Of a DNA stretch of 64,000 bases, positions 1 to 64,000 are shown in pieces. The notes under the pieces were generated by a model that ran no database searches, was not told the origin of the DNA, and saw only the letters and a program-made list of their open reading frames with translations. The stretch spans positions 133,288-197,287 of the forward strand of contig CAWDSG010000002.1 of assembly GCA_963804975.1 (NCBI GenBank), read 5' to 3'. Both the position numbers and the translations under genes were made by a program. This DNA is from an uncultured bacterium. Its GTDB lineage: Bacteria; Patescibacteriota; Minisyncoccia; Phycocordibacterales; GWA1-40-21. Numbering within the stretch: the first letter of the stretch is position 1; each line of letters opens with the position of its first letter.

Positions 1-637
1 TTTTCTTCTCTTCAGTTTTTTCCTCTTCAATTTGTTTTGTTTGCGGAAGTATTTCGTTTTTATTGTCGGTTATTTTTAAATCCTTGATTTCATCTTCCCT
101 TTCTTCTTTTTTGAATTTTTTCCAGAACAGAATAGATTCCATTGTCAGCTTTGTTTCAAATACGATGAGGCATGCGATAACAATAAGCGCAAGCAGAATT
201 ATCATGCTTGCGTAAAAACCGAATAAATTTCCAAGCGGTGTGGAAATAAGCCAGCCGAGTTCTCCTCCTTTTGCGGTCCAGTATGTTTTTGACACAAGAT
301 CAATAAGGCCGAGACCCGAGACAAAAAATAATAACCCGCCAAAAACCTTGAGCCTGTTGAATTCTTTCTCTTCGGCTTTGAAGAATGAAACGGAAAGCAT
401 AAGAAAGAAAAGCGGTATAAGGAAATATCCTATGCCAAGAAGTGTGGAAAGCAGGGAATAGATATGGTCTCCGGCCGTACCTGCTTTTCCGAATGATGAC
501 AGGGTGAAGATTACAAAAAGCACAAAAAACGTGACCGCAATAATATCCTGTTTTGTATCGCTTTTTATCCTTTCCCACGAACTCGGTTTCTGGTCTGTTT
601 TTTTGCCATTTTTTTCTTTTTGTTGCTTTGAAGCCAT
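1..637 (-). CDS. DNA translocase FtsK-like N-terminal membrane domain (5' part only; gene runs off the window start)
   Basis: Minus-strand frame from ATG (rc of 635-637) reads MASKQQKEKNGKKTDQKPSSWERIKSDTKQDIIAVTFFVLFVIFTLSSFGKAGTAGDHIYSLLSTLLGIGYFLIPLFFL... with several TM helices and Gly-rich loops typical of the FtsK 4TM N-terminus. No stop is reached before position 1, which is why it is absent from the ORF track. Confidence 0.5.
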   Translation of the reverse strand, partial: MASKQQKEKNGKKTDQKPSSWERIKSDTKQDIIAVTFFVLFVIFTLSSFGKAGTAGDHIYSLLSTLLGIGYFLIPLFFLMLSVSFFKAEEKEFNRLKVFGGLLFFVSGLGLIDLVSKTYWTAKGGELGWLISTPLGNLFGFYASMIILLALIVIACLIVFETKLTMESILFWKKFKKEEREDEIKDLKITDNKNEILPQTKQIEEEKTEEKK

Positions 638-833
638 ATATCAGCCAATTATAACAAATCAACCGAATAATTTCCTGTTCACAATGAGATAATGACAAAA
701 AAATTGCAAAAATAAAATATTTACGGATGGATGCGAATTATTTTTTAGAGCCGATTATACGTTTAAATAAAGTCATATTTTTTGGTGCCGTCTTGCATGT
801 TTTTGGGACTTGTTTTCTGGCGTCATTTTATAT

Positions 834-867
834 TTGACAAATTCTAAAGGACATACTATAATGTCCT
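834..867 (+). promoter_or_regulatory. sigma70-like promoter TTGACA-17-TATAAT with a perfect inverted repeat AGGACATAC/TATAAT/GTCCT over the -10 (likely operator)
   Basis: TTGACA at 834-839, TATAAT at 857-862, palindrome 848-867. Further GGACAT-like half-sites at 909-918 and 883-893. About 100 bp upstream of the wHTH gene. Confidence 0.45.
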
Positions 868-962
868 AGAAGCATTAATTTGTCCTTAAGAGCCGTTAAA
901 GACACATAATAGGACATATAAAAGATACTCTGCGCATTATAAGACATTCAAAAATATTATTT

Positions 963-1793
963 ATGAACGAAGAAAAAAAAGATAATTTGGTAAGCTTGGA
1001 AACCCAAAATAATCCTGTAGTCAAAACAGATATTAATGTTCTGTTTGCCGGGGATTCTTTTGGCCTTTTTGTTTTTAAAAAGACAGAAAAAATAGTTACT
1101 GCCATATATCTTCTTACCGGACTTATGTCCGACAAAGAGCCGATGAAAGAAAAATTGCGAGACCTTGCCACCAACATGCTTTCAAATTCACTCCTTATGT
1201 CCGAGAGGGTATGGGGCGAAGAAACGTACCAAAAAAATCTTTCAAGCGCTCTCTGCGAAATGTCGGTTCTTTTTGACATCGCTGAGACCGCAAAAATGAT
1301 ATCAAAAATGAATCACAAAATTATCACCGATGAATTAAAAAAACTGCTTGATTTCCTTACCGTATCATCTTCAAATTATTCATCGGCGAAAATCGCTTTT
1401 CCTTCCGAGATGTTTGATGGGGACTACAGCTACACTCCCGAGCAGGCGTATCAAGCTGATAATCTTAACGCTTCAAAAGATGCTAATTCCGATAAATCAA
1501 ATCTTTTTCAAGGACAAGGACAGATAAAGGACATTCAAAAAAATATGCCAGCAAATAAAATGTCCTTAATGAAACCGGAAAAAAATAAGAGAAGCGTAAA
1601 GGACAAAAACAACAGGCAAGAAATAATTTTATCAATGCTCTCGGGCGGAGCAAAGCTTACGATAAAGGATTTTGCAAAAAATATAAAGAATTGCAGCGAC
1701 AAAACGATCCAAAGGGAGCTAATATCTCTGGTTTCAAAAGGAGTGCTGAAAAAAGAAGGGGAAAGGAGATGGTCAAAGTACTTTTTGGCATAA
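963..1793 (+). CDS. hypothetical protein with C-terminal winged-helix DNA-binding domain
   Basis: 276-aa ORF. C-terminus ...ILSMLSGGAKLTIKDFAKNIKNCSDKTIQRELISLVSKGVLKKEGERRWSKY resembles a wHTH. The palindromic promoter upstream suggests autoregulation. Confidence 0.55.
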   Translation: MNEEKKDNLVSLETQNNPVVKTDINVLFAGDSFGLFVFKKTEKIVTAIYLLTGLMSDKEPMKEKLRDLATNMLSNSLLMSERVWGEETYQKNLSSALCEMSVLFDIAETAKMISKMNHKIITDELKKLLDFLTVSSSNYSSAKIAFPSEMFDGDYSYTPEQAYQADNLNASKDANSDKSNLFQGQGQIKDIQKNMPANKMSLMKPEKNKRSVKDKNNRQEIILSMLSGGAKLTIKDFAKNIKNCSDKTIQRELISLVSKGVLKKEGERRWSKYFLA

Positions 1794-2520
1794 AATTTGC
1801 ATAAAAAGCATAAATTCTCAAAAAGCCAATAAGCTGCTAGCCGCAGCTTATTTCAGTTATCCACAGTTATGTATTTTGCTTGTTTTTGTGGCAAGATATA
1901 TAATATTAGCAAGATACGGGTTGCATTTAATCAAGATGCTGCCTCGTATCTCAAAACAAGACAAGCATGAAAATGCTCGTCTAATTTTAGGCGATTCGCA
2001 AGTTTCGCCTTGTACAGAAATACTGGTTCGGGCCTGCTCAAGCCCTATTGTCAGTGGTCGAGAACTTTGACAATTGAATAATCGGAATTACAGAAGGTCA
2101 GTTTTGTTCATGCAAACTAATCCGCTTTCTTGTGTCGAACTCATCCGCAAGTTTTTCAAATTTTTGAAAAAATAAATTTTTATCCGCTCAAGATAAAAAT
2201 TGCATTTGAGAATATGAGAGAGGGGAATAGTAGAAGAAGTCGCGCGGGCAATTCGCCGGCCGCGCGGTATCTCTGAATTTTTATCTGCCGTAGGTAGACG
2301 AAAGTTGGGAGAGTAGAGGCGATCGTCAGTTCAAAGATAAAAGGTTTTTAGTCGAAGTTTTTTATCTTGCTTGAACCGGAAAAATAGAACCTGAAAAATT
2401 CTTTTTTCGACACATCAAGTTTCACTGGCGGAAATATAAGAAACTCTTTCCAAAATTATTAGCTTTTATTAGTTAAGTGCGGGAAAGTTTTTCTTTAAAG
2501 TAAAAATTATAAATTCATTT

Positions 2521-5500
2521 ATGAAAAAATTAAGTTTAAGATTGGCAACATCAGCTGTCTCATTGGCAATGGTGTTTTCAATGGTAGGAATGACGGTTGC
2601 TCAGGCAGCCGCTCTTACGTCAGCGCAGATAAGCGCGATTGTTTCATTGCTTCAATCATTTGGAGCTGATGCTTCAACCGTTGCAAACGTTCAGGCCACC
2701 CTTAGCGGTACGTCTGTATCAATGCCTGCGATGACATCCGGTACATCTGCATACACTTTCACTTCTGATCTCACGATTGGAAGCACTGGTGCGGCAGTTA
2801 CAGCGTTGCAGAATATTCTTATCGCTAAAGGTGATCTCGTTATGCCGGCAGGCGTAGCGGAAGGTTACTTCGGAACGCTTACGCAAGCGGCTCTCGCCAA
2901 ATTCCAAGTTGCAAACGGTATTTCACCGGCAGCGGGATATTTCGGCCCTAAGACAAGAGCTGTCGTGAACGCAATAGGTGGGGTCTCTGTAAATCCTGTA
3001 ACAGGAATAGTGACTTCAGCCGGTTCGGTTTCAGTCGCTCTTGCGGCCACATCGCCTATCGGAGGCACTGTGGTATCGCCGTCAGCAACCGCTCTTCTTG
3101 CTCAGTATGTTTTTAGCGGCTCTGGCCAAATCAACAGCGTTGTCCTTCAGAGAACCGGTGTTTCGTCAGACAATACACTCAATAATGTGTACTTGTACCA
3201 AGGCGCAACCCGTCTCACTGATGCAGCGACAGTTGCAAACGGTATCATCAGTTTCAACAGTCCGAATGGTCTCTTTACGGTAAGCGGCTCAATGACAATT
3301 TCTGTCAGAGCTGATATCGCGACAGGCCAAGGAGGCGAGACAGTTGGTGTATCACTCATATCGCTTACGACAGCGGGTTCATCCGCAGCTGTAAATGTAA
3401 ATGTCTCAGGTTCAACTCAGACAATTGCAAATAACGCGACAGCAGCCGGAGTTACAATTGGTACAAATACCGTTGCAAACTCTTCGGTAAATGCCGGCAC
3501 GGTCAATTACAATATTTGGGCAGCTCCTTTGACGGTCTCAACACGAGCCGTCTATCTTGACGCACTTACGTTGAAATACATAGGTTCAGCTCCGGCATCC
3601 GCATTCCAAAACTTGTCACTTTTTGTTGACGGTTCAAAGGTAGGAACCGCAAGCATCAACAGCAACAATTTTGCTGTCTTTGATCTTTCGGCTTCTCCTT
3701 TCTCGCTTACAACAGGAGGTCACACAGTTGAAGTCCATGCGGACATCGTTGGTGGCGCAAATTACAATGGTTCATTCACTCTTCAGAATCAGGCGGACGT
3801 AATGCTTGCCGATTCTCAGCTTCAGGGTGTCTACATTGCAATTTTGAACGTAAGCTCATCCGTATTCTCACAGAATGTCGGAGGCACGGTTGCCATCAAC
3901 CCCGGTTCAATCACGGTTTCACAGGATCCTTCATTCAGCACTACACAGATTACTGGCGGTTCAACAAACGTTGCCATCGCCCAGTTTTTGCTGAAGGACT
4001 ACGGTGAAGCGGTCAAAATTTCACAATTGTCAGTACAGCCAACTCTCGCGAGTGCCTACATTGCAGGCGTAAGCAGCACAACGGCATCGTCATTGAATAA
4101 TGTCGGATTGTATGTAAACGGCTCTCAAGTAGGTTCACTCACGAACTGGACAGGCACTGCGATCACATTCAATCTCGGTTCATCCTTGGTTGTTCAGGCA
4201 GGCCAAACTGTCACATTGACAGTCAAAGCTGACTCAATCAATTCAGGATATCAGAATTACACAGCGGGCAGCTTATATGTCACTCTCTCGGGTGTTGCAA
4301 ACAACGCTCAAGGTTTGACTTCAAGCGCCATCTCAACTGTCCCGGCAACCGGAGTTCAAAGCACCACTTTGTCCTTGGGTTCTGGGGTGACATCACTCGC
4401 AGCAAATTCTGCGTATTCAAGCCAGCAAGTTCTTGCTAACTCAAGCGGTCCGGTGAAAATCGGTTCATTCATGTTGCAAGACGGTTCATTCGAAGATGTT
4501 CAATTGACAAACATTAATGTCGCTGTGGGAGGCACTCTTCCTTTGACAAGCTTGTCAAATCTGTACACTTCGGAGAATACGACACCTGTTAACCCGGCGG
4601 CTTCAAACAGCTTCTCGGTCAACGATGTCATCGCAAAGAACTCTTCAAAACAGATTGATGTCTATGCAAATGTCGGCCAGATTCCTTCAACACAAACGAC
4701 AGCTACAACTTCGATTGCTTTTGCTGGAAGCTTTGGTGGCACCACAGCAACAACATCTATTGGTGTTGGTTCTGCAACAAGCACTTTCGTTGTTCTAGCT
4801 GGAAATTATAGCTATGTGGTATCGCAATTGGTCTCGGCGATTAATGCTTCATCTACGTCATTGGTAACCGCTGCTGTTACTGCTACAGGCGCGACTTCAC
4901 AGACAATTACTTTGACTGCTAAATCAGCTGGTTCAGATGGAAATAAAATCAAGTATATAATTGCAGGAGCTGCTACTGGTACAATTAACGGAGGAGGATC
5001 AGGAGCAGGAGGTACAGGAACTCTTGCTGGCGGTGGAGGTGTCGCTTCAAGCGCGACAATTGTCACAACTTTGACTGTTACAGCTCAGGGTATGACAAGC
5101 CATTCGCCTGTAAGTTTCTCACCTTCTGCATCACAAGTAGGGCAGACAATTACAGTTACAAGCGGTGGAATGACTATCGCTGACGCTATCGTGAGCACTT
5201 CACCAATTTCTCAGCTTGTTGTCGGAGGTTCAACGTTCTCTGTTGCGGTCTACAACGCGGTTTCATCCGTGGGTAACTCAACAATTACGGAAATGGACTT
5301 CGCAACAGATAATAGCGATTCGGCAAGCAGCACGATTTCTTCGGTTACTGTGGGCGGCCAAACCGCTTCGGTAGTCGGAAATGTGGCTAAAGTTACCGGT
5401 CTTAACATCACTGTCCCTCAAGGACTTGCTGGTACGAATATTCCGGTTTCAGTCACTTACAACAATGTTGGTATAGGCGGTCTCCAGATAGATAATCAAG

Positions 5501-6111
5501 CAAGCAATGTGGAATTGACTCTTGTTAAATCGCAATCTGGCAGTTCGCAGGTTACTACATTAGGTCCTGATGCAAACAATCTTCCTGTCACAGCAAACTC
5601 AATGTATCTTGTCGCTTCAAAACCGACAATTACGGTTTCTGGGCCGGCAAGCAATATTTTGCAGGGTACACAGAACGTTATTAACGTTACAATATCAGCA
5701 GACAGCGCTGGACCAATAAGTTTGGGCCAATTGCCTATAGTGATATCGTTGGCAGGCAGCGGAATGTACATGGCATCTCAGACACCGGTTGTGAAAGTTG
5801 ACGGAGCTACTCTAAACGGCTCACTCTATGAGGCTCTTGCATCTTCATCACCAAACGATTCGGATACTGTGGACATAGTGTTTGGTCCTGAATACGGACC
5901 ATTCACTGGCACCCATACATTCCAGATCTACGTTAATTTATCCGGCAACATAACAAGCGGCACGTCTGTTCAGACGAAGCTTGATACAGCGGATCAATTC
6001 CTGTGGACTGATGTAAACGGCAGTGTTAACGATACCGGTCTAGATTTGGACGCTACAAACGTAACCAATTATCCAACTAACGCCATAACAGGCGTAAGTT
6101 CAGGTTCATAA
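2521..6111 (+). CDS. secreted cell-surface protein: signal peptide + peptidoglycan-binding domain + ~1000 aa S/T/G/A/V-rich repetitive region
   Basis: N-terminus MKKLSLRLATSAVSLAMVFSMVGMTVAQAAA (signal peptide). GSTGAAVTALQNILIAKGDL...GYFGTLTQAALAKFQVANGISPAAGYFGPKTRAVVN matches the PG_binding_1 fold. The rest is low-complexity Ser/Thr-rich. Confidence 0.8.
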   Translation: MKKLSLRLATSAVSLAMVFSMVGMTVAQAAALTSAQISAIVSLLQSFGADASTVANVQATLSGTSVSMPAMTSGTSAYTFTSDLTIGSTGAAVTALQNILIAKGDLVMPAGVAEGYFGTLTQAALAKFQVANGISPAAGYFGPKTRAVVNAIGGVSVNPVTGIVTSAGSVSVALAATSPIGGTVVSPSATALLAQYVFSGSGQINSVVLQRTGVSSDNTLNNVYLYQGATRLTDAATVANGIISFNSPNGLFTVSGSMTISVRADIATGQGGETVGVSLISLTTAGSSAAVNVNVSGSTQTIANNATAAGVTIGTNTVANSSVNAGTVNYNIWAAPLTVSTRAVYLDALTLKYIGSAPASAFQNLSLFVDGSKVGTASINSNNFAVFDLSASPFSLTTGGHTVEVHADIVGGANYNGSFTLQNQADVMLADSQLQGVYIAILNVSSSVFSQNVGGTVAINPGSITVSQDPSFSTTQITGGSTNVAIAQFLLKDYGEAVKISQLSVQPTLASAYIAGVSSTTASSLNNVGLYVNGSQVGSLTNWTGTAITFNLGSSLVVQAGQTVTLTVKADSINSGYQNYTAGSLYVTLSGVANNAQGLTSSAISTVPATGVQSTTLSLGSGVTSLAANSAYSSQQVLANSSGPVKIGSFMLQDGSFEDVQLTNINVAVGGTLPLTSLSNLYTSENTTPVNPAASNSFSVNDVIAKNSSKQIDVYANVGQIPSTQTTATTSIAFAGSFGGTTATTSIGVGSATSTFVVLAGNYSYVVSQLVSAINASSTSLVTAAVTATGATSQTITLTAKSAGSDGNKIKYIIAGAATGTINGGGSGAGGTGTLAGGGGVASSATIVTTLTVTAQGMTSHSPVSFSPSASQVGQTITVTSGGMTIADAIVSTSPISQLVVGGSTFSVAVYNAVSSVGNSTITEMDFATDNSDSASSTISSVTVGGQTASVVGNVAKVTGLNITVPQGLAGTNIPVSVTYNNVGIGGLQIDNQASNVELTLVKSQSGSSQVTTLGPDANNLPVTANSMYLVASKPTITVSGPASNILQGTQNVINVTISADSAGPISLGQLPIVISLAGSGMYMASQTPVVKVDGATLNGSLYEALASSSPNDSDTVDIVFGPEYGPFTGTHTFQIYVNLSGNITSGTSVQTKLDTADQFLWTDVNGSVNDTGLDLDATNVTNYPTNAITGVSSGS

Positions 6112-6159
6112 CCACTTGTGATCAAGCAGTAACTTCTGGTTATTGTTTGATGGTTAAAC

Positions 6160-6189
6160 AAAAATCCCCGAAAGGGGATTTTTGTTTTG
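6160..6189 (+). terminator. rho-independent terminator (AUCCCC-GAAA-GGGGAU + U-tract)
   Basis: aaaaatccccgaaaggggatttttgtttt immediately after the stop of the 2521..6111 gene. Confidence 0.8.
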
Positions 6190-6203
6190 CCAAAAAATCT
6201 CTC

Positions 6204-6240
6204 CCCCGAGGTTAAACCTCGGGGGAATTATCCACAGAAA
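6204..6240 (+). repeat. hairpin repeat copy 1 (left end of IS200-like element)
   Basis: cccccgaggttaaacctcgggggaattatccacagaaa. Confidence 0.8.
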
Positions 6241-6280
6241 TTTATAATAAAAATATTCTTTACTATATAATATGTAGCAA

Positions 6281-7027
6281 ATGCAAAGATCGTTGAATTT
6301 TTCCGAAGGCGAATATTATCATGTATACAACAGAGGAGTGGAGAAAAGAAAGATATTTATTGACCAAAATGATTATCAAAGATTTGTTCTTCTATTGAAT
6401 ATTTTTAACGGAAGCGAATCCGTAAATGTAAGGGATCTCAAAGAAAAATCGGAGCCCATAAGCCCTATCTACCGGCTCCGAGGTTTAACCTCGGGGGAAT
6501 TATCCACTTTGAAATTGGCAAAATCAGAAAAAATCAAAGAAAACCTTGTGGATATAGGGGTTTATTGCCTTATGCCGAATCATTTCCATTTTTTAATAAA
6601 GGAAATAAAAGAAGGCGGAATAACTGATTTTATGCATAAATTGACCACTGGTTACACGATGTACTTCAATAAGAGGTACGAAAGAGTGGGCTCTCTTTTT
6701 CAAGGCACGTTTAAAGCGGAGCATGCCGATACGGATGAATATCTGAAATATCTTTATTCTTACATACATTTGAATCCCATAAAACTGATCCAATCGGATT
6801 GGGAAGAAAAAGGGATACACGATATGAAAAGAGCTAAAAATTTTTTAAAAAATTACGAATATTCAAGTTATTGCAACTATCACAATCCGAAAAAATGCAA
6901 TTTGGGGATAATAAACAAAAAATCATTCCCGGAATATTTTTCTTTACCGAGCGATTTTGATAAAAATATATTTAACTGGATAAACCCCGAGGTTAAACCT
7001 CGGGGTAATTGTCCACAGAATTTTTGA
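6281..7027 (+). CDS. tnpA: IS200/IS605-type / RAYT-like Y1 (HUH) transposase TnpA, carrying an in-frame copy of the element hairpin
   Basis: Motifs YHVYNRG (N-terminal), CLMPNHFHFLI (HUH), YSYIHLNPIK (catalytic Tyr + NP). A ~40-aa insertion (…PIYRLRGLTSGELSTLK…) coincides with repeat copy 2. Confidence 0.75.
   Translation: MQRSLNFSEGEYYHVYNRGVEKRKIFIDQNDYQRFVLLLNIFNGSESVNVRDLKEKSEPISPIYRLRGLTSGELSTLKLAKSEKIKENLVDIGVYCLMPNHFHFLIKEIKEGGITDFMHKLTTGYTMYFNKRYERVGSLFQGTFKAEHADTDEYLKYLYSYIHLNPIKLIQSDWEEKGIHDMKRAKNFLKNYEYSSYCNYHNPKKCNLGIINKKSFPEYFSLPSDFDKNIFNWINPEVKPRGNCPQNF
6476..6507 (+). repeat. hairpin repeat copy 2 (internal, inside tnpA, in frame)
   Basis: ctccgaggtttaacctcgggggaattatccac. 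The loop is TTTAA rather than TTAAA. Confidence 0.8.
6985..7020 (+). repeat. hairpin repeat copy 3 (right end; overlaps the last 14 codons of tnpA)
   Basis: ccccgaggttaaacctcggggtaattgtccacagaa. Confidence 0.8.
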
Positions 7028-7061
7028 AAAACAAAATTTTTTATTGATAGAATAGGCCATA

Positions 7062-8588
7062 ATGATTTCAAAAAATAAATTCCATATTATGGCCGCCGTT
7101 ATCGCGGCAATTTCTTTTTTTGGTTTTATATTTGTAAATCAAGCATTTGCAAAAATATCTATTGTTGAGGTTATGTATGATGCTAAAGGAACTGATACCG
7201 ACAAAGAATGGGTTAAAATAGTAAATGACAATGAATCGGATTATGATATTTCTAAAATTAAATTAACTATCAATGGCAGTAATCACTTAGTAAAAGATCC
7301 TAACGGTTCAACTGTTATAAATAAAGGCGATTCTATTATTTTAGCGGATAATCCTGATAATTTTAAAATTAATTATCCCAATTATAACGGAAAATTATTT
7401 GATAGCGTTGTTTCTTTGACAAACACTTCCGGAACAGTGGCAATTAATTATAATGATACACTGATTGATTCAATGTCTTATGATTCTTCAATGGGGGCGT
7501 CTGGAGACGGTAATTCTTTACAAAAGATTGATAATGTCTGGAAAGCAGAAACTCCAACAATTGGCTTTCCCGAAGATTATGAACCGACTCAAAATCCTCC
7601 GGCCACGACCACCCCCGATAATTCAGATGATTCCGGTGATGCAAGTACAACTTCTACAACCTCGGCAACCTCAACCGCTACTACGACTGTTATCACCAAA
7701 ATAGTATACGTTTCAAGTCACGCAAGCCCGGAGGACTTGAGCGATTTGGAAATAACCCCGGCATTTGAGATTTCCGCGGGCAGGGAGAGAACAGCATCTG
7801 TTGGCGCGCCGGTGCAATTTTCCGCAAAATACAGCGCTTCACAGGATCTATCAATATATCCGCAGATATTTGACTGGTCATTCGGCGATGGCACATCGGC
7901 TTCAGGCAAAGATATTTCGCACATTTATAAATATCATGGTGATTACACGGTGATTTTGAATGGTACGTGCAACGGCATTGATTCCGTTTCTCGTACGACG
8001 GTGCATGCGCTTTCTCCCGATGTTTCGATTATTGCAATTCTAAACGGTGATGTACAGATTATGGATAATAGCGATACTGAAATCAATCTCGGCAACTGGA
8101 AGCTGAAAGATTTATCCGGCGAATTTATTTTTCCCGCAGATACCATAGTACTTCCGGGCAAAAGTATTATCCTTTCAAACGAAGATACAAAAATAAAAGC
8201 AGGCACGAATGACAAATTATATCTTTATAATCCTTCGGGCGGGCAAGTCGCCTTCGCAAATTTTTCGAATAATGAATTTCCATCCGCGTCTTCAAGCGAA
8301 GTTTTAAGCGGCATTGTTGAGGATAATTTAAACTCAACAGTGGAAAAAGCGGAGGCACTCGTGTCTCTTTTGAAAAAATATAATGCGTCTTTTCCGATAA
8401 AAAATATTCAAACGGCAAAGGCTTCCGCCACCGCGATAACTTCGATTTCGCTTGGCGACGGCAATCTGCTTCCGCAAAAGCAAAATATGGCGCAGACGGC
8501 ATCGGCCGCGGAGAGCTTAAATTTTTCCGCTGCAGCAACAACCTCCCGCGGATTCTGGGCCCGATTCAAGGAATTTTTCCATCTCTGA
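7062..8588 (+). CDS. secreted protein with two lamin-tail domains and a PKD domain
   Basis: Signal peptide. ISIVEVMYDAKGTDTDKEWVKIVNDN..ISKIKL (LTD-like). FDWSFGDGTSASGKDISHIYKYHGDYTV (PKD). Second LTD-like segment NLGNWKLKDLSGEFIFPADTIVLPGKSIIL. Confidence 0.7.
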   Translation: MISKNKFHIMAAVIAAISFFGFIFVNQAFAKISIVEVMYDAKGTDTDKEWVKIVNDNESDYDISKIKLTINGSNHLVKDPNGSTVINKGDSIILADNPDNFKINYPNYNGKLFDSVVSLTNTSGTVAINYNDTLIDSMSYDSSMGASGDGNSLQKIDNVWKAETPTIGFPEDYEPTQNPPATTTPDNSDDSGDASTTSTTSATSTATTTVITKIVYVSSHASPEDLSDLEITPAFEISAGRERTASVGAPVQFSAKYSASQDLSIYPQIFDWSFGDGTSASGKDISHIYKYHGDYTVILNGTCNGIDSVSRTTVHALSPDVSIIAILNGDVQIMDNSDTEINLGNWKLKDLSGEFIFPADTIVLPGKSIILSNEDTKIKAGTNDKLYLYNPSGGQVAFANFSNNEFPSASSSEVLSGIVEDNLNSTVEKAEALVSLLKKYNASFPIKNIQTAKASATAITSISLGDGNLLPQKQNMAQTASAAESLNFSAAATTSRGFWARFKEFFHL

Positions 8589-8739
8589 GCTTTATGGCTT
8601 TTTAAAAAATGGTATAATATGCGCATAAAAAACACATGTTTGATTCCACATTTTTTAAATTTTTGATCATCTTTATATTGATAGTGGGCCTGAGTTTTGT
8701 CGTTATGAATGTTGTCGGCCACTGATTCAAACGGAACGG

Positions 8740-8767
8740 TTGACATTCCTATTAATTTTGCTACTAT
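8740..8767 (+). promoter_or_regulatory. candidate promoter TTGACA-16-TACTAT upstream of rpsS
   Basis: ttgacattcctattaattttgctactat. Confidence 0.3.
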
Positions 8768-8804
8768 CTTAACTCAAGCTCTTCGGGGCTTTTAGAAAAA
8801 TAAG

Positions 8805-8926
8805 AAGAAAGCGACTATATTTTTCTTAACCCTGTGCAGTAAAAATCTTTAGATTTTATCACGCTAAATCGCGATGCTGCACAGGGTGAAGATTTTTATA
8901 GTCATTTTATTCCTTAAAAATCATTC
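8805..8926 (+). repeat. ERIC/MITE-like imperfect-palindrome intergenic element, copy A (variant), ends at the rpsS ATG
   Basis: 5' arm AGAAAGCGACTATATTTTTCTTAACCCTGTGCAG. 3' arm CTGCACAGGGTGAAGATTTTTATAGTCATTTTATTCCTTAAAAATCATTC. The ATG follows directly. Confidence 0.7.
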
Positions 8927-9268
8927 ATGGCACGATCGCTTAAAAAAGGACCGTATACGGACGAAAAACTTCTAAAAAAAATAGAAGACAAAAAACCGAT
9001 TGAAACCGGTGTTATTAAAACGTGGTCGCGAAGAAGCCAGATATCACCGGAAATGGTGGGTTTTATGTTTGGCGTCCACAACGGCAAGCAGCATATTGAG
9101 GTTCTTGTAACCGAAGATATGGTTGGTCACAGGCTTGGTGAATTTTCCCCCACGAGGAAGTTTACAAAACACGGCGGCAGGATGCAAAAGGATATTGAAA
9201 TGGCTGCGAAAGAATCCGAAACCAATGCGGCGAAAGCGGCAAAGGCCTCGGTAGAAGCCAAAAAGTAA
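8927..9268 (+). CDS. rpsS: 30S ribosomal protein S19 (with Lys/Ala-rich C-terminal extension)
   Basis: [12 protein letters not shown]...[52 protein letters not shown]. Confidence 0.93.
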
Positions 9269-9320
9269 TATGCGAAAATTACGCTAAATTGCGAATAGCG
9301 GCGAAAATTTAAATTCAAAT

Positions 9321-9713
9321 ATGGAAATAACAGCAAAATTAAATGATTATAGGCAATCGCCGAGAAAAGTGCGGCTGCTCGTTAATCTGATAAAAGGCAA
9401 GAAAGTGGAGGACGCGAAAAATTCACTTACTTTTTTGATAAAAAGGGCGGCAAAGCCGCTTTTGAATCTGCTTGATTCGGCTGTGGCGAATGCAAAAAAT
9501 AATTTTAATATAGAAAGCGATAAGCTTTTCGTAAAAAATTTCAGAGTTGATGAGGGTGTCGTATTGAAACGAAGAAGGCCGAGAGCTCGAGGTATGGCAT
9601 ATCCGATAAACAAAAGAACAAGCCATGTTTTCATTGAACTTGATACCACGGACAATATGCCGGCCAAGAAATCAAAAGTTAAACGTATAAAGCCGAAAGA
9701 AATCAAAAAATAA
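9321..9713 (+). CDS. rplV: 50S ribosomal protein L22
   Basis: MEITAKLNDYRQSPRKVRLLVNLIKGKKVEDA...; operon position. Confidence 0.9.
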   Translation: MEITAKLNDYRQSPRKVRLLVNLIKGKKVEDAKNSLTFLIKRAAKPLLNLLDSAVANAKNNFNIESDKLFVKNFRVDEGVVLKRRRPRARGMAYPINKRTSHVFIELDTTDNMPAKKSKVKRIKPKEIKK

Positions 9714-9717
9714 TTTT

Positions 9718-10389
9718 ATGTCGCACACGGTACATCCATATTCACACAGATTGGGAATCATCAGGGACTGGAAATCCCGCTGGTTTTCGTCCGGCCAAAA
9801 ATACAAGGATTTTTTAAGGGCCGATACGATGCTTCGGGAATATCTTGAAAAGAAAATGAGGGGCCAGTACATCGCTTCCATAGAAATGGAAAGAAACGAC
9901 AAGACATTCAGATTGATCGTGAAGACATCAAGGCCGGGCGTCATTATCGGCAGAAGCGGAGAGGGCTCGGTCAAATTAAGGAATGAAATAATGAAATTTG
10001 CGGCAAAGAACGAACTTTCAATTCCGAAAGATTTTAAATTGGATATTGAGGAAGTAAAATCTCCGGAATCAAACGCCGCTATCGTTTCTCAAATGATTGC
10101 CGAAGGGCTTGAAAAAAGATTGCCGTTTCGAAGGGTTATGAAGCAGACCGTTGAAAAGGTCATGGCAAACCGCGATGTGAAAGGCGTAAGGATTTATTGC
10201 GGAGGAAGATTGGGCGGCGCGGATATTGCCCGCTCGGAAGAATTGAAAAAAGGAAGGATTCCACTTCAAACCTTGAGAGCCGATATTGATTATGCGGAGG
10301 AAAAAGCCCATATGACATACGGCGACCTGGGAATAAAGGTTTGGATTTATAAAGGCGATATTTTCAATGAAAAACAACGAACAAAGTGA
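9718..10389 (+). CDS. rpsC: 30S ribosomal protein S3
   Basis: VHPYSHRLGIIRDWKSRWFS... KH domain; operon position. Confidence 0.93.
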   Translation: MSHTVHPYSHRLGIIRDWKSRWFSSGQKYKDFLRADTMLREYLEKKMRGQYIASIEMERNDKTFRLIVKTSRPGVIIGRSGEGSVKLRNEIMKFAAKNELSIPKDFKLDIEEVKSPESNAAIVSQMIAEGLEKRLPFRRVMKQTVEKVMANRDVKGVRIYCGGRLGGADIARSEELKKGRIPLQTLRADIDYAEEKAHMTYGDLGIKVWIYKGDIFNEKQRTK

Positions 10390-10540
10390 GTATGTTTTTC
10401 TTGACCCTGTGAAATAGGATCAAGAATAAATAGTTTGCTTTATAAAAATAAATGATATATATTCAAAACAATTAAATATTTACAGTATTATTTCACAGGG
10501 TGATGATTTTTATATTCACTCTGTTCATTAAAAATCAATC
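10376..10540 (+). repeat. ERIC/MITE-like element copy B; 5' arm overlaps the rpsC stop, 3' arm ends at the rplP ATG
   Basis: AACGAACAAAGTGAGTATGTTTTTCTTGACCCTGTGAAATA ... TATTTCACAGGGTGATGATTTTTATATTCACTCTGTTCATTAAAAATCAATC + ATG. Confidence 0.75.
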
Positions 10541-10957
10541 ATGTTAGTGCCAAAAAAAGTAAAATACAGAAAAGCGCACACTTTCAGGGAAAATCAAGGA
10601 AAAGTCGGCGTGGAATCAAGAGGGACAAGAGTTTCTTTCGGATCTTTCGGCTTGAAATCGCTTGATGCCGGAAGGATAAAATCAAACCAGATAGAATCGG
10701 CGAGAAAAGCCATCGCCCACTTGATGAGCAAAAGCGGAAAAATGTGGACAAGGATTTTTCCTGACCATCCCTACACTCAAAAACCTGCCGAAGTCAAAAT
10801 GGGCAAAGGAAAGGGTGAGCTTCAGGGATATGTCGCTATAGTCAAGCCAGGAAGAGTGCTTTTTGAAGTGGACGGAGTTCCGGAGGAGGCGGCCAGGGAA
10901 ATGCTCCGAAAAGGCGGCACGAAACTGCCCGTAAAAACAAAAATTATCGCCAGATAA
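10541..10957 (+). CDS. rplP: 50S ribosomal protein L16
   Basis: MLVPKKVKYRKAHTFRENQGK...IFPDHPYTQKPAEVKMGKGKGE. Confidence 0.93.
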   Translation: MLVPKKVKYRKAHTFRENQGKVGVESRGTRVSFGSFGLKSLDAGRIKSNQIESARKAIAHLMSKSGKMWTRIFPDHPYTQKPAEVKMGKGKGELQGYVAIVKPGRVLFEVDGVPEEAAREMLRKGGTKLPVKTKIIAR

Positions 10958-10972
10958 TCGATCAAAATCACC

Positions 10973-11164
10973 ATGAGTATAAAAGATTTAAGAAAAAAAA
11001 GTATCGGGGAGCTCGAAAATGAACTGAAGGACAAAATCCAATCCCTGAATAATTTTAAGCTCGGCATATCAAAAAGTTCGGTAAAGAATGTGAAGCACGG
11101 AAGGAATCTTAAAAAAGAAATCGCCCGGATACTGACTCTTTTGAAAGAATCTCAAAAAGCATAA
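10973..11164 (+). CDS. rpmC: 50S ribosomal protein L29
   Basis: MSIKDLRKKSIGELENELKDKIQSL; position between L16 and S17. Confidence 0.85.
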   Translation: MSIKDLRKKSIGELENELKDKIQSLNNFKLGISKSSVKNVKHGRNLKKEIARILTLLKESQKA

Positions 11165-11181
11165 ATTGCAGCGTATACAAT

Positions 11182-11445
11182 ATGGAAAAACAAACAATAC
11201 AAAAAAATAAAGGAAAAATCTTGAAAGGCCGCGTCGTTTCCTCAAAAATGAAAGATACGGTAGTTGTTTCCGTTGATTCGTTCAAAAAACATCCGAAATA
11301 CGGCAAATTTATCAAAAGGCAGAATAAAATCATGGCAGATGACCTCGGCAACAAGCATAAAGAAGGCGAAATAATCGAGATAATTGAGACAAAACCGATT
11401 TCAAAAAATAAAAGATTTAAAGTATTGGAACGGAATTCAAAATAA
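11182..11445 (+). CDS. rpsQ: 30S ribosomal protein S17
   Basis: KGRVVSSKMKDTVVVSVDSFKKHPKYGKFIKRQNKIMADD. Confidence 0.9.
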   Translation: MEKQTIQKNKGKILKGRVVSSKMKDTVVVSVDSFKKHPKYGKFIKRQNKIMADDLGNKHKEGEIIEIIETKPISKNKRFKVLERNSK

Positions 11446-11454
11446 TTAAAATTT

Positions 11455-11826
11455 ATGATACAAGACAAATCACTCGTGCATATTACGGATAATTCGGGCG
11501 CCAAAATAGGCCGGGTTTTTAAGATACTCGGAAGTTCGAAAAAGAGATGGGCAAAAATCGGCGAGATAGTCGTCCTGTCCGTCCAGAAAGCCGAACCGAG
11601 GAAACAGGTAAAGAAAAAAGATATTCTTTACGGCGTCGTTGTCAGACAGAGGCAGCCGCTGAGGAGAGATGACGGTTCGTACATCAGATTTGACGAGAAC
11701 GCGGTTGTAATCCTTGAAAAAGGCAAAAAAGAGCCGATCGCAGGAAGAATTTTTGGCCCTATTCCGAGGGAAATCGCGGATTTGGGCTTCAAGAAAATTG
11801 CTTCACTTGCGCCGGAAATTGTTTAA
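11455..11826 (+). CDS. rplN: 50S ribosomal protein L14
   Basis: MIQDKSLVHITDNSGAKIGRVFKILGSSKKRWAKIGEIVV. Confidence 0.93.
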   Translation: MIQDKSLVHITDNSGAKIGRVFKILGSSKKRWAKIGEIVVLSVQKAEPRKQVKKKDILYGVVVRQRQPLRRDDGSYIRFDENAVVILEKGKKEPIAGRIFGPIPREIADLGFKKIASLAPEIV

Positions 11827-11837
11827 ATAAAATCAAT

Positions 11838-12137
11838 ATGAAAATCAAGAAAGGAGACAATATAATAGTCATAGCCGGAAAAGACAAGGGTAAAGTCGGC
11901 AAGGTGCTTGCGGCTTATCCGAAAAACAACGCCATTCTTGTTGAAGGAATCAATATGCACAAGAAGCATGAGAAGGCCAGGAAATCCGGTTCAAAAGGCC
12001 AGACAATAGACAAAGCTATGCCGATAAATGTTTCAAACGTTATGATAAATAAAGACGGAAAAAGAGCCAGAGTTGGCAAAAAAATGATCGGCGGAAAATA
12101 TGTAAGAATCAACAAAAAAACCGGAGAAGAAATTTAG
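11838..12137 (+). CDS. rplX: 50S ribosomal protein L24
   Basis: MKIKKGDNIIVIAGKDKGKVGKVL (KOW motif). Confidence 0.9.
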   Translation: MKIKKGDNIIVIAGKDKGKVGKVLAAYPKNNAILVEGINMHKKHEKARKSGSKGQTIDKAMPINVSNVMINKDGKRARVGKKMIGGKYVRINKKTGEEI

Positions 12138-12143
12138 AAAAAT

Positions 12144-12310
12144 AACGAGCAAAGCGAGTATATTTTTCTTAACCCTGTGAAATAGGTTTATGAAAAAATT
12201 AGTTGCTTTATAAAAAAATAAATGATATATATTCAAAACAGTTAATTATTTACAGTATTATTTCACAGGGTGATGATTTTTATATTCACTCTGTTCATTA
12301 AAAATCAATC
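12144..12310 (+). repeat. ERIC/MITE-like element copy C (≈97% identical to copy B), ends at the rplE ATG
   Basis: AACGAGCAAAGCGAGTATATTTTTCTTAACCCTGTGAAATA ... TATTTCACAGGGTGATGATTTTTATATTCACTCTGTTCATTAAAAATCAATC + ATG. Confidence 0.75.
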
Positions 12311-12880
12311 ATGATATCGCTTAAAGAAAAACAGAATAAAGCATTTGATGCGCTTAAGGAAACGCTTGGCCTTAAAAATAAAATGCAGTCGCCGAAAATC
12401 ACAAAAGTGGTTTTGAATGTCGGCACCGGCTCGTTCAAAGACAAGAACAAGAATAAAATTGTTGATGACCGGCTTACGAAAATTTCCGGACAGAAAGCGG
12501 TTTTGAAAACAGCAAAGAAATCCATTGCGACTTTCAAAGTCAGGGAAGGAGATCCGGTGGGATATCAGGTGACGCTCCGAGGGCCGAGGATGTTTGATTT
12601 TTTGAACAAGCTTGTTTATGTAGCTCTGCCGAGAATGAAAGATTTCAGAGGGCTTTCGGCAAGCGCCATAGACAATATGGGCAATTTCACCATCGGTATA
12701 AAAGAAAATACGATTTTTCCGGAATCATCAGACGAAGAATTGAAAGATGTTTTTGGAATAGGAATAACAATTGTAACGAATGTGAAAAATAAAAAAACCG
12801 CCAAAACCTTCTTTGAATATCTCGGATTCCCATTCAGGAAAGTTGAAGAAGCCAGAATAAAAAAATCAAAAAAACACTAA
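12311..12880 (+). CDS. rplE: 50S ribosomal protein L5
   Basis: SPKITKVVLNVGTGS...GYQVTLRGPRMFDFLNKLVYVALPRMKDFRGLS. Confidence 0.93.
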   Translation: MISLKEKQNKAFDALKETLGLKNKMQSPKITKVVLNVGTGSFKDKNKNKIVDDRLTKISGQKAVLKTAKKSIATFKVREGDPVGYQVTLRGPRMFDFLNKLVYVALPRMKDFRGLSASAIDNMGNFTIGIKENTIFPESSDEELKDVFGIGITIVTNVKNKKTAKTFFEYLGFPFRKVEEARIKKSKKH

Positions 12881-13016
12881 ATTACTTAAAAATATCCGCG
12901 AAATGCGGGTATTTTTCTGTCCAAGTCGTATATTTAGAGATTAATCTTTCCGTTGACTTAAGCATAGTTTCTTGCTAATATTTCCAAACAAGCTTTTGGG
13001 AAGCTTTATTTAATTT

Positions 13017-13202
13017 ATGGCAAAAAAATCAGTAATAGCAAGATCAAAAAAGAAACCAAAATTCTCTTCAAGGATCGTGAGGAGATGTTTCCGCTGCGGA
13101 AGAAAGCACGGCTATATGAGGGATTTTGACCTGTGCAGAATCTGCTTCAGGGAGTTTGCCAACGAGGGAAAAATTCCGGGAATAAAAAAATCATCATGGT
13201 AA
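13017..13202 (+). CDS. rpsN: 30S ribosomal protein S14 (Zn-ribbon type Z)
   Basis: 61 aa; [24 protein letters not shown] (C4 zinc ribbon). Confidence 0.9.
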
Positions 13203-13585
13203 CCGATAAAATAGGAGATTTAATAATAAGAATCAAGAATGCAAACCTTGCAAAGAAGGAATCGGTCTCTTTATATTCTTCAAAAATCAAGGAAACTGTT
13301 GCCGAAGCGATTGCAAGAGCCGGTTTTGTAAAATCAGTTTCAAAAAGCAAAAATGGAAAAATGCTGGAAATCGCACTTTTATATAAAGCCGATAAAACTC
13401 CAAGAATACAAAATGTGGAAAGAGTATCAAAACCGTCAAGAAGAGTTTACAGAAGTGTTTTGGAAATCAAACCGTTCAAAAACGGTTTCGGCGCGATAAT
13501 ATTTTCCACGCCAAAAGGCATACTTTCAGACAAAGAAGCAAGGAAGCAAAAAGTCGGCGGAGAGGCTATGTTTAAGATTTGGTAA
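13196..13585 (+). CDS. rpsH: 30S ribosomal protein S8 (start at ATG 13196, overlapping the rpsN stop as ATGGTAA)
   Basis: [24 protein letters not shown]... The track ORF starts at 13133 in the same frame. The ATGG-TAA overlap with the rpsN stop suggests the shorter start. Confidence 0.85.
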
Positions 13586-13611
13586 CAATATAATTTTAAT
13601 AAAAGATTATC

Positions 13612-14145
13612 ATGTCAAGAATAGGCAAAAAACCAATAGATATTCCCGCGAAAACCGAAGTCAAAGTTGGCAATGGCATAGTTTCCGTCAAGGGCCCGCT
13701 TGGGGAACTCTCAAGAAATTTTAAGAAAGATATAATTGTCACGGTTTCGGGTAATAAGGTTGAATTGAAGCCGGCAAAGGAGAGCTTGGAAAATAACGCG
13801 CTCTGGGGAACTTACGCTTCGCATATAAAAAATATGATCGCCGGAGTAAACAAGGATTTCACCAAAAGATTGATTGTGGAAGGAATAGGATTCAAGGCGG
13901 ATGTCACACCAGCAGAGATAACTTTCAAGCTCGGTTTTTCGCACCCTGTAAAAGTCCAGATACCAAAAGGCCTAAAAGTGGTTTCCGATAAAGGTGTTCT
14001 TGTCATAAGCGGAACGGACAAAGAGCTTGTAAGCAGTTTCGCTTCAAGTTTGAAGGCCATAAAAAAACCGGAACCGTATAAAGGCAAAGGCATAAGATTT
14101 GAAAATGAAGTTATAAGAAGAAAGGAAGGAAAGAAAACAGCATAA
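13612..14145 (+). CDS. rplF: 50S ribosomal protein L6
   Basis: MSRIGKKPIDIPAKTEVKVGNGIVSVKGPLGEL. Confidence 0.93.
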   Translation: MSRIGKKPIDIPAKTEVKVGNGIVSVKGPLGELSRNFKKDIIVTVSGNKVELKPAKESLENNALWGTYASHIKNMIAGVNKDFTKRLIVEGIGFKADVTPAEITFKLGFSHPVKVQIPKGLKVVSDKGVLVISGTDKELVSSFASSLKAIKKPEPYKGKGIRFENEVIRRKEGKKTA

Positions 14146-14151
14146 AATAAA

Positions 14152-14502
14152 ATGAAAAGATTAACCGATAAAAAAACAAAAATACAGATAAGGCACAACA
14201 GGATCAGGGCAAAAATCTCAGGAACAAAAGAGATGCCGAGATTTTCCGTTTACAAATCAAACACTTCTGTTTATGGCCAGATCATTGACGATACAAAAGG
14301 CGTGACGCTTGCCGCATATTCCGCCGACAAAGCTTCGGGAAAAGGCATGCTTCAAAAATCAAGGAACGCCGGTATGGAAATTGCCAAGCTTGCGATCGGG
14401 AAAGGCGTAAAAAAAGTAGTTTTTGACAGAGGCGGTTTCATTTACACGGGCAAAATAAAAGCTTTTGCCGATGGCGCAAGGGAAGGCGGGCTTAAATTTT
14501 AA
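14152..14502 (+). CDS. rplR: 50S ribosomal protein L18
   Basis: RIRAKISGTKEMPRFSVYKSNTSVYGQIIDD... Confidence 0.9.
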   Translation: MKRLTDKKTKIQIRHNRIRAKISGTKEMPRFSVYKSNTSVYGQIIDDTKGVTLAAYSADKASGKGMLQKSRNAGMEIAKLAIGKGVKKVVFDRGGFIYTGKIKAFADGAREGGLKF

Positions 14503-14507
14503 TAATT

Positions 14508-15179
14508 ATGGATACGGAAATCAAAAAAACAGACAATGCAAATGCAACAGCTCCTGTAAATGCGGAAGCGAAAATTTCGGTGGCGAAAAAACCATTTCCG
14601 GAAAGAAAACCTTTCCCGAGGAAAGGGCCGGAAGGCGAGCGGGTCAAGAATCGCAGAAGAAGTTCCGGTGGCAGACCAGAGAGAGTAAAGCCGGAATTTG
14701 ACCAGAAAATTTTGAATATAAGAAGAGTGACCAGAGTCACCAAAGGCGGGAAAAGGATGAATTTCAGCGTCTGTGTCGCTGTTGGCAATAAAAAGGGCTC
14801 TGTCGGAGTAGGCACGGGCAAAGCAAATGACACTTCGGCCGCGATAGACAAGGCCTACAGAAACGCAAAGAAAAATGTTATACAGCTGAATCTGACCAAA
14901 CAGATGTCCATTCCTCACGATGTCAGCGCAAAGTATTGCAGCGGAAAGGTCTCAATAATACCGGCTCCGGGGAGGGGAGTTTCTGCGGGAAGCGCTTTGA
15001 AAAATGTTATCGAACTTGCCGGCATCAATGATGTGACAGGAAAAATAATTTCTCCGTCAAAGAATAAATTAAATATTTCAAAAGCGGCTATTTTGGCTTT
15101 ATCCGCTTTTGACAAGAAAAAAATTGCCGCACCGCAAAAAACAGAAGCAAAACTAGCTGAAGAAAAAACCGAAAAATAA
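14508..15179 (+). CDS. rpsE: 30S ribosomal protein S5 (N- and C-terminal extensions)
   Basis: RRVTRVTKGGKRMNFSVCVAVGNKKGSVGVGTGKANDTSAAIDKAYRNAKKN. Confidence 0.93.
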   Translation: MDTEIKKTDNANATAPVNAEAKISVAKKPFPERKPFPRKGPEGERVKNRRRSSGGRPERVKPEFDQKILNIRRVTRVTKGGKRMNFSVCVAVGNKKGSVGVGTGKANDTSAAIDKAYRNAKKNVIQLNLTKQMSIPHDVSAKYCSGKVSIIPAPGRGVSAGSALKNVIELAGINDVTGKIISPSKNKLNISKAAILALSAFDKKKIAAPQKTEAKLAEEKTEK

Positions 15180-15300
15180 CAAATATTACTTGTCCCGTTG
15201 TAAATTACGGACAAATGGTATAAATTAAAATAATAATCAATCATTGAATAAATAAGATAAATTAACAAAACATTAGTAGCTTTAAAATTTTACAACTGGG

Positions 15301-15732
15301 ATGAAAATACACGAGCTTAAAAGAATAACAAAAAATAAAAAGTTTACCGTTGTCGGCAGAGGCGGCAAAAGAGGAAAAACCTCCGGCAGGGGAGGAAAAG
15401 GCCAGACAGCGCGCGCCGGGCACAAAGCAAGACCTGAAATGAGGGATATTATCAAGAGAATGCCGAAACTCAGAGGATATTCTTTCAAAGGAAGAGCTAA
15501 AAAACCGATTATCATCAATATAAGCGATCTTGAGGCTGTTTTTGCAAATGATTCAAAAATCACACCAAAAATTCTTGTTGAAAAAGGCGTTGTGGAAATG
15601 AATGCCGGCAAAAATCCGGTAATAAAAATCCTGGCTTCAGGCGATCTTACAAAGAAACTTCTTGTTTCAAAGTGCGCCGTTTCAGGAGAAGCAAAAGAAA
15701 AAATAGAAAAAGCGGGCGGCAAGGTTTTATAA
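15301..15732 (+). CDS. rplO: 50S ribosomal protein L15 (no L30 gene between S5 and L15)
   Basis: GRGGKRGKTSGRGGKGQTARAGHKARPE... Confidence 0.9.
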   Translation: MKIHELKRITKNKKFTVVGRGGKRGKTSGRGGKGQTARAGHKARPEMRDIIKRMPKLRGYSFKGRAKKPIIINISDLEAVFANDSKITPKILVEKGVVEMNAGKNPVIKILASGDLTKKLLVSKCAVSGEAKEKIEKAGGKVL

Positions 15733-15742
15733 TTAAATTTAT

Positions 15743-17014
15743 ATGAATTTTTGGAGCAAACTCAAAATGATTTTGGAAGACAAAGGTCTGAGGAACAGAT
15801 TGCTCTTTTTGGCGCTTGCGCTTGTCATCTCAAGGCTTCTTTCAACAGTCCCTATTCCTGGGATAGACGCGGCGAAACTGAACGAATTTTTTTCCGGAAG
15901 CGAATTTTTCAGTTTCCTGAATATTTTTTCGGGCGGCGGCATGTCACATCTTTCCATCGTTATGCTCGGAGTCAGCCCTTACATTACCGCTTCGGTTGCA
16001 ATGCAGCTTTTGACCATGGTATCGGGAAAATTAAAATCAATGTATCAGGAAGAAGGCGAAGCCGGCAGAAGCAAATTCAATCAGATATCGCGTATCATTA
16101 CGGTGCCAATCGCTTTTGTGCAAGCATTCGGCTTTTTGATGCTCTTGGCAAACTCCGGGATTATTTCAAATCTCAGCCATATCCAGCTTTTGGTCAATGT
16201 TATCGTCATTACCGCCGGCTCAATACTCTTTATGTGGATCGGCGAACTTATGACGGAATTCGGCATCGGAAACGGCATCTCGCTTCTTATTTTTGCCGGC
16301 ATCGTCGCAAGATTGCCTAGTACGATTACGCAATTGAGCCTAACATTCAGCATATCGCAAATTCCGATGTATCTTTTGTTTGCCGCATTTTCTCTGATTG
16401 TCATATACGGAGTGGTGTTCATTTCCGAGGCAGAAAGGCCGGTGCCGGTCACTTACGCAAAGACAATAAGAGGATCAAAAGTTTCCGGCGGGATTTCAAC
16501 GTATCTGCCTCTGCGGGTAAGCCAGGCAGGAGTGATGCCGATTATTTTCGGTATGTCCATTCTTCTCTTTCCTCAGATGATATTCAAATTTCTTGCGTCG
16601 GCCCATGTCAGTGCGGCTATAAAATCAATATCTGCCACGCTCAACAACTGGATGTCAAATCAATTAATCTATGCGATACTGTATTTTATTCTTGTTTTTC
16701 TTTTTACGTATTTTTACACCGCCGTTACATTCGATCCCGACCAAATATCGAAAAATCTCCAGCAATCCGGAGCGTTCATTCCGGGAGTCAGGCCGGGACA
16801 GTCCACATCGGAGTATTTGGGCAAAGTGCTTACGAGAATCACGCTTCTTGGGGCGGTATTTCTTAGCGTTGTTGCCGTATTGCCGCTTGCCGTCAGGTCA
16901 ATTACCGGCATCGCTTCGCTTGCCGTGGGAGGCACGGCGCTTCTTATCGTCGTGACTGTGGTAATAGATCTTATCAAGAAAGTTGATGCGCAGATTACAA
17001 TGAGGGAATATTAA
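15743..17014 (+). CDS. secY: preprotein translocase subunit SecY
   Basis: 10-TM protein, LLSTVPIPGID...; follows rplO. Confidence 0.93.
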   Translation: MNFWSKLKMILEDKGLRNRLLFLALALVISRLLSTVPIPGIDAAKLNEFFSGSEFFSFLNIFSGGGMSHLSIVMLGVSPYITASVAMQLLTMVSGKLKSMYQEEGEAGRSKFNQISRIITVPIAFVQAFGFLMLLANSGIISNLSHIQLLVNVIVITAGSILFMWIGELMTEFGIGNGISLLIFAGIVARLPSTITQLSLTFSISQIPMYLLFAAFSLIVIYGVVFISEAERPVPVTYAKTIRGSKVSGGISTYLPLRVSQAGVMPIIFGMSILLFPQMIFKFLASAHVSAAIKSISATLNNWMSNQLIYAILYFILVFLFTYFYTAVTFDPDQISKNLQQSGAFIPGVRPGQSTSEYLGKVLTRITLLGAVFLSVVAVLPLAVRSITGIASLAVGGTALLIVVTVVIDLIKKVDAQITMREY

Positions 17015-17021
17015 AAACAAC

Positions 17022-17663
17022 TTGCAGTTTTTTATGTTTAATTTATTTAAAAAAGAAAATAAAAAATATGCCAACTTCGCGCCTATGGCATATGTTTTTA
17101 TCGGCAGATCCGGTTCCGGCAAAGGTACACAGGTGCAATTGCTCAAGGACGAATTTGAAAAAAGAAATGTCAGGGTTCTTCATATAGAAACAGGTTCTCT
17201 TTTGCGCGAATACGCAAAAGGCGGTTCCTATGTGCAAAAAATCGTGAAAAATATAATGCAGACGGGACATCTTGTACCCGACCCGGTTGTTATCGGTTTG
17301 TGGATGAACTATACCACCGGCAACTTTACCGGAAAAGAACAGATTATTTTTGACGGCGCTCCCAGGAAACTCGTGGAAGCGGTATTTCTTGACAGCACTA
17401 TGAGATTCCTGCAGATTCAAAAATATAAAATCATTTATATAGATGTCAGCCGGGAAAGCTGCATCAAACGGCTTACGGAAAGGAACAGAAACGACGATAC
17501 GGCGTCTGCTATAGAAAACAGAATGAATTGGTTTGATAATGATGTAATGCCGGCGGTTGAATTTTTCAGAAAAAACAAAGATTGCATTGTTTTGGATATC
17601 AACGGAGAGCAAAGCATTCCTGCCATTCACGATGAAATTATGAGAAAATTGCATCTTGTATAG
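17022..17663 (+). CDS. adk: adenylate kinase (true start possibly Met at ~17085, MAYVFIGRSGSGKGTQ)
   Basis: P-loop GRSGSGKGTQ; position after secY. Confidence 0.85.
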   Translation: MQFFMFNLFKKENKKYANFAPMAYVFIGRSGSGKGTQVQLLKDEFEKRNVRVLHIETGSLLREYAKGGSYVQKIVKNIMQTGHLVPDPVVIGLWMNYTTGNFTGKEQIIFDGAPRKLVEAVFLDSTMRFLQIQKYKIIYIDVSRESCIKRLTERNRNDDTASAIENRMNWFDNDVMPAVEFFRKNKDCIVLDINGEQSIPAIHDEIMRKLHLV

Positions 17664-18434
17664 ATGATTACCATAAAAACAAAAGAAGAAATAAAAATAT
17701 TGCGCGAAGGAGGAAGGCATCTGGCGGCTATCTTGGAAAAACTCGTGAAAGCGGTGAAGCCGGGAGTTTCCACCGATGATTTGGATAAGCTTGCCCGCAA
17801 GCTCGTGAAAGAAAACGGAGATATCCCCTCACTTTTAGGTTACAGGCCGAAAGGCGCAAAAAGGCCATATCCGGCCGCCGTTTGCATTTCACTCAATGAC
17901 GAGGTTGTCCACGGGATACCGAATGAATTTCCGAAAATTCTCAAAGACGGCGATATGATTTCTTTTGATATGTGCCTTACCCATAAAGGCCTTATAACCG
18001 ATTCCACCGTTACCGCGCCTGTGGGAAAAATTGATGCCGGAGCGCAAAAATTGATAAATGTCACAAAAAATGCTTTATATGCGGGCATTAAAGCGGCGAG
18101 AGGAAACAAGCATATCGGCGATATCGGTTTTGAGGTTGAGCGCACCGCCAAAGCAAACGGTTTTTCGGTTATTGAAGATCTTTGCGGGCACGGCGTAGGA
18201 TATGGCGTGCATGAAGATCCTCAAGTCCCGAACTTCGGCAGCAAAGGAAAAGGAGAAAAGTTAAAACCGGGAATGGTCATTGCGATAGAACCGATGCTTG
18301 CGGAAGGCGATAAAAATATATATCTGGACAAAGACGGCTATACATATAAAACAGTGGACGGTTCGCGAAGCGCGCATTTTGAACATACGGTTGCTATTAC
18401 GAACGGCGAGCCGGAGATATTGACAAAAATCTAG
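17664..18434 (+). CDS. map: type I methionine aminopeptidase
   Basis: MITIKTKEEIKILREGGRHLAAIL...; metal-binding D/H/E residues; position after adk. Confidence 0.9.
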   Translation: MITIKTKEEIKILREGGRHLAAILEKLVKAVKPGVSTDDLDKLARKLVKENGDIPSLLGYRPKGAKRPYPAAVCISLNDEVVHGIPNEFPKILKDGDMISFDMCLTHKGLITDSTVTAPVGKIDAGAQKLINVTKNALYAGIKAARGNKHIGDIGFEVERTAKANGFSVIEDLCGHGVGYGVHEDPQVPNFGSKGKGEKLKPGMVIAIEPMLAEGDKNIYLDKDGYTYKTVDGSRSAHFEHTVAITNGEPEILTKI

Positions 18435-18584
18435 AATAGTGTATACTATTAGTAGTTCTTTTAAATTAACTTGCAAAAATAGTCATAGCCAAAAGCCCTT
18501 AAATTATTGAGATTTTCTGGCTATGACTATATTTGATGTTCGGTCAAAGCTCCTACCTCGGATTAGAGGAATTTAAAATGCGCA

Positions 18585-19269
18585 ATGAAGCGCAGAAGGA
18601 GCAGTATCATGGAGAAGCCAGCATTTGTAACTGCCGATGTAACGCAGGGAACGCTGAACGCTCTGGTGAAAAACATCATGAGCCAGACGGGAGCAACTGA
18701 TCCGAACGAAGCGGTCAGGCTCGTCAACTCGGGGACATGGGCTCTCAAGCAGGTCACCAAGTGGTACGGAAAAAGACGGCGTGATTTACTTCACCCTCGT
18801 TTCAAACGGAATGACGGGCAAGGAGTGGATCAAGCACTTTGAGGCGAAGGGAATCAACGTTGGCGACTATGCCAAACAACTCCTTTTGTCCAAAGCTTTC
18901 AAGCCGAGCAAAAAGGGCACGATCTACAATATAGCGGTCATCAAAGGGGAGTTTTTCTCCGATGACAACCGCATCACGTCAAACATTCGGGAAGAGGCAG
19001 ACAAACGCAAGTTTGGAAAGCCGAATGCCGAAGTTTCGCCCCTCACCCGAGACATGTTCACGAACGAGGAGATCAAGGCGATGGGTCTTTACTGGATCGT
19101 GCCGATGCACGAACCCATCAAGGATTCTGACGGCGATCCTAGCTTGCTCGGTGCGGGCCGTCGCGATGGCAGGCCGTGGCTCGGTGCGTATGACGGCAGG
19201 TCTGACAGCAGGTGGGGTCGTGAGGACGGGTTCGCTTTTTTGGCTCCGCAAGTTAGTTCTCAAAACTAA
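18585..19269 (+). CDS. DGR target (variable) protein; reading frame broken at an A5 run (18770-18774); C-terminal variable repeat
   Basis: ORFs 18585..18842 and 18781..19269 fuse (…VTKWYGK|DGVIYFTLVSNG…) if one A is removed from GGAAAAAGAC. GC content is higher than in flanking DNA. VR at 19126-19249. Confidence 0.7.
19126..19249 (+). other. DGR variable repeat (VR), 124 bp, at the 3' end of the target gene
   Basis: Identical to the TR except at 16 positions, all with A in the TR. The 3' end TTCGCTTTTTTGGCTCCGC is conserved (IMH-like). Confidence 0.9.
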
Positions 19270-19306
19270 GTAACTTAGGACTGCTGTCCTTTGAAACTTA
19301 GTCCTT

Positions 19307-19339
19307 GGGCCCCGCGCATTTTGGCGGGGCCCTTTTTTT
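19307..19339 (+). terminator. GC-rich hairpin + U-tract downstream of the VR (terminator / DGR homing hairpin)
   Basis: gggccccgcgcattttggcggggccc + ttttttt, 57 bp after the VR end. A smaller hairpin aggac-tgct-gtcct lies at 19278-19291. Confidence 0.75.
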
Positions 19340-19577
19340 ATGCTAAAATAAAAATGGTAGTAGGCGAATATGTGGGTGATCAAGGTTTCTCACTGCCGAA
19401 TCCAGTATCCATAAGTTGAGAGCGTTTGCGATTACGATTTCAAACGGAGGACTTATGTAGACTCTTCACAAAAAATGAAGATACTTGGTACAGAATATTA
19501 AGGTATTTAAAATACCACATCAGATACAACTCTGAGAGCATTCAAGGAGTGGTGACATAGGCGGTATTCTGTACATT

Positions 19578-19701
19578 TCTGACGGCGATCCTAACTTGCT
19601 CGGTACGAACCGTAACGATGACAGGCCGTGGCTCAATGCGTATAACGACAGGTCTGACAACAGGTGGAATCGTGAGAACGGGTTCGCTTTTTTGGCTCCG
19701 C
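19578..19701 (+). other. DGR template repeat (TR), 124 bp
   Basis: Same orientation as the VR. More A-rich, with AAC codons where the VR has AGC/GGC/CGC/GAC etc. Confidence 0.9.
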
Positions 19702-19709
19702 TAATCTTT

Positions 19710-20075
19710 TCATTTCTCTCCTGCTTTTGCGGGAGAGTTTTGTTTTAATATTTGTCCGTTCCAACCGCCGAGCATTTTTCCGATTTCGTCCAGGTGAAGG
19801 GATAAAGCAATATATTTTTTGTTATCAAGCGATTTTGTTTCCCAGAGAACCATCAGTAATATCTTGAGAGTATCAAGTTTCCTGATAGCAATAGAAATAT
19901 AAGGACGTTTTTCTTCTTTCGGCAAAAAACTTGCGATTGAGATTGATTCAATAATTTCCACAAAAAGAGTATCAACCCTGTTTCCAAGAGAATATCGATG
20001 CGGTTTAGGCAGGATTTGATAGTATTCATACCAAAGAATGTAAGCGGTTTTCACTTTCTGCAAAAGAGGCAACAA
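19710..20075 (-). CDS. avd: DGR accessory variability determinant (Avd), four-helix-bundle protein
   Basis: 121 aa. ...IALSLHLDEIGKMLGGWNGQ resembles the Avd C-terminal motif (…EVGRILGSW…). Sits between the TR and the RT but on the opposite strand. Confidence 0.65.
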   Translation of the reverse strand: MLPLLQKVKTAYILWYEYYQILPKPHRYSLGNRVDTLFVEIIESISIASFLPKEEKRPYISIAIRKLDTLKILLMVLWETKSLDNKKYIALSLHLDEIGKMLGGWNGQILKQNSPAKAGEK

Positions 20076-20108
20076 TTTTGCGGGGGGGGGGCATTATAGT
20101 CATATATT

Positions 20109-21125
20109 TTGTGTTGTAATATGTCTAAAATTAAATTTACTGACAGTTATGAGAATATCATTGAAATGGAAAATCTCCTAGAAGCGTGGAGAGAATTTGT
20201 TGTTGGCAAAAAATCCCGCAAGGATGTGGAAGAATTTCAAAGGTATTTAATGCAAAATATTATTTCCCTAAACAGGGAATTAGAAACCAAAACCTACAAA
20301 CATTCTCTGTACGAAGCGTTTAATATATCCGATCCGAAGCCAAGAAATATACACAAAGCAAAGGTAAGGGACAGATTATTGCACCACGCTTTATACAGAA
20401 AACTCTATCCATTTTTTGACAAAACTTTTACTTCCGACTCGTATTCTTGCAGATTGGGAAAGGGAACCCACAAAGCCATTGAAAGATTTCAGTCATTTGC
20501 GAACAAAGTATCAAAAAATAATACAAAAACGGTCTGGATTTTAAAATGCGATATACGAAAATTCTTTGCTTCCATAGACCAAGAAATTTTATTGAAAATA
20601 CTGAATGAATATATACCTGACAAAGATATTATCGCTGTTCTATCAGAAATCATTCACAGTTTTTGTTCCATTGAAAAAGGAAAAGGATTGCCTCTTGGAA
20701 ATCTGACATCACAGCTTCTAGTGAATATTTATATGAATAAGTTTGACCAGTTTGCAAAACACAAGCTAAAAGCAAAATATTATATAAGATACGCCGATGA
20801 CTTCGTTTTGTTATCGGAGGACAAAACGTGGCTTGAAAGTGCAATACAAAAAATCAGTGATTTTTTGTGGAACAAACTAACACTAAAATTACATCCAAAA
20901 AAACTGTTTCTGCAAACACTGGCTTCAGGCGTTGATTTTCTCGGCTGGGTTCACTTTCCAAATCATCGCGTTATACGAACTGTTACAAAAAGAAGAATGT
21001 TTAAAAATATCAAGCTGAAAAATGGAAAGATAGAAACAGTTCAATCTTATCTTGGTTTGCTATCTCATGGGAATGCTAAAAAATTGGCTGTAGAAATAGA
21101 TAATATTGTTAAAACTAATTTATGA
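20109..21125 (+). CDS. DGR reverse transcriptase (likely start at Met 20121, MSKIKF)
   Basis: RT motifs: PRNIHKAKVRDRLLHHAL (1/2), SYSCRLGKGTHKA, GLPLGNLTSQLLVNIYMNKFDQF (LGxxxSQ, DGR-RT hallmark), RYADDFVLL (YxDD), GVDFLGW. Confidence 0.85.
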   Translation: MCCNMSKIKFTDSYENIIEMENLLEAWREFVVGKKSRKDVEEFQRYLMQNIISLNRELETKTYKHSLYEAFNISDPKPRNIHKAKVRDRLLHHALYRKLYPFFDKTFTSDSYSCRLGKGTHKAIERFQSFANKVSKNNTKTVWILKCDIRKFFASIDQEILLKILNEYIPDKDIIAVLSEIIHSFCSIEKGKGLPLGNLTSQLLVNIYMNKFDQFAKHKLKAKYYIRYADDFVLLSEDKTWLESAIQKISDFLWNKLTLKLHPKKLFLQTLASGVDFLGWVHFPNHRVIRTVTKRRMFKNIKLKNGKIETVQSYLGLLSHGNAKKLAVEIDNIVKTNL

Positions 21126-21139
21126 TATAATTTACCAAT

Positions 21140-23926
21140 ATGGCAGAGCAATTTGTACCTGAAAAAATAGAGCAGAAATTCAAGACCCCGGAGGAGGAAC
21201 TGCGGTTTTTGCGCGCAGAAGTTTTAAAGCACGAAAAAACAATTGCGGAGCGCAATGAGACGCCGCTTCGCGAGGAGATTATACGGAGCCAGCTTAAAGT
21301 TCATGCGCAGAGGAAAAAAGAGGATGTTTTGGAAAAAAATTATGCTCTGAAAAATAAAGAGGCGGAAGCCATTGTTTTGGATTTGTCGCCGGAGGAGCAC
21401 GATTATAAGATGGCCGAGCTCATTACGATTTTGCAGGAAAAAGGGGTTCTCAATACGCTTTCTGTCGTTGAAAAATTGAAAGATCCGCATTTGGAGGACG
21501 ATTTTCACAGATTCCTGATTCAATACATAAAATCCGGTTTTTCTGTCGGAAGAAATAACGAAAAAAGTCCAGTTTTGAAAGCGCTCAAAATGACGCTCTT
21601 TGAAGTTTCTCTTCCCGGAATCGCAAAAGATGATGCGCAAAAAGGAAAGCATCTGAAAGAATTGATATCAAAAATGGAGCAATTTTACGCAGGCATGCTT
21701 TCCGTGGAATCAAACGATAAAGATGGCGCGGGATATTTTTCACTTGAACTTACAAGCGCAAATCACTCAAGTGAAATAATTTTTTACATATCGGTTCCCG
21801 ACGGTAAAAAATCTTTGTTTGAAAAGCAGGCGCAATCTATTTTTCAGGATATAAAAATCACGGAGAAAAAAGACGATTATAATATTTTCAATGAGGAAGG
21901 GGATTATGTCGGATCATACGGAGAGTTTAACGAAAATCATATTTTTCCGCTGAAGACATACGAGCAATATGATTATGATCCGCTCAATGTCATCCTAAAC
22001 AGCTTTTCAAAGATTGATAAAGACGGCGAAGGTGCGGCAATACAGATAATCGTCAAGCCGGCGGAAAGCGAAAAAATGAGTTTTTACAAACGAGTGCTCA
22101 CAGAAATGGAAAAAGGCGCCAAGTTCAAAGATGCGCTTGAAAAGGCGGATTCTTCTTTTCTCGGCATTTTCAAGCAAGTCGGCAAGGATCTTATCGGCGC
22201 AAATGAAAAAAAAGACAAAAATGAAAAACCAGAAAATGCAGGCATTTCCAACCAAGTGCCCATTGAAAACATAAAAATAAAAACCGCAAGCCCGCTTGTA
22301 GATATTAACGTGCGCATTATGGCTTCAGGCGTCACCAGGGAAGAAGCCGGAGCAATACTTTCCGATATAGAATCAGCTTTCAATCAGTTTGAAAATACGA
22401 ATGGCAACAAATTTGTTTTTGACCGCATAGAGGGCAGGAATCTCCTGAAAATGGCGCGCGATTTTTCATTCAGGATTTTTGATGAAGAAAATGCCTTGGC
22501 GGTCAATTTGAAAGAGCTGACGACAGTGATGCATTTGCCCGAAGTTGATTTCGGCGAAGCATCGCAATTGAAACAGACAGCCGCAAATACCGCGCCGGCT
22601 CCGCTTGATTTGCCGATAAAAGGAATCCTTTTGGGAACAAATAAATTCAGGAGTAACGAGACCCCGATTCATATTACGGCAGAAGACCGCTTGAGGCATT
22701 TTTATATCATTGGACAGACCGGTACAGGCAAAACGACGCTTTTGAAAACCATGATCCGCCAGGATATCTTAAACGGCGAAGGCGTCTGCATGATTGATCC
22801 GCACGGTTCCGATATCCAGGAAGTGCTTTCTTTCGTTCCGCCTGAGAGATATCAGGATGTGATTTACTTTGACCCGAGCTACACGGCAAGGCCTTTCGGC
22901 TTAAATATGCTTGAATACGATGCAAGATTTCCGGAGCAAAAGACATTCGTGGTGAATGAAATGGTTTCTATTTTCAATAAGCTTTTTGATATGAAAACAA
23001 CCGGAGGCCCGATGTTTGAGCAGTATTTCAGGAATGCTACCAATCTTGTCCTGGATGATCCGGAATCAGGATGCACACTTCTTGATATTTCAAGAGTAAT
23101 GGCGGATAAAAATTTCAGGGATCTGAAGCTTTCAAAATGCAAGAATCCTCTCGTCGTCCAGTTTTGGAAAGATATCGCTCTTAAGGCCGGCGGAGAAGCA
23201 TCGCTTGCTAATATGGTCCCTTACATCACTTCAAAATTCGACGTATTCCTTTCAAATGAAATAATGCGCCCGATAGTATCCCAGGAAAAATCATCTTTTG
23301 ATTTCCGTGATATCATGGACAACAAGAAAATTCTTCTGGTGAATCTTGCAAAAGGGCGCCTTGGAGATATCAACTCAAACCTTATCGGCCTTATCATTGT
23401 GGGCAAGCTTTTGATGGCCGCTCTTTCAAGAACCGATTCGTTCGGAGAAAATTTTCCGCCATTTTATCTCTACATTGATGAATTCCAGAATATTACGACG
23501 GATTCCATTTCAACAATCCTTTCCGAAGCCAGAAAATACAAACTTGCGCTTACCATAGCCCATCAATTCATCGCCCAGCTTGAAGATAAAATCAAAAATG
23601 CGGTTTTTGGAAACGTCGGTTCAATGGCGGTATTCCGCGTAAGTTCCGAGGATGCCGAATATCTGGCAAAGCAATTTACGCCGGTATTCACTGCAAAAGA
23701 CCTGATGAATATTGATATCCATAGTTCGTATGTGAAATTGCTTGCAAACGGCAGGCCGGCAAAACCGTTTTCCATGGAAACAAATCTGCCTCCGCGAGGC
23801 GACAAGCTTCTGCTTGATAAAATCAAAGAATTGTCGTATCTTACTTACGGCAAGGATAGGAATGAGGTTGAAGAAGAAATCGCCAAAAAATTCAGGAAAT
23901 CTGAGCCAGTGATGCCAAAAATTTAG
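21140..23926 (+). CDS. TraD/TraG/VirD4-like (T4SS coupling-protein-type, FtsK-HerA superfamily) P-loop ATPase with ~500-aa N-terminal extension
   Basis: Walker A GQTGTGKTT, IDPHG, Walker B YLYIDEFQ, RKYKLALTIAHQ...QL, VFGNVGSMAVFRV (TraG-D_C-like). Paralogous to 45910..47793. Confidence 0.6.
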   Translation: MAEQFVPEKIEQKFKTPEEELRFLRAEVLKHEKTIAERNETPLREEIIRSQLKVHAQRKKEDVLEKNYALKNKEAEAIVLDLSPEEHDYKMAELITILQEKGVLNTLSVVEKLKDPHLEDDFHRFLIQYIKSGFSVGRNNEKSPVLKALKMTLFEVSLPGIAKDDAQKGKHLKELISKMEQFYAGMLSVESNDKDGAGYFSLELTSANHSSEIIFYISVPDGKKSLFEKQAQSIFQDIKITEKKDDYNIFNEEGDYVGSYGEFNENHIFPLKTYEQYDYDPLNVILNSFSKIDKDGEGAAIQIIVKPAESEKMSFYKRVLTEMEKGAKFKDALEKADSSFLGIFKQVGKDLIGANEKKDKNEKPENAGISNQVPIENIKIKTASPLVDINVRIMASGVTREEAGAILSDIESAFNQFENTNGNKFVFDRIEGRNLLKMARDFSFRIFDEENALAVNLKELTTVMHLPEVDFGEASQLKQTAANTAPAPLDLPIKGILLGTNKFRSNETPIHITAEDRLRHFYIIGQTGTGKTTLLKTMIRQDILNGEGVCMIDPHGSDIQEVLSFVPPERYQDVIYFDPSYTARPFGLNMLEYDARFPEQKTFVVNEMVSIFNKLFDMKTTGGPMFEQYFRNATNLVLDDPESGCTLLDISRVMADKNFRDLKLSKCKNPLVVQFWKDIALKAGGEASLANMVPYITSKFDVFLSNEIMRPIVSQEKSSFDFRDIMDNKKILLVNLAKGRLGDINSNLIGLIIVGKLLMAALSRTDSFGENFPPFYLYIDEFQNITTDSISTILSEARKYKLALTIAHQFIAQLEDKIKNAVFGNVGSMAVFRVSSEDAEYLAKQFTPVFTAKDLMNIDIHSSYVKLLANGRPAKPFSMETNLPPRGDKLLLDKIKELSYLTYGKDRNEVEEEIAKKFRKSEPVMPKI

Positions 23927-23932
23927 TAAATT

Positions 23933-24036
23933 AACGAGCAAAGCGAGTATAATTTTCTTAACCCCGTGAAATAAGAATTCAAAATTTCACAGGGTGATGA
24001 TTTTAAAAATTCGCTCTGCTCACAATAAAATCAATC
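23933..24036 (+). repeat. ERIC/MITE-like element copy D (short form), ends at the ndk ATG
   Basis: AACGAGCAAAGCGAGTATAATTTTCTTAACCCCGTGAAATAAGAATTCAAAATTTCACAGGGTGATGATTTTAAAAATTCGCTCTGCTCACAATAAAATCAATC + ATG. Confidence 0.7.
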
Positions 24037-24633
24037 ATGAAAAAAGAAAGAACTTTTGTAATGATAAAACCTGACGGAATCCAGAGGTCGCTTATCGGAG
24101 AAATTTTGGGCAGGTTTGAAAAAGTCGGATTGAAGCTTTGCGCCATGAAAATGATTGTTCCCACAAAAGAGATGGTGGAAAAACATTATACGCTTGATCC
24201 GACATGGCTCGAAAGAACAGGAACAAAAACAATTGCGAATTATGAAAAAAAAGGATTGAAACCTCCATTGGATAATCCGATAGATGTCGGCAATAGAACT
24301 CTCGGCATATTGATTAAATATTTGGCAAGCGGACCGGTAATAGCGATGGTCTGGCAAGGAGCGCACGCTGTTGAAATTACCAGAAAGCTTGTTGGCGGAA
24401 CTGAACCTTTGAGTTCAGATGTCGGAACGATACGCGGAGATTTTGTCTTGGATTCGTATCAAATATCCGATATTGACGGCAGGGCAATAAGAAATCTGAT
24501 ACACGCGTCCGGCTCTGTGGCGGAAGCCAAAGCGGAAATTGGTTTGTGGTTCAAGAATAATGAGGTTATAGATTATCGGCTTATCCAGGACGCCATACTT
24601 TATGATGTGGATTTGAAGGGAATTTTGGAGTAA
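24037..24633 (+). CDS. ndk: nucleoside diphosphate kinase (long form, C-terminal extension)
   Basis: ERTFVMIKPDGIQRSLIGEILGRFEKVGLKL...NLIHASGSVAEAKAEIGLWF (NxxHGSD-type motif). Confidence 0.88.
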   Translation: MKKERTFVMIKPDGIQRSLIGEILGRFEKVGLKLCAMKMIVPTKEMVEKHYTLDPTWLERTGTKTIANYEKKGLKPPLDNPIDVGNRTLGILIKYLASGPVIAMVWQGAHAVEITRKLVGGTEPLSSDVGTIRGDFVLDSYQISDIDGRAIRNLIHASGSVAEAKAEIGLWFKNNEVIDYRLIQDAILYDVDLKGILE

Positions 24634-24650
24634 TTTTTCTTGCAAATGTG

Positions 24651-24681
24651 AAAAAAGCCAGTAGTTTACTGGCTTTTTTAA
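24651..24681 (+). terminator. rho-independent terminator after ndk
   Basis: aaaaaagccagtagtttactggctttttta. Confidence 0.75.
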
Positions 24682-25670
24682 TTTGTACTGGCGAAATTGC
24701 AAAAAAGCGGGAAATTTCCTTGACTTTATTCCGCTTTCCTATATACTTCTTGCTTACAGATATGTTGAACAAAAACTTAGCAAAAAAGCGGAAAGTATAG
24801 TCAGCATTTTTGATGTTGCCTCTACAGACCGCGAAAGCGGTTTTTTTGTCGGAAAGATTGAAACTTGTCAAATAAGATTCAGATTTGAACAATTCTCCTT
24901 CCGGAGGATGATTAAAATTTAAATCTTTATTCTGTCGCGATATCACCAATTTAATTTGGGTCTTTTATAGACATCGCAGACAGGCAGGTGAATCAATCAA
25001 TTTTTTTGAAGAGAATTGATATGATTTAAAAACTGTTATATGGAATTGATTTTATATAACAGGTTAGAACATGAATCGTGTTCGCCTTAAAAACGAATAC
25101 GAAGAATTGTGGTTTTTAAATTTCCTAATGGGAAATTTAAGGGCGTACGGTGGATGCCTTGACTCTAATAAGCGATGAAGGACGCAGCAATGCTTGCGAT
25201 AAGCTTCGGGGAGGTGCCTAGCAACCTTTGATCCGGAGATTTCCGAATGGGGAAACCCAGCCGATTTTATCGGCTATCTTATAAATTATATAAGTTGCTC
25301 ACCCAGGGAAGTAAAACATTTCAGTACCTGGAGGAATAGAAAACAATGCCGCGCAAGCGGTGAAATTTCCTTAGTAGCGGCGAGCGAAAAGGAAACAGCC
25401 CAAACCGATCACAAACTTTGTGCGTAAATTTATTTGCGCGTAAAGTTTGTAATCGGTGTAGTAAGGTGAAAACGTCATTTATTTATAGATGAAAAAAGTT
25501 ACAAAATATTTTGTTAGCAGAATCTGCTGGGAAGCAGAACCCCAGAGGGTAATAGTCCCGTAAGCGAAAATAAAATATCTTTTTTGTTTTGATTCTTGAG
25601 TACCTCAGGACACGAAAAGCTTGAGGGAACCTGCCGGAACTAACCGGTAAGGCTAAATATTGTTAGAGAT

Positions 25671-25707
<37 letters not shown>

Positions 25708-27362
25708 CAGCCCGTTAAGGGCGGTGAAATAGACCTGAAACCGTATGCCTACAAGGAGTCGGAGCGGGCAGCACAATGTCTGCAACAAAGCTTCGCATAT
25801 GTATTTTGAAAAGCACGATAAAAATTTTGCCGACGCAAAATTTTTTCTCTACTCAAAGAATTTTTTGCTAAAAATTCTTCTCCGTAAGGCATTTCAAAAC
25901 ACAATGCTTCGCTTTTTTGTTGTTGATAATGTGCTGTCCGTCACGGCGTGCCTATTGAAGAATGAGCCAACGAGTTGATGTATGAAGCAGGCTAAGTCCT
26001 TTGCAGGATGGAGCCATAGGGAAACCGAGTATTAATAGTGCGTTTGTTTTATACATCAGACCCGAAGCCAGAGCGAGCTTATCTTGAGCAGGGTGAACCT
26101 TTGAGAAATCAGAGGGGAGGCCCGAACTGTTTAGCCGTGCAATACTATCGGATGACTTGAGATAAGAAGTGAAAAGCTAATCGAGCCTGGTAATAGCTGG
26201 TTCTCTCCGAAATAGCTCTAGGGCTAGCGTCTAATGTACTTTCTGGGGGTAGAGCACTGGAAGGTCTTGACAGGTAGAAATACCGCAAGACCTATCAAAC
26301 TCCGAATACCAGAAATAAATTGTTAGGCAGTTAGACTGTGGAGGCTAAGCCCCGTGGTCAAAAGGGAAACAGCCCGCATCTATATTTAAGGTCCCTAAAT
26401 CTATGTTAAGTACACTTAAGGTGGTAATTTTTCTCAGACAGTAAGGAGGTTGGCTTAGAGGCAGCCATCCTTTAAAGATAGCGTAACAGCTCACTTACTA
26501 AGAGATTTTGCGCCGCAGATAATCGGGGTTAAACATAGTACCGAAACTTAGGAATGCGATAGTTTTCGAACTACTGTATTGGTAGGAGAGTATTCAACTC
26601 TGCAATGAAGGTAAAGGGGTGACCCATACTGGAGCGTGTTGAAGTAAGAATGTTGGCACAAGTAACCACAATGCGGGTGAGAACCCCGCACACCGAAAAA
26701 CCGAGGTTTCCTTTGCGATGACAATCAGCGAAGGGTTAGTCGGGCCTAAGGCAATGGCGAGAGCCGCAGCCGATGGACACATGGTTAATATTCCATGACT
26801 TTTATATGTTGCGATGGGAGGACGAAGTTTAGTATGGTACGCGCATTATTGGATTTGCGTTCGTGCCGTGATTGCGATTTGGAGGTAAATCCCCAAACTT
26901 CCTTAAATGGTATGCAAAAGCGGAGCGAAAATTCTGCGGTTCGCCGTGGAAAATGCATCAAAGCAAGCTTCCGAGAAAATTCTCTAAGCATAAACATATG
27001 AAAACCGTACCGCAAACCGACACAGGTGGTTAGCTCGAGTAGAGTAAGGTGAACGAGTGATAGATCTTCAAGGAACTCGGCAAAATAGCAGCCGTAAGTT
27101 AGCGATAAGGCTCGCCCTGTGGAATAAGGAATCAAAATAAATAAAGTAAAACATGAATATTATATTTATGTGCTTTTTGTTCAAGATTTGATTTTTTATT
27201 CCACGGGGTAGCATCAAAAGCATCACTGCCAACTGTTTATCAAAAACACAGCTCCCTGCGAAGTCGCAAGACGATGTATAGGGGGTGACACTTGACCAAT
27301 GCCAGAAGGTCAACCAACGACGTTGTTATCCGCAAGGGTAATGGTGATTGTTGTAAGCCCTG

Positions 27363-27413
<51 letters not shown>

Positions 27414-28061
27414 TGGTAAGTTCAGACGCGCTTGAATAGTGTAATGAGTGGTGAACTGTCTCGAAGATCAACTCGGTGAAAATGCAATACCGGTGAAGAT
27501 GCCGGTTACCTGCAGTTAGACGAAAAGACCCTAGAAGCTTTACTACAGCTTGATATTGAGTATATGTTTTAGATGCGTAGCGTAGACGGGAGGATTTGAA
27601 GTTTTTCTTTCGGGGGAAGATGGATCCGCAAGTGAAATACCGTTCTTTTTGAATATATATTCTAATCTTTGAGGCAAAAACTCATAGAAACATTATCTGG
27701 CAGGTAGTTTTAGTGGGGCGCTATCCTCCCAAAAAGTAACGGAGGAGTCTATTAAGGTCGGCTAGGCGCGAATGGAAACCGTGCCGATAGCATATTGGCA
27801 AATGCCGGCTTAACTGCAAGACGTAAGTGTCGAGCAGGTGCGAAAGCAGAGCAAAGTGATCCGACGGTCCGTGTTAGACGCGGCCGGAGCTCATCTGACA
27901 AAAGCTACTCTAGGGATAACAGGCTAGTTCCGCCTAAGAGTTCATATCGACGGCGGAGTTCGGCACCTCGATGTCGGCTCATCTTATCCTGGGGGTGGAG
28001 AAGCTCCCAAGGGTATGGCTGTTCGCCATTTAAAAAGATACGCGAGCTGGGTTCAAACCGT

Positions 28062-28462
28062 TAAGAAGACAAATTTTGTCTTTTTGACAGTTTGAATCCC
28101 ATTGAAGAAGTTATGGAACAAGAAATTTTTTCGTTTAGAAACTCAAAGACAAGATGAGTAATTTTGTCGTGAGTATAAAAGAAAGGAGAAGAAAAGACAC
28201 TCCAGTCAAATAAAAATTGACGGGGCAAGCAATCAAATCACGGCGGTCCAGCACCATTTTTTAAAATAGTGCTGAATGAAGCTGGTTTATATCGGTAAAA
28301 TCTTTTGAGATTTTATCCCGAGTGAAATCGAGGGATGAAATTTGTGAGACAATACCGAGGGAAAATTAATTTATTTTAATTGCCCGTAGAGACTAAATAC
28401 CAGCAGCGCGCGAAAGCGTGTGAAGCTATAGTCCAATGCAGTGAGCAATCACTGATATCATG
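28062..28462 (+). other. group I intron 1 in 23S rRNA (ORF-less, ~401 nt), at the site equivalent to E. coli ~2593
   Basis: Exon ...GGGTTCAAACCGT | intron | CGTGAGACAGGTTGG... restores the conserved GAACGUCGUGAGACAG. Intron carries a P7-like CGTAGAGACTAAATACC and ends in G. Confidence 0.7.
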
Positions 28463-28512
28463 CGTGAGACAGGTTGGTCTCCTATCTACTGTAGGCGTAG
28501 AATTTTGATGGG

Positions 28513-29309
28513 ATTTGACTTTAGTAAATTTTGCTACTTCAGAAAGTAATTTCTGATGACAAAGTGGCTAATAACGGTGAAATCTTGAATTTTTCAAAGT
28601 CCGTTGATAACTATTATTTGATTAGTCCTCTGATAATAGTACAATAGTATCTATGATACTTGAGGACCAGAAAAAACAAGACAATACCGTGGGAAGTCGA
28701 TCTAAAATTGATTTAGCTTATATAGCAGGTTTTTTAGATGGCGATGGAAGCATAATGCTCCAAGTTAAGAAAAGAAAGGATGGCAAGAATAAATTCAGGT
28801 TTATGGCTACCATTTGTTTCTATCAAGATACTCGTCATGAAAAAGATCTGTATTGGATAAGAAAAATTTTGGGAATCGGATATATCATCAAAAGAAACGA
28901 TGGTATGACCGAACTCAGAATAAACGGATATTCTCAGATAAAGAATATCTTGAAAGCACTAATATCTTTCATTAAATTTAAAAAAATTCAATGCAAGGCG
29001 CTGTTAAAAGCGTGTGAAATATTATCCAGTATAAAATATAAGAAATTAAATCAAAAACATCTCAAAACAATCGTTAATTTTGTTTTGGAAATACAGAGTG
29101 AAAACTATGCAACCAAAAGAAAAAAGACAAAAAATGAGCTGTTTGAAATTTTAGGTTTGACCCCGTAACGACTCTCCGGCTTAGGTCGGAGGACTTGCAT
29201 AATGGTGAATCGTTTCTTTGAAAACGACAGCTTATGCTTGTAATACGCCAACACCCTAAAACATAATATGTTCGGGTGAAGATATAGTCTGCACTCCTCG
29301 TGAGAGGGG
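28513..29309 (+). other. group I intron 2 in 23S rRNA (boundaries ±20 nt), encoding a LAGLIDADG endonuclease
   Basis: Interrupts the conserved ...GAACTGAGGGG|GGCTGCTCCTAGTACGAGAGGACC region. 3' part AAGATATAGTCTGCACTCCTC resembles the Tetrahymena P9 region (AAGAUAUAGUCGGACCUCUCC). Exon resumes GTGCGACGAGAGGACC. Confidence 0.6.
28653..29168 (+). CDS. LAGLIDADG homing endonuclease (single-motif, I-CreI-like), intron-encoded
   Basis: [14 protein letters not shown] motif. 171 aa. Lies inside the 23S intron. Confidence 0.85.
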
Positions 29310-29687
29310 AATTGTGCGACGAGAGGACCAAGTTGAACGCACCTCTGGTCTATCTGCTGTTCCTGCCAAGGGCAACGCAGAGTAGCTATGTGCGGAACGG
29401 ATAAACTCTGAAAGCATCTAAGAGTGAAGCCGTCCCAAAGATTAGAATTCAATTGAGGACCCTCCGAGATGAGGAGGTTGATAGGTTCGAGCTGTAAGCC
29501 GAGCAATCGGTTCAGGCGACGAATACTAATTATCCGATTCTTATTAGGAAATTTAAAAATACACAACATCGTTCTAACCTGTTATGTGGAATTAATTTGA
29601 TAATAATATCGAATATTTTTCACCTGATTCATTCCGAATCAGAAGTTATAAAAAATGCTTTTTTGAAAATAAAATATTGAAAGTTTA

Positions 29688-29800
29688 GTTCTGGTGCTTC
29701 GTCGCGGAGGTCACACCTGATCTCATTCCGAACTCAGAAGTTAAGCTCCGTTGAGGCGATGATACTCTCTATGAAGGGGAAAGTAGCTAAGCGCCGGAAC
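29688..29800 (+). rRNA. rrf: 5S rRNA
   Basis: GTTCTGGTGCTTCG...CACCTGATCTCATTCCGAACTCAGAAGTTAAGC...GGGAAAGTAGCTAAGCGCCGGAAC. Helix I pairs 5' GUUCUGGUGCUU with 3' AAGCGCCGGAAC. Confidence 0.85.
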
Positions 29801-30052
29801 TAAGTTTTTAATATTTTCAAAAAGCATTTTTTAATTAAGCCCGTTGATTAAGGGGAAAACATGCCCCGTAGCTAACCGAGCTATCGCGAGGTTATGGTAC
29901 CGGGGTAGCTAGCCGCCGGAACCTGCCTGCGCAGGTAGGCAAAGAATTTAACTCATTAAAAATTTTTAATTTAAGCTTTTTATATAGTCGATGGAAATTT
30001 GCTATATTAGTCAATATATGATACTTTATTAATAATATTAAAATACAAAAAC

Positions 30053-30532
30053 ATGGAAAATTTTGAAAGTCCAAATATAGAAGTTCCTATCCGATTGAAG
30101 AGAGAGAACAAATGGGAAGATTTGAATGCACTGAATCCAGAAGAAGTTACTGATGCCGAATTCAGAGAATGGTACAAAGGTTTTATAAAATCAAGGCTCA
30201 ATGTAATGCCGAATCCCGAACTGGATGTTACAGATGTCAGTACCTTATCAGCAAGACAAGAACTTCTTAATTTTTTATCGAAAGGAACATCAAAAGAAAA
30301 AAAATTTGAAAGGATAATAAAAGTTGGGGACCAAGCAGCTTTTGAAGTATATGTTGAGGGAGTTCTCACTGCGCTTAAAGCGGTAAACGAGACGTCTCTT
30401 ATGAGATTACGAGTAAGAATGGAACAGGCTGGCAAAACACCAGATGAAATTAATGAAGAACTTTTCAAAATTAAATTAATGGCTTTAAATCTAAAGAATA
30501 TTCTAAACGATACAACGCAATCCACTGGTTAG
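30053..30532 (+). CDS. hypothetical protein (all-alpha, acidic), inside the segment bracketed by 5S 3'-end repeats
   Basis: 159-aa ORF; no recognisable motif. Confidence 0.45.
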   Translation: MENFESPNIEVPIRLKRENKWEDLNALNPEEVTDAEFREWYKGFIKSRLNVMPNPELDVTDVSTLSARQELLNFLSKGTSKEKKFERIIKVGDQAAFEVYVEGVLTALKAVNETSLMRLRVRMEQAGKTPDEINEELFKIKLMALNLKNILNDTTQSTG

Positions 30533-30686
30533 TTTTTCAATAAGGAAAGTAGCTAACCGTCGGAACTAGATACTCAATCAAATCTCACAAAATAGCATTA
30601 AAAGATGCTATTTTTTGTTTAGTTATATGGGCATTTCTTATAATAAAAAGCACAGTATTGCTACCGTGCTTTTGGTTTGGCTCGAG

Positions 30687-30785
30687 TTAACTTTCGAAAG
30701 AAACCTCCATCATCAACTCTTCAATAGAGAAATCTTCCTCAGTCACTTCAAGCTTTTTCTCAGGTTTTGTGGCATGTATTGCCAT
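30687..30785 (-). CDS. small acidic ORF (32 aa) with strong Shine-Dalgarno GGAGGTG
   Basis: rc gives GGAGGTGAAATATGGCAATACATGCC...; MAIHATKPEKKLEVTEEDFSIEELMMEVSFES. Confidence 0.25.
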   Translation of the reverse strand: MAIHATKPEKKLEVTEEDFSIEELMMEVSFES

Positions 30786-30910
30786 ATTTCACCTCCAGAG
30801 AATGAGCTAAGTTTATTATATCATTTTTACAAATTTAGTAAAAATGTTATTCATATCTGTTTAGATTACTTCTTTATACTTTATACAAAATACTATATAC
30901 TTATTGCAAT

Positions 30911-31672
30911 ATGTCTTGGGCACAGCGAAGAAAAGCAACATATACTCTGTCTTTCATATCAATTGTAATAATAATTCTGATTATTATATTTTTTTCCGTT
31001 TTTTATAAAAAGCCGACTTGCTTTGACGGAATACAAAACGAAGGCGAGCAAGGGATAGATTGTGGCGGTCCGTGTACGAAACTCTGCAGGGCAAATTATG
31101 TAAACCCGACTGTCTTGTGGATCAGGTGGGCAAAGGTTTTGAGTTCCGGCGCTTACAATATTTTGGCATACGCGGAAAATCCGAACATCGGCGTCGGCGC
31201 GTCGAATGTTCCTTATGAGTTTAAAATATATGATAAAAACAGTATTTTGCTTTATGATGGAAAAGGCTTCGCTTCCATACCGGCAAACAATGATTTTGTC
31301 GCATTTGTAAGCGGCATCAATATTCATGACAAAATTCCCACCCGAATTGATTTTGAATTTACAGGGGCTTTCAATTGGAAAAAAATTCCCAATGTGGAGA
31401 AAGATATTGTCGTATCGTCAAAAAATCTGATAAACGAAGATACGGCGCCGAAATTGTTCGCAACACTGCAAAACGGCACTTTGAATCAAGTGGACAATAT
31501 AGAGTCCGTGGCGATTCTTTACGATCAAAACGCAAACGCAATCGCTTTTTCTAAAACAGTCACGGATTCAATCGCTCCCGGCGCCTCTGCCGATATCGTC
31601 TTTACTTGGCCCGAGCCGTTCGGAAGCCAGGTGTATAAAATAGATATTATTTCTCAGGTTTTGCAACAATAA
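30911..31672 (+). CDS. hypothetical membrane-anchored (N-terminal TM) extracytoplasmic protein
   Basis: TM helix LSFISIVIIILIIIFFSVF, then a Cys-containing soluble domain. Confidence 0.55.
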   Translation: MSWAQRRKATYTLSFISIVIIILIIIFFSVFYKKPTCFDGIQNEGEQGIDCGGPCTKLCRANYVNPTVLWIRWAKVLSSGAYNILAYAENPNIGVGASNVPYEFKIYDKNSILLYDGKGFASIPANNDFVAFVSGINIHDKIPTRIDFEFTGAFNWKKIPNVEKDIVVSSKNLINEDTAPKLFATLQNGTLNQVDNIESVAILYDQNANAIAFSKTVTDSIAPGASADIVFTWPEPFGSQVYKIDIISQVLQQ

Positions 31673-31673
31673 C

Positions 31674-32834
31674 ATGCCACCTGCCAAAAGAAATGAAAAT
31701 TCATCAGGCCTGTTCTCGATATTTTCCGGCATCAATGTGGATTGGATAATGTTCGGTTCCGTTCTCGTGATTTCATTTCTCGGGCTTTTGACCATGGCCT
31801 CATTTTCCGGGGATGACACGTCTCTCATCAAGCAGATTTCATGGCTTTTGATATCCGTTTTTGTTTTTTTATTTTTAAGCACCCTTGATTACGGTTTTTT
31901 GAAAAAAACAAAAGTGGTTGCCTGGATTTTTGTCATCTCTATTTTTCTCTTATCCACGCTTTTTATTGTTGGCCATATCGCACAAGGAGCGCAAAAATGG
32001 TTCGCAATCGGCGGGCTTTCATTCCAGCCGTCCGACCCGATAAAGCTTGGGCTCATCATCCTGCTTGCGAAATATTTTTCAAGAAGGCATGTGGAAATCG
32101 CAAATATACGGCATATTCTGGTTTCCGGTTTTTATGCGTTTGTAATATTTACTCTTATTTTTTTCCAGCCGGATTTCGGCTCTGCGCTCATAGTGTTTTT
32201 TATCTGGCTTGGCATGATTTTGGTGTCAGGTGTCTCAAAAAAACATCTTCTTGCGGTATTTCTTCTCGGTCTTGCCGTCTTTTCAGGGCTTTGGTTTTAT
32301 GGATTGAAAGATTACCAGAAACAGCGGGTGATAAATTTTATACATCCGCTTGCCAATGTGCAGGGCTCCGGCTACAACGCCTATCAATCGACAATCGCAA
32401 TCGGTTCGGGAGAGATTTTAGGCAAAGGAATCGGCTATGGAACCCAATCTCGCCTGAAATTTTTGCCTGAGTACAAGACAGATTTCATATTTGCGGCTTA
32501 TGCAGAGGAGTGGGGGCTTGTCGGGGTTTTTATATTGTTTTTATTTTTCGGAATATTCATATGGAGAATCATATATAACGCGTATCTCGGCGCGACAAAT
32601 TTTGAGATTTTCTTCGGCCTCGGGCTTGCCATTATGTTCATAAGTCATTTTATCGTCAATGTCGGAATGTGCCTCGGACTTATGCCGGTAACAGGCATTA
32701 ATTTCCCGTTTATGAGCTATGGAGGCACAAATCTTCTGTCATCATTTGTCGGTTTGGGAATATTGATGGGTATGGGAAAATACAAGCGAAGCGCCCACAA
32801 AGACGCCACAAAAAACGAGTTTTTGGGGCTTTAA
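31674..32834 (+). CDS. SEDS-family peptidoglycan glycosyltransferase FtsW/RodA
   Basis: Multi-TM. ...FQPSDPIKLGLIILLAKYF..., ...GSGYNAYQSTIAIGSGEILGKGIGYGTQSRLKFLPEYKTDFIFAAYAEEWGLVG... Confidence 0.85.
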   Translation: MPPAKRNENSSGLFSIFSGINVDWIMFGSVLVISFLGLLTMASFSGDDTSLIKQISWLLISVFVFLFLSTLDYGFLKKTKVVAWIFVISIFLLSTLFIVGHIAQGAQKWFAIGGLSFQPSDPIKLGLIILLAKYFSRRHVEIANIRHILVSGFYAFVIFTLIFFQPDFGSALIVFFIWLGMILVSGVSKKHLLAVFLLGLAVFSGLWFYGLKDYQKQRVINFIHPLANVQGSGYNAYQSTIAIGSGEILGKGIGYGTQSRLKFLPEYKTDFIFAAYAEEWGLVGVFILFLFFGIFIWRIIYNAYLGATNFEIFFGLGLAIMFISHFIVNVGMCLGLMPVTGINFPFMSYGGTNLLSSFVGLGILMGMGKYKRSAHKDATKNEFLGL

Positions 32835-32858
32835 AATTAATTATCAATTAAAAGCCAA

Positions 32859-33311
32859 TTACGGCGTTATATCATAACAGAGATCAGGAATTGTCGCTGC
32901 CGTTGCACAATCAGTGCTTGAACCGACCAAACTGCCGGTAGTTATGTCTTTATCAAAAGAAAGAGCGCTATTATCGCTTCTGGCCAGTACGATGCCTAAA
33001 TGATATGAGGGGCAATTTGATGCGCAAACAGTATTATTCATATTTGTACTCTGGTATTTAATAGTCGGATCTATTGAACCGATGTATTTCGGCACAAGAA
33101 TGCTGAGGTTGGTTCCTGTAGGATAATATCCATAATCTGTGACATACAGTTGCAAAGCTTTTTGGATTTGCTGAACTGCCTGTACTTTTGCGGTATCGCT
33201 GCCTTTTTGTTTTGGCGCAGTCATCATGAAAAGCACTATTGAGGTAAGCACAGCGATAATCCCTATTACAACTATAAGTTCTATCAATGTGAAACCTTGT
33301 TTGTTTTTCAT
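32859..33311 (-). CDS. type IV pilin / pseudopilin (prepilin-type N-terminal cleavage-methylation domain)
   Basis: MKNKQGFTLIELIVVIGIIAVLTSIV (class III signal G|FTLIELIVV). Confidence 0.8.
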   Translation of the reverse strand: MKNKQGFTLIELIVVIGIIAVLTSIVLFMMTAPKQKGSDTAKVQAVQQIQKALQLYVTDYGYYPTGTNLSILVPKYIGSIDPTIKYQSTNMNNTVCASNCPSYHLGIVLARSDNSALSFDKDITTGSLVGSSTDCATAATIPDLCYDITP

Positions 33312-33352
33312 TTTATTGGTTATTATTTTCTAATTAATCTCCTAATATTCTA

Positions 33353-34522
33353 TCATATTTTATAAAGTGCGACAGTCTTTTTCACCATATTTTGAAGATT
33401 AAATTCCTTGTTTATTTTTTTCTTGAGTTTTTGGCCAAAAACACCTGCTTTTCGATGGTTTTCCAGTACATATTCTATCGCTCTTTTTATTTCTTCGGAA
33501 CTTTTTGGCCGTATCAATATTCCGCTTACTCCATTTTCTATAATTTCCGGTATGCCACCAACATTGCTTGCAATAACCGGCAATCCAGCCGCTCCTGCTT
33601 CAAGAAGGGCATAAGGAAGCCCTTCGGTAAAGGATGTCAATGTTAGAATATCAAAAGCTCTGAGATACGACGATGCAGATTCAATTTTTCCTGCTAAAAA
33701 TATTTTATTTGAAATCTTTAAGCAATTTATCAATTCTTCAAAGTTTTTTCTTTCCTCACCTTCTCCGATAATGATAAAAATAACATTTTTTATTTTGGAA
33801 ACGGCTTCAATCGCATAATTCAGACCCTTTGTCTTGTGAAGCTCTGAAATCGTGCCTATCCAGACGGGATTTTTTGAAAGAATTTTCATAGCACCAGGAT
33901 TTTTTTCTGTGATTTTTGCCGACAATATTTCTTTGGCTGATGCTTTATCCTTGAAATCAATCGCTTTCAAACCGTTCCGTATCACGGTCATTTTTTTATT
34001 CCATGGCTTGCCGATCTGATCTTTGGTAATTTGCGATACCGCTATCGAATTATGGCTAAGCATGATTGTAAGAACATGAAGTATTCTGAAAAATAATTTT
34101 TGCAGCCACGGTCTGTTCTCATTGAAAGCCCACCCATGTCCGGTAAAAATTATTTTTTTAATTCCGGCAATCCTGCCTGCAAGCGCGCCAACAAAACCCA
34201 TCTTTGAACTGTTGACGTGTATGATCTCAGGTTTTTCTTTTTTGAATATTTTTATCAGTTCAAACAGAAGGCCGAATTCTTTCAAAATATTTATGTCCCG
34301 CTCGGAATTTTTCAGGGGAATTGTTTTAACTCCGGCTTCATCAAGCTGTCTTTTAAGCTCGCCTGCCTGGCCGGTAGGCAGGCCATTTCCGCCAAGAAGA
34401 ACCGAAACATCAAAATCATTTTTGGGAATGTTGGTGGCAAGGTCATACACGTATTTTTGGGCTCCGCCCCAAGGTTCCGATTTGGTTATGCAGATGAATA
34501 TCTTTTTATTTTGTCCAGTCAT
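33353..34522 (-). CDS. glycosyltransferase family 4 (GT-B, Glycos_transf_1)
   Basis: ...LTSFTEGLPYALLEAGAAGLPVIASNVGGIPEIIENGVSGILI... Confidence 0.8.
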   Translation of the reverse strand: MTGQNKKIFICITKSEPWGGAQKYVYDLATNIPKNDFDVSVLLGGNGLPTGQAGELKRQLDEAGVKTIPLKNSERDINILKEFGLLFELIKIFKKEKPEIIHVNSSKMGFVGALAGRIAGIKKIIFTGHGWAFNENRPWLQKLFFRILHVLTIMLSHNSIAVSQITKDQIGKPWNKKMTVIRNGLKAIDFKDKASAKEILSAKITEKNPGAMKILSKNPVWIGTISELHKTKGLNYAIEAVSKIKNVIFIIIGEGEERKNFEELINCLKISNKIFLAGKIESASSYLRAFDILTLTSFTEGLPYALLEAGAAGLPVIASNVGGIPEIIENGVSGILIRPKSSEEIKRAIEYVLENHRKAGVFGQKLKKKINKEFNLQNMVKKTVALYKI

Positions 34523-34575
34523 ATACTTTTATTATATAGAAAAAGTGTTATAATTTCTATCACTTTTTCAAAATT

Positions 34576-35928
34576 ATGGCTATATCTAACAAAAAAGAGC
34601 CCATTCTGCTGTTTATCGGCGATATTTTGATATTTGCCCTGTCTTTGATGATTTCTCTTCTTTTGAGGGGAACTGACGGCAATTTCTGGGCCACATATGC
34701 CATACACATCGTGCCCTTTTCCATCATATTTATTGCATGGATACTCGTGTTTTTTATCGCCGGACTTTATGACAAATACACGACGATTCTGAAAGAAAAA
34801 ATTTCTTCCACCATATTTTATGCTCAGTTTACAAACAGCGCCATTGCTGTCACATTTTTTTATCTGATTCCATATTTTGGCATTACTCCAAAAACAGTTC
34901 TTTTTATTGATCTTGTAATTTCTTTAATTCTTATATACGGATGGAGAATTTACAGTCATCGGCTTTTTGGCCTTAAGAGAAAAGAGCCGGCAATCATTGT
35001 CGGCAGCGGGGAAGATATGAAGACGCTTGAAAAAGAGGTTAATGAAAATCCGCGTTCTGAATTGGAGTTTGTTTCATCCATAGATTTGGACAAAGTAAAA
35101 GGCATTGATTTTGTGGACGAGATTGCAGACAGAGTTTACGCGGAGCGTATCGGAATAATCGTTGTTGACTTGAAAGACGAAAGAGTGGAGCCGATTCTGC
35201 CGCATTTGTACAATCTGATTTTTTCCGGAGTGAGATTCATAGATATGTATAAAGTTTATGAAGATGTTTTTGACAGGGAGCCGCTGTCGCTTGTAAGATA
35301 CAATTGGTTTTTGGAAAATCTTTCGTTTTCGCCGAAATTCACCTATGATGCGCTTAAGCGGTTTGCAGATATTATTTTTGGAATTATCGGAGGAATCATT
35401 TCTTTAATTTTTTATCCTTTGGTCATGGTTCTTCTTTTGTGCGATGAAGGGCACGGATTTTTCAGTATACAGGAGAGAATCGGTAAAGATAACAAACCGA
35501 TAAAAATGTACAAATTCCGCACTATGAAGATCGCCAACGATGCCGGCAAATGGAATACCGGAGAGAAAAATTACGTTACAAAAATCGGCGCATTTTTGAG
35601 AAAAACCCGCCTGGATGAATTGCCGCAGTTTTGGAATGTGATTCTTGGCGATGTGTCTTTAATCGGTCCTCGTCCGGAATTTCCCGATGCGGTCAAAACC
35701 TATGAAAAAGAAATTCCTTATTACGATATCCGCTATCTGATCAAGCCGGGGCTTTCCGGCTGGGCGCAGATCTATCATGACAATCATCCTCATCATGGCA
35801 TCGGCATTGCAGAAACAAAAGAGAAATTGTCGTATGATCTCTACTATATAAAAAATCGCTCATTTATGCTTGATATGCAGATCGGCCTCAAAACAATCAA
35901 AAAATTATTGTCTATTGCTGGGAAATAA
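34576..35928 (+). CDS. polyprenyl-phosphate sugar phosphotransferase (bacterial sugar transferase, WbaP/CpsE-like)
   Basis: C-terminal ...KMYKFRTMKIANDAG...LDELPQFWNVILGDVSLIGPRPEFPD... Confidence 0.85.
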   Translation: MAISNKKEPILLFIGDILIFALSLMISLLLRGTDGNFWATYAIHIVPFSIIFIAWILVFFIAGLYDKYTTILKEKISSTIFYAQFTNSAIAVTFFYLIPYFGITPKTVLFIDLVISLILIYGWRIYSHRLFGLKRKEPAIIVGSGEDMKTLEKEVNENPRSELEFVSSIDLDKVKGIDFVDEIADRVYAERIGIIVVDLKDERVEPILPHLYNLIFSGVRFIDMYKVYEDVFDREPLSLVRYNWFLENLSFSPKFTYDALKRFADIIFGIIGGIISLIFYPLVMVLLLCDEGHGFFSIQERIGKDNKPIKMYKFRTMKIANDAGKWNTGEKNYVTKIGAFLRKTRLDELPQFWNVILGDVSLIGPRPEFPDAVKTYEKEIPYYDIRYLIKPGLSGWAQIYHDNHPHHGIGIAETKEKLSYDLYYIKNRSFMLDMQIGLKTIKKLLSIAGK

Positions 35929-35978
35929 CGCCTGAAAGAACTGTTGCAAAATGATTAAAAATAGCTATACTACTTACC

Positions 35979-37364
35979 ATGATTAAAAGAAGGTTCTGGG
36001 CTGTGGTGCTTATAATTATCTCATTTTTTGTGGGATATTTTGTTTATTCCAGCCAAAAAAACCCAGCTTCAAATTTCAGATTCAAACTCGGCCTTGACTT
36101 GAACGGCGGGACGGAGCTTGTCTACAAACCTGATTTGTCTAAAGCTTCCTCAACTATTTCTGATGTCCAAAGTTCCATGAATGTCCTTCGAGACGTGATT
36201 GAAAGAAGGGTAAATATTTTCGGGGTTTCCGAGCCGGTTGTCCGCGTTGAGCAAGTCGGTTTTACCGGCTCAAACAATAATGAACAACTGACAGTTGACC
36301 TTCCGGGGATTACCAATATTGATCAGGCGGTTGCTATGATCGGAGCTACGCCAACTTTGGATTTCAGATTGCTTTCTACGAGTTCGGAAAAACTGACAGG
36401 CGATGAGCTTAATGCAAAAATCGCATCAAGCGGAATGAGCAGTGTTTTTGAAGTAACCGGTTTGACCGGAGAATATCTCAAAACTTCATCGCTCCAATTC
36501 GACCAGACATCAGGCGAGCCGATGGTTTCTCTCCAATTCAATTCCAAAGGGAGCGATTTATTCGCGAGCATTACAAAAAACAATATCGGCAGAAAACTTG
36601 CAATTTTTCTTGATGGGCAATTAGAATCCATGCCGAACATCAAAGAGGAAATTGACGGTGGAAATGCAGTCATCTCCGGCGGATTTACCGGAAGCGCTGG
36701 TATAAAAGAAGCAAGAAAGCTTGTTGACGATTTGAATCTCGGCGCTCTGCCTATTCCGATACAGCTTATTTCAACGCAGACAATCGGCGCATCGCTCGGC
36801 CATGACGCGGTGCAGGCCTCCACAAAAGCCGGCATAATCGCATTTATTGTCATTGCGCTTTTCTTGATTTTGGTTTACAGATTGCCTGGTTTGCTTGCGG
36901 TTATTGCGCTTTGTATTTATACAGCTCTTACTTTGGCGATTTTTAAAATCATTCCTGTCACGCTTACGGCCGCCGGCATCGCCGCATTCATACTTAGCGT
37001 CGGTATGGCGGTGGATGCGAACATTCTTATTTTTGAACGTATGAAAGAAGAATTCAGAAGGGGAAGGGAAATCGGCGACGCGGTTTCGGAAGGTTTCCAC
37101 CGGGCGTGGACTTCAATCCGCGACTCAAACACTTCAAGTATGATTACCGCCGTTATTCTTTATATGTTCTCATCCACATCGGTCGTCAAAGGTTTTGCGC
37201 TCGTCTTTTTCATCGGTGTTGCGGTTTCAATGTTCACAGCCATCACCGCTTCGCGAACTTTGCTTTTGGCCATAAAGCACGACCATGCTGGAGGATTTCT
37301 TAAATGGCTTTTTGGCGGACAGATTAAAAATCCGGAAAATACGGAATTAAAATCAAACAAATAA
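35979..37364 (+). CDS. secD: protein translocase subunit SecD
   Basis: LGLDLNGGTELVYKPD...; C-terminal 6-TM; followed by secF. Confidence 0.88.
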   Translation: MIKRRFWAVVLIIISFFVGYFVYSSQKNPASNFRFKLGLDLNGGTELVYKPDLSKASSTISDVQSSMNVLRDVIERRVNIFGVSEPVVRVEQVGFTGSNNNEQLTVDLPGITNIDQAVAMIGATPTLDFRLLSTSSEKLTGDELNAKIASSGMSSVFEVTGLTGEYLKTSSLQFDQTSGEPMVSLQFNSKGSDLFASITKNNIGRKLAIFLDGQLESMPNIKEEIDGGNAVISGGFTGSAGIKEARKLVDDLNLGALPIPIQLISTQTIGASLGHDAVQASTKAGIIAFIVIALFLILVYRLPGLLAVIALCIYTALTLAIFKIIPVTLTAAGIAAFILSVGMAVDANILIFERMKEEFRRGREIGDAVSEGFHRAWTSIRDSNTSSMITAVILYMFSSTSVVKGFALVFFIGVAVSMFTAITASRTLLLAIKHDHAGGFLKWLFGGQIKNPENTELKSNK

Positions 37365-37365
37365 T

Positions 37366-38316
37366 ATGTTTATCGTAAAAAACAGAAAAATATTTTATAC
37401 ATTCTCAATCTTGCTTGTCGCCGCGTCAATCGCAGCGCTTTGCATCTGGGGCCTTTCTTACAGCATAGATTTTACGGGCGGTTCATCGGTGCAATTCCAA
37501 TATAAAAATGTCAGGCCGGATATAAGCGTGGTGAAATCTGAAATTGATTCGCTCACATTTGATCCGACCATCAAAGGCACGTATTCTCTCATTCCAAACG
37601 GCACCAATAGCTATGTACTAAATCTGAGGACGATTACGGATTCGGAGCGCTCTTTGCTCACAGGAGTCCTTTCTTCAGACGCATCAAACACGCCTCAAAT
37701 ATCGCAATTCAGCTCCATCGGTCCTGTTCTCGGCCAGCAAGCCGCTTCAAAATCTATAATGGCGATTATTTTGGTGATTATCTGCATCGTGCTTTTCATA
37801 ACATTCGCTTTCAGAAAAGTTTCGGAACCGGTCTCTTCGTGGAAATACGGCATTGTCTCAATCATCGCGCTCTGCCACGATATGATTATTCCGACAGGCG
37901 TATTCATCGTCCTCAATCATTTCTTCCATGGATATGAGATTGATACGCTTTTTGTGACCGCAATCCTCGTCATTCTCGGATTTTCAATCCACGACACAAT
38001 CGTCGTTTTTGACAGAGTCAGGGAAAATCTCCGCGTCAATTCGGGAAATAAAATTAAGAAAACATTTGAAGAAACTGTCGGCGCCTCCATTTCGCAGACA
38101 TTCATAAGGTCCATCAACACATCTCTTACCACGCTTCTCGCCATTCTTGTCGTCTATCTTGCCGGCCCTGTCGCCACCAAGCATTTCGCCCTCGCCCTTC
38201 TTGTCGGTATTTTCTTCGGAACGTATTCGTCAATATTCATCGGCTCAAACTTGCTCGTCACCCTTGAAAAAGCGCAGCAAAAAAAACTTGAAGCCAAAAA
38301 AGCAGGGAAGAAATAA
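37366..38316 (+). CDS. secF: protein translocase subunit SecF
   Basis: SIDFTGGSSVQFQY...; 6 TM; 2-bp gap after secD. Confidence 0.88.
   Translation: MFIVKNRKIFYTFSILLVAASIAALCIWGLSYSIDFTGGSSVQFQYKNVRPDISVVKSEIDSLTFDPTIKGTYSLIPNGTNSYVLNLRTITDSERSLLTGVLSSDASNTPQISQFSSIGPVLGQQAASKSIMAIILVIICIVLFITFAFRKVSEPVSSWKYGIVSIIALCHDMIIPTGVFIVLNHFFHGYEIDTLFVTAILVILGFSIHDTIVVFDRVRENLRVNSGNKIKKTFEETVGASISQTFIRSINTSLTTLLAILVVYLAGPVATKHFALALLVGIFFGTYSSIFIGSNLLVTLEKAQQKKLEAKKAGKK
38281..38316 (+). repeat. 36-bp direct repeat copy 1 (3' end of secF)
   Basis: AAAAAACTTGAAGCCAAAAAAGCAGGGAAGAAATAA. Identical copy at 39215-39250. Confidence 0.9.
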
Positions 38317-38332
38317 TTATCCACCTAACCAT

Positions 38333-38361
38333 TTGACTTATGTATATACAAAGTATATACT
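38333..38361 (+). promoter_or_regulatory. promoter TTGACT-17-TATACT with tandem palindromic GTATATAC boxes (putative MazE operator)
   Basis: ttgacttatgtatatacaaagtatatact. Confidence 0.5.
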
Positions 38362-38367
38362 TTTATT

Positions 38368-38631
38368 ATGACAACAAAAATACAAAGATGGGGAAATAGT
38401 TTTGGCATCCGCTTGCCAAAAGCGGTATTTGAATCAGGACAATTTTCCGAAGGCATGCTTGTGGACTTGAACCAAAAAGGTCCGGAAATTATCTTGCGCG
38501 CAGTAAAACCAAAAAAAGCGGCGAAATCGAAATACCCATCCCTTAAAGAAATTATGAAAGGCATTGATGCTTCCGTTTTTCATCCAGAGACTGATTGGGG
38601 ACCGGACGTCGGTAAAGAAATACTAGAATGA
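38368..38631 (+). CDS. mazE: MazE/AbrB/SpoVT-family antitoxin
   Basis: MTTKIQRWGNSFGIRLPKAVFE...; 4-nt overlap (ATGA) with the toxin gene. Confidence 0.8.
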   Translation: MTTKIQRWGNSFGIRLPKAVFESGQFSEGMLVDLNQKGPEIILRAVKPKKAAKSKYPSLKEIMKGIDASVFHPETDWGPDVGKEILE

Positions 38632-38963
38632 ATATAAATCCGCCGAAACGAGGTGATATTTTTGTGTGCGATTTTTCTCCTACCATGGGACATGAGCAAA
38701 GCGGAATAAGACCAGCTATTGTTTTGTCTGATTCTGATTTTAATGCAAAAACTGATCTGATTCTTGCTTGCCCGATTACCACTAGCGAACGCGGATATTT
38801 TTTTGAAGTAAAAGTGAAGACAGAAAAAACAAAAGGTGTTATTTTGACTCATCATATACGAACGATTGATTTTGTGGCGAGGCACGGTAAAGTAGTCGAT
38901 AAGGTAGATAAAAAAACGCTGAAAGAAGTGATAGAGAAAATTAAAGTTTTGATTGAGAGATAA
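38628..38963 (+). CDS. mazF: MazF/PemK-family endoribonuclease toxin
   Basis: RGDIFVCDFSPTMGHEQSGIRPAIVLSDSDFN...LACPITT. Confidence 0.8.
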   Translation: MNINPPKRGDIFVCDFSPTMGHEQSGIRPAIVLSDSDFNAKTDLILACPITTSERGYFFEVKVKTEKTKGVILTHHIRTIDFVARHGKVVDKVDKKTLKEVIEKIKVLIER

Positions 38964-38964
38964 T

Positions 38965-39216
38965 ATGAAAATAGATTACGACAAAATCGCCGATGCTATG
39001 TATATATACTTGGCAAAAGGCGCAATGTGAGGTAAAATTAAAAAGACCATCGAGGTCGGCAATTGTTTGCTTGTTGATGTGGATAAAGACGGAAATATAC
39101 TCGGTATTGAGATACTTTTTGTTTCTTCGTGGCTCAACACGAAAAATATTGAAAAAGATTTCAAAAAAGGTTTGCTTCCCGTCAGCATCATTTCCAAATT
39201 GCCAGCGATGGCGTAA
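38965..39216 (+). pseudogene. DUF2283-family small protein gene interrupted by an in-frame TGA (39028-39030)
   Basis: MKIDYDKIADAMYIYLAKGAM*GKIKKTIEVGNCLLVDVDKDGNILGIEILFVSS... (DUF2283-like MKIxYDxxxDxLYIxL...DxDxxGNIVGIEIL). Confidence 0.55.
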
Positions 39217-39250
39217 AAAACTTGAAGCCAAAAAAGCAGGGAAGAAATAA
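39215..39250 (+). repeat. 36-bp direct repeat copy 2
   Basis: AAAAAACTTGAAGCCAAAAAAGCAGGGAAGAAATAA, followed by AAT-ATG of the next gene. Confidence 0.9.
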
Positions 39251-39253
39251 AAT

Positions 39254-39787
39254 ATGAAAAAATTAATCAATATTTTGTTTGTTCGCAGACCAGAGATAGA
39301 AAATAAATGGTGGAACCGTTTATTTAATGTTTTTCTTGTTCTTACGGGAATTTTTGTATTTATTTTGGCTTTAGGTCAAGTTATTACCAGTTATCATAAT
39401 AGTTGGTTTAGTTATTATAATCCGACAGCACTTAGTTTAGAGTCAAACAATCTAACCACAAATCTTTCATTTAGTGATTTGAAAGAAAATATTGCCGCTC
39501 TTCAAAAGAACAATGTAAGTTCTTCAAATATTCAGAGTTATATAAATAATTATGTTTCAGATGGAAATGGAGGATATGTTTTAAAAAATCAAACCGCTAT
39601 ACCGAATACCACATCAACACAAAACACTCAACGGAGTAATAGTTTTATAAACGATCTAGGAAATATATTAATTGATATTGCAATGTGGATTATTATTCCA
39701 ATTTTTGCAGTATTACTCTGGATTATATTTTTGAGTTCTATTGTTTACAGAACTATTTTATATATAATTTTTGGTAAGAAAAAATAA
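39254..39787 (+). CDS. hypothetical membrane protein (2 TM, Asn/Ser-rich loop)
   Basis: 177-aa ORF; TM helices at the N- and C-termini. Confidence 0.55.
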   Translation: MKKLINILFVRRPEIENKWWNRLFNVFLVLTGIFVFILALGQVITSYHNSWFSYYNPTALSLESNNLTTNLSFSDLKENIAALQKNNVSSSNIQSYINNYVSDGNGGYVLKNQTAIPNTTSTQNTQRSNSFINDLGNILIDIAMWIIIPIFAVLLWIIFLSSIVYRTILYIIFGKKK

Positions 39788-40574
39788 AGTAAAATAGTTC
39801 AATCTTGATATTTAATAAAACTGTGGATAGCCATTTTGTCAAATGAGATGATTATATAAAGGTCTTTTAACAAAAAATAAGTTTTATAGCTTTTATATTA
39901 TTGATTTCTTAAAGTTAGTGATTTACCATAAATGTAACAAAAAACCTCCCCTGAGTTCGGAACTAGAAGAGGTTTTTGTTATCTAGTTTTTAACTAGATA
40001 AGATATCAGTTTGCAAAGGTCTCGTTATCTTTTTTAAAGGTTTCGAGACTTTTGTTTTGCTATTATTTTTTGTGGCTGGAAATGGGTGTGCCCATGTTCC
40101 ATTGTGATTTTGACACCACATTAAACCATCTGAAAAATAACAAAAAGCAAATTTACTCATAAGTTTTTTATTTTTTTTATATTCTTTTGACTAGAAAGAA
40201 CTAGATGTTGTGACCGACCACACTTATTAAAATCATCCCTGCAATACCTAACATTCTACTGATGGCATGATTATAATAATTTTCATCCAACAAAAAACTC
40301 CTATACTGAATCGGAGTATCAAGGAACACTCATTTTTTTAGAAAGAATGTGCCTCAACTTGTAGGAGTATAAAGGTTTTATTCTTGATACTCCGATTCAA
40401 AACGGGAGTTCTGTTTTTTCCAATATGGGGATTTGTACTTTACTAATTAAATGAATGTCAACCAATAACACTCCTACCTTTATATTTTAGCATAAATGTT
40501 TTGAAGAAAGCAAAATCTATAATTGTGGATAACTCAAGGCAAAATTCTCCATATTTTTCAACCCTTTTTTCTCC

Positions 40575-40602
40575 TTGACTCCAATTCAAATCCGAGTATA
40601 AT
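40575..40602 (+). promoter_or_regulatory. near-consensus sigma70 promoter TTGACT-16-TATAAT (candidate 16S rRNA promoter)
   Basis: ttgactccaattcaaatccgagtataat, ~360 bp upstream of the 16S 5' end. Confidence 0.5.
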
Positions 40603-40959
40603 AACCAAGCTGTATATTAAATAAGAACCTTTCAAAAAAGAATAGGTTTTCCGAGTAAATCCCGCAGCTTGCGGGTTTTGCATTCAGAAAAATTTAATAA
40701 GCAGTGTTCCTTAACAACAAAATAGTACAAGATTTAAGAAATGCTTTACCTTTTTAAACATGAGAGGTATTGCATAATGTGCGAGTCTAGATCAAATCGT
40801 TCAAGTAAGAACGACTCAGAGTCTGCTCCGTTGTTACGTTTAATAATGCGTAAAAAATGGCAGGCCTCTAAAAAATCAGGAAATAAAAAAGAAAAAACTA
40901 AATATTGTTTTTTATTTTGTTCCGTTTCCGAAAAGAAATGCATTTATGCATTTTATTTT

Positions 40960-42492
<1,533 letters not shown>

Positions 42493-42661
42493 TCGAACAC
42501 GATTCGACCTCGGTCGGATCTGATCGGTCGGTTTTCAATGCCTCAATTGAGCATTGAAGGGTTTTGTGTAAACCTAAAATACACTATACAGCGGGAAAGA
42601 CCGCAAAAATCCGCCAGGATGCGGATAAGAAACGGAACAAAATAAAGAACAATATTAAAAA

Positions 42662-42702
42662 AATCACAAAAATAGCCCTATTTATAGGGTTATTTTTGTG
42701 AT
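42662..42702 (+). terminator. long near-perfect hairpin downstream of 16S (terminator/processing)
   Basis: atcacaaaaatagccctatttatagggttatttttgtgat. Confidence 0.5.
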
Positions 42703-42790
42703 TGACTTTTAGGTTTAAATATGCTAAGATTGTTTTTGGAGATTAAAACGCAGTTCTCTTCAATACCATTTCTATTCTAGGAGAATTGAG

Positions 42791-43036
42791 ATGAAAAAAA
42801 TCAGTAACGATGCAATAGGTGGTCTTCTAATGGCCATTCTTCTGGTGGTGTTTTTTCTTTATTCTGTAATCCAAGAAACGAACGGACCAAGAGGATACAG
42901 AAGTCATATCACAGGAGAAGTTGCTTTTGTTGATTTACCAAACGGGCGAAGAATTTTTTCAAATCATAAAAGATTCGAAGAAGTTCTAAGGATTGCCAAA
43001 AGTGATCCGCGTTATAAAGAGGAACCAACGAAGTAA
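42791..43036 (+). CDS. hypothetical small membrane protein
   Basis: 81 aa, one TM helix; SD-like AGGAGA upstream; terminator follows. Confidence 0.35.
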   Translation: MKKISNDAIGGLLMAILLVVFFLYSVIQETNGPRGYRSHITGEVAFVDLPNGRRIFSNHKRFEEVLRIAKSDPRYKEEPTK

Positions 43037-43058
43037 TATCAAAAAGCATTTTATCGTA

Positions 43059-43092
43059 AGCCCCGATGTCAATAAGACACTCGGGGCTTTTT
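43059..43092 (+). terminator. rho-independent terminator
   Basis: agccccgatgtcaataagacactcggggcttttt. Confidence 0.7.
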
Positions 43093-43135
43093 GTTTGTAT
43101 TTCAGTCATTTTTTTGCTATATTTTGCTTTGGTTT

Positions 43136-43209
43136 GCGCGTGTAGCTCAGGTGGTTAGAGCGCGTCACTGATAATGACGAGGTCCCAGGTTCGAGTCCTG
43201 GCACGCGCA
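43136..43209 (+). tRNA. tRNA-Ile (anticodon GAU)
   Basis: Acceptor GCGCGTG/CACGCGC. D-arm GCTCAGGTGGTTAGAGC. Anticodon loop CTGATAA. T-arm CCAGGTTCGAGTCCTGG. Confidence 0.85.
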
Positions 43210-43222
43210 CAGTTTTATTAAT

Positions 43223-43304
43223 GGGCATGTGGTGGAACTGGTATACACGTACGCTTCAGAAGCGTATTCCGAAAGGATTGAGAGTTCGAGTCTCTCCATG
43301 CCCA
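43223..43304 (+). tRNA. tRNA-Leu (anticodon CAG), class II long variable arm
   Basis: Acceptor GGGCATG/CATGCCC. Anticodon stem TACGC/GCGTA with loop TTCAGAA. Variable arm TTCCGAAAGGATT. T-arm GAGAGTTCGAGTCTCTC. Confidence 0.8.
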
Positions 43305-43310
43305 CAAAAT
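43287..43310 (+). repeat. 24-bp direct repeat copy 1 (tRNA-Leu 3' end + 6 nt)
   Basis: CGAGTCTCTCCATGCCCACAAAAT. Identical copy at 43432-43455. Confidence 0.85.
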
Positions 43311-43431
43311 TACGATAGTAATTTTGTGTAGGGAGAGCTCGAAAGACGGAGCTCATTTTTTCACAGCAGAAAAAATGAGTGAGTCGGGGTCGCGGCTTTT
43401 TCAGAGCGACGGCGAGGAAAAAAGCTGTGAC

Positions 43432-43455
43432 CGAGTCTCTCCATGCCCACAAAAT
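43432..43455 (+). repeat. 24-bp direct repeat copy 2
   Basis: CGAGTCTCTCCATGCCCACAAAAT. Confidence 0.85.
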
Positions 43456-43536
43456 CAAATTTGACTTTACTTTTATATAATGCTATCCTGTCGGTTCAGT
43501 TTTTATTTGTTCATTCTAGATTAAAAGGAGTAGGTA

Positions 43537-43779
43537 ATGCCTAGTAATTCAGCAATGCTTCTTGGAGTTCAGCTTCCGGAGGGAATGAACCCCGAGGATC
43601 CTCTGGTGCAGTTAGCGGCAGGGATTGGCCATGTCATAAAACCGGGAGAAGTGGTGCATATCCCTAAAGAAGTTCGGCCAATAGTTGATAAAGAAAGCAA
43701 CCGCCTGATGAATCCGTATGAGGTCAAAAGGCGTTTCCTGGTTCCTTACACAGAAAGAATTTTTGGGGGAAATAACTAA
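43537..43779 (+). CDS. hypothetical protein (GC-richer, with AAAGGAG Shine-Dalgarno)
   Basis: 80-aa ORF. ttaaaaggagtaggtaATG. Composition differs from the neighbouring genes. Confidence 0.4.
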   Translation: MPSNSAMLLGVQLPEGMNPEDPLVQLAAGIGHVIKPGEVVHIPKEVRPIVDKESNRLMNPYEVKRRFLVPYTERIFGGNN

Positions 43780-43891
43780 ATCCCCAAGGGTCCATTGAGG
43801 CCCAAATCCCAAAACTCTGGTCGTTGCGGCAACAACCGCACGATCGGAGTTTTATTTTTGCCACATTTTTATTTTAGTGTAAGATAATCTT

Positions 43892-44878
43892 ATGGATAAA
43901 ACCAAGTTATTTTTTACCACGTCCAATATTTGTTCATATATTAAAAAAGAGAATTTTTCTCATATTGTTGTTATATCTTCAAAAAATATCTTTAATAAGC
44001 ATAAATGGATTTTTAATCTTATAAATAAATGCGGTTTGGATGTTAAAACAATTTTTGTCAAAGACGGAGAAAAAGCAAAAAGTTTTGAACAATTTAAATA
44101 TCTGCTGGGACAATTTTCAAAATTTAAATTGGACAAATCATCGCTAATAATATGCATAGGTGGCGGTTCCGTCGGAGATTTGTCCGGTTTTGCGGCATTC
44201 GTGTATTTGAGAGGCATTGGCTTTATCAATATCCCAACAACTCTGCTTGCCCAGGTTGACAGCGCACATGGCGGCAAAAACGGAATAAATTTCAATGGTT
44301 TTAAGAATCAAATCGGCACCATATATTTGCCAAAAGCTGTTTTTATAGATGCAAAATTTCTCAAAACTCTAAATAAAGACCAAATCATTGACGGATTAGG
44401 CGAGATAATAAAATACGGTTTTATAAAAGATAAATCAATCTTGTCAGATTTAAACGATTTGAATAAAAATTTGCTGAAAATTATCAGAAAATCCATCAAA
44501 TGTAAATATTTTTACATAGACAAAGATTTGAAAGAAAATTCTGTAAGGAAAATATTGAATATAGGACATACTTTTGGTCATGCTCTTGAGCTGAAATATA
44601 AATTATCACACGGCAAATCGGTCATAATCGGAATGGTGAAAGAATTTGAATTTTGCAAGAAAATCGGTCTATCGGAAGCGGATGTAAAAACAAAATTAAT
44701 CAATATTTTGGATAAATTAAAAATCAATATTGATTTTGATAAATACATTGTTGATAAAAGAGCTTTATTGCATGACAAAAAAGTCAAATCTAATTTTATA
44801 GATTTTCCGATAGTAAAGGAATCTGGAAAATCTTTTATTAAAAAACTGAATATTGATTCAATTAAAAAATATATATGA
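43892..44878 (+). CDS. 3-dehydroquinate synthase-like (DHQS/iron-containing alcohol dehydrogenase superfamily)
   Basis: GGGSVGDLSGFAAFVYLRGIGFINIPTTLLAQVDSAHGGKNGINF...NIGHTFGHALE. Confidence 0.7.
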   Translation: MDKTKLFFTTSNICSYIKKENFSHIVVISSKNIFNKHKWIFNLINKCGLDVKTIFVKDGEKAKSFEQFKYLLGQFSKFKLDKSSLIICIGGGSVGDLSGFAAFVYLRGIGFINIPTTLLAQVDSAHGGKNGINFNGFKNQIGTIYLPKAVFIDAKFLKTLNKDQIIDGLGEIIKYGFIKDKSILSDLNDLNKNLLKIIRKSIKCKYFYIDKDLKENSVRKILNIGHTFGHALELKYKLSHGKSVIIGMVKEFEFCKKIGLSEADVKTKLINILDKLKINIDFDKYIVDKRALLHDKKVKSNFIDFPIVKESGKSFIKKLNIDSIKKYI

Positions 44879-45552
44879 ATAAATTCTACGTAATAGGAAC
44901 GCCGATAGGGAATTTGGAAGATATCACGTACAGAGCGGTAAGGATTTTGGGTGAAGTTGATCTGATACTTTGCGAAGATACAAGAGTTACGATAAATCTT
45001 TTGAATAAATACGAAATCAAAAAGCCGACCATGAGCTACCATTCCCAAAGCAAAATTTCAAAAACAGAGAAAATTATTGAGATGATAAAAGAAGGAAAAA
45101 CTCTGGCTTTGGTTTCTGATGCCGGCACGCCGGCAATTTCCGACCCCGGCTCTATGCTCGTTTCAAAAATTCGTGAAAATTTTCCGGAAATTGAAATTAT
45201 CGCCATTCCTGGGCCGAGTGCTTTGACATCAGCACTTTCTGTTTCAGGTCTGCCCAGCTCGGAATTTCTTTTCCTTGGTTTTTTGCCGCATAAAAAAGGC
45301 AGAGAAACCTTATTCAAAGAAATCAGCGAATCGGAAAGAACAGTCGTGTTTTATGAATCTCCGCACAGAATATTGAAAACTTTGGCTTCTTTAAAAAAAT
45401 ATACGGATAAAAGAAAAATCGTCATTGCGCGCGAACTTTCAAAAATATACGAACAGATAATTTCCGGCACTCCGCTTGAAGTTGAAAGGTATTTTTCTGA
45501 TAATAAAGACAAAATTCGTGGCGAGTTTGTGGTAATGGTAAGCGCCAGATGA
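44875..45552 (+). CDS. rsmI: 16S rRNA (cytidine1402-2'-O)-methyltransferase RsmI-like (tetrapyrrole methylase fold)
   Basis: FYVIGTPIGNLEDITYRAVRILGEVDLILCEDTR... Confidence 0.8.
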   Translation: MNKFYVIGTPIGNLEDITYRAVRILGEVDLILCEDTRVTINLLNKYEIKKPTMSYHSQSKISKTEKIIEMIKEGKTLALVSDAGTPAISDPGSMLVSKIRENFPEIEIIAIPGPSALTSALSVSGLPSSEFLFLGFLPHKKGRETLFKEISESERTVVFYESPHRILKTLASLKKYTDKRKIVIARELSKIYEQIISGTPLEVERYFSDNKDKIRGEFVVMVSAR

Positions 45553-45589
45553 TATTTATTTTTATTCTCAATTATGCTAATATATCAAT

Positions 45590-45826
45590 ATGATTAAAAT
45601 TTCAACGATTTTCATATTAGGCATTTGTATATTTTTCATCCAATTTTTGGGCATTCCAATGGGTTGGAAAAATTTTCTTTACGCAGTTTTCGGCTTAGCC
45701 ATTGCAATATTATCTATCCTTATACGGAGAGAACTTCACGAGGTGCTGAGGCATCTTCATACCGAGCCGATCAGCACCGAAACGTTTTCGGAAAGCAGGC
45801 CGAAAGAGTCAGAATCCATCCAATAA
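45590..45826 (+). CDS. hypothetical small membrane protein (2 TM)
   Basis: 78 aa; followed by a terminator. Confidence 0.45.
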   Translation: MIKISTIFILGICIFFIQFLGIPMGWKNFLYAVFGLAIAILSILIRRELHEVLRHLHTEPISTETFSESRPKESESIQ

Positions 45827-45851
45827 AAAACTCCTTAAAAAGGAGTTTTTT
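45825..45851 (+). terminator. rho-independent terminator
   Basis: aaaaaactccttaaaaaggagtttttt. Confidence 0.75.
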
Positions 45852-45909
45852 ATTGCAAGCAGGCGGATATTCTTTTAAAAAATCCAAACAAGTGTTACAA
45901 TAACGGCAA

Positions 45910-47793
45910 ATGGATCATGAAAGAATCACATATTTTGGGGAGACCGATTCACGCAACAGGCGAGTGAAATTTGGCATTAAAGCCAAAGACAGAACAAAAC
46001 ATGTTTATGTGATAGGAAAGACGGGTATGGGAAAATCCACTCTCCTTGAGAATATGGCTATCCAGGACCTTCAAAATGGCGAAGGAATGGCGTTTATAGA
46101 TCCTCATGGTAAGACGGCTGATCTCCTCTTGAATTTCGTGCCTGCGGAAAGAATAAAAGATGTGGTTTATTTCGCCCCTTTTGACACGGATTATCCGATT
46201 TCTTTCAATATCATGGAAGATGTCGGTCCGGAAAAGCGGCATCTTGTGGTCTCCGGCCTTATGAGCGCATTCAAGAAACTTTTCGGCGAGGAAAGTTTTT
46301 CAGACCGTATGCAATATATTCTGCAAAACACGATTCTTGCTTTGCTTGAATATCCGGGTGCGACGATGCTTGGCATTAACAGAATGCTTACAGATAAAAT
46401 ATACAGGAATAAAGTCATAGCGAATGTCACCGATATGTCAGTGAAAACTTATTGGACTGCCGAATATGCCGGATATACTGAGCGATACGCCGCTGAAGCT
46501 GTTCCTGCAATCCAGAATAAAATCGGCCAGTTCACTTCAAATCCTCTGATACGAAATATTGTCGGCCAGCCAAAATCCAGTTTTGATTTCCGCAAGATAA
46601 TGGATGAAAGCAAAATTGTGATCATAAATCTTTCAAAAGGCCTTGTGGGCGAGTCGAATGCAAATCTGCTCGGTTCTATGCTTATTACCAAGATTTATCT
46701 GGCGGCGATGTCCCGCGCCAATATATCGCAAAAAGTGCTTAAAAATCTTCCGAATTTTTATCTGTATGTGGATGAATTCCAATCTTTTGCCAATGAATCT
46801 TTTGCGGATATTCTTTCCGAAGCAAGAAAATACAAGCTGAATCTTACGATTGCCCATCAGTACGTAGAGCAGATGTCCGAAGAGGTGCGCGCTGCGGTTT
46901 TTGGCAACGTCGGCACAATGATTACTTTCAGAGTCGGCGCGTATGATGCGGAAATTCTTGAAAAAGAATTCGCTCCGCAATTTACGATAGAAGATTTGGT
47001 CAATCTCGGCAAATATCAGATGTATCTGAAACTGATGATAGACGAAGTCAGCTCCGCTCCGTTCTCGGCCTCCTCTTTGCCGCCGTTTCCGGAACCGGTC
47101 ATTTCTTATAAAAAGGAAATAATTGAAAGTTCAAGAGAGCAATTTACCGTGAAAAAATCGGAAATTGAAAGTTTCATACAAAAATGGCATGACGAAGGGA
47201 AACCTCCTCCAAAAATCCCACAAACTCAGGCTAGGCCGCAAAATATACAGAGAGATAATTCAAGAAATTTTGCGAAAGCCGAAGTTCCGGCCCAAATGTA
47301 TAAAGAAACAAGGCCGGAAACAAGAAGGCCTATGGATGAAAAGACGTATAAAACAACGCCGATCCATCCGCCGATTGAAACCGAGATCGGTGGAGAATTC
47401 TTGCCGCTGAAAGATTTCGCCAAAAAAACCGTTATACCGCCAAAAGACCTGGCCCCTGGCCGGGCAGGCGGTCAGGCAGAAAAAAAGGCAGAAATAGCTC
47501 CTCAAAAAAATAATAATCCAGAATCAAAAACCACTCCTCATGTTCAGAGTAAAACTATGAGCAAGGAGAATCTTTCCGATTTGAGATCGGCTCTTGAAGC
47601 GGTTATGAAACAAAAATCTCCGAATAATCCAGAATCAAATGCCGCGAAAACGGAGCCGGAAACAAAAACAATTCCAAAACAATCGGAACATCATGCGAAA
47701 GAAAAAGTTGAAAATAAGAAAGAAGAGGCAAAATCGGCAAATGATATGAAAGAAATTCCTGAGAAGGATTTGAAAAAAATATTTGATCTATAA
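45910..47793 (+). CDS. TraD/TraG/VirD4-like P-loop ATPase (paralogue of 21140..23926) with K/E/P-rich disordered C-terminal tail
   Basis: GKTGMGKSTLL, IDPHG, FYLYVDEFQ, RKYKLNLTIAHQYVEQM, VFGNVGTMITFRV. Confidence 0.6.
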   Translation: MDHERITYFGETDSRNRRVKFGIKAKDRTKHVYVIGKTGMGKSTLLENMAIQDLQNGEGMAFIDPHGKTADLLLNFVPAERIKDVVYFAPFDTDYPISFNIMEDVGPEKRHLVVSGLMSAFKKLFGEESFSDRMQYILQNTILALLEYPGATMLGINRMLTDKIYRNKVIANVTDMSVKTYWTAEYAGYTERYAAEAVPAIQNKIGQFTSNPLIRNIVGQPKSSFDFRKIMDESKIVIINLSKGLVGESNANLLGSMLITKIYLAAMSRANISQKVLKNLPNFYLYVDEFQSFANESFADILSEARKYKLNLTIAHQYVEQMSEEVRAAVFGNVGTMITFRVGAYDAEILEKEFAPQFTIEDLVNLGKYQMYLKLMIDEVSSAPFSASSLPPFPEPVISYKKEIIESSREQFTVKKSEIESFIQKWHDEGKPPPKIPQTQARPQNIQRDNSRNFAKAEVPAQMYKETRPETRRPMDEKTYKTTPIHPPIETEIGGEFLPLKDFAKKTVIPPKDLAPGRAGGQAEKKAEIAPQKNNNPESKTTPHVQSKTMSKENLSDLRSALEAVMKQKSPNNPESNAAKTEPETKTIPKQSEHHAKEKVENKKEEAKSANDMKEIPEKDLKKIFDL

Positions 47794-47934
47794 TATGTGG
47801 ATTTTTGCAGTTATTTTTTTGATTATTTTTGCTTTGATTGTTGCTGTTTGGGCAAAAATTGAAGGTAGAAAAGAAAAAGATCGCCTTGAAAAAGGCAGGC
47901 TTTCAGCCGAAGATTTTGAGATTATTGAGGGAGA

Positions 47935-48696
47935 TTAAAATAAATTTTTTAAAATCCTCAGTTTGGCGACAATTATTCCGGATAGCCAATTCGGATATTT
48001 GCCGAAATTTTTGAATACTATTTTATAATTATTCCAAGCCATGGATATTTTTCTTTCGTAAGAAATTCCGCCGGAATGCCGCGTATAAGCTGTCGTGATT
48101 TCTTTTAAATTTTTCATTTTTCCGAGCAATCCCAATTTTAAAAATAAATCCAAATCTTCCACACAGGATAATTTTTCATCATATCCGCCGATTTTTTCAG
48201 CGGTTTTTTTCCTGCACATTACTGCCGACTGGGCAATCTGATTGAATCTAAGCATTTTATTCCTTATATCACTATCCTCGGTTTTAAAATCGGTATTTTT
48301 TATGAAATTATTTTTTTCATCGACAATTTTGATATTTGAACCGATTAAAACATAATCCGGATTATTTTCGAGATACTCGAATTGTTTCTGCAGTTTATTT
48401 TTATCAATCCAATAATCATCGCTATCAAGCACTGCGATATATTCTCCTTTTGACAGGGAAAGTCCAAGATTTCTGCTCTTGGAAATTCCCAGAAAAGATT
48501 TATTTTTATTATATTTTATTCTTTTGTCTTTGGCGGCAAAAGGCTCCACGATGGCTCTCGTATCATCTACAGAACCGTCATCAATAATTATAAGTTCCCA
48601 GCCAGAAAATGTCTGATCCAAGATGCTTTCTATGGCTTTAGCGATAAAATCAGCCCTGTTTCTTGTTATGGTAATTATGCTTATTTTCGGATTCAT
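47935..48696 (-). CDS. glycosyltransferase family 2
   Basis: ISIITITRNRADFIAKAIESILDQTF...ELIIIDDGSVDDT...DSDD. Confidence 0.75.
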   Translation of the reverse strand: MNPKISIITITRNRADFIAKAIESILDQTFSGWELIIIDDGSVDDTRAIVEPFAAKDKRIKYNKNKSFLGISKSRNLGLSLSKGEYIAVLDSDDYWIDKNKLQKQFEYLENNPDYVLIGSNIKIVDEKNNFIKNTDFKTEDSDIRNKMLRFNQIAQSAVMCRKKTAEKIGGYDEKLSCVEDLDLFLKLGLLGKMKNLKEITTAYTRHSGGISYERKISMAWNNYKIVFKNFGKYPNWLSGIIVAKLRILKNLF

Positions 48697-48697
48697 A

Positions 48698-49564
48698 TTA
48701 TATTTTTATCCATTCTTTAGGTATGAGGTCTATTTCATCTGTGGTTTTTTTTGCAATCCATTGTTTAGGAACGATTATAATTTTGTTTTTATTGGGATTA
48801 AGCCATGCGCCCCACCAGGAAAAAGTGGAATTTGCAGCAATATGATGCGTGCATTTGCTCATCAAGATAATTTCTTCATAATCCGGAATATCTGGATTTG
48901 AGACAAAATGCATCGGACAAAGCAATTTTAAATTTTCTTTTGCCCAAGATATATCGTCGGAAAAAACAAATACGGATATTTTTTTAAGATATTTTGACAA
49001 TAACAAATCAACAGCTTTTTCATAATAGGGAATTTCGAGCAGTCCGTTATATGCCACTGAATAAGGATTGGATACAAAATCGCCTCGGCGAATATGCAAA
49101 GACACAGGAATTTCGCCTCTGGATGAGCAATCGGACATCTGAAGAATTATTTTTTTTGCAGATTTACCTAAAGGATTTTTCAAGGATAATTCTTTGCGGA
49201 TCAAATTCTCGTATTTCAGGAAATATTTTTGATTTCCCCAGTATCCTTCGTAATATGTTGATTTTGATTTCATGAAAGAAGGATAATAAGCATATTCATC
49301 TATTTTTCTTATGTGCCTTAATATTTTTCTTAAGATAACCTTGAATTTTGTATTGAATTTCTCAGATAATTCTTCGGATGCGATATCCGCTTTTATATTG
49401 AATTTATCAAGAACAAAATTTCTTTTAGCGTCGCGTTCCGGCTGATTATCATAGTATGAAATATCCAAATATAAAGGTTCTTTGCGCTCCAAAGACAAAG
49501 CTCTGCCAAAAGCGTATTGAAACATCTGATTGCCAATACCGGCTTTTATTTTAACGATAATCAT
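48698..49564 (-). CDS. alpha-1,2-fucosyltransferase (GT11)
   Basis: N-terminal GIGNQMFQYAFGRAL and HIRRGDF motifs typical of GT11. Confidence 0.7.
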   Translation of the reverse strand: MIIVKIKAGIGNQMFQYAFGRALSLERKEPLYLDISYYDNQPERDAKRNFVLDKFNIKADIASEELSEKFNTKFKVILRKILRHIRKIDEYAYYPSFMKSKSTYYEGYWGNQKYFLKYENLIRKELSLKNPLGKSAKKIILQMSDCSSRGEIPVSLHIRRGDFVSNPYSVAYNGLLEIPYYEKAVDLLLSKYLKKISVFVFSDDISWAKENLKLLCPMHFVSNPDIPDYEEIILMSKCTHHIAANSTFSWWGAWLNPNKNKIIIVPKQWIAKKTTDEIDLIPKEWIKI

Positions 49565-51064
49565 TTATTTTTTGAGCTTAGCGAAATAATTCACAGTAGT
49601 AAAAATTTCCTGCAATTCCGAATATTGTTTTATTTCATATAAACTGTTTTGCAATATTCTGTATATTTTATAGGTATTTTTTAATAGGTAATAGAAATCT
49701 TGAAAATATGTCCTTGAATCTATATTTGCCCCGCCGAATTCAAACTGAATGGCTTTTATGGCTTTTTTCTCCAGCATATTTTTTGCGCCTTTTAACACTT
49801 CGAGCTCGTGCCCTTCAACATCTATTTTAAGCAAATCAATATTTTTAATTTTATTTTCTTCGCAAAAATCATCCAGTTTTTTTATTCTGACGGTTTCTTT
49901 CTGAGCAAATTTTTTGTTTACATGCTCAAGCTGTCTTTTATATACTGAAGCAAGTCCGGATCCGGCTTCATCATAATATAAATATTCTTTTTTTCCGGCA
50001 GATCCGAACCCTAAATTATATCTTTCAATATTTTTAATTTGCGAAGTGTTTTTGAGCAGCTCGGAATAGGTGATTTTACCCGGTTCAAACGAATAAATTT
50101 TTGCATTGCCGTGAAATATGCTGTCAATAAGATTGGCATATTGGCCCTTATTTGCTCCGATGTCGAATATGACGGGGAATAGGGTTTTGTTTTTGGCACG
50201 GATCATTTCAAGAATATATTTTTCGCCGCTATTTGTTACTTCACTGAAGCCAAAATTCATGCCTTTGAGGGATATTTTATGAAGCAATTCAAAAAATCTC
50301 TGAAAAAATGCTTTTCCCCAAAACAAATATTCGAGTTTTTTCAGGCATTTTTTTATTTTCGAAAAAAACATTATCCGTAATTTTGTAAAAGATAATTTTA
50401 CCGAATGATAATCTTTCTCGTCTATTTTGACATTCAAAGTGCCGCTATATCCTTCGATTATAGGGACTTCGCTAAAATTAATACATGTTTTTTTATCAGC
50501 CAAAGCGTCTTTGATGGCGAGATTGAGAGCCATTTCCATCGGCTGATTTTTTGAATCATTTATAAAATTATCATATTTAAAAAGATATTTTGTGAAAAAA
50601 TCAGGTTTGGCGATGAATATGCCGCTGTAAGCGTATATCTTGTTTGGATCAAAATCAGAAATTACATAAACGTCATCTCGGATTGACGATATTATTTTAT
50701 TCAAATTCTTAATATAATATCTGCCGGTAATTTTGACTATAAAATCGCTTTGTTTCAGGACGGCTGATTGGCTCAACGCATGTTTCATAAGAAGCATTTC
50801 CTCATAACCCTTGCCATATTGGGGAGGGAAGGGTTTTCTGTGGTATTCCACAATTTCGGACAGTTTATTTTTATTAAATAGGTCCGATATTTTTTTTGAT
50901 TTATAATTCGAACTATCGCAAAAAACTATGGGATATTTTACAGATTGGTGAAGTTTTTCGATTACTGAGGCGTAGTCCTGCTCTCTTACGGCTGGATCCG
51001 TCCGCTTTAAACGAAAAGTCGTGGATGGATTTATTGAAGCTGTTAAAAAAATGGATATTTTCAT
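49565..51064 (-). CDS. FkbM-family methyltransferase domain protein (N-terminal unknown domain)
   Basis: C-terminal FDIGANKGQYANLI...IYSFEP... Confidence 0.55.
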   Translation of the reverse strand: MKISIFLTASINPSTTFRLKRTDPAVREQDYASVIEKLHQSVKYPIVFCDSSNYKSKKISDLFNKNKLSEIVEYHRKPFPPQYGKGYEEMLLMKHALSQSAVLKQSDFIVKITGRYYIKNLNKIISSIRDDVYVISDFDPNKIYAYSGIFIAKPDFFTKYLFKYDNFINDSKNQPMEMALNLAIKDALADKKTCINFSEVPIIEGYSGTLNVKIDEKDYHSVKLSFTKLRIMFFSKIKKCLKKLEYLFWGKAFFQRFFELLHKISLKGMNFGFSEVTNSGEKYILEMIRAKNKTLFPVIFDIGANKGQYANLIDSIFHGNAKIYSFEPGKITYSELLKNTSQIKNIERYNLGFGSAGKKEYLYYDEAGSGLASVYKRQLEHVNKKFAQKETVRIKKLDDFCEENKIKNIDLLKIDVEGHELEVLKGAKNMLEKKAIKAIQFEFGGANIDSRTYFQDFYYLLKNTYKIYRILQNSLYEIKQYSELQEIFTTVNYFAKLKK

Positions 51065-51067
51065 AAT

Positions 51068-52048
51068 TTATGATTTGAAAAGCAGATTTAATTTTATAAA
51101 ATCCTTGATTTTCACGAAAGTTTTGTACCAAAATGCATCATTTCTCCATTTGCCTGCCCTGATGATTTTTTCATTGAATCCGGATTTAACCGTCAGATTA
51201 AAGTATTTTTCATATAAGAAAAGCAGTTTTTTCGCTTGCCCGGCTGGACTGAAATTTTCTTCGACATATGCTCTCGGATTGAATGATTTCCATCTTGCTT
51301 CCATAATCTTAACTCCTTCCGATAAAGATTCCAAACCTTTTATTTTTAGGCCGCACTGATCGCTGAAATAAGGCGCAGATGAGATTCCACCTTCCCACTT
51401 TGATTCAAATTCTTTATCAATCACCAATATTGGCGTATTGAGAGCAAGAGCTTCAAGAAGAGCGATCCCTTGGCTTTCAAAGCAGCCGAGCCAAATGATA
51501 TATTTGCTGTTATTAACAGCTTCTTTATAAACACTTTCTTTGTATGAACCGTATTTTATGACAGCAAAGGCAATATTAAGATTTTTAAGGATACCGGTGA
51601 CTTTGTCCAGTTCTTCTTCTTTTCGTTGCTTGAAATAAATCAATACCTGATTTTTTTTATTTGCTTTTTCATTGAAATCCGACAAATCCACTCCGCTTGC
51701 CCATATTTCGGTAGGGGATTTATCATATCCTTTTGCTATCCAAACTTTCCGGATATTTTCTGACGGTTGGAGATATATCGTGTTCGGCAATTTCATCCCG
51801 GCGGGTATTTCCTGAGGAATCAAAAAAAGATTCGGACCGGCCAATACATGAACATATGATGGGAGATCATCTATTTGTTTGAAAGCGCGGATATCGTCAT
51901 GTATCCAGAGCCGTTTTGTGGAATCCAGCCGCTGATTGATGACATAAGGATAGCCGATTTCATCGAGGCCTTTTATAAGATTATCAACGACCTTTTTTGG
52001 CCCGCGGATTTCTTTGCTATATATTGATTTGGAAATTATATTGATCAT
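51068..52048 (-). CDS. glycosyltransferase (GT-B, group 1-like)
   Basis: C-terminal ...ESQGIALLEALALNTPILV... (GT1/GT4 E-x7-E-like region). Confidence 0.5.
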   Translation of the reverse strand: MINIISKSIYSKEIRGPKKVVDNLIKGLDEIGYPYVINQRLDSTKRLWIHDDIRAFKQIDDLPSYVHVLAGPNLFLIPQEIPAGMKLPNTIYLQPSENIRKVWIAKGYDKSPTEIWASGVDLSDFNEKANKKNQVLIYFKQRKEEELDKVTGILKNLNIAFAVIKYGSYKESVYKEAVNNSKYIIWLGCFESQGIALLEALALNTPILVIDKEFESKWEGGISSAPYFSDQCGLKIKGLESLSEGVKIMEARWKSFNPRAYVEENFSPAGQAKKLLFLYEKYFNLTVKSGFNEKIIRAGKWRNDAFWYKTFVKIKDFIKLNLLFKS

Positions 52049-52063
52049 AAATTGAAAAATCGA

Positions 52064-53254
52064 TTATTTCTGCGGATAACCCTGACGGTTTGTTATTTTT
52101 TTGAACAAGTATGTTCCAAGCTTTTGTCCAGGCAATTCAATATATCTGAATGTAATTGAAGCGATTATGATTGAAAGGATGCTTGTGGCGATAAAAAGGA
52201 ATATATATTCAACATAATCATTTGTAAAATGACTTGCGAAACCGGGATAAAGATTATTTTTTGTAATAATGATAAAACTGATGAAATGTATCAAGTATAT
52301 GCTGTAGCTGATTTTCCCTATATATTGCAGCACTTTGTTTTGCAGAAAATAAGCATATCCTTTTGAGAAAAGCAGTATAACTCCGAGGAAACATACCGAC
52401 TCTATATAAACTCTCGGCGTAGCTATGGAGATATCTATACTGTGCGTTATTAAAAATTTAATAATAACAAACGCTATTTCACAAGTGAAAACGGTTTCTA
52501 AAAGAAGCATGAATTCTTTCATATATGAAATAGGCTTGAGTTCTTGGTCTTTTTTGAATAATAGGAAGAAAACGACAAAACCAAGCATAAAAGTAGGAAG
52601 CTGTATCGGAACGGAATAAAAAAGGAAAGTTTTTATATTCTCGCTTATATTCGCGGGAAACAGGAGCGGCAGCACCAATTCTATAAGGCAGGCAATGACC
52701 AAAGACCACACAAAATATTTTTTTGCCGTACGAAGATTTTTTATTCTCAGGAATAAAAATGGGGTTATGAAACAGAAAAAAATTTCAACAGCTATGAACC
52801 ATTGTCCGGGAACAATAACATTCATATATTGAGGCACGAAATTATTGGTGAAAGTGATTGAAGTGACGATACTCCATAAATTGACATTCAGATTCAGCCA
52901 TCCGGGTTTATAGAAAAAAATTGTCAGCGCCAAAATGGAAAATACGCCTATCATGATATAAAACATCGGCGCAATCCTGAAAAATCTCCTGAAAAAGAAT
53001 TTTATTTTTTCCATCCGTTTTCCTGAAAATGAATTTCTGGACAAGCTCGTAAAAAGCGTGAGAGCGCTTATTATAAAGAAAAGCTGGACGCCCCGGGCTC
53101 CTTCGCCGGATATTCTGTAGAGGAAATTTGTCGCGGGATGAACCATAAAAATGGTCGTATGGAACAAGATTATGAGCAAGATCGCTATTCCTCTCAGAGC
53201 ATCCAAATACGGATATCTCTGTTTTTCTTCGCTTTTGACTGTATTTGGCGGCAT
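52064..53254 (-). CDS. acyltransferase family 3 (membrane O-acyltransferase)
   Basis: YPYLDALRGIAILLIILFH... plus ~10 TM helices. Confidence 0.75.
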   Translation of the reverse strand: MPPNTVKSEEKQRYPYLDALRGIAILLIILFHTTIFMVHPATNFLYRISGEGARGVQLFFIISALTLFTSLSRNSFSGKRMEKIKFFFRRFFRIAPMFYIMIGVFSILALTIFFYKPGWLNLNVNLWSIVTSITFTNNFVPQYMNVIVPGQWFIAVEIFFCFITPFLFLRIKNLRTAKKYFVWSLVIACLIELVLPLLFPANISENIKTFLFYSVPIQLPTFMLGFVVFFLLFKKDQELKPISYMKEFMLLLETVFTCEIAFVIIKFLITHSIDISIATPRVYIESVCFLGVILLFSKGYAYFLQNKVLQYIGKISYSIYLIHFISFIIITKNNLYPGFASHFTNDYVEYIFLFIATSILSIIIASITFRYIELPGQKLGTYLFKKITNRQGYPQK

Positions 53255-53255
53255 A

Positions 53256-54323
53256 TTATCGCATTAATTTTTTCTTAAAATATTTTTGCTTGAAATTTTC
53301 AAGGAAACCCAATTTTTTAAACGGCTGATAGAGTTTTGCTAATATTTTTTTTATCAAAGCCTGCTTTCTGGCATGTTTCATGATAATCATTTCATTTTTT
53401 TCTAATGCCATAGCGCGTGCGCCGTTTATGGTTCGGCGAGGCGCGTATTCTAGCGGCTGGTCAAAAATATTTTTTAAAAATTTTTCAAGGCCGCCCAGAG
53501 CTATTTTGAAGCTATAACCTTTGGCGAATAAGGGCTCATTCATTATTTTGATATACAAATCGTCATTATTGTCTATTTCCTTTACCCGCTCCACTACTTG
53601 ATCGAATGATTCGCAATTATGGCAGTTTATAAAACGTTTGGTGTTGAATTCGCGGCCGATCGCAGGATTGCCCCAGTATATGGGTATGGTGCTTGCCATG
53701 AAAGAATCAACGATCCTATCAGTGGTATATCCGTCTCGGCATGAATTCTCAATCGCCATGGAAAATTTATGCTTCATTTCAAAACCTAATTTATTATCGG
53801 TGGGACCGCCGATATTGTTTAAATATTTTCCTCCGGAATCTACTTTTTTATACGCATTTAACTTGTCAAGGAGGATTTTTCTTCTGTCATCAGCGAGATA
53901 ATTTGAATAGACAAAACTGCAAAAATCCGTCTTTTTATCAAGATCTTCCCGGGTAAAGGTTCTTGGTTTTGTGATATTAATATCCTTAGCCATTTCCAAA
54001 TCTTTTTTATGATAAAACGTAGCTATAAAATAAGAAGACAATCTATAATGCCTGTCCTCGAAATTCATATAATCATAACTGATGGCATAATCGCAAAGAT
54101 TGAAGTTCGGACTTATATTTTCTGAAGTGTAGAATATCCTGATGCAATCATATTTCAAATATTCATAGGTTGATTCGTGATAAAAAACATAGTCCGGATT
54201 ATCCGATATTTCAACATCATAATATTTTTTGAGAATATTATTTAAAAAATAATTGTATGAAAGGGGGGATTTTTCATCCATTTCATTATATTTGCAATAT
54301 TTTACTTTTATTTTTTTCTTCAT
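53256..54323 (-). CDS. alpha-1,3/4-fucosyltransferase-like (GT10); start probably the internal Met (MKKKIKV) at 54323
   Basis: KHKFSMAIENSCRDGYTTDRI resembles the GT10 motif (FKFxLAFENSxxxDYVTEK). The track ORF start at 54368 would overlap the upstream gene by 49 nt. Confidence 0.55.
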   Translation of the reverse strand: MKKKIKVKYCKYNEMDEKSPLSYNYFLNNILKKYYDVEISDNPDYVFYHESTYEYLKYDCIRIFYTSENISPNFNLCDYAISYDYMNFEDRHYRLSSYFIATFYHKKDLEMAKDINITKPRTFTREDLDKKTDFCSFVYSNYLADDRRKILLDKLNAYKKVDSGGKYLNNIGGPTDNKLGFEMKHKFSMAIENSCRDGYTTDRIVDSFMASTIPIYWGNPAIGREFNTKRFINCHNCESFDQVVERVKEIDNNDDLYIKIMNEPLFAKGYSFKIALGGLEKFLKNIFDQPLEYAPRRTINGARAMALEKNEMIIMKHARKQALIKKILAKLYQPFKKLGFLENFKQKYFKKKLMR

Positions 54324-55255
54324 TTGATGTGGGCGATTATTTGGCTCAAATATTTTTTGTCTTTGCAATCTTCGGGATTTCTCTCATTGATCTCATTGAA
54401 ATATTTATATTTTACTTTTACCCGCTTATTTTCTTTTTTCAAAAACATCTCATATTCCATATCGATATGGCCGATATCAATAACCCTATATCCTGTCAAG
54501 AATAAATCATAGGCTAGCACTTTTGCGGTTGGACCGAGTGAAATCAAGATCAATTTATGCTTATCTATTTTACCGGCTTCCATTAATATTTTATCATATT
54601 TTGTAAAGGCATTTTCAGCCGGGCACAATATTCTTTTTATTGATTTTACGCCATTAAATAGGTCATTTCCCACGCCAAGCCGGCTTTTTTCTCCTTCAAT
54701 CAAAACGACATCTTTTGCTTCCCATATTGATTTTAATTTTTGAAATATATGGCTTGACTGAGATTTATCATCAAAAGGGATATAAGGGCGAGTTATAAAT
54801 GTATCGCCATATATTTGATTAAGAGACAATAAACTTTTCCATACAGATCCATGCTTAAAAAGATGATGTATGCTAAATAAAAATGTTTCTTTATTAAAAT
54901 TATTCATTTTTCCCCACATCTCCGGAATGCAGATAAGCAATCCTTTTTTATTTGTCCGTAATATGGTTTTCAGTTTTTCAGCCAAGTCCTTATCGTATTT
55001 TTGAAAGGCCAAATCAATACCATCAATAAGAGATATTTCTCCGTCGCCGAAGCGTATGACAGAAAGATTTTCTTTTATAATTTTATCAAGCGTCTGTTCA
55101 ATGGATAATACTTTTGGTGCACCCGGATCTTTTTGTATGTATACTCTGACAAAATAGGCAATATATGCAATTACCGGACCTACTTTTATTCTAATGGAAA
55201 GGGGAATAATTTTTCTTAATTTATCTATAATTTTATTGATAAATGATTTTTTCAT
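54320..55255 (-). CDS. GT-D-type glycosyltransferase (DUF1792-like)
   Basis: VIRFGDGEISLIDG motif. Confidence 0.5.
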   Translation of the reverse strand: MKKSFINKIIDKLRKIIPLSIRIKVGPVIAYIAYFVRVYIQKDPGAPKVLSIEQTLDKIIKENLSVIRFGDGEISLIDGIDLAFQKYDKDLAEKLKTILRTNKKGLLICIPEMWGKMNNFNKETFLFSIHHLFKHGSVWKSLLSLNQIYGDTFITRPYIPFDDKSQSSHIFQKLKSIWEAKDVVLIEGEKSRLGVGNDLFNGVKSIKRILCPAENAFTKYDKILMEAGKIDKHKLILISLGPTAKVLAYDLFLTGYRVIDIGHIDMEYEMFLKKENKRVKVKYKYFNEINERNPEDCKDKKYLSQIIAHIK

Positions 55256-55256
55256 A

Positions 55257-56204
55257 TTATAATCTAAAATTCTTAATTTTATTTTTTATATCGTTTAACT
55301 TTATTATCCATCGGGAAACTATTTTGGGAACAGGAATTCCGCCGGTTCTTTTTTCGAACTCATTTTTGAATGTTTTGTTATCCCAGATATCCAATGGTTC
55401 AAAGAATTCTATGCCGTATTTATCAAACCAATTAAAGATCTCCGTAAAACGCCAATCTGTCTTGTAATCATACCGTGTAACGGAGTTATCGGTTATTTTA
55501 AAGTCGGAATCCGAAAGAATAGGTCTTGTTTTTATATTTTTTATATCTTTTTGGATATCATAAGTGACATTTATTCTTTGTGCGGATCTGTCAGCTTTGA
55601 TAAGTTCGCTGCACATGTACCATGCGCGTTTCATAGCCGATCTTTCCGTATTTAAAAATTGGAAATGAATAACCGAACCATGTTTTCTGTCAATAACGAG
55701 TTTATAATCAGGATTGCCGGGAGTTCTGCTTACCCCAAGAAAAACATATTTAAAAGCTGCGTTTTTATCGTCGCAAAAAATAAAACTTTTGTTTAATTTA
55801 TCATATACGCCGTCTATCCTTTCCGTTTTAAGATTCCCATATAGATTAATCCAATCCATCCATAAGCTTTGGCCCGGTTTCAGCGATAGAATGGTTTCTC
55901 TCGCGGAATTAAAGAAATTATTTGAAAAAATCTCATCGCAATCAAGGCAGATAAAATGGGTTCCTCCTTCTTTCCGGCCTTCATCCAAAAGCCGTTCCCT
56001 TATCTTATATTCAGTCCAGCCGGATTCTTTTTCATAATTTTCCGTGATTATTTTAGCTCCGGCTTTTTCCAGCAATGATCTGCTCTTATCCGTTGAATTG
56101 TCGTCAAAAGCAATTATAAAATCAGTAATTTTCTTTATGGAATTTATATATTCTTTCAATATCCACTCCTCATTTTTGAATGGTAATAATGCTATTATTT
56201 TCAT
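55257..56204 (-). CDS. glycosyltransferase family 2-like
   Basis: MKIIALLPFKNEEWILKEYINSIKKITDFIIAFDDNSTDKS. Confidence 0.55.
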   Translation of the reverse strand: MKIIALLPFKNEEWILKEYINSIKKITDFIIAFDDNSTDKSRSLLEKAGAKIITENYEKESGWTEYKIRERLLDEGRKEGGTHFICLDCDEIFSNNFFNSARETILSLKPGQSLWMDWINLYGNLKTERIDGVYDKLNKSFIFCDDKNAAFKYVFLGVSRTPGNPDYKLVIDRKHGSVIHFQFLNTERSAMKRAWYMCSELIKADRSAQRINVTYDIQKDIKNIKTRPILSDSDFKITDNSVTRYDYKTDWRFTEIFNWFDKYGIEFFEPLDIWDNKTFKNEFEKRTGGIPVPKIVSRWIIKLNDIKNKIKNFRL

Positions 56205-56216
56205 TTTCAGTAAAAA

Positions 56217-56987
56217 TTATTTTCTACAAACAGCGATTAAATAACTGGCTGTCTCATTATCGTTAATTTTTGTCGGTATAAAACTTTCTTTTCTAACAAG
56301 ATTTTTATTTACGGCGCTGTTTCCAATACTGTTATCAATATTTAACCTTAATTTTTTGGGAAAAATTTTATGCCGAATCTTGAATTTATCCAATTTAACC
56401 AATTTATGCAATAATTTTGCAATTAATAAAGAGAAACTATTGCCATACGGTTTGATGTCCTGGCCATACAAACCAATAATTTTGAAATTTTTACTTAACA
56501 TCCTTAAAAATTGAGCTTTGCTCATTTCACAAACATGAAATTCATTATGGCCTTCTCCCGTTACATCTTTGTCTGGAGTTGAAACTATAAATGTTCCTCC
56601 GGGTTTTAACACCCTGTATGCTTCTTGCAAGAATTTCTCCTGTTTTTTGTGTTTGACATGTTCGATTGTTTCAAATGAAATTACCACATCAACAGATTCG
56701 TTTGGTGTAGAAATATTTTCCACATCCCCAACACAAAAAGAAAGATTATTTTTTTTATATTTGCTTTTTGCGTGTTCTATTGTCTCTGGATTTATATCAA
56801 TACCAACAACTTTATTTGAAATTTTAGCTAATTGATCGGAGCCGTATCCTTCGCCGCAAGCTATATCAATAACTGATTTTGCTCGAACATATGATTGGGC
56901 AAAATCATATCTATTCAAATGTATTTCAGAAATATTGTCTGATTTATTAAATTCATCCGGCATATATCTCTCTCCTGTGAATTTCAT
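56217..56987 (-). CDS. class I SAM-dependent methyltransferase
   Basis: VIDIACGEGYGS...VLKPGGTFIVSTP. Confidence 0.7.
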   Translation of the reverse strand: MKFTGERYMPDEFNKSDNISEIHLNRYDFAQSYVRAKSVIDIACGEGYGSDQLAKISNKVVGIDINPETIEHAKSKYKKNNLSFCVGDVENISTPNESVDVVISFETIEHVKHKKQEKFLQEAYRVLKPGGTFIVSTPDKDVTGEGHNEFHVCEMSKAQFLRMLSKNFKIIGLYGQDIKPYGNSFSLLIAKLLHKLVKLDKFKIRHKIFPKKLRLNIDNSIGNSAVNKNLVRKESFIPTKINDNETASYLIAVCRK

Positions 56988-57041
56988 GTTTTTATATTAA
57001 AATTTGTAATAAATATCTGTTTTAGTAAATTATCTCAACAT

Positions 57042-57908
57042 TTATTTTTTTGGCATTCCGGGATATTTCTCTGGATGAGCTTTCATTTCTTTGACTATGC
57101 GAGAAATGCCTTCACCCAGTCCTGTTTTTGGCTTCCAGTATGTAAAAATATATTGATCCGGCTCATTTTTCTTATTCTGCTGAACAGTATCTTTTTGTCG
57201 GGGATTTGGAATTATTTTTGCGCCGGGAAAATGCTTTGAAATGATGTCGGCTAGATCAAGAATAGAGTGCCATTTGAAGCTTGTGATATGCAATTGCTTG
57301 TCTCTCGGTATTTTATGATATTTTTTTGACAATTCTATCAGACATTCGCTGCAATCATCGGCGTAAAGAAACTGCCGTTCCTCAGTTCCGTCAGTCATCA
57401 AATCCATCACGCCGTTTGTTGCCGCCTTGATGATAAGATCGGCAATCACATGATATTTATCTTCATCGCGCTCCAATCCATATACGTTCCAGAATTTAAC
57501 CACAAGCCCGCCTAAAACCCCCGTCTTTTTTTCACCGATTGATTTGAGGAGGCCGTAGCTGGAATAAGACATATTTGCCATTTGGCTTGAAGCGAAAATA
57601 AAAGGTTTCTTGTGTTTTTTAAGCGCATCAAATGTCCGGTCTATGATTTTGATATTGTTTGATATGAAATCATACGTGTTCTGGTATGCTTTCAGATACC
57701 GCGAACCCCCGACGTCAAAAGCCAAAAAGAAAACAAAATCCGCCTTTTTAATAGTTTTATCCAACAGTTTATTGTTATATATCCTCAGATCCTGAGACGG
57801 ATGATTTTCTATGTCAAATTCAAGAACTTCATGTTTTTTATCTTCTTTTATCTTACTTACGAGAGCTGAACCGATCTGGCCTGCCGATCCCAATACTAAG
57901 TATCTCAT
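57042..57908 (-). CDS. NAD-dependent epimerase/dehydratase family protein
   Basis: MRYLVLGSAGQIGSALV (Rossmann GxxGxxG); SDR-extended length. Confidence 0.6.
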   Translation of the reverse strand: MRYLVLGSAGQIGSALVSKIKEDKKHEVLEFDIENHPSQDLRIYNNKLLDKTIKKADFVFFLAFDVGGSRYLKAYQNTYDFISNNIKIIDRTFDALKKHKKPFIFASSQMANMSYSSYGLLKSIGEKKTGVLGGLVVKFWNVYGLERDEDKYHVIADLIIKAATNGVMDLMTDGTEERQFLYADDCSECLIELSKKYHKIPRDKQLHITSFKWHSILDLADIISKHFPGAKIIPNPRQKDTVQQNKKNEPDQYIFTYWKPKTGLGEGISRIVKEMKAHPEKYPGMPKK

Positions 57909-58052
57909 GGCTTTTATTGCAACATTATTATCTTGCTAAGAACTGCCATTATAGCAAAATTATCTCAGCTTTTCCATGTGATACAGTATTTACTAATATT
58001 TCAAAATAAAAACAAAATTTCCGGCCGGATATTCATTATTTAATCAGTTATC

Positions 58053-58784
58053 TCATTTAAATTTTCTTTTCAAATTTCTTATTATTCTGGAAATTTTATT
58101 TTTTATTCCGTCAAAAAACCACGATATGTTTTCTTTGAACGTGGGAATATATTTATTTATAACATTTTTTTCTCCGACTTTTACACCATATATTCCGCTT
58201 TTATATCCGTCGATTTCCAGGTCAAAAAAATCAAGCTGCCATTCGGATAAATTTTTTGCCCACCAGTATTTTCGTCTTATATGCCAAAGTTTTTGCTGAA
58301 GATTCTTGTCATAATTTTCCGCAAAATACAGCACAGAATCTTTGGGTACTTCGTTTAACAATTTTAAAAATTCCTTCACATAGTAATCTTTTATGTGGGA
58401 TAAGACTGTGGAGGTGGTAAAAAATGACGGTTCAGAGATATCCAGCCCTAAAATGCCGTCAATCATATCTTTGTTTATGAGCTTGATGTTTTTAATATTT
58501 GATTCCTTGATCAGTTTTTCGGCATTTTCTACGGCTGTTTTTGACGGTTCTATGCCGATTACTTTATCAAATAAATCCGAAGTTTTTATGACAAGCCAGC
58601 CGCCGCCGGAGCCTATGTCTATATGCACTTTTGCCTTATTCGGCATGGAAAATGCTTTTTTAAAACCAGCTGTTTCAAAGGTATTATCTTCTCTGGTTTG
58701 CTTGAGTGTTTTTTTAAAACAATTAGTGTCGGATTTTATATACTGAATATCGTGTTCTTTGAAGCTCAATAGGTCTTTTTTCAT
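58053..58784 (-). CDS. class I SAM-dependent methyltransferase
   Basis: HIDIGSGGGWLVIKT. Confidence 0.5.
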   Translation of the reverse strand: MKKDLLSFKEHDIQYIKSDTNCFKKTLKQTREDNTFETAGFKKAFSMPNKAKVHIDIGSGGGWLVIKTSDLFDKVIGIEPSKTAVENAEKLIKESNIKNIKLINKDMIDGILGLDISEPSFFTTSTVLSHIKDYYVKEFLKLLNEVPKDSVLYFAENYDKNLQQKLWHIRRKYWWAKNLSEWQLDFFDLEIDGYKSGIYGVKVGEKNVINKYIPTFKENISWFFDGIKNKISRIIRNLKRKFK

Positions 58785-58793
58785 TTTTTTATA

Positions 58794-59498
58794 TTATTTA
58801 ATCCTTTTTAAATATCCGTCTATGTTGAAAGTCGCATTCTTGCCGAAAAAATCGCACCATTTCCTGTCTATCTTAAAATCATTATTATTTTTCAAAAATT
58901 CACGGATTGCCCTTACCGGACCACCGTTGAATTTCTTTTTCATTCCAAGCTCATCGACTATTCCATCTTCAATGATCAGGTAGGAACCTACGGAGACGAT
59001 AGGGGAGAATTTTTTAATCGCTCCGATGGATTGTTCGTATGTATGGGCGCCATCCTCAATAACCAGTATTTTGGAAAATCCTTTCACTTCTTTCAGATTA
59101 TAATTTTCCCAGCCATTGGAAAACGTTTTAATCCTTGGGTGATTAAGCAGGATTTTGTCGTACAATGGCTCAATATCGATTGTATGAATCATTCCGAATC
59201 CAAACGTATTCAATAAATCGCCAAGATATAAAGCGCCGCCTCCTTTGTACGTTCCTATTTCTATTATCAAATCGGGCTTTAATTCCGAAATTATCATCTG
59301 ATAAAGCACATAGTCAAAAGGGCACCTTGTGGCTTTTATACCTCTATAAGTGACATTCAGATGTCCGGCATATATTGAACGTACATTAAAATTCGTATGC
59401 ACATTCCTATCTGTGAAAAAATGATAAATTTTTACTAAAAATTTATAAATTGGTTCAGGTAATACTTTTTTTATGGCCGAGATATAATTATTATTCAT
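58794..59498 (-). CDS. CmcI/macrocin-O-methyltransferase-like class I methyltransferase
   Basis: IIEIGTYKGGGALYLGDLL...LIIEDGAHTYE. Confidence 0.5.
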   Translation of the reverse strand: MNNNYISAIKKVLPEPIYKFLVKIYHFFTDRNVHTNFNVRSIYAGHLNVTYRGIKATRCPFDYVLYQMIISELKPDLIIEIGTYKGGGALYLGDLLNTFGFGMIHTIDIEPLYDKILLNHPRIKTFSNGWENYNLKEVKGFSKILVIEDGAHTYEQSIGAIKKFSPIVSVGSYLIIEDGIVDELGMKKKFNGGPVRAIREFLKNNNDFKIDRKWCDFFGKNATFNIDGYLKRIK

Positions 59499-59532
59499 GA
59501 TTTTATCTTATCATATTTTATTTAAATGACTA

Positions 59533-60882
59533 TTATTTATTTTTTATTTTAAAAACACCCAATATCATATTTCTTGTTTGTTTGAACAAAATCAACGAAC
59601 AGAAAGGTATGATATATGAAATCAGGCTTGCAAATGCGGCTCCGGATATTCCGTATCTCGGTATCAAAAAAATATTCAGCAGGACATTTGTCGCCATTCC
59701 TAAAAATGAAGTCAGCAATATTATTTTCGTGTAATTTTCCGTGATAAGCAACTGCTGGGCGAACGCGTTCAAAGCTCCGCCTATATTACTCCAAACATAT
59801 ATTTGAAGAACGCCAAATGCACCGGAAAAACCTGCACCGAATATTATGGTTATAATGGGTTTTGAAAATATCGCTGTGGGAAGCGCGGTTACTGCCGATA
59901 TCAATATTAATACCCAGAATAATTTCTTGATTCTTTCATAGTATAGTTTTTCCGATGTTTTTTTTGCATTTATAATTGCAGGAAAAATTGCTGAAATTAT
60001 TATATTCGGGATAAAATACCAAACTTCCGATACTGAAACTGCCGAGCTATAAAGTCCGACCGATGCCGCGCCCATCATATTTTTCAGCATAACCTGGTCT
60101 ATTCGCGAATATATCGCAAAGAAAGCTCCCGCAAAAATAAGAGGGAACGAATCTTTCAGGATTGATACGGCTATTGCCTTGTCAAAACTCCAATATTTTA
60201 TTGTTCCGTATACTTTTATCCTGAAATATATAAAACCAATCGCATAAAGTATCGGTTCAAGCAGGACAACGAGTGCAAGATATATGACGCCCTTGCCGTA
60301 CATAATCACTATTATTTTCAGGACATTCAATATGAGAACCACAATCAGGGAAATCAAAGAAGGATATTTTTGGTTTGCCTCCGCTTGGAACTCATAGCTT
60401 ATCAATTGAAATGTGCTGAACACGAATGTTAAGCTGACAATGAAAATTAACAATAACGAAACATCCCTTGCCGAGAATATAAAGGCAAAGAGCATACAGA
60501 GTATCACTGTTATGACAGAGGCAATCATCCTTACAGCGAGCGCAGAACCGAGAAATTTATCTCTTTTTTCAGGATATTTTATGAGATCCCTGTACAGTAT
60601 CTGGTCTATGCCTAAAGTGGCGATAAAACCAAAAAGTCCGACAAAACTCAATGCGTAATTCAATTGCCCGTAATTTGTCGGTCCCAAGCGCCTTGCAATG
60701 AAAATGGTGGCAATGAAGGAAATAACCATGCTTGCTATTTTTACAGCAAACATCCAGCCCATATTTTTTGAGTGCTTTCGAAATCCGGGATGTCTTATTT
60801 TTCCTTTCGCGTAATTTTTAAACGTGTCCCAGCTTGAAAAAGCGTCAAGAAGTCCAACCTCGTTTTGTGGTGATATTTCCAT
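59533..60882 (-). CDS. Wzx-like oligosaccharide flippase (polysaccharide biosynthesis protein, MOP superfamily)
   Basis: ~12 TM helices, 449 aa, located in the glycan locus. Confidence 0.65.
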   Translation of the reverse strand: MEISPQNEVGLLDAFSSWDTFKNYAKGKIRHPGFRKHSKNMGWMFAVKIASMVISFIATIFIARRLGPTNYGQLNYALSFVGLFGFIATLGIDQILYRDLIKYPEKRDKFLGSALAVRMIASVITVILCMLFAFIFSARDVSLLLIFIVSLTFVFSTFQLISYEFQAEANQKYPSLISLIVVLILNVLKIIVIMYGKGVIYLALVVLLEPILYAIGFIYFRIKVYGTIKYWSFDKAIAVSILKDSFPLIFAGAFFAIYSRIDQVMLKNMMGAASVGLYSSAVSVSEVWYFIPNIIISAIFPAIINAKKTSEKLYYERIKKLFWVLILISAVTALPTAIFSKPIITIIFGAGFSGAFGVLQIYVWSNIGGALNAFAQQLLITENYTKIILLTSFLGMATNVLLNIFLIPRYGISGAAFASLISYIIPFCSLILFKQTRNMILGVFKIKNK

Positions 60883-60919
60883 AATTTATACCATATATCG
60901 GTATCTTTTTATCGAATTT

Positions 60920-61897
60920 TTATTTGGATTTTTTTACTTGCTCTTCAATCCAGGCGTAAGTTTTTTCCATACCTTTTCTTAATGGAATACTGGGAGCCCA
61001 GCCAAGTTTGCTTTTAATCAATTTGTTGTCAGAATTTCTGCCACGGACGCCAAGAGGTCCGTCAATATGCTTGATTTTAAGTTTTTTACCGGCAATTTCC
61101 ATTGCCATTTTTGCAAGATTATTTATGGCAATCATTTCCTCGGAACCGATATTCACTGGCCCGTTGAAATCCGAATCCATAAGCCTTCTTATGCCTTCCA
61201 AGCATTCGTCTATAAACAGGAATGATCTTGTCTGTTTTCCGTCGCCCCAAATTTCCATTTCACCTCCATCCGGCGTCTCAGCGACTTTTCTGCACATTGC
61301 AGCCGGCGCTTTTTCTTTTCCCCCTTTCCAAGTGCCTTCGGGTCCGAATATATTATGGAATCTCGCAATACGGACATTCAGTCCATAGTTGCGCATAAAA
61401 GAAAGATACATTCTTTCGCTGAATAATTTTTCCCAGCCGTATTCGCTGTCCGGTGCGGCAGGGTATGCCGAGTCCTCGGAACAATTCGGATTATCGGGAT
61501 CTTTTTGATTATAAGCGGGGTATATGCAGGCCGACGAAGAATAAAAGATTTTTTTTATTCCGGCTTTTTGTCCGTAATAAACCATATTGAGATTGATTGT
61601 CGCGGAATTGTGCATAACATCCGCATCATGATCTCCGGTAAAAATATATCCCGCTCCGCCCATATCGGCTGCAAGTTGGTATACTTCGTCAAATGCCCGA
61701 TCAAGTATTTTTTGGCAGACCAGCTGATCCCGCAAATCCGCAACAACAAAATCATCGGCTTCGGTCTTGCTGAATTCCGGTTTTTTCAAATCAACGCCTC
61801 GTACCCAGAATCCTTCCTTTTTCAATTTTTTTACGAGATGGCTCCCGATAAATCCTCCTGCGCCGCAGACGAGGGCTGTTTTTTGTTCTTTTTTCAT
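60920..61897 (-). CDS. GDP-mannose 3,5-epimerase-like NAD-dependent epimerase
   Basis: GAGGFIGSHL; SSACIYP; ARFHNIFGPEGTWKGGKEKAPAAMCRK; GDGKQTRSF; GVRGRNSDN. Closely mirrors plant/bacterial GME signature blocks. Confidence 0.6.
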   Translation of the reverse strand: MKKEQKTALVCGAGGFIGSHLVKKLKKEGFWVRGVDLKKPEFSKTEADDFVVADLRDQLVCQKILDRAFDEVYQLAADMGGAGYIFTGDHDADVMHNSATINLNMVYYGQKAGIKKIFYSSSACIYPAYNQKDPDNPNCSEDSAYPAAPDSEYGWEKLFSERMYLSFMRNYGLNVRIARFHNIFGPEGTWKGGKEKAPAAMCRKVAETPDGGEMEIWGDGKQTRSFLFIDECLEGIRRLMDSDFNGPVNIGSEEMIAINNLAKMAMEIAGKKLKIKHIDGPLGVRGRNSDNKLIKSKLGWAPSIPLRKGMEKTYAWIEEQVKKSK

Positions 61898-61942
61898 ATC
61901 AATAATCTTATAAATTTATAATTAATCATTCTAATTTAAGCA

Positions 61943-62779
61943 TTATTTTTGATAATATTCAATATTATATCTGCACTTGAATTTGTGCTTAAAAACTTTT
62001 CCGCAATAAATAATGAAGAGATATATTCTTTTCCAGATCGGGAAATTCTTGTTTTTGTAAAGCTCTTTTACGTATTTTATGCTTTTTTCCACGTCGTCGT
62101 TTATGTTGTTTTTTCTTTTTGTAAACATTCCAAATCTGTTATTTTCATGCTGCCTGTAATCCTGCAGGATATTTTTTATACGCACGCCTTTGTCCGGGTA
62201 AAGCACAAGCTGCATATACGAATCATGGCCTGGGGCATATTCGCTGATAGGCCAAAATTTTTTCAGAGATTTCGCGCGGTACGATGTTGCGCATCCTATT
62301 ATGCATCTTCCGCCGGTGCGATAAAACAAACCCTTGACGTTGTAATAATTTTTATCGGCATCCGTCATAAGACCGATATTTTTTCCTTGATCGTCTATCA
62401 ATCTTACTTCATTGTATGCCCATTTTGCATTTTTATTTTCGTAAACTTTCATATGCCGTTCAATTTTATCCGCATACCAGATATCGTCCTGATCGCATAA
62501 AAAAATAATCTCTCCTTTGCACATCAAAATAGCTCTTTCAAAATTTTTAATATATCCCATTGTTGAGGAATTTTTAGAAAAAATAATCCTGCCGTCTTTC
62601 TTGGAATATTCCTCAATAATAGATATTGTTTTGTCAGTGCTAGCGTCATCGCTTATGGCGATTTCAAAATTCTGATAGGTTTGATTCAGTATCGAATCCA
62701 ATTGCTCGCGCAAGAATCTTTCTCCGTTATAAGTGGCCATTGCAACAGAAACAAAAGGATTTTTATTATGATTTTTCAT
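61943..62779 (-). CDS. glycosyltransferase family 2
   Basis: VSVAMATYNGERFLREQLDSILNQTY...ISDDASTDKT. Confidence 0.75.
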   Translation of the reverse strand: MKNHNKNPFVSVAMATYNGERFLREQLDSILNQTYQNFEIAISDDASTDKTISIIEEYSKKDGRIIFSKNSSTMGYIKNFERAILMCKGEIIFLCDQDDIWYADKIERHMKVYENKNAKWAYNEVRLIDDQGKNIGLMTDADKNYYNVKGLFYRTGGRCIIGCATSYRAKSLKKFWPISEYAPGHDSYMQLVLYPDKGVRIKNILQDYRQHENNRFGMFTKRKNNINDDVEKSIKYVKELYKNKNFPIWKRIYLFIIYCGKVFKHKFKCRYNIEYYQK

Positions 62780-62899
62780 ATTTTTTCATAATATCATTTT
62801 AAACCGGGAAATAAAACTTGATTTGTTCGGCCTATATTGACTGTTATTTTATATGCTATAATGGCGGGTATTAAAAACATTATAAAATAAATCATAAAC

Positions 62900-64000
62900 A
62901 TGAAAAATCTTTTCAGATATCTAATCTATATCGGTTTGTGGTCACTGCTTCTTATTCCGTTTTTTGTAGCGAACAAGATGTTTTTCCCGTACATTTCCGG
63001 CAAAAATTTCGCTTTCAGGATAATCATTGAAATTATTTTTGCGCTCTGGGTTTATCTGGCCTATGCGGATGAAAAATACAGGCCTAAACTCTCATGGCTT
63101 TTCAAGGCAATCGGACTTTTCGTACTCATTATGCTGATTGCCGACATTTTTGCGGTCAATCCGATGAAAGCGCTGTGGAGCAATTACGAAAGGATGGACG
63201 GCTGGATCACGCTTATCCATATGTTCATGTATTTCCTGGTATTCGCCTCAATGATGAAGACGGAAAAGATTTGGCTGTGGTTTTTCAGATCATCCCTGAT
63301 TGCATCGGCGATTATGTTTATCATTGCCGTTCAGGAATATACCTCCGGCGGCAGCGTTGCCGCAATGACGACGCTTGGCAATACGATATATGTGGCGGTA
63401 TATTTCCTTTTCAATTTCTTTTTTGCGCTAATCCTGCTTTATAAGGATGTAATTGTAAAATCCGCCGGCACGCTGAAGTCAATATTAATAAATTGGTTCA
63501 CTTACATCTACTTGGCTGCGGCGATTTTCTGCGCGTACGGAATCTGGATAACAGGCACAAGAGGAGCAATTCTCGGCCTTATCGGCGGTCTTGTAATGAC
63601 GGCGCTTATAGTTATATTTTTGGAGAAAGAAAATAAATTGGTAAAAAAGTTTTCTATAAGCTTGCTTATTCTGATAGCTATTATTGTCGGAGGATTTTTT
63701 GCCATGAAAAATACAAAATTTGTCCAACAGAATCCCGTTCTTCATAGTTTTGCCGTCATATCATGGAACAGCATTCAAGGACAAGGGCAGGCGAGGCAAC
63801 TTATCTGGCCTCTTGCTATCAAAGGGTTTCTTGAAAAGCCGATACTCGGTTGGGGACAGGAAGGATTTAATTACGTTTTCAACAAATATTATGATCCGAG
63901 ATTATACTCTCAGGAGCAATGGTTTGATCGATCTCACGATGAGCCACTTGACATGCTTGTTGCCGGCGGAGCATTGGGGCTTCTCTCTTATTTTTTGATT
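62900..64000 (+). CDS. O-antigen ligase / Wzy_C-domain membrane protein (partial, continues beyond the window)
   Basis: Continuous frame from ATG 62900, translated by hand (absent from the track because no stop is reached). Multi-TM. ...WFDRSHDEPLDMLVAGGALGLLSY resembles the Wzy_C motif. Confidence 0.5.
   Translation, partial: MKNLFRYLIYIGLWSLLLIPFFVANKMFFPYISGKNFAFRIIIEIIFALWVYLAYADEKYRPKLSWLFKAIGLFVLIMLIADIFAVNPMKALWSNYERMDGWITLIHMFMYFLVFASMMKTEKIWLWFFRSSLIASAIMFIIAVQEYTSGGSVAAMTTLGNTIYVAVYFLFNFFFALILLYKDVIVKSAGTLKSILINWFTYIYLAAAIFCAYGIWITGTRGAILGLIGGLVMTALIVIFLEKENKLVKKFSISLLILIAIIVGGFFAMKNTKFVQQNPVLHSFAVISWNSIQGQGQARQLIWPLAIKGFLEKPILGWGQEGFNYVFNKYYDPRLYSQEQWFDRSHDEPLDMLVAGGALGLLSYFLI

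Follow-up and report, generated by a model that had tools for sequence, protein, structure and literature searches.

A probable resident RAYT/TIRYT-class Y1 HUH gene of Patescibacteria with matching hairpins before its start codon, within the gene itself and at the stop codon

A REPtron consists of a RAYT (TnpA_REP) gene together with its cognate REP hairpins (Nunvar 2010, Ton-Hoang 2012 and Bertels & Rainey 2011, as cited in PMC6006769). In the classification of Quentin et al. 2018 (PMC6006769), subclass 2.1 is equivalent to the Group 1 RAYTs of Bertels (PMC5581495), and the TIRYT/TIRtron of Di Nocera et al. 2013 (PMC3733652) is an approximate equivalent of the same subclass. The repeats of TIRtrons flank the gene at fixed distances, may self-complement, and may overlap the gene ends (PMC3733652). 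For subclass 2.1, neither the automatic nor the manual searches of Quentin et al. turned up a REP-like sequence, and for subclass 2.4 the same authors described in-frame REP insertions inside tnpA_REP genes (PMC6006769). The TnpA_IS200 signature is Y---Q in a protein of about 150 aa (subclass 1.1, PMC6006769 Table 1). Rickettsia palindromic elements (RPE) are in-frame insertions in protein genes (cited in PMC3733652). The text of the published sets, as far as it could be searched, names no members from Patescibacteria.

The locus that we describe here lies in a 64-kb window, by which we mean the whole stretch of DNA that was analyzed. We favor, with a probability of about 0.6, the reading that a tiny-genome bacterium of the Patescibacteria (Paceibacteria-type) has here a Y1 HUH gene of the RAYT/TIRYT class, resident and inherited vertically, with cognate hairpins at three conserved stations. 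These stations would be over the -35 of the gene's own promoter, at the stop codon, and in the codons for the loop that separates helix A from the HUH strand. Judging from the sequence, we believe that the hairpins are most likely DNA recognition sites or substrates of the encoded enzyme.

The original prediction was that there are three hairpin copies on the same strand with the third in frame within the gene, and this is what we see. Hairpin plus tail is present at 6202-6240, 6478-6507 and 6984-7020, and the rest of the 64 kb has no further copy (Table 1). The repeated unit is CCGAGGTT[A/T]AACCTCGG followed by a GGGGAATTATCCAC tail, and the copies are direct repeats on one strand that bracket and interrupt a 248-aa HUH/Y1 gene (6281-7027). 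The right hairpin does overlap the last 14 codons, as had been proposed (3' copy, 6984-7006). Around the outer copies is a 59-nt repeat, 6204-6262 and 6985-7043, with 85% identity. Folded as single-stranded DNA, the 5', internal and 3' copies had energies of -13.4, -8.5 and -14.4 kcal/mol (z-scores of -5.2, -2.5 and -5.3), and these three copies are the only AGG-N5-CCT hairpins in the window.

Table 1. Features of the locus, with positions in the 64-kb window.
Feature	Positions	Strand	Remarks
Intrinsic terminator of the upstream 1196-aa surface-protein gene	6146..6197	+	Inverted repeat, then T-run; left limit of the unit
5' hairpin, TCCCCCGAGGT-TAA-ACCTCGGGGGA	6202..6226	+	11-bp stem, 3-nt loop, apex AGG-N5-CCT
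5' tail, ATTATCCACAGAAA, includes TTATCCACA at 6228-6236	6227..6240	+	
Promoter-like stretch, -10 hexamer TATAAT at 6266-6271, 9 nt before ATG	6241..6271	+	
Y1 HUH gene, 248 aa	6281..7027	+	Pfam Y1_Tnp match, HUH and Tyr motifs
Internal hairpin, CCGAGGT-TTA-ACCTCGG	6478..6494	+	7-bp stem; 3-nt loop is one codon (Leu)
Internal tail copy, GGGAATTATCCAC	6495..6507	+	Confined to the window lineage
3' hairpin, ACCCCGAGGT-TAA-ACCTCGGGGT	6984..7006	+	10-bp stem; covers the last 14 codons of the gene
3' tail, AATTGTCCACAGAA	7007..7020	+	One base off the DnaA-box consensus
Promoter-like TTGAAA-18-TAGAAT, TG before it, for the downstream LTD/PKD-protein gene (ATG 7062)	7024..7053	+	

Short palindromes are generally abundant, and some occurrences of the same 19-mer in metagenomes are ordinary terminators, so the copies could in principle be chance palindromes or a compositional artefact. 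However, the 17-nt core with up to 3 mismatches occurs at 3 places in the 64 kb where 0.06 were expected, and none of 100 shuffles had as many. The homologous loci give the same answer. We used a set of 86 loci for the hairpin layout and took expected counts from shuffled locus pairings. A perfect arm common to the 5' and 3' zones was found in 44 of the 86 loci, against a mean of 1.15 and a maximum of 6 for the shuffled pairings. With these counts we consider chance to be a negligible explanation, and the earlier suggestion of REP/RAYT-like rather than random behaviour is borne out, as is the assignment of the hairpins to the gene.

In the homologues the 5' hairpin is centred 40 nt (median) before the start codon, and the 3' hairpin 8 nt (median) beyond the stop codon. 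The apex AGG-N5-CCT is present in 47 of the 49 loci with cognate hairpins, compared to 26 of 431 background hairpins. Arm sequences differ from locus to locus, and all four Watson-Crick types occur at the stem pairs outside AGG/CCT, a covariation count that is partly circular because the hairpins were picked for perfect inner stems. There is one syntenic clade where the N5 varies between genomes (TTAAA, TCTCA/TGAGA, TGGAG/CTCCA) and is uniform within each locus. The layout is family-wide with locus-specific arms whose pairing is kept through changes on both sides, and the copies within a locus stay alike while orthologous loci differ. No station is indispensable, since about half of the loci have no detectable matched pair and about two thirds have no internal copy. 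Divergent paralogues within a genome each have their own hairpin (L053 and L082; L085 has two genes), and in two loci (L002 and L209) there are REPIN-like hairpin doublets.

The gene had been predicted to encode a Y1 HUH enzyme with intact HUH and tyrosine motifs, and we agree: the protein scores 38.1 bits with Pfam Y1_Tnp (PF01797), for which the cutoff is 23. The HUH motif is NHFH (aa 100-103, 6578-6589), the catalytic Tyr161 is within YIHLNP at 6761-6778, and a YSSY motif is at aa 194-197. Across 82 sequences H101, H103 and Y161 are invariant. The AlphaFold model has a mean pLDDT of 84, with low values at the hairpin-coded residues 61-80 and 236-248. The top match of this model in Foldseek is 4ER8, which is E. 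coli TnpA_REP with a bound REP hairpin, and the next are IS608 and ISDra2 TnpA. A profile search against PDB sequences had marginal matches only (E of 0.28-0.81), so that it took the fold search to identify these relatives. The NCBIfam RAYT model NF047646 scores 34.5 bits, under its cutoff of 80 bits. When we compared the motifs NHFH, LFQG, YIHLNP and YSSY by eye with Table 1 of PMC6006769, they matched the row for subclass 2.1. By its motifs, then, the gene fits TnpA_Y1 subclass 2.1, which would place it in Bertels Group 1. The window protein is 248 aa long and the family ranges over 217-235 aa.

In a profile search with E up to 1, Y1_Tnp was the sole domain of the protein. We considered a C-terminal DnaA-like domain as the reason for the DnaA-box-like tail and rejected it because no such domain was detected: neither the profiles with E up to 1 nor Foldseek with the whole model gave a C-terminal HTH or Bac_DnaA_C domain.

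The locus had originally been called an IS200/IS605-type element. On this view it would be an active insertion sequence with end hairpins that bracket tnpA and with a minimal hairpin unit that recently self-inserted by accident. There are several observations in line with this: the Y1 HUH fold, the same-strand hairpin and tail at both ends in the window, an internal copy that matches the 5' copy with 97% identity over 30 nt in a loop 20 aa longer than in relatives, and, in distant homologues, a hairpin-gene unit that occurs in differing genomic contexts. However, the tyrosine motif YIHLNP is Y---NP and not Y---Q, the best fold match is 4ER8, the gene has one copy in the 64-kb window, and there is no tnpB gene. 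The gene also has the same neighbour on each side in five related genomes, whose neighbour protein has diverged to 57% identity. Fifteen divergent homologues have the internal hairpin in the same codon phase, and the loops of the 5' and 3' copies are in opposite orientation in 27 loci and in the same orientation in 14. Lastly, viral contigs and plasmids have essentially no members of the family, with one distant viral match and plasmid matches to the core domain only. We believe that an active insertion sequence is very unlikely.

Additional copies of the unit had also been expected if it spread as REPs do. We found no extra hairpin copies in the 64-kb window, and 7 in 512 kb of homologue flanks, all at most 2.1 kb from the gene. 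There is dispersal in a related metagenomic lineage, with 20 contexts of ACCT-hairpin-AGGT.

The internal copy reads in frame as CTC CGA GGT TTA ACC TCG GGG GAA TTA TCC ACT, or LRGLTSGELST, and falls after the first beta strand/helix A and ahead of the HUH strand. In the AlphaFold model this is a low-confidence loop (aa 61-80), and the internal hairpin encodes a disordered loop. The loop orientation of the flanking copies, TAA, would be an in-frame stop at the internal position, where the window has TTA; this single differing base avoids the stop.

This copy had been described as a possible self-insertion that adds about 40 codons. The number is closer to 20, as the loop of the protein is 48 aa in the window against a median of 28 aa in the family, both for members that have a hairpin and for those that lack one. 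Nor is the hairpin itself recent. Fifteen homologues with 40-64% identity have a hairpin inside the gene at the same loop and in the same codon phase, each with its own hairpin variant, and the hairpin loop is one codon in 15/15. The shared loop and phase and the equal loop lengths argue for an old, maintained family feature. It had been proposed that homologues with the extra residues and no hairpin signal would speak against an insertion; the loop is indeed natural to the family, but many of the homologues carry the hairpin. The 5' arm also occurs in the internal zone in 18 loci, against 0.89 expected from shuffled locus pairings, and the internal copy reaches at least 90% identity to the flanking hairpin of its own locus in 15 of 44 loci. 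The simplest account, given a weak NJ tree, is that the internal copy arose once.

What looks recent is the window-specific extension alone, namely the copied-in tail, the single mismatch over 30 nt to the 5' copy (97% identity), and the 20 aa added to the loop. The internal copies in L001 and L209 have no tail. From the sequences we infer that the internal copy of the window was recently re-homogenised with the flanking copies, tail included, which adds about 20 codons; in this lineage a flanking copy, with its 14-nt tail, would have overwritten the internal one, and the central base would then have been fixed as T (TTA, Leu) because TAA would terminate the protein.

Two further candidates were rejected. 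One was a loop flip as a general stop-codon switch, as only 2 of the 15 internal loops (TTA) would turn into stops. The other was that L094/L149 is the product of a hairpin-to-hairpin deletion; the alignment reveals a chimera of two paralogue types and no clean loss of sequence at hairpins.

Upstream of the gene, L001, L002 and L209 have the same terminator before their hairpins. In 40 of 49 loci there is a -10-like hexamer that separates the 5' hairpin from the ATG. The foot of the hairpin is a median of 14.5 nt upstream of this hexamer, whose end is about 9 nt from the ATG, and the hairpin overlaps the -35 position. The promoter of the Y1 gene is placed by consensus matches only, and a promoter scan called no sigma-70 promoter there.

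The position of the hexamer bears on whether the hairpins act in RNA, where they could terminate or attenuate the Y1 mRNA or stabilise its 3' end, rather than through recognition by a protein. Most loci have the 3' copy at the stop codon, the stems are stable and rich in GC, and the 5' copy is terminator-like when read on the minus strand. However, the 5' copy is upstream of the -10-like hexamer and is therefore probably not in the Y1 transcript, and no T-run follows the plus-strand hairpins. In an Rfam search of the region no RNA family reached its gathering score. There is no G.U-type wobble excess on the sense strand either, where the stem mismatches were 5 G.T and 4 A.C, which is too few to tell RNA from DNA or one folding strand from the other, and has no bias. 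A terminator within the coding region would defeat expression, and generic terminators are not expected to have locus-specific arms that accompany the Y1 gene and a conserved AGG-N5-CCT apex. We consider a role at the RNA level to be unlikely.

The tails resemble DnaA boxes, for which the consensus is TT[AT]TNCACA (PMC6006769). The TTATCCACA of the 5' tail matches this consensus, and the 3' tail is kept as TTGTCCACAGG in L209, TTGTCAACA in L002 and TTATCAACAG in L001. Across the family TTATCCAC is about 8-fold enriched beside gene ends. The locus does not appear to be close to oriC, in that the four perfect TTATCCACA sites of the window are scattered and there is no cluster at the locus. The downstream promoter-like site (7024..7053) sits within the repeated hairpin and tail module. 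One could then see the palindromes as double-stranded operators for a dimeric regulator, DnaA or another, at two similar promoters, with the internal copy as a by-product. This would account for the promoter-like module that follows hairpin and tail at both the 5' and 3' copies, for the enriched TTATCCACA in the tail, and for a 5' hairpin over the -35 position. But an operator for a host factor should be conserved in orthologues and recur at other promoters, and here the arms differ and are adjacent to this gene only. The TTATCCAC tail is at 14 sites in 10 of 82 loci, and the maintained in-phase internal copy is left unexplained. We find operators improbable.

For the resident gene with cognate hairpins, we can sketch how the parts may work together. 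As with TnpA_REP and IS608 TnpA, the hairpins would be bound when they are extruded as single strands, the lagging-strand template being one example of where this may happen. The apex would be the protein contact, and the lower stem would need pairing only. Gene conversion or enzyme-mediated strand exchange may homogenise the copies, and if exchange is possible in either alignment of the palindrome then the loops would flip. The copy at the promoter may serve autoregulation. A more speculative possibility, and a rather doubtful one, is a self-directed circuit in which the enzyme acts on the hairpins of its own promoter, coding sequence and 3' end, replication-exposed single-stranded DNA couples expression or integrity to activity, and the TAA/TTA loop flip is a reversible on/off switch. 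Where the loops are TAA/TTA, as in the window, flipping the internal loop would switch between a Leu codon and a stop.

Among the non-IS classes of Y1 HUH proteins, subclass 2.1/Group 1 is the largest. The Patescibacteria relatives offer a candidate substrate for it, with a stem of free sequence, an AGG-N5-CCT apex and sometimes a TTATCCACA-like tail, at three defined positions and with natural covariation over dozens of loci, which makes binding and cleavage assays straightforward to design. Many relatives with the same layout and a hairpin of their own suggest what this large enzyme class acts on. The locus also offers a clear example of concerted evolution, in which an enzyme gene evolves together with sites that are part of its promoter and its codons, and it shows that a perfect palindrome can be maintained in frame in a protein loop over long divergence. 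If the self-directed circuit were true, this would be the first defined substrate for subclass 2.1, with a function unrelated to spreading repeats.

Compared with REPtrons, the locus shares a Y1 HUH protein with Y---NP whose best structural match is E. coli TnpA_REP (4ER8), a gene that is single-copy in the window and vertically inherited, flanking hairpins that are specific to the gene and inverted more often than not (27/41), divergent paralogues that each have their own hairpin, and REPIN-like doublets (L002, L209). It differs in that there is no GT[AG]G at the foot of the hairpin; the feet are variable and neither GTAG nor GTGG was seen. The conserved element is instead the apex AGG-N5-CCT, the hairpins are not dispersed (no extra copy in the window and 7 over 512 kb of flanks), the stations are at the promoter and inside the gene, and the NCBIfam RAYT score is under the cutoff.

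The likeness to subclass 2.1 is in the motifs NH[YF]H, FQ and Y[IV]HLNP, the SS tail motif, a length near the 238-aa median and the low copy number. As in TIRtrons, repeats at fixed distances flank the gene, may self-complement and overlap the gene ends. However, the TIR consensus GGGGWSAS is absent here, where the window has CGGGGGAATT and the family hairpins have AGG-N5-CCT. The C-terminal HTH/Bac_DnaA_C domain found in part of subclass 2.1.2 was not detected in this protein, and no intragenic copy has been described for the class.

With the IS200/IS605 elements (IS608, ISDra2, IS200) the locus has in common the Y1 HUH fold and subterminal hairpins on both sides of the gene. In the window the hairpin and tail are direct repeats, but across the family inverted loops (27 loci) outnumber loops of the same orientation (14 loci). 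The tyrosine motif of IS200 is Y---Q and here it is YIHLNP, in a protein of 248 aa instead of about 150 aa. Those elements are multi-copy and mobile, often with tnpB, whereas this gene is resident and syntenic. IS608 and ISDra2 have imperfect palindromes with guide and cleavage tetranucleotides, and at the window locus no guide or cleavage motif was identified.

Subclass 2.4 resembles the locus in having its own cognate hairpin inside the coding sequence, with the frame intact and in a peripheral loop where it is predicted to be harmless. Here, in contrast, the hairpin comes before the HuH strand at one position and in one codon phase, gives no excess of length over hairpin-free homologues, and is kept matched to the flanking copies. 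RPEs are likewise palindromic repeats that are tolerated in frame. They are spread over many unrelated genes without a dedicated enzyme gene, whereas the hairpin here is confined to the gene whose product probably recognises it.

The best explanation for this locus, the description of which is secure, is a resident RAYT/TIRYT-type gene whose hairpins are candidate recognition sites of its own enzyme. The Y1 HUH ORF (248 aa) has a Pfam Y1_Tnp match above the cutoff. An AlphaFold model built from 82 homologues (mean pLDDT 84) gave E. coli TnpA_REP with its bound REP hairpin as the top structural match (4ER8, E 8.7e-6), followed by IS608 TnpA and ISDra2 TnpA; sequence-profile similarity to solved structures is marginal. 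Judging by its motifs (NHFH, LFQG, YIHLNP and YSSY) and length, the protein fits the TnpA_Y1 subclass 2.1 row of Quentin et al. 2018 (PMC6006769, Table 1). Subclass 2.1 corresponds to Bertels Group 1 (PMC5581495) and probably the TIRYTs of Di Nocera et al. 2013 (PMC3733652). A Bac_DnaA_C-like C-terminus is present in some subclass 2.1 proteins (PMC6006769); profile and fold searches detected none in the window's Y1 protein. The NCBIfam RAYT equivalog model scored 34.5 bits, under its 80-bit cutoff. Homologues number in the thousands, the few with a source name are mostly labeled Paceibacterota, Minisyncoccia or Zambryskibacteria, and the nearest non-self relative is 68% identical.

The three hairpins, upstream of the gene, inside its coding sequence and at its stop codon, are near-perfect palindromes on the same strand with a common 3' tail. 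A scan of the 64 kb for the 17-nt core, allowing 3 mismatches at most, returned these three sites and no others (0.06 expected), so the further, REP-like dispersed copies considered in the original prediction do not occur in the window. They are also its only hairpins with the apex AGG-N5-CCT, where N5 is the five central nucleotides. As single-stranded DNA the 5', internal and 3' copies fold at -13.4, -8.5 and -14.4 kcal/mol (z-scores -5.2, -2.5 and -5.3). Copies at both gene ends and within the gene had been predicted, as had the overlap of the 3' hairpin with the last 14 codons, and the sequence bears out both. The 3' hairpin can be extended, as TGGATAA pairs with TTGTCCA of the tail to give a longer stem (-14.4 kcal/mol); TGGATAA encodes W-I-N, including the conserved Trp233, and the longer stem may be a coding coincidence.

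Features of the window and repeat examples from homologous loci (L numbers; positions within each locus)
Feature	Position	Strand	Description
Y1 HUH gene	6281-7027	+	248 aa
5' hairpin	6202-6226	+	TCCCCCGAGGT-TAA-ACCTCGGGGGA; tail ATTATCCACAGAAA, to 6240
Internal hairpin	6478-6494	+	CCGAGGT-TTA-ACCTCGG; tail GGGAATTATCCAC, to 6507
3' hairpin	6984-7006	+	ACCCCGAGGT-TAA-ACCTCGGGGT; tail AATTGTCCACAGAA, to 7020
Extended 3' hairpin	6977-7016		TGGATAA paired with TTGTCCA
Upstream neighbor	2521-6111		1196-aa Ser/Thr/Ala/Gly-rich protein; syntenic counterparts with Pfam PG_binding_1
Downstream neighbor	7062-8588		508-aa protein; syntenic counterparts with Pfam LTD/PKD
Perfect TTATCCACA site	6228-6236		in hairpin tail
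Perfect TTATCCACA site	1857-1865		
Perfect TTATCCACA site	39078-39086	-	
Perfect TTATCCACA site	40524-40532	-	
ACCT...AGGT repeat	L107 362/468/8579		
ACCT...AGGT repeat	L128		
ACCT...AGGT repeat	L190		
ACCT...AGGT repeat	L164 3005/3725/3878		
ACCT...AGGT repeat	L167 6582/7302		

The hairpins are a family trait. We scanned 80 genome loci (39-52% identity) and several metagenome loci for perfect hairpins, taking the 6 nt adjoining the loop as the arm. In 44 of 86 genes an arm found ahead of the start codon recurred at the 3' end; comparing the 5' zone of one locus with the 3' zone of another gave 1.15 on average and 6 at most. With 8-nt arms there were 28 matched loci against 0.17. Median distances of the hairpin centers are 40 nt ahead of the start codon for the 5' copy and 8 nt beyond the stop codon for the 3' copy. 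Arms are completely different among loci (CCCCGAGGT, TCCAAGGT, GTACAAGGG, CAGCAAGGT, CCAGGAAGGC, CGCGAAGGA, TGCGTTAGG and others), and the AGG-N5-CCT apex is found in 47 of 49 loci versus 26 of 431 background hairpins. When 44 hairpins are aligned without gaps, the three apex pairs are invariant and each remaining stem pair takes all four Watson-Crick types; for the inner pairs this count is circular, as stem perfection was the criterion for choosing the hairpins. Two loci (L122 and L163, 43% identity) have the window's own hairpin at all three stations. As to mechanism, we infer that the enzyme recognizes these hairpins.

Within any one locus of the syntenic clade, all copies have the same N5 or its reverse complement, and N5 varies by genome (TTAAA in the window, TCTCA/TGAGA in L001, TGGAG/CTCCA in L002 and L209), so each locus is keeping its copies alike. 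The loops of the two flanking copies are in opposite orientation in 27 loci and in the same orientation in 14 (p = 0.06), and the internal loop agrees more often with the 3' copy (8 vs 4). One locus, L026, has a flipped loop with the tail still on the same side. Flipping with unchanged flanks would be expected from gene conversion, or from strand exchange between palindromes aligned either way, and one of these may be its cause.

An internal copy sharing 90% identity or more with the flanking hairpin of its own locus is present in fifteen loci. In all fifteen its center falls at +163 to +205 nt and at the second codon position, so the 3-nt loop is exactly one codon. The encoded peptide tracks the palindrome (R-G-x-T-S, Q-G-x-P-L, Q-E-G-R-A-F-L-E), shows no conservation as protein, and in the AlphaFold model lies in a low-confidence loop (aa 61-80) that links helix A to the HUH strand. 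The median length of the N43-I92 loop is 28 aa in loci that have the internal hairpin (n=15) and equally in those that lack it (n=61), and hairpin-free relatives have the same loop peptide with one or two changes (e.g. QN.PL vs QG.PL). Because of this equal length and near-identical peptide, we conclude that the internal hairpin belongs to the ancestral loop and has decayed in some lineages, and is not an added cassette. In a neighbor-joining tree it is scattered over many branches and missing from one clade with CTAGG-type 5-nt loops.

As a recent event, the self-insertion originally proposed as one possibility does not fit the shared codon position in 15 loci or the unchanged loop length without the hairpin. 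The window's loop is an outlier at 48 aa, an excess of about 20 codons over the median and not the predicted ~40, and the internal copy is in frame as predicted. This copy includes the tail, and 29 of its 30 positions agree with the 5' copy; the internal copies of L001 and L209 are without the tail, and the L002 site has decayed to PRRPT. The sole differing base is at the palindrome center: the flanking copies read GGT TAA ACC, where TAA is a stop in the internal frame, and the internal copy reads GGT TTA ACC. Overall, the original observation of three copies, one in frame, stands, and its interpretation holds in part only.

The Y1 gene is resident, not jumping. An IS200/IS605-type element had been proposed, but the IS200 signature Y---Q is absent from the protein, tblastn finds a single gene copy in the window, and L002 (68% identity), L001 (64%), L209 (60%) and the contig of homologue P0009 (58%) share the arrangement of giant PG_binding surface protein, terminator, Y1 gene and LTD/PKD protein. 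The neighbor pair is kept around the Y1 gene in five genomes. Between the window and L002 the downstream neighbor is 57% identical, lower than the Y1 gene. More distant homologues have other contexts, such as a site with gyrA on one side and a methyltransferase on the other. Viral contigs essentially lack the family, and plasmids gave distant core-domain matches only. Several genomes have two divergent Y1 paralogues (L027 3878-4573 and 10001-10657; L085 1731-2444 and 7243-7932; MAG pairs L023/L074 and L053/L082), each with its own hairpin type where hairpins were found; one L027 copy contains a stop codon. L094 (4331-4907) and L149 hold a truncated or chimeric homologue: its hairpin, promoter and opening 11 codons are almost the same as in the L164/L167 type, and what follows, out of frame, is the C-terminal two thirds from another paralogue type.

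Of 49 loci, 40 have a -10-like hexamer in the interval from the 5' hairpin to the ATG; its median start is 14.5 nt beyond the hairpin foot, and it ends about 9 nt short of the ATG. If this hexamer is a promoter, the 5' hairpin would cover the -35 position and lie outside the gene's own transcript, which would favor a DNA-level role and leave room for autoregulation of the Y1 gene. The window repeat reaches 59 nt (85% identity) and takes in a promoter-like module that follows each hairpin; at the 3' copy this module, TTGAAA-18-TAGAAT, lies ahead of the downstream gene. Within the tail, TTATCCACA agrees with the DnaA-box consensus TT[AT]TNCACA as quoted in PMC6006769. Near gene ends TTATCCAC is about 8-fold enriched (14 in 24.7 kb vs 86 in 1161 kb) and TT[AG]TC[CA]ACA about 12-fold. 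The window has four perfect TTATCCACA sites against 0.53 expected; the other two hairpin copies (7009-7017 and 6500-7) are each one base off this 9-mer, which also occurs 3' of hairpins in L009, L019, L022, L026, L045 and L062. Cumulative GC skew peaks near 44-48 kb of the window (region 44000-50000) and G+C falls from ~0.40 to 0.34 beyond it; a terminus or origin of replication may lie here, or a border between regions that differ in composition.

Extra hairpin copies are few: the 512 kb flanking 41 loci contained 7, all within 2.1 kb of the gene. In L002 (2880-2960, 3690-3745) and L209 (1409-1443, 2163-2200) REPIN-like inverted doublets flank the gene on either side, and L029 has four spaced copies upstream of the gene (about 9780-9960). 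In metagenomes the window's 19-nt hairpin occurs on at least 120 contigs in at least 103 distinct contexts, with a Y1 homologue nearby in only 14 loci among the matches listed; some matches are ordinary terminators. A longer-stem sub-family, ACCT-CCCGAGGTTAAACCTCGGG-AGGT, has at least 20 distinct contexts on contigs of ~50% G+C. Y1 homologues with 38-40% identity (L164, L167, L200) are flanked by it, so REP-like spread occurs in at least one lineage of the family. These repeats are often adjoined by partial copies (metagenome loci L089-L207).

Automatic and manual searches by Quentin et al. (PMC6006769) found no REP-like sequences for subclass 2.1, whereas the subclass 2.1-like enzyme here has clear cognate hairpins. 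In the same study, in-frame REP insertions in tnpA_REP genes are unique to subclass 2.4, where they sit between HuH and Y and vary in length; in contrast, the intragenic copy here is upstream of the HuH motif, phase-fixed and maintained. TIRtrons have flanking repeats at fixed distances that are sometimes self-complementary and overlap gene ends (PMC3733652). Full-text literature searches found nothing on such loci in Patescibacteria. From this comparison we conclude that the locus is a new combination of known elements: cognate hairpins, a conserved apex, almost no dispersal and a maintained intragenic copy.

Follow-up and report, generated by a model that had tools for sequence, protein, structure and literature searches.

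Probable miniature derivatives of a GIY-YIG nuclease-bearing mobile element abut start codons in a ribosomal-protein operon of Patescibacteria

Prokaryotic MITEs, exemplified by the Correia elements of Neisseria and by ERIC of enterobacteria, are short, non-coding, imperfectly palindromic and multi-copy. They lie in transcribed intergenic DNA, often just 5' of genes, exhibit size variants due to internal insertions, and vary in presence between relatives. Correia MITEs can carry promoters, and RNase III cuts them at their inverted repeats (PMC10969869). ERIC elements occur in Enterobacteriaceae and Vibrionaceae, in either orientation. The IS200/IS605 and REP/RAYT systems depend on a Y1 (HUH) transposase and hold end hairpins on one strand; hairpin-defined ends and the absence of target duplication are typical of such systems.

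Free-standing GIY-YIG homing endonuclease genes, such as the seg genes of phage T4 ('intronless homing'), lie between host genes, are present or absent at orthologous sites, and are expected to spread via break repair with co-conversion of the flanks. Free-standing homing has been described (PMC2790892). The UPF0213/COG2827 'URI-domain' proteins (YhbQ from E. coli, YazA from B. subtilis, and BH0048, PDB 1zg2) are treated as products of housekeeping genes of unknown function, and a literature search found no mobile, inverted-repeat-bounded context described for them. YhbQ and YazA have been classed together with Slx1, a structure-selective nuclease (PMC7017083). In CPR bacteria, the GIY-YIG proteins of rRNA insertions are all located in insertions unlike group I or group II introns, and many short, ORF-less rRNA insertions have also been described (Tsurumaki et al. 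2024, PMC11270868).

The window analysed here, a 64-kb stretch of Patescibacteria DNA, holds four copies (A–D) of a repeated element, all on the + strand, at the places where a first-pass annotation had reported them (Table 1). The 5' core TTTTCTTAACCCTGTG matches four times with at most three mismatches (0.89 expected), and the 3' core CACAGGGTGATGATTTT also four times (0.20 expected), a number reached by none of 100 shuffles for either core; HMM profile searches of the 64 kb with the 5' arm and the 3' half returned A–D as their sole matches. The copies directly precede the ATG of rpsS, rplP, rplE, and ndk, respectively, as described, and the conserved region begins 7–12 nt further left than first drawn, taking in the upstream stop codon (a TAG in A, C, and D). 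The reported overlap of the 5' arm of copy B with the rpsC stop was confirmed; for annotation, such elements lengthen or shorten upstream ORFs, like rpsC here, and mimic "conserved leaders". With 113–176 bp and no ORF inside, the copies have the shortness of MITEs, and D is indeed the shortest form. Copies B and C, first given as ~97% identical, share 91.0% of their positions overall (40/40 in the 3' arm, 89.6% in the interior, and 85.4% in the 5' arm). The TTGCTT...TATATA box proposed as promoter-like does occur in the sequence; the promoter scan did not call it and gave no more than weak 9/12 matches inside B and C. Copy A starts right after a native promoter-like site and hairpin of rpsS (8740..8791), both of which are host sequence outside the element and are kept in relatives without it.

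Table 1. Features of the four element copies and of the adjoining rpsS leader (positions in the window).
Feature	Position	Strand	Remarks
Native rpsS promoter-like site	8740-8767	+	TTGACA-16-TACTAT with TG; 10/12 match, promoter scan
Native rpsS 5'-UTR hairpin	8776-8791	+	AAGCTCTTCGGGGCTT; host sequence
Copy A	8793..8929	+	Short form; two small hairpins inside; TAG to rpsS ATG 8927-8929
Copy A, TAG	8793-8795	+	Serves no ORF as stop
Copy A, P0 arm hairpin	8795-8825	+	
Copy A, P2	8830-8839 with 8877-8886	+	
Copy A, P5 arm hairpin	8887-8927	+	
Copy B	10367..10543	+	rpsC/rplP junction; rplP ATG 10541-10543
Copy B, P0	10369-10400	+	rpsC stop TGA 10387-10389 inside
Copy B, P2	10405-10416 with 10489-10500	+	
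Copy B, AT-rich cargo	10417-10488	+	
Copy B, P5	10501-10541	+	
Copy C	12135..12313	+	rplX/rplE junction; rplE ATG 12311-12313
Copy C, TAG	12135-12137	+	rplX stop
Copy C, P0	12137-12168	+	
Copy C, P2	12173-12184 with 12259-12270	+	
Copy C, AT-rich cargo	12185-12258	+	
Copy C, P5	12271-12311	+	
Copy D	23924..24039	+	Shortest form; TraG/VirD4-like ATPase gene/ndk junction; ndk ATG 24037-24039
Copy D, TAG	23924-23926	+	ATPase stop
Copy D, P0	23926-23957	+	
Copy D, P2	23962-23972 with 23984-23994	+	Closed by 11-nt loop
Copy D, P5	23995-24037	+	

Orthologous operons were compared in relatives with the same synteny and an L16 identity of 88–91%. Three close relatives of identical synteny lack the element at every one of the four sites, which speaks against a conserved leader held at the same sites. 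Sites A, B, and C are empty in L170, L172, and L173; the relatives have a spacer of 5–9 nt at site B and of 9–11 nt at site C, and ndk is preceded by a 2-nt spacer in L178 and by a 24-nt spacer without the element in L177. Comparison of filled and empty sites reveals that 2–26 nt of native sequence, from the stop-codon region to the ATG, were replaced, including the last four rpsC codons together with the spacer in the case of copy B. No target-site duplication was found at these sites: the AAAAAT on both sides of the copies is internal to the arm hairpins, and nothing beyond a left TTA(G/A) and a right ATG is common to the insertion junctions. As in MITEs, multiple copies are combined with presence/absence polymorphism. 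The copies had also been thought to coincide with break points of the operon; however, the element-free relatives share both the PKD/LTD-protein/rpsS junction and the rpsS promoter.

This family is not private to the source genome. Its copies, which end in ...UUAAAAAUCAAUC-AUG throughout, are found ahead of unrelated housekeeping genes, both in many MAGs of Patescibacteria and on more than 100 metagenome contigs, spanning many class- or phylum-level CPR lineages. A search with the 21-nt 3' motif found 17 true copies in MAGs of Zambryski-, Wolfe-, Nomura-, and Saccharibacteria, Paceibacterota, and Minisyncoccia, and a second anchor at least 120 metagenome loci; since both scans took their anchors from the 3' block, conservation there partly reflects the search design, and divergent relatives escape detection. 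Among the matches listed, the ATG is located 3–7 nt after AAAATC in 104 of 110 true copies (at +4 in 92), and the orientation relative to the downstream gene is likewise fixed in 104/110. Of the 104 copies with an ATG, 102 are followed by an ORF that is ≥50 aa long or runs off the contig, and the downstream genes are enriched for S12, NusA, DnaK, L11, S18, RecA, GroEL, L16, and L5. Multi-copy loci comprise the window, a 7-kb locus with three copies (L122), and one Saccharibacteria MAG with four matches. Interior lengths cluster at ~30, 50–58, ~100, ~130, and 240–290 nt, and some copies are nested or tandem. The Rfam 15 covariance search returned only rRNAs and tRNAs above threshold, with no match for the element (at E ≤10, only C/D-box snoRNA and miRNA matches appeared, all under gathering scores), and no earlier description of the family was found in the literature.

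The view that a mobile family of imperfectly palindromic repeats has inserted into a ribosomal-protein operon is upheld by the empty sites and the copies elsewhere, and the MITE-like character of the family is extended by the nuclease link described below, the spread across Patescibacteria, and the replacement of native spacers, none of which had been part of the first-pass annotation. The suggested kinship with ERIC found no support: the host belongs to a different phylum, the orientation is fixed, and the ERIC2 primer, a weak test of the consensus, gave 0 matches at ≤3 mismatches.

Approximately 7% of the family copies are full-length elements of ~400 bp, with a stand-alone GIY-YIG nuclease ORF of 75–95 aa in the central hairpin loop, enclosed by the inverted repeat P2. 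The left arm consists of TTTAG-AAAAATAA-CGAGCGAAGCGAC-TATATTTTTC, and the right arm, which abuts the host ATG, of TGATGATTTTTATA-GTCGCTTCGCTC-ATTAAAAATCAATC; both are the same as in A–D. Seven distinct copies hold an intact ORF, assigned to Pfam GIY-YIG with E = 1e-16 to 6e-6. Its last codons constitute the 3' strand of P2, where the conserved TGATGA (UGAUGA) is a tandem stop, and ORF-less copies retain this end of the ORF; decayed intermediates between both forms exist. The nuclease is a catalytic domain alone, with no DNA-binding domain, and is related to the UPF0213/COG2827 proteins (best solved relative 1zg2, E = 0.002). Its homologues are labelled as 'putative endonuclease' or 'URI domain' proteins by their sources, and those outside CPR keep the P2 inverted repeat, one such unit interrupting a gene. 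Element mobility is a candidate function for this large family of tiny GIY-YIG proteins, annotated in MAGs as "excinuclease ABC subunit C" or "hypothetical". A tblastn search found no nuclease gene in A–D or in the rest of the window (best E = 1.3). Full-length copies share their ends with A–D yet encode this putative mobility enzyme, and A–D are probably ORF-less derivatives of the GIY-YIG-bearing element, with a putative autonomous partner in the source genome.

The copies fold far more stably than shuffled sequences on both strands (z = -5.3 to -7.6), and the long arm-to-arm hairpin initially described is the predicted MFE structure of A–D, a P1–P2 stem of -31 to -43 kcal/mol. Covariation, however, supports a different fold with three separate hairpins, one per arm (P0 and P5) and a central one (P2). 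P0 is 92.6% paired vs 79.4 ± 1.1 in shuffles (0/500), with changes on both sides in 8 of 12 pairs, P5 is 95.9% paired vs 89.7 ± 0.4 (0/500), and P2 pairs with its own partner at 9.43/12 vs 7.51 ± 0.17 shuffled, whereas no covariation was detected for the arm-to-arm helix P1 (13.53 vs 13.46). The 5' arms of B and C show five differences, four of which make up two compensatory doubles in P0. The unconstrained P5 pair 4:38 links TGAWGA to CAWTC-ATG. The left arm hairpin holds the stop codon and the right one the start codon, whose first base is reached by P5 pairing. The intrinsic terminator or attenuator formerly proposed was not recovered: no terminator-like site (GC-rich stem with a U-run within 0–2 nt) was called in A–D, whose U-run, at a distance of 6 nt from P2, instead pairs with the AAAAAUC tail.

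The two arms repeat each other in inverted orientation with two-fold symmetry, like the terminal inverted repeats of MITEs; they are ~70% Watson–Crick complementary across 57 elements, and each also forms its own hairpin. G.T and A.C mismatches stand at 11:8 in P0 and 6:19 in P5, that is, 30:14 on the inward-reading strands, an asymmetry based on 44 cells (about p = 0.02), and P2 is almost devoid of G.U (5 vs 23 A.C). Both the two-fold symmetry and the way the mismatches are distributed suggest that selection acts on the DNA, not on the sense RNA. As single-stranded DNA, the arm hairpins of the window copies are predicted to be marginally stable (-4.4 to -5.4 kcal/mol, z = -1.2 to -3.0).

We consider it likely that A–D are non-autonomous miniatures of a mobile DNA element family widespread in Patescibacteria (CPR). 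The element would enter a short spacer or 5' UTR directly 5' of a start codon and replace it without target-site duplication, at junctions that have just the small motifs in common. The arms would act as hairpin-forming terminal inverted repeats, on which, or on vacant sites, the GIY-YIG nuclease, a Slx1/YhbQ-type relative, may act in trans, and spread could occur via break-induced, microhomology-guided copying. The uniform orientation may come partly or wholly from selection. The left end brings stops (TAG, TAA, TGA) for more than one reading frame, and the right end an idealised, A/U-rich initiation region that keeps a constant distance of 5 nt to the ATG; it is because of this adaptor that the element would be tolerated inside essential operons, a way to make a mobile element harmless in polycistronic operons. 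Patescibacteria have very small genomes, but a selfish-looking element here occupies the cell's most conserved operon, and it does so at numerous sites across many lineages.

The strict sense orientation, the fixed AUG distance, and the enrichment before highly expressed genes would also fit a function at the RNA level. It is rather unlikely, although arguable from these features, that the element is mainly a cis-acting mRNA device, a translational operator or coupler in which the nuclease ORF is an occasional invader. In such a model, P5 would hide the initiation region and the first AUG base in the three-hairpin form, until a terminating ribosome melts P0 with its stop codon and the freed 5' arm pairs with the 3' arm as P1, opening P5 and coupling initiation. 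The covariation of P5 up to the start codon agrees with this proposal, as does the mutual exclusion of P1 and P0+P5, P1 being 4–12 kcal/mol more stable; A-rich leaders would also matter in a host that has neither anti-SD nor SD sequences. Nevertheless, the orthologous genes of close relatives work without the element at all four sites, and P1, which the switch requires, is the helix that does not covary. An RNA reading does not require two-fold inverted arms, and it is further opposed by mismatches that favour opposite strands in the two arms, by the scarcity of G.U in P2, by the lack of an Rfam match, and by nested or tandem copies and ORF-less copies that keep the ORF's end.

Less probable still is a stop/structured-spacer/start cassette copied with no dedicated enzyme, by ordinary homologous or illegitimate recombination and horizontal transfer, and kept for helping expression or mRNA stability, for instance as an RNase III processing site or protective stem. 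The microhomology-only junctions without target duplication, the identical 3' arms of B and C, the recurrent sites before conserved genes, and the promoters and RNase III cleavage known from Correia MITEs (PMC10969869) are in line with it, but it explains neither the repeated presence of a nuclease ORF within P2, nor the covarying hairpin-forming inverted ends, nor the nuclease–P2 unit found outside CPR, once inside a disrupted gene. REP/BIME-like or IS200/IS605-derived repeats share with the element their hairpin-defined ends, lack of target duplication, and many ORF-less palindromic derivatives, and a Pfam Y1_Tnp ORF lies 2 kb upstream (6281-7027). Mobilisation by this transposase is very improbable, and membership in either system was rejected: the Y1 gene is bracketed by the unrelated hairpin repeat CCCCGAGGTTAAACCTCGGGG, relative L170 has the Y1 gene and none of the elements, full-length copies carry GIY-YIG and never Y1, and the arms are inverted instead of same-strand hairpins.

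The preferred reading, a mobile element with GIY-YIG cargo, differs from known MITEs in the missing target-site duplication and the replacement of the native spacer, in its range over many class- or phylum-level CPR lineages, in the fixed orientation with ends that abut stop and start codons, and in an ORF-bearing partner that encodes no recognised transposase; the words GIY and endonuclease are absent from a 2024 review of MITEs (PMC10969869). Judged from the sequences, microhomology-associated spacer replacement in A–D is compatible with homing into a vacant allele. Unlike T4 seg-type genes, however, the element has a nuclease restricted to the catalytic domain, inverted ends that form hairpins, ORF-less derivatives in abundance, and many different target sites per genome. 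More tentatively, and with the odds somewhat against it, the family could represent an as yet unrecognised class of prokaryotic transposable elements, whose sole protein would be a minimal ~85-aa GIY-YIG nuclease acting on hairpin or cruciform ends, spreading by replacement of gene-start spacers with a built-in stop/start adaptor and possibly a P0/P5-to-P1 RNA switch. As part of the same tentative proposal, the enzyme would be neither of the DDE, HUH, serine, nor tyrosine type. If so, many unexplained small UPF0213/COG2827 GIY-YIG genes of bacteria could partly be such elements.

The GIY-YIG-bearing insertions of CPR rRNA genes and the RNase III-excised intervening sequences of 23S rRNA lie inside rRNA genes, unlike A–D. 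The former may be hairpin elements of the same kind that have settled in a different host context, and the family may account for these non-intron insertions. For CPR genetic tools, the right arm offers a natural portable initiation region where Shine-Dalgarno pairing is absent.

The four copies of the element in the window, located before rpsS (A), between rpsC and rplP (B), between rplX and rplE (C), and between an ATPase gene and ndk (D), were confirmed, with corrections. With up to three mismatches allowed, each of the two cores, TTTTCTTAACCCTGTG (5') and CACAGGGTGATGATTTT (3'), matched four times in the 64-kb window (0.89 and 0.20 matches expected by chance, respectively), always on the + strand and at these places; the region was also read directly; four copies of either core were reached in 0 of 100 shuffles. 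HMMs of the 5' arm and of the 3' half detected no fifth copy in the window. The neighboring genes are confirmed by Pfam (S19, S3/L16, L24/L5, and TraG/VirD4-like ATPase/Ndk). The sites of the element are also correct, but not its start, since repeat finding and alignment place the beginning of the conservation 7-12 nt further left, including the upstream stop codon; the left end in C and D is AAATTTAG-AAAAATAA-CGAGC. Copies B and C, described as about 97% identical, share 91% overall (3' arm 40/40, interior 89.6%, 5' arm 85.4%). On folding, all copies beat their shuffles (z = -5.3 to -7.6), both strands alike.

Related loci were chosen by their L16 proteins (88-91% identical), and their contigs follow the gene order of the window: a giant PG-binding protein, a Y1 transposase where present, a PKD/LTD protein, and S19-L22-S3-L16. 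The Y1 gene is present in one of these relatives (L170, 222 aa) and absent from the other two (L172 and L173). In 3/3 relatives, the S3/L16 spacer measures 5-9 nt, the L24/L5 spacer 9-11 nt, and the rpsS 5' UTR is without the element; a profile search of these three L16-matched contigs returned no copy. Sites A-C are therefore empty in all three, rather than occupied by a conserved leader. These relatives without the element also make clear that it has no part in the absence of rplB upstream of rpsS, contrary to the idea that the copies coincide with break points of the operon. At site D, one relative reads ATPase-TAA-CC-ATG-ndk, and another (L177, on the L170 contig) holds two extra ORFs between ATPase and ndk, with a 24-nt spacer and no element before ndk. 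These ORFs encode 236 and 91 aa, and the ndk-family gene is present there as a tandem pair, so the content of the D locus varies among relatives independently of the element.

At the base level, the C junction changes from the native gaaattTAA-TATAACACC-ATG to gaaattTAG-AAAAATAACGAGC...CAATC-ATG, and the B junction from ttcaat-aaagataagaaaTAA-tttaaagcc-ATG to ttcaat-gaaaaacAACGAAC...CAATC-ATG. In B, the final four rpsC codons are lost, and a TGA within the arm serves as the stop instead, while A retains the native promoter and 5' hairpin and has the 26 nt from the hairpin to the ATG replaced. All that the junctions have in common is TTA(G/A) at the left and ATG at the right, and the comparison of filled and empty sites revealed no target-site duplication. 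AAAAAT as such a duplication is ruled out both by this comparison and by the place of its two runs in stem strands.

The long arm-to-arm hairpin of the first-pass annotation (P1) stands as the predicted minimum free energy fold, but not as a selected structure: it is 70% Watson-Crick, and pairing is the same with its own partner (13.53) as with swapped partners (13.46 +/- 0.19), that is, without covariation. The central stem (P2), on the other hand, is variable in sequence in a second scan (AACAGGG, CACGGGG, GAGGGGG, TGCTGGG, and others) and covaries, with 9.43 of 12 positions paired with its own 5' strand vs 7.51 +/- 0.17 (maximum 8.02) with swapped partners; it is 93% Watson-Crick, with 5 G.U vs 23 A.C mismatches. 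In the RNAalifold prediction from 20 short forms, the 3' arm instead pairs with itself; explicit hairpin models were tested for both arms. The 5'-arm model (P0), (UA)G-AAAAAUA-A-N-GA-GC-GAA-GC-GA-N'-U-A-UAUUUUU-C, concerns an arm free of constraint from the search anchors, and is 92.6% paired vs 79.4 +/- 1.1 when shuffled (0/500) and 40-57% when slid; both sides change in 8/12 pairs (for instance, 12:24 occurs as G-C, C-G, U-A, and A-U). The 3'-arm model (P5), UGAU-GAUUUUUA-U-A-N-UC-GC-UUC-GC-UC-N'-U-UAAAAAUC-A-AUCA(UG), is 95.9% paired vs 89.7 +/- 0.4 (0/500). Its lower stem is fixed by the second search pattern; the unconstrained pairs vary on both sides, namely 15:27 (G-C 21, C-G 15, U-A 12), 18:24 (G-C 37, A-U 27), 19:23 (C-G 35, U-A 23), and 4:38 (U-A 59, A-U 7), where TGAAGA accompanies CATTC-ATG. 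In the first scan, where the tail is free, the complementarity persists, and D and two other loci (L037 and L048) show matched length variants. The two models therefore place the upstream stop codon within P0 and the A of the start codon within P5. The 5' arms of B and C show five differences, four of which make up two compensatory doubles in P0: AAAAAT/ATATTTTT becomes AAAAAC/ATGTTTTT, and GCAAAGC becomes ACAAAGT, the latter also making the rpsC TGA stop. Two other candidates were discarded. UGAUGA, inspected as a K-turn or C/D-box, faces a partner strand without the required G.A geometry and is accounted for by tandem stops and a P5 strand, and CGCUCAUUAAAAAUC, which resembles boxA/nut, is a strand of a covarying hairpin.

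Beyond the window, copies were collected by two scans, each with its anchor in the 3' block. The first one used a 21-nt 3' motif on one genome per species, leaving the tail unconstrained, and yielded 23 loci: 6 chance matches in coding sequence and 17 copies of the same element, in MAGs named as Zambryskibacteria, Wolfebacteria, Nomurabacteria, Saccharibacteria, Paceibacterota, and Minisyncoccia. The element thus occurs at other genes in many CPR lineages, and its free tail reads nearly everywhere (C/T)TC-N-TTAAAAATC-WWTC-ATG. The second scan, of metagenomes, used another anchor, which put no constraint on P2, P1, the 5' half, or the spacing to the ATG, and recovered at least 120 loci. Among the matches listed, when a true element is required to have GG[GA] ahead of the motif as well as the tail, an ATG follows AAAATC by 3-7 nt in 104/110 (exactly +4 in 92), and in 102 of these 104 it opens an ORF that reaches 50 aa or more, or that is truncated by the contig end. 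The downstream genes listed belong to 94 Pfam families, with housekeeping genes recurring: S12 (six times), NusA (five), DnaK and L11 (four each), S18 and PilC (three each), and RecA, GroEL, L16, L5, SerRS, and Fpg (two each). A same-strand upstream ORF ends within the first 25 nt in 36 of the 56 distinct elements listed; 21 of these ORFs stop at the TAG/TAA of TT[TAG]AAAAAT, and the remaining ones run to a TAA or TGA deeper in the arm, like rpsC in copy B. Gathering-threshold and permissive Rfam scans assigned the element to no family, and the 26 matches to a 17-mer in viral contigs are all chance matches in coding sequence. No published description was found in the literature, and a 2024 review of prokaryotic MITEs makes no mention of GIY-YIG or endonucleases (PMC10969869).

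Seven distinct copies among the matches listed (L149, L087, L054, L161, L133, L071, and L108, the last identical to L129) share their ends with A-D and hold a frame, open for 87-102 codons up to the conserved TGATGA, that encodes a GIY-YIG catalytic domain (PF01541, E = 1e-16 to 6e-6). The copy in the nusG/rplK spacer of L087 reads TTTAG-AAAAATAACGAGCAAGGCGAGTGTATTTTTCTTAA-CCCCGTGAAATA-(18 nt)-ATG...TCTTATTTCACGGGG-TGATGA-TTTTTATAGTCGTTTCACTCCTTAAAAATCAATC-ATG. The ORF therefore occupies the P2 loop, its last codons (..YFTG, ..YLTG, or ..RAG) form the 3' strand of P2, and UGAUGA is a double stop. The full-length copy of L133 precedes rpsS, a site like that of copy A. No such protein is encoded in the window (best tblastn E = 1.3). 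Interior lengths group at ~30, 50-58, ~100, ~130, and 240-290 nt; this grouping and the decayed ORFs of L117/L166 are as expected for deletion derivatives. The interiors near 100 nt group tightly despite differing sequences, and those of L061, L074, L092, and L122 hold a common nested hairpin, e.g., GCAACACGC-TTC-GCGAATAG-AGGGATGGG-CTATTCGC-CCCC-GCGTGTTGC.

The nuclease is of the stand-alone UPF0213/COG2827 'URI' type, with BH0048 (1zg2, E = 0.002) as its best solved relative and only a sub-threshold NCBIfam match to group I intron endonucleases. Homologues are named 'GIY-YIG nuclease family protein', 'putative endonuclease', or, wrongly, 'excinuclease ABC subunit C'; YhbQ and YazA have been classed with the structure-selective nuclease Slx1 (PMC7017083). 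Outside CPR, homologues are present at about 64% identity. The ORF of a Saccharicrinis genome is flanked by the same P2-type inverted repeat, without the outer arms, and in a Deltaproteobacteria MAG (WHTF01000030.1) a unit CCTGTGAAATA-[ORF]-TATTTCACAGG lies within a 23S_rRNA_IVP-family gene called as two fragments (56 + 60 aa), an apparent insertion of the nuclease and P2 into coding sequence. From these units, the nuclease plus P2 looks like a mobile core, to which the outer arms would be a CPR addition. The GIY-YIG proteins encoded in CPR rRNA-gene insertions all sit in insertions unlike group I/II introns (Tsurumaki et al. 2024, PMC11270868) and, judging by that description, may represent this type of element in a different setting.

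Taken together, copies A-D are probably derivatives, lacking the ORF, of a hairpin-ended mobile element distributed across Patescibacteria, which in its autonomous form encodes a minimal GIY-YIG nuclease and which colonizes the spacer before start codons by replacement; we infer that this nuclease moves the element. The arms represent a single hairpin-forming site in two inverted copies, with no covariation between them; a protein recognizing both DNA ends would account for this symmetry, whereas an RNA function does not. G.T vs A.C mismatches number 11:8 in P0 and 6:19 in P5; on the inward-reading strands of both ends, G.T prevails over A.C by 30 to 14 (about p = 0.02), which agrees with recognition at the DNA level, and the G.U excess expected of a sense RNA is absent. 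The arm core GCGAAGC is the classic hyper-stable DNA mini-hairpin. However, the arm hairpins of A-D as single-stranded DNA are predicted at -4.4 to -5.4 kcal/mol (z = -1.2 to -3.0), a marginal stability that counts against a strong DNA claim. In the mRNA, the P1-P2 form is predicted to be 4-12 kcal/mol more stable than P0, the middle, and P5 together. The transcript could take either fold, and these differ in the freedom of the initiation region, so that a secondary effect at the RNA level may exist, for example coupling or processing by RNase III.

Regarding initiation in this host, the 16S rRNA ends in ...GGAAUUUUUCAAAU, with no CCUCC, and its 3' end (...GCUCGUGGAAUUUUUCAAAU vs GGAUCACCUCCUUA in E. 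coli) holds no anti-Shine-Dalgarno, which rules out a Shine-Dalgarno-like pairing of GGGUGAU with it. GGAG, GAGG, or AGGA occurs within 20 nt upstream of 0/54 predicted genes of the window; their leaders are A/U-rich, with AAAAT in 25/54, and the right end of the element resembles an idealized native leader. The proposed intrinsic terminator was not borne out, as no terminator-like site was called in A-D. A promoter scan gave weak calls (9/12) inside B and C, the promoter-like box of the first-pass annotation not among them, and no call in L047, whose cargo is similar. The interiors of these three copies share a layout, and possibly form a class of promoter-bearing cargo with sites uncalled by a consensus scan.

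Coordinates of features in the window and in loci of other genomes
Feature	Locus	Position (nt)	Remarks
IS200-like Y1 transposase ORF	window	6281-7027	Pfam Y1_Tnp
30-nt hairpin repeat	window	6204-6235, 6478-6507, 6985-7016	CCGAGGTT(A/T)AACCTCGGGGGAATTATCCAC
Cargo of B and C	window	10417-10488, 12185-12258	TTGCTT-N15/17-TATATA, then TTTACAG
125-nt direct repeat pair	window	19125-19249, 19577-19701	88% identity, 452 nt apart; unrelated to element
23S rRNA gene	window	25127-28105	+ strand
5S rRNA gene	window	29690-29799	+ strand
36-nt exact direct repeat pair	window	38281-38316, 39215-39250	934 nt apart; unrelated to element
16S rRNA gene	window	40953-42493	+ strand; 3' end read in 42440-42499
Two tRNA genes	window	43136-43304	
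Cargo with the layout of B/C	L047	~6790-6850	TTGCAT-N17-TATAAA, then TTTACAG
GIY-YIG unit	L175 (Deltaproteobacteria MAG)	1328-1995	
Tandem ndk-family genes and two extra ORFs	L177	3501-4897	
Nested or tandem arrangement: D-type short hairpin	L033	~330-500	loop AAGAATCCAAA; inside 5' arm of another copy
Nested or tandem arrangement: second P2-like stem within P2	L046	1643-1880	- strand; promoter-like AT-rich segment
Nested or tandem arrangement: GIY-YIG ORF ending ...YLMG-TAG	L043	~4414-4560	- strand; directly 5' of complete short element

The 30-nt hairpin repeats lie upstream of the Y1 ORF, within it, and at its 3' end, a REP/RAYT-like layout. The rRNA genes are unlinked, the 23S and 5S genes being followed by the 16S gene ~11 kb further on; the interval from 5S to 16S contains protein-coding ORFs.

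Follow-up and report, generated by a model that had tools for sequence, protein, structure and literature searches.

Layout of the locus

The region described here lies in a stretch of 64,000 nucleotides from an uncultured bacterium, the whole of which we refer to as the window. Directly downstream of map (17664-18434, Peptidase_M24), as a first-pass annotation of this DNA had placed it, a target gene (18609-19269) ends in the repeat VR (19125-19249) and is followed by the repeat TR (19577-19701), an avd gene on the minus strand (19710-20075) and a reverse transcriptase (RT) gene on the plus strand (20121-21125). This layout, target-VR / TR / avd (reverse) / RT, corresponds to architecture B3, TR-(avd)-RT, of the diversity-generating retroelements (DGRs), which makes up 90% of the DGRs of the ultra-small CPR (Patescibacteria) bacteria (Wu et al. 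2018, PMC5758913). The position of avd between TR and RT on the opposite strand had been recognised correctly but called unusual. Since B3 is the prevailing CPR architecture, a reversed avd is normal here: avd was on the minus strand in 43/43 related loci where it was detected, and at least 31 related loci showed the order TG(+)-AVD(-)-RT(+). The relatives point to Candidatus Paceibacterota as the source lineage. A conserved synteny with map or with the ribosomal cluster was considered and rejected, as the relatives adjoin secE-nusG-rplK, tgt/uvrB, ileS and other genes.

VR differs from TR only at adenines of TR

VR and TR were aligned without gaps over 125 nt at an offset of 452. The repeat pair reported earlier (VR 19126-19249, TR 19578-19701, 124 bp) is therefore real but one base longer than stated, and realignment gave 15 mismatches instead of the 16 that had been counted. 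At all 15, TR has A and VR has G (14 positions) or C (one position), which agrees with the earlier description of the substitutions. With 28 adenines in 125 nt, the probability that all 15 mismatches would land on A by chance is ~2e-10. All 15 also fall on codon positions 1 or 2 in the frame that ends at 19269, and the 28 adenines of TR are themselves confined to these positions (12 at position 1, 16 at position 2 and 0 at position 3), with eight AAY codons in the repeat. VR is thus substituted at 15/28 (54%) of the TR adenines, and 11 of its codons are recoded relative to TR. When the whole window was scanned with the TR adenines as wildcards, two repeat copies only were found, each with 0 non-A mismatches. 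Ordinary divergence cannot produce mismatches that are strictly A-specific and biased in codon position, and past activity of this cassette is certain.

The last 24 nt of the repeat (19226-19249, ACGGGTTCGCTTTTTTGGCTCCGC, 58% GC) contain no mismatches, VR and TR diverge directly after them, and the target stop codon follows 20 nt beyond the end of VR. By analogy with the IMH of BPP-1 (PMC5758913), this invariant 3' end may act as an IMH-like mutagenesis boundary.

The same signature was observed in the relatives. Over ~37 cassettes, 553/625 VR/TR mismatches started from an adenine of TR. Variation of VR at TR-A positions, which the first-pass annotation had suggested looking for in related genomes, was evident: VRs differed almost only there. 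Related cassettes showed 0-3 differences in TR against 13-25 in VR, ~90-100% of the latter at TR-A, and the TRs were better conserved than their own flanks. In one pair with flanks 92% identical (L035 and L053), TR had 0 differences and VR had 21, of which 20 were at A. An orphan paralog located 15 kb from a related cassette had 20/24 of its mismatches to that cassette's TR at A.

The RT belongs with DGR enzymes

The RT gene encodes a protein of 334 aa (Pfam RVT_1) with the motifs LPLGNLTSQ and YADD; a motif 4 of the form [I/L/V]GxxxSQ together with YxDD was our definition of a DGR-clade RT. Its best solved relative was the Bordetella phage bRT (8ub7; 154.7 bits, E=4.8e-44, residues 11-315), followed at 78 bits by the next best solved RT, with group II-like and retron RTs at ~1e-20. 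In the alignment with bRT, LGNLTSQ was matched with IGSLTSQ and YADD with YMDD, and the catalytic and template-contacting residues K29, F66, R74, I76, D138, G182, Q187, D215 and D216 of bRT were all kept. These results agree with the DGR-specific character that had been assigned to the enzyme on the basis of LGNLTSQ and YADD.

It could be argued that the enzyme is instead a group II intron, retron or defence RT that happens to lie beside a chance or duplicated repeat, as the RT also matched models of these classes. All such matches were far below the cut-offs: 142 bits against the group II model TIGR04416 (cut-off 300), 60.9 against retron St85 (235), and 78.6, 49 and 29 against the defence models Drt3a (200), Drt2 (390) and AbiA (250). 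By these scores, the RT did not side with the group II intron, retron or Abi RTs, which would have counted against a DGR. At 334 aa the protein is also short for a group II intron maturase, and no RNA family, group II introns included, was found in the region with Rfam. Together with the wide margin by which bRT leads the solved relatives, the A-only, codon-position-biased mismatches and the presence of an Avd gene, these data refute this explanation, to which we assign a negligible probability.

The core assignment, an RT, an Avd and a TR together with a target gene whose 3' end contains an A-mutagenised VR, was borne out by every test that we ran, and no evidence against it was found among these tests. 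The region is very probably a chromosomal DGR of a CPR/Patescibacteria lineage with architecture B3. As such, the cassette is another example of a well-catalogued class, CPR genomes being enriched in DGRs of this architecture.

The target gene is split by a single extra adenine

The target gene lies in two reading frames. When the frameshift-repaired target protein was used in tblastn, residues 1-55 were placed at 18609-18773. The mechanical ORF runs from 18585 to 18842; the ATG at 18609, preceded by AAGGAG, is likely to be the start of the gene rather than 18585. The 3' part (18772-19269) encodes family residues 55-219 and gave no Pfam or NCBIfam match. The two parts meet at a run of five adenines (A5, 18770-18774), one more than in the family, and this 1-nt insertion splits the frame. 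The junction WYGK/DGVIYF requires A4, and the corresponding W..(E/G)KDGVIYF was kept in 40 aligned target homologs; the frameshift at A5 was found in none of the relatives examined. The homologs are ~218 aa long and cover both halves of the split target.

The family comprises >900 proteins (clusters) of a uniform ~218 aa, without a Pfam domain. No lipoprotein or secretion signal and no TM segment were detected in the target. The fold prediction is confident, and weakly suggestive of a C-type-lectin-like structure for the domain that ends in VR. A PDB match of the target-family profile to an Ig-like repeat protein of phage Bas63 (9ncf_S, E=2.5e-7) was rejected as spurious, because its score sums four individually insignificant repeat matches (i-Evalues 0.5-92); these fall on a target segment predicted as helix plus strand. 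As stated in the first-pass annotation, the target is richer in GC (50-56%) than the window (38.8%). Recent horizontal transfer was rejected as the reason, since the high GC is a feature of the whole family (66/72 loci).

The broken frame raises the possibility that the DGR is decaying or inactive, with the target now a pseudogene, Avd not made and the VR/TR differences persisting as fossils. In addition to the A5 insertion, which sets this copy apart from the relatives examined, the upstream ATG of avd is out of frame (see below), and clearly degraded cassettes exist among the relatives: avd stands without an RT in L084/L085, the RT is split in L091, and in L092 it is truncated and lies beside an IS. 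However, each half of the target can still be matched to the family and contains no additional stop, the catalytic residues of the full-length RT are intact, and VR and TR have zero non-A differences, some of which decay would have added. The C-type-lectin-like domain could still be made from a GTG at 18781 or by reinitiation. On balance, decay appears unlikely, though it merits consideration.

A structured leader and a stem-loop flank TR

A hairpin with a 9-bp all-GC stem (19307-19332) begins 57 nt after VR, exactly where a GC hairpin had been reported as a supporting part of the DGR. The hairpin is present, and with the T7 that follows it the element (19307-19339; nine G-C pairs, 8-nt loop) is a canonical intrinsic terminator of the target gene; it may serve homing as well. 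A hairpin at this site was kept in the relatives, with covariation. Overlapping it is a promoter-like site (19321-19349; TTGGCG-17-TAAAAT) with a TG-extended -10 (TATGCTAAAAT), of which the TATGnTAnAAT block was kept in the alignment; from these sequence features, it is a candidate promoter of a TR RNA.

Between this site and TR lies a structured RNA leader of ~220 nt (19356-19574, plus strand) with five helices: H1 (19356-19403), H2 (19410-19457) and a long-range helix H3 (19488-19574), which encloses H4 (19502-19516) and H5 (19529-19550) and closes 2 nt before TR. The RNAalifold consensus of the leader contained 63 pairs, 50 of them with compensatory changes. In the alignment, 96.1% of the cells were paired compared to 83.1% in shuffles (0/500) and 39-48% in slid controls. 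The leader, TR and spacer gave no Rfam family at gathering or permissive thresholds, the sole Rfam matches being sub-threshold, terminator-like sRNA hits at 19270-19347, and no report of a ~220-nt structured RNA 5' of TR was found in the searchable literature. The leader is a candidate new Rfam family. Strongly covarying and adjacent to TR, it provides a concrete model for the organisation of the DGR RNA in cassettes that lack an avd upstream of TR.

Downstream of TR, a stem-loop begins after 15 nt (19716-19747). It consists of 9 bp and a tetraloop (CTCTCCTGC-TTTT-GCGGGAGAG) followed by GTTTTGTTTT, and overlaps with the final codons of avd on the opposite strand. The stem-loop was present in 37/37 related cassettes, and 5/7 alignable pairs covaried. 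Handa et al. described a stem-loop downstream of TR in 207/278 DGRs with Avd homologs. The element here matches theirs, and by this analogy it is a putative Avd-binding site and/or the 3' end of the TR RNA. We had considered the hairpin with its U-tract as a new terminator, and dropped this because it equals the putative Avd-binding stem-loop already described. A TR:spacer priming duplex of GAACGG (19676-19681) with CCGTTC (19757-19762) was also dropped, because it would cover A19677, which is mutated in VR.

By analogy with the Bordetella phage BPP-1, these elements suggest the following scheme. A discrete RNA of ~390 nt (19356-19747), comprising the structured leader, TR and the stem-loop, would be transcribed from the extended -10 promoter after the target's terminator. 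An Avd pentamer and the RT would bind this RNA, Avd probably on the 9-bp stem-loop 3' of TR. The RT would then copy TR from its GC-rich, adenine-poor 3' end, misincorporating opposite adenines and changing about half of them per event, while the H3 duplex, adjacent to the 5' edge of TR, may serve as a stop. Replacement of VR by the cDNA would recode as many as 20 codons within the final ~40 residues of the C-type-lectin-like domain, and might thereby vary a ligand-binding surface.

avd is preceded by a simple-sequence repeat

The avd gene encodes 121 aa from a TTG at 20075. Its product matched NCBIfam DivGenRetAVD over profile positions 1-102 of 104 (E=4.5e-18), although the scores against this model (65.5 bits) and Pfam bAvd (39 bits) were below the curated cut-offs of 80 and 40, respectively. 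This full-length match substantiates the Avd-like gene noticed in the first-pass annotation. PF22296 was carried by 2450 Avd homologs, and a phmmer search of the PDB with Avd gave no match.

In the interval from the avd core to the RT start is a G10 repeat (20082-20091; C10 on the avd strand). The repeat directly adjoins a -10-like box (TATAAT) of the avd strand, and sets the upstream ATG of avd (ATG ACT ATA ATG, 20103-20092) +1 out of frame. G10 is the only G/C run of ≥8 in the 64-kb window, in which 0.01 runs of ≥10 would be expected. We defined a junction repeat as a G/C run of ≥8 or a tetranucleotide in ≥5 copies. By this definition, 31/39 avd 5' junctions contained a repeat, compared to 4 such repeats elsewhere in 799 kb. 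The kind of repeat turned over at the same junction among close relatives, from C7 to C15 as well as (CCAA)n, (CAAT)n and (CAGC)n. In the window's lineage, close relatives with C9 have the upstream ATG in frame with avd; loci without a junction repeat have an in-frame ATG 48 nt upstream; and in ~100/125 Avd homologs the reading frame runs through PP, PPP or PPPP immediately ahead of the core. Two near-identical pairs differed in tract length alone. The window (G10) and L089 (G11) had no other difference in 1975 nt; L089 is the only near-identical contig, begins at 19227 and lacks VR. L032 (G8) and L036 (G9) had no other difference in 660 nt, but both are at ~1x coverage, and homopolymer length differences between assemblies may be sequencing or assembly noise.

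These observations raise the possibility that the DGR is gated by a hypermutable junction repeat, such that the avd start slips in and out of frame, with the window in the OFF phase (C10). Tract length may also alter the spacing of the RT promoter, and mutagenesis would switch ON or OFF at random. A connection of Avd or DGRs with simple-sequence repeats was not found in the searchable literature. Several points weigh against gating. G10 was common to four diverged contigs of the window's lineage (L017, L087/L088, L090 and the window), a pattern that speaks for a favoured length and against free switching, and a metagenome pattern scan for the tract flank found one extra contig only, L017-like and also with G10. 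As the TATAAT abuts the tract and the TTG comes after it, the tract may coincide with the transcription start or belong to the 5' UTR, in which case Avd would be made from the TTG regardless. Furthermore, +1 ribosomal frameshifting or transcriptional slippage on C10 could restore the frame. We consider gating possible, but somewhat short of an even chance.

A further explanation is that the cassette is fully intact and that the frame problems at A5 and G10 are homopolymer assembly errors. Both problems do sit in homopolymers, the independent assembly L089 gives a different G-tract length, and the source contig, a single 606-kb piece, would fit a long-read assembly. Nevertheless, indel error is not pervasive, since the long ORFs of the window (1196, 928, 627 and 508 aa, among others) were unbroken; related genomes that were assembled independently also have G10, and A5 is a short run and not a typical error site. 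This makes assembly error distinctly improbable as the source of both problems.

The cassette had been described as complete. This holds for the RT, Avd, TR and VR, but not for the frameshifted target and the out-of-frame upstream ATG of avd. Its present activity is uncertain because of these two defects, the extra A and C10. We tentatively propose, as a reading that may well not hold, that the hypermutable repeat at the avd/RT junction is a stochastic switch of the diversity generator, set to OFF in the window, and that TR is carried in a new ~390-nt RNA family. If the junction repeat gates the expression of Avd or RT, the mutagenesis machine itself would be under phase-variable control.

Comparison with known systems

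In contingency loci, repeats of this kind are well established, such as the CAAT repeats of Haemophilus influenzae lic1, the poly-G tracts of Neisseria and Campylobacter and the poly-C tract of the Bordetella fim promoter. The avd/RT junction resembles these in having a homopolymeric or tetranucleotide repeat in a 5' coding or promoter region, in length variation between near-identical sequences and in the existence of in-frame and out-of-frame alleles. It differs in that the gene controlled here, judged from the sequence, would be a mutagenesis accessory factor rather than a surface structure.

The mechanistic prototype of DGRs is BPP-1 (mtd-avd-TR-brt), in which ~50% of the TR adenines are substituted per event. 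The window RT is homologous to bRT, and both systems have an Avd homolog. They share adenine-specific changes at about half of the TR adenines, an AAY-rich TR, a GC-rich invariant repeat 3' end and a stem-loop just 3' of TR (9 bp here), comparable to the Avd-binding stem-loop. In contrast to BPP-1, avd in the window is downstream of TR on the opposite strand, so that the RNA upstream of TR is a dedicated non-coding structured leader and not avd coding sequence, and what follows the stem-loop on its 3' side is avd in antisense. The duplex at the 5' edge of TR uses this upstream leader rather than the downstream spacer. In addition, the element is chromosomal and not phage-borne, and its target, a small protein, has no signal peptide and is not a tail fibre.

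Compared with Treponema denticola TvpA and other bacterial CLec-fold DGR targets of the FGE-sulfatase and DUF1566 classes, the window target has no FGE-sulfatase, DUF1566 or other Pfam match and lacks a lipoprotein or secretion signal, and its VR motif (…GDPxLLxAxRxDDGxWLxAxYGxPDxRWxRxxGFAF…) is different.

The closest likeness is to the DGRs of CPR bacteria, which form DGR clade 2 and have targets without recognisable domains (Roux et al. 2021, PMC8144416), several being located among housekeeping and ribosomal genes (Wu et al., PMC5758913). The cassette resembles these B3, clade 2 elements in host group, gene order, reversed avd and single C-terminal VR, in its small target without a recognisable domain or TM segment, and in its location among housekeeping and ribosomal genes. 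There is no essential difference, although in the window copy the target is frameshifted and the upstream ATG of avd is out of frame. The target family is relevant to the question whether the DGR targets of CPR bacteria are indeed non-membrane proteins. Several of the related loci come from the groundwater MAG sets used by the Wu and Roux surveys.

A diversity-generating retroelement of architecture B3

Re-alignment of the window revealed one ungapped direct repeat pair, 125 nt in length at an offset of 452 nt, formed by the variable repeat (VR, 19125-19249) and the template repeat (TR, 19577-19701). The two copies differ at 15 positions. At all 15 the downstream copy, TR, has A, and the upstream copy, VR, has G (14 positions) or C (one position). 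The first-pass annotation had described a 124-bp pair with 16 mismatches, each from A in TR to G or C in VR; the pair and its adenine specificity were borne out, and the length and mismatch count were corrected. With 28 adenines among the 125 nt of TR, the probability that all 15 differences fall on A is ~2e-10. In the frame ending at 19269, all 15 differences are at codon position 1 or 2, and the 28 TR adenines are at position 1 (12) or position 2 (16) with none at the wobble position; TR contains eight AAC or AAT codons. With the TR adenines as wildcards, a search of all 64 kb returned two copies only, each with zero non-A mismatches. In the window VR, 15 of the 28 TR adenines (54%) are changed, which is close to the ~50% measured per event for the Bordetella phage BPP-1.

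The RT (20121-21125, + strand, 334 aa) has an RVT_1 domain and carries the LGNLTSQ and YADD motifs that had been read from the sequence. It scored far under the curated cut-offs for group II intron, retron, Drt and Abi RTs. Its best solved relative was 8ub7_A (E=4.8e-44, 154.7 bits), followed by group II-like/retron-type RTs at 78 bits or less. Since the residue numbering of 8ub7_A (K29, F66, R74, I76, D138, I181, G182, Q187, D215 and D216) agrees with the residues named for the Bordetella phage RT, bRT, by Handa et al. (bioRxiv 10.1101/2023.10.23.563531), 8ub7 can be identified as bRT. The window RT keeps every listed residue except I181, which is replaced by Leu. The avd gene (19710-20075, − strand) lies between TR and RT, as first described. 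Its 121-aa ORF matched NCBIfam DivGenRetAVD over the full length (E=4.5e-18), with scores slightly under both curated cut-offs (NCBIfam, 65.5 vs 80; Pfam bAvd, 39 vs 40).

A genome scan with the target-family alignment gave 296 loci, and 80 of them were retained. Where a retained locus had a name at phylum level or lower, it came from a Patescibacteria MAG, save for some evidently mislabelled bins. MAG records titled 'uncultured Gammaproteobacteria', 'Candidatus Saccharibacteria' and 'Pacearchaeota archaeon' carry the CPR-specific cassette (loci L005, L010, L021, L022, L059 and others) and are probably such bins. The order target (+), avd (−), RT (+) of the window was found at 31 loci, and avd, where detected, was on the opposite strand at every one of 43 loci. 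Taken with the 'TR-(avd)-RT' layout of architecture B3 of Wu et al. 2018 (PMC5758913), this shows that the reversed avd, originally thought unusual, is the norm in this lineage. The window element is a CPR DGR of architecture B3. The secY-adk-map genes were confirmed upstream, with map directly adjoining the cassette as first noted. This neighbourhood is not conserved, as relatives adjoin secE-nusG-rplK, tgt/uvrB or ileS. On the 3' side of the window RT are an unrelated TraG/VirD4-like ATPase, then ndk and the 23S rRNA gene. Collectively, the window element is a real DGR; the original reading stands with corrections to the mismatch count, the supposed rarity of the avd orientation and the frames of two genes, and the cassette would not surprise a DGR specialist.

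Mutagenic homing across the family

Across ~37 non-redundant cassettes, 553 of 625 VR/TR mismatches were from a TR adenine, comprising 378 A>G, 106 A>T and 69 A>C. The family spectrum is strongly G-biased, and the 14 of 15 A>G changes of the window are typical. This bias in A-to-N substitution could arise from the misincorporation preference of the RT or from selection on VR. Variation in VR at TR-A positions among related genomes, which the first-pass annotation had put forward as a check, was seen. Related cassettes with 87-95% identical target flanks had TR differences at 0-3 of 134 positions and VR differences at 13-25 positions, ~90-100% of them at TR-A; one pair (L035 and L053) had no TR differences and 21 VR differences, 20 at A. 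At the level of sequence, a stable TR with divergent VRs among relatives marks a template that is conserved and a target that is rewritten continually.

Target homologs with neither RT nor avd within 6 kb were found at ~20 loci with full flanks (L006, L009, L015, L018, L020, L022, L023 and others). One Falkowbacteria contig (L013/L018/L020) has a cassette and two orphan target paralogs, and the orphan 15 kb from the cassette matches the TR of that cassette; of the 24 mismatches, 20 are at A, as would fit diversification in trans.

One extra A splits the target reading frame

The target is present in the window as two overlapping ORFs, 18585-18842 and 18781-19269. Dropping one A from an adenine run (A5, 18770-18774) gave a single target protein of 219 aa. 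The joined protein had 911 database relatives at E < 1e-3, and the best 120 of these are ~215-220 aa long, most spanning 95-100% of it; those named among the best 120 are Parcubacteria/Paceibacterota. The junction W..(E/G)KDGVIYF was kept in 40 of 40 aligned homologs, so the window genome has a 1-nt insertion compared to >900 homologs, and no relative shares it. The halves on either side of the run are otherwise intact, and the extra A could reflect a genuine mutation, an error in assembly or a site of recoding.

The hypervariable columns of the target family coincide with VR (…DSDGDPxLLxAxRxDDGxWLxAxYGxPDxRWxRxxGFAF…). The target protein had no Pfam or NCBIfam family match, and none of the best 120 of its 911 relatives had a Pfam domain. 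No signal-peptide-like sequence was found at its N-terminus, and no TM segment or other domain was detected, in agreement with Roux et al. 2021 (PMC8144416) on CPR targets. An AlphaFold2 model built on the family alignment was confident (pLDDT 86.5). Since a Foldseek search with this model gave no significant match, the assignment of a CLec fold to it is plausible but weak.

The target gene is GC-rich, as had been reported. Excluding VR, its GC content is above that of the surrounding genomic sequence at 66 of 72 related loci, by a mean of 9 points (18609-19269 in the window). The RT is ~4 points AT-richer, and this pattern is a family trait. Upstream, the end of map overlaps a near-consensus promoter-like site, TTGACA-16-TATACT (18420-18447). 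Between this site and the target gene is a 21-nt inverted repeat (18474-18494 and 18515-18535, 90% complementary), a candidate operator or 5'-UTR structure.

A structured RNA leader precedes the template repeat

The hairpin at 19307-19332, correctly placed 57 nt past VR in the first-pass annotation, has nine G-C pairs and a T7 tail and is a textbook intrinsic terminator of the target gene. Directly 3' of it is a conserved TG-extended -10 element. In 35 of 37 cassettes, VR and TR are separated by a spacer of 319-364 nt. When 34 spacers were aligned, they folded into a multi-helix structure of 63 pairs, 50 of which had compensatory double changes. In this alignment 96.1% of cells were paired. 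Shuffled alignments gave 83.1%, with none of 500 as high, and sliding the partners by 1-3 columns as a control reduced pairing to 39-48%. In the window, the leader has five helices (19356-19574) and lies directly 5' of TR. Among these are H1 (19356-19403), H2 (19410-19457) and the long-range H3 (19488-19574), which encloses two hairpins and closes two bases short of TR. An Rfam search found no family for the leader.

A second structure, 15 bases past TR, is a stem-loop (19716-19747) with a 9-bp stem and a tetraloop followed by GTTTTGTTTT. It overlaps the final avd codons of the other strand and was found with covariation in 37 of 37 cassettes. [quoted passage not shown] The post-TR stem-loop is therefore an already known element. 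The long leader falls outside that survey, as just 40 nt upstream of each TR was examined.

By homology to BPP-1, an RNA of ~390 nt containing the leader, TR and stem-loop would be transcribed from a promoter 3' of the target terminator. The stem-loop would be bound by Avd, with the RT on another part of the scaffold. Synthesis of cDNA would start in the adenine-poor 3' end of TR (19679-19701) and run 5', misincorporating at adenines. H3 adjoins the precise 5' boundary of VR/TR homology and may serve as the counterpart of the 'cPRT Stop' duplex of BPP-1, although the BPP-1 duplex pairs with downstream sequence whereas H3 pairs with upstream sequence. VR would then be replaced by the cDNA.

Simple-sequence repeats where avd and RT meet

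A G10 tract (20082-20091) separates the avd core from the start codon of the RT at their head-to-head junction. It is the only G/C run of at least 8 in the window, where 0.01 runs of at least 10 are expected. In relatives (L001-L083 and L087-L092) the equivalent site is hypervariable, being C7 to C15, (CCAA)n, (CAAT)n or (CAGC)n. Repeats were present at 31 of 39 junctions, and of 35 such repeats in 799 kb of related loci, 31 were at the avd/RT junction and 4 elsewhere. At the repeat-free loci, an in-frame ATG lies 48 nt ahead of the avd core. In ~100 of 125 Avd homologs, a figure that may be too high if clusters are represented by their longest members, an N-terminal extension is called in which the tract is read as PP, PPP or PPPP, so the tract is coding in many alleles.

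The minus strand of the window reads ATG ACT ATA ATG-C10-GCAAAA-TTG…, which puts the ATGs out of frame with avd by +1. The frame is kept in close relatives with C9: L091 reads …VPPPAKLLPLL and L092 starts ATG ACT ACG ATG ACC A-C9. Tract length differed between otherwise identical sequences, with the caution that homopolymer lengths in assemblies are error-prone. L089, which comes from run ERR10755942 and begins at 19227, is the sole contig near-identical to the window and matches it over 1975 nt except for G11 vs G10. L032 and L036 differ over 660 nt by G8 vs G9 alone. G10 recurs in four diverged contigs of the window's lineage. On the avd strand the tract adjoins a TATAAT box and is followed by a TTG, so that in this lineage it may lie at the transcription start, with Avd made regardless. 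Because the target is frameshifted and the avd ATG lies out of frame, the present activity of the window copy is uncertain. A search of the literature, incomplete in coverage, found no paper linking DGRs or Avd to such repeats. Like the covarying leader RNA, the junction repeat is a family-level feature outside the original finding; both have computational support and merit follow-up.

Cassette variants and the downstream region

Genes for Avd at least 88% identical to that of the window were found with other targets (646 aa and 464 aa) at L084/L085, L087/L088, L091 and L092. A PemK toxin gene follows the RT at L087, and an RHH/YafQ toxin-antitoxin pair occupies the expected place of the RT at L084/L085. 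The RT is split or truncated at L091 and L092, the latter also having an IS integrase nearby. Together, these loci point to target swapping and cassette decay.

In the window, the TraG/VirD4-like coupling ATPase (21140-23926, 928 aa) begins 14 nt past the RT stop. It matched DUF87, TrwB, T4SS-DNA_transf and TraG-D_C, and is not kept beside related cassettes. The rRNA genes of the window are unlinked (25127-29799 and 40953-42493), with a LAGLIDADG endonuclease ORF (28653-29168) between the 23S (25127-28105) and 5S (29690-29799) genes. The 16S gene lies another ~13 kb downstream, with tRNA-Ile and tRNA-Leu after it.
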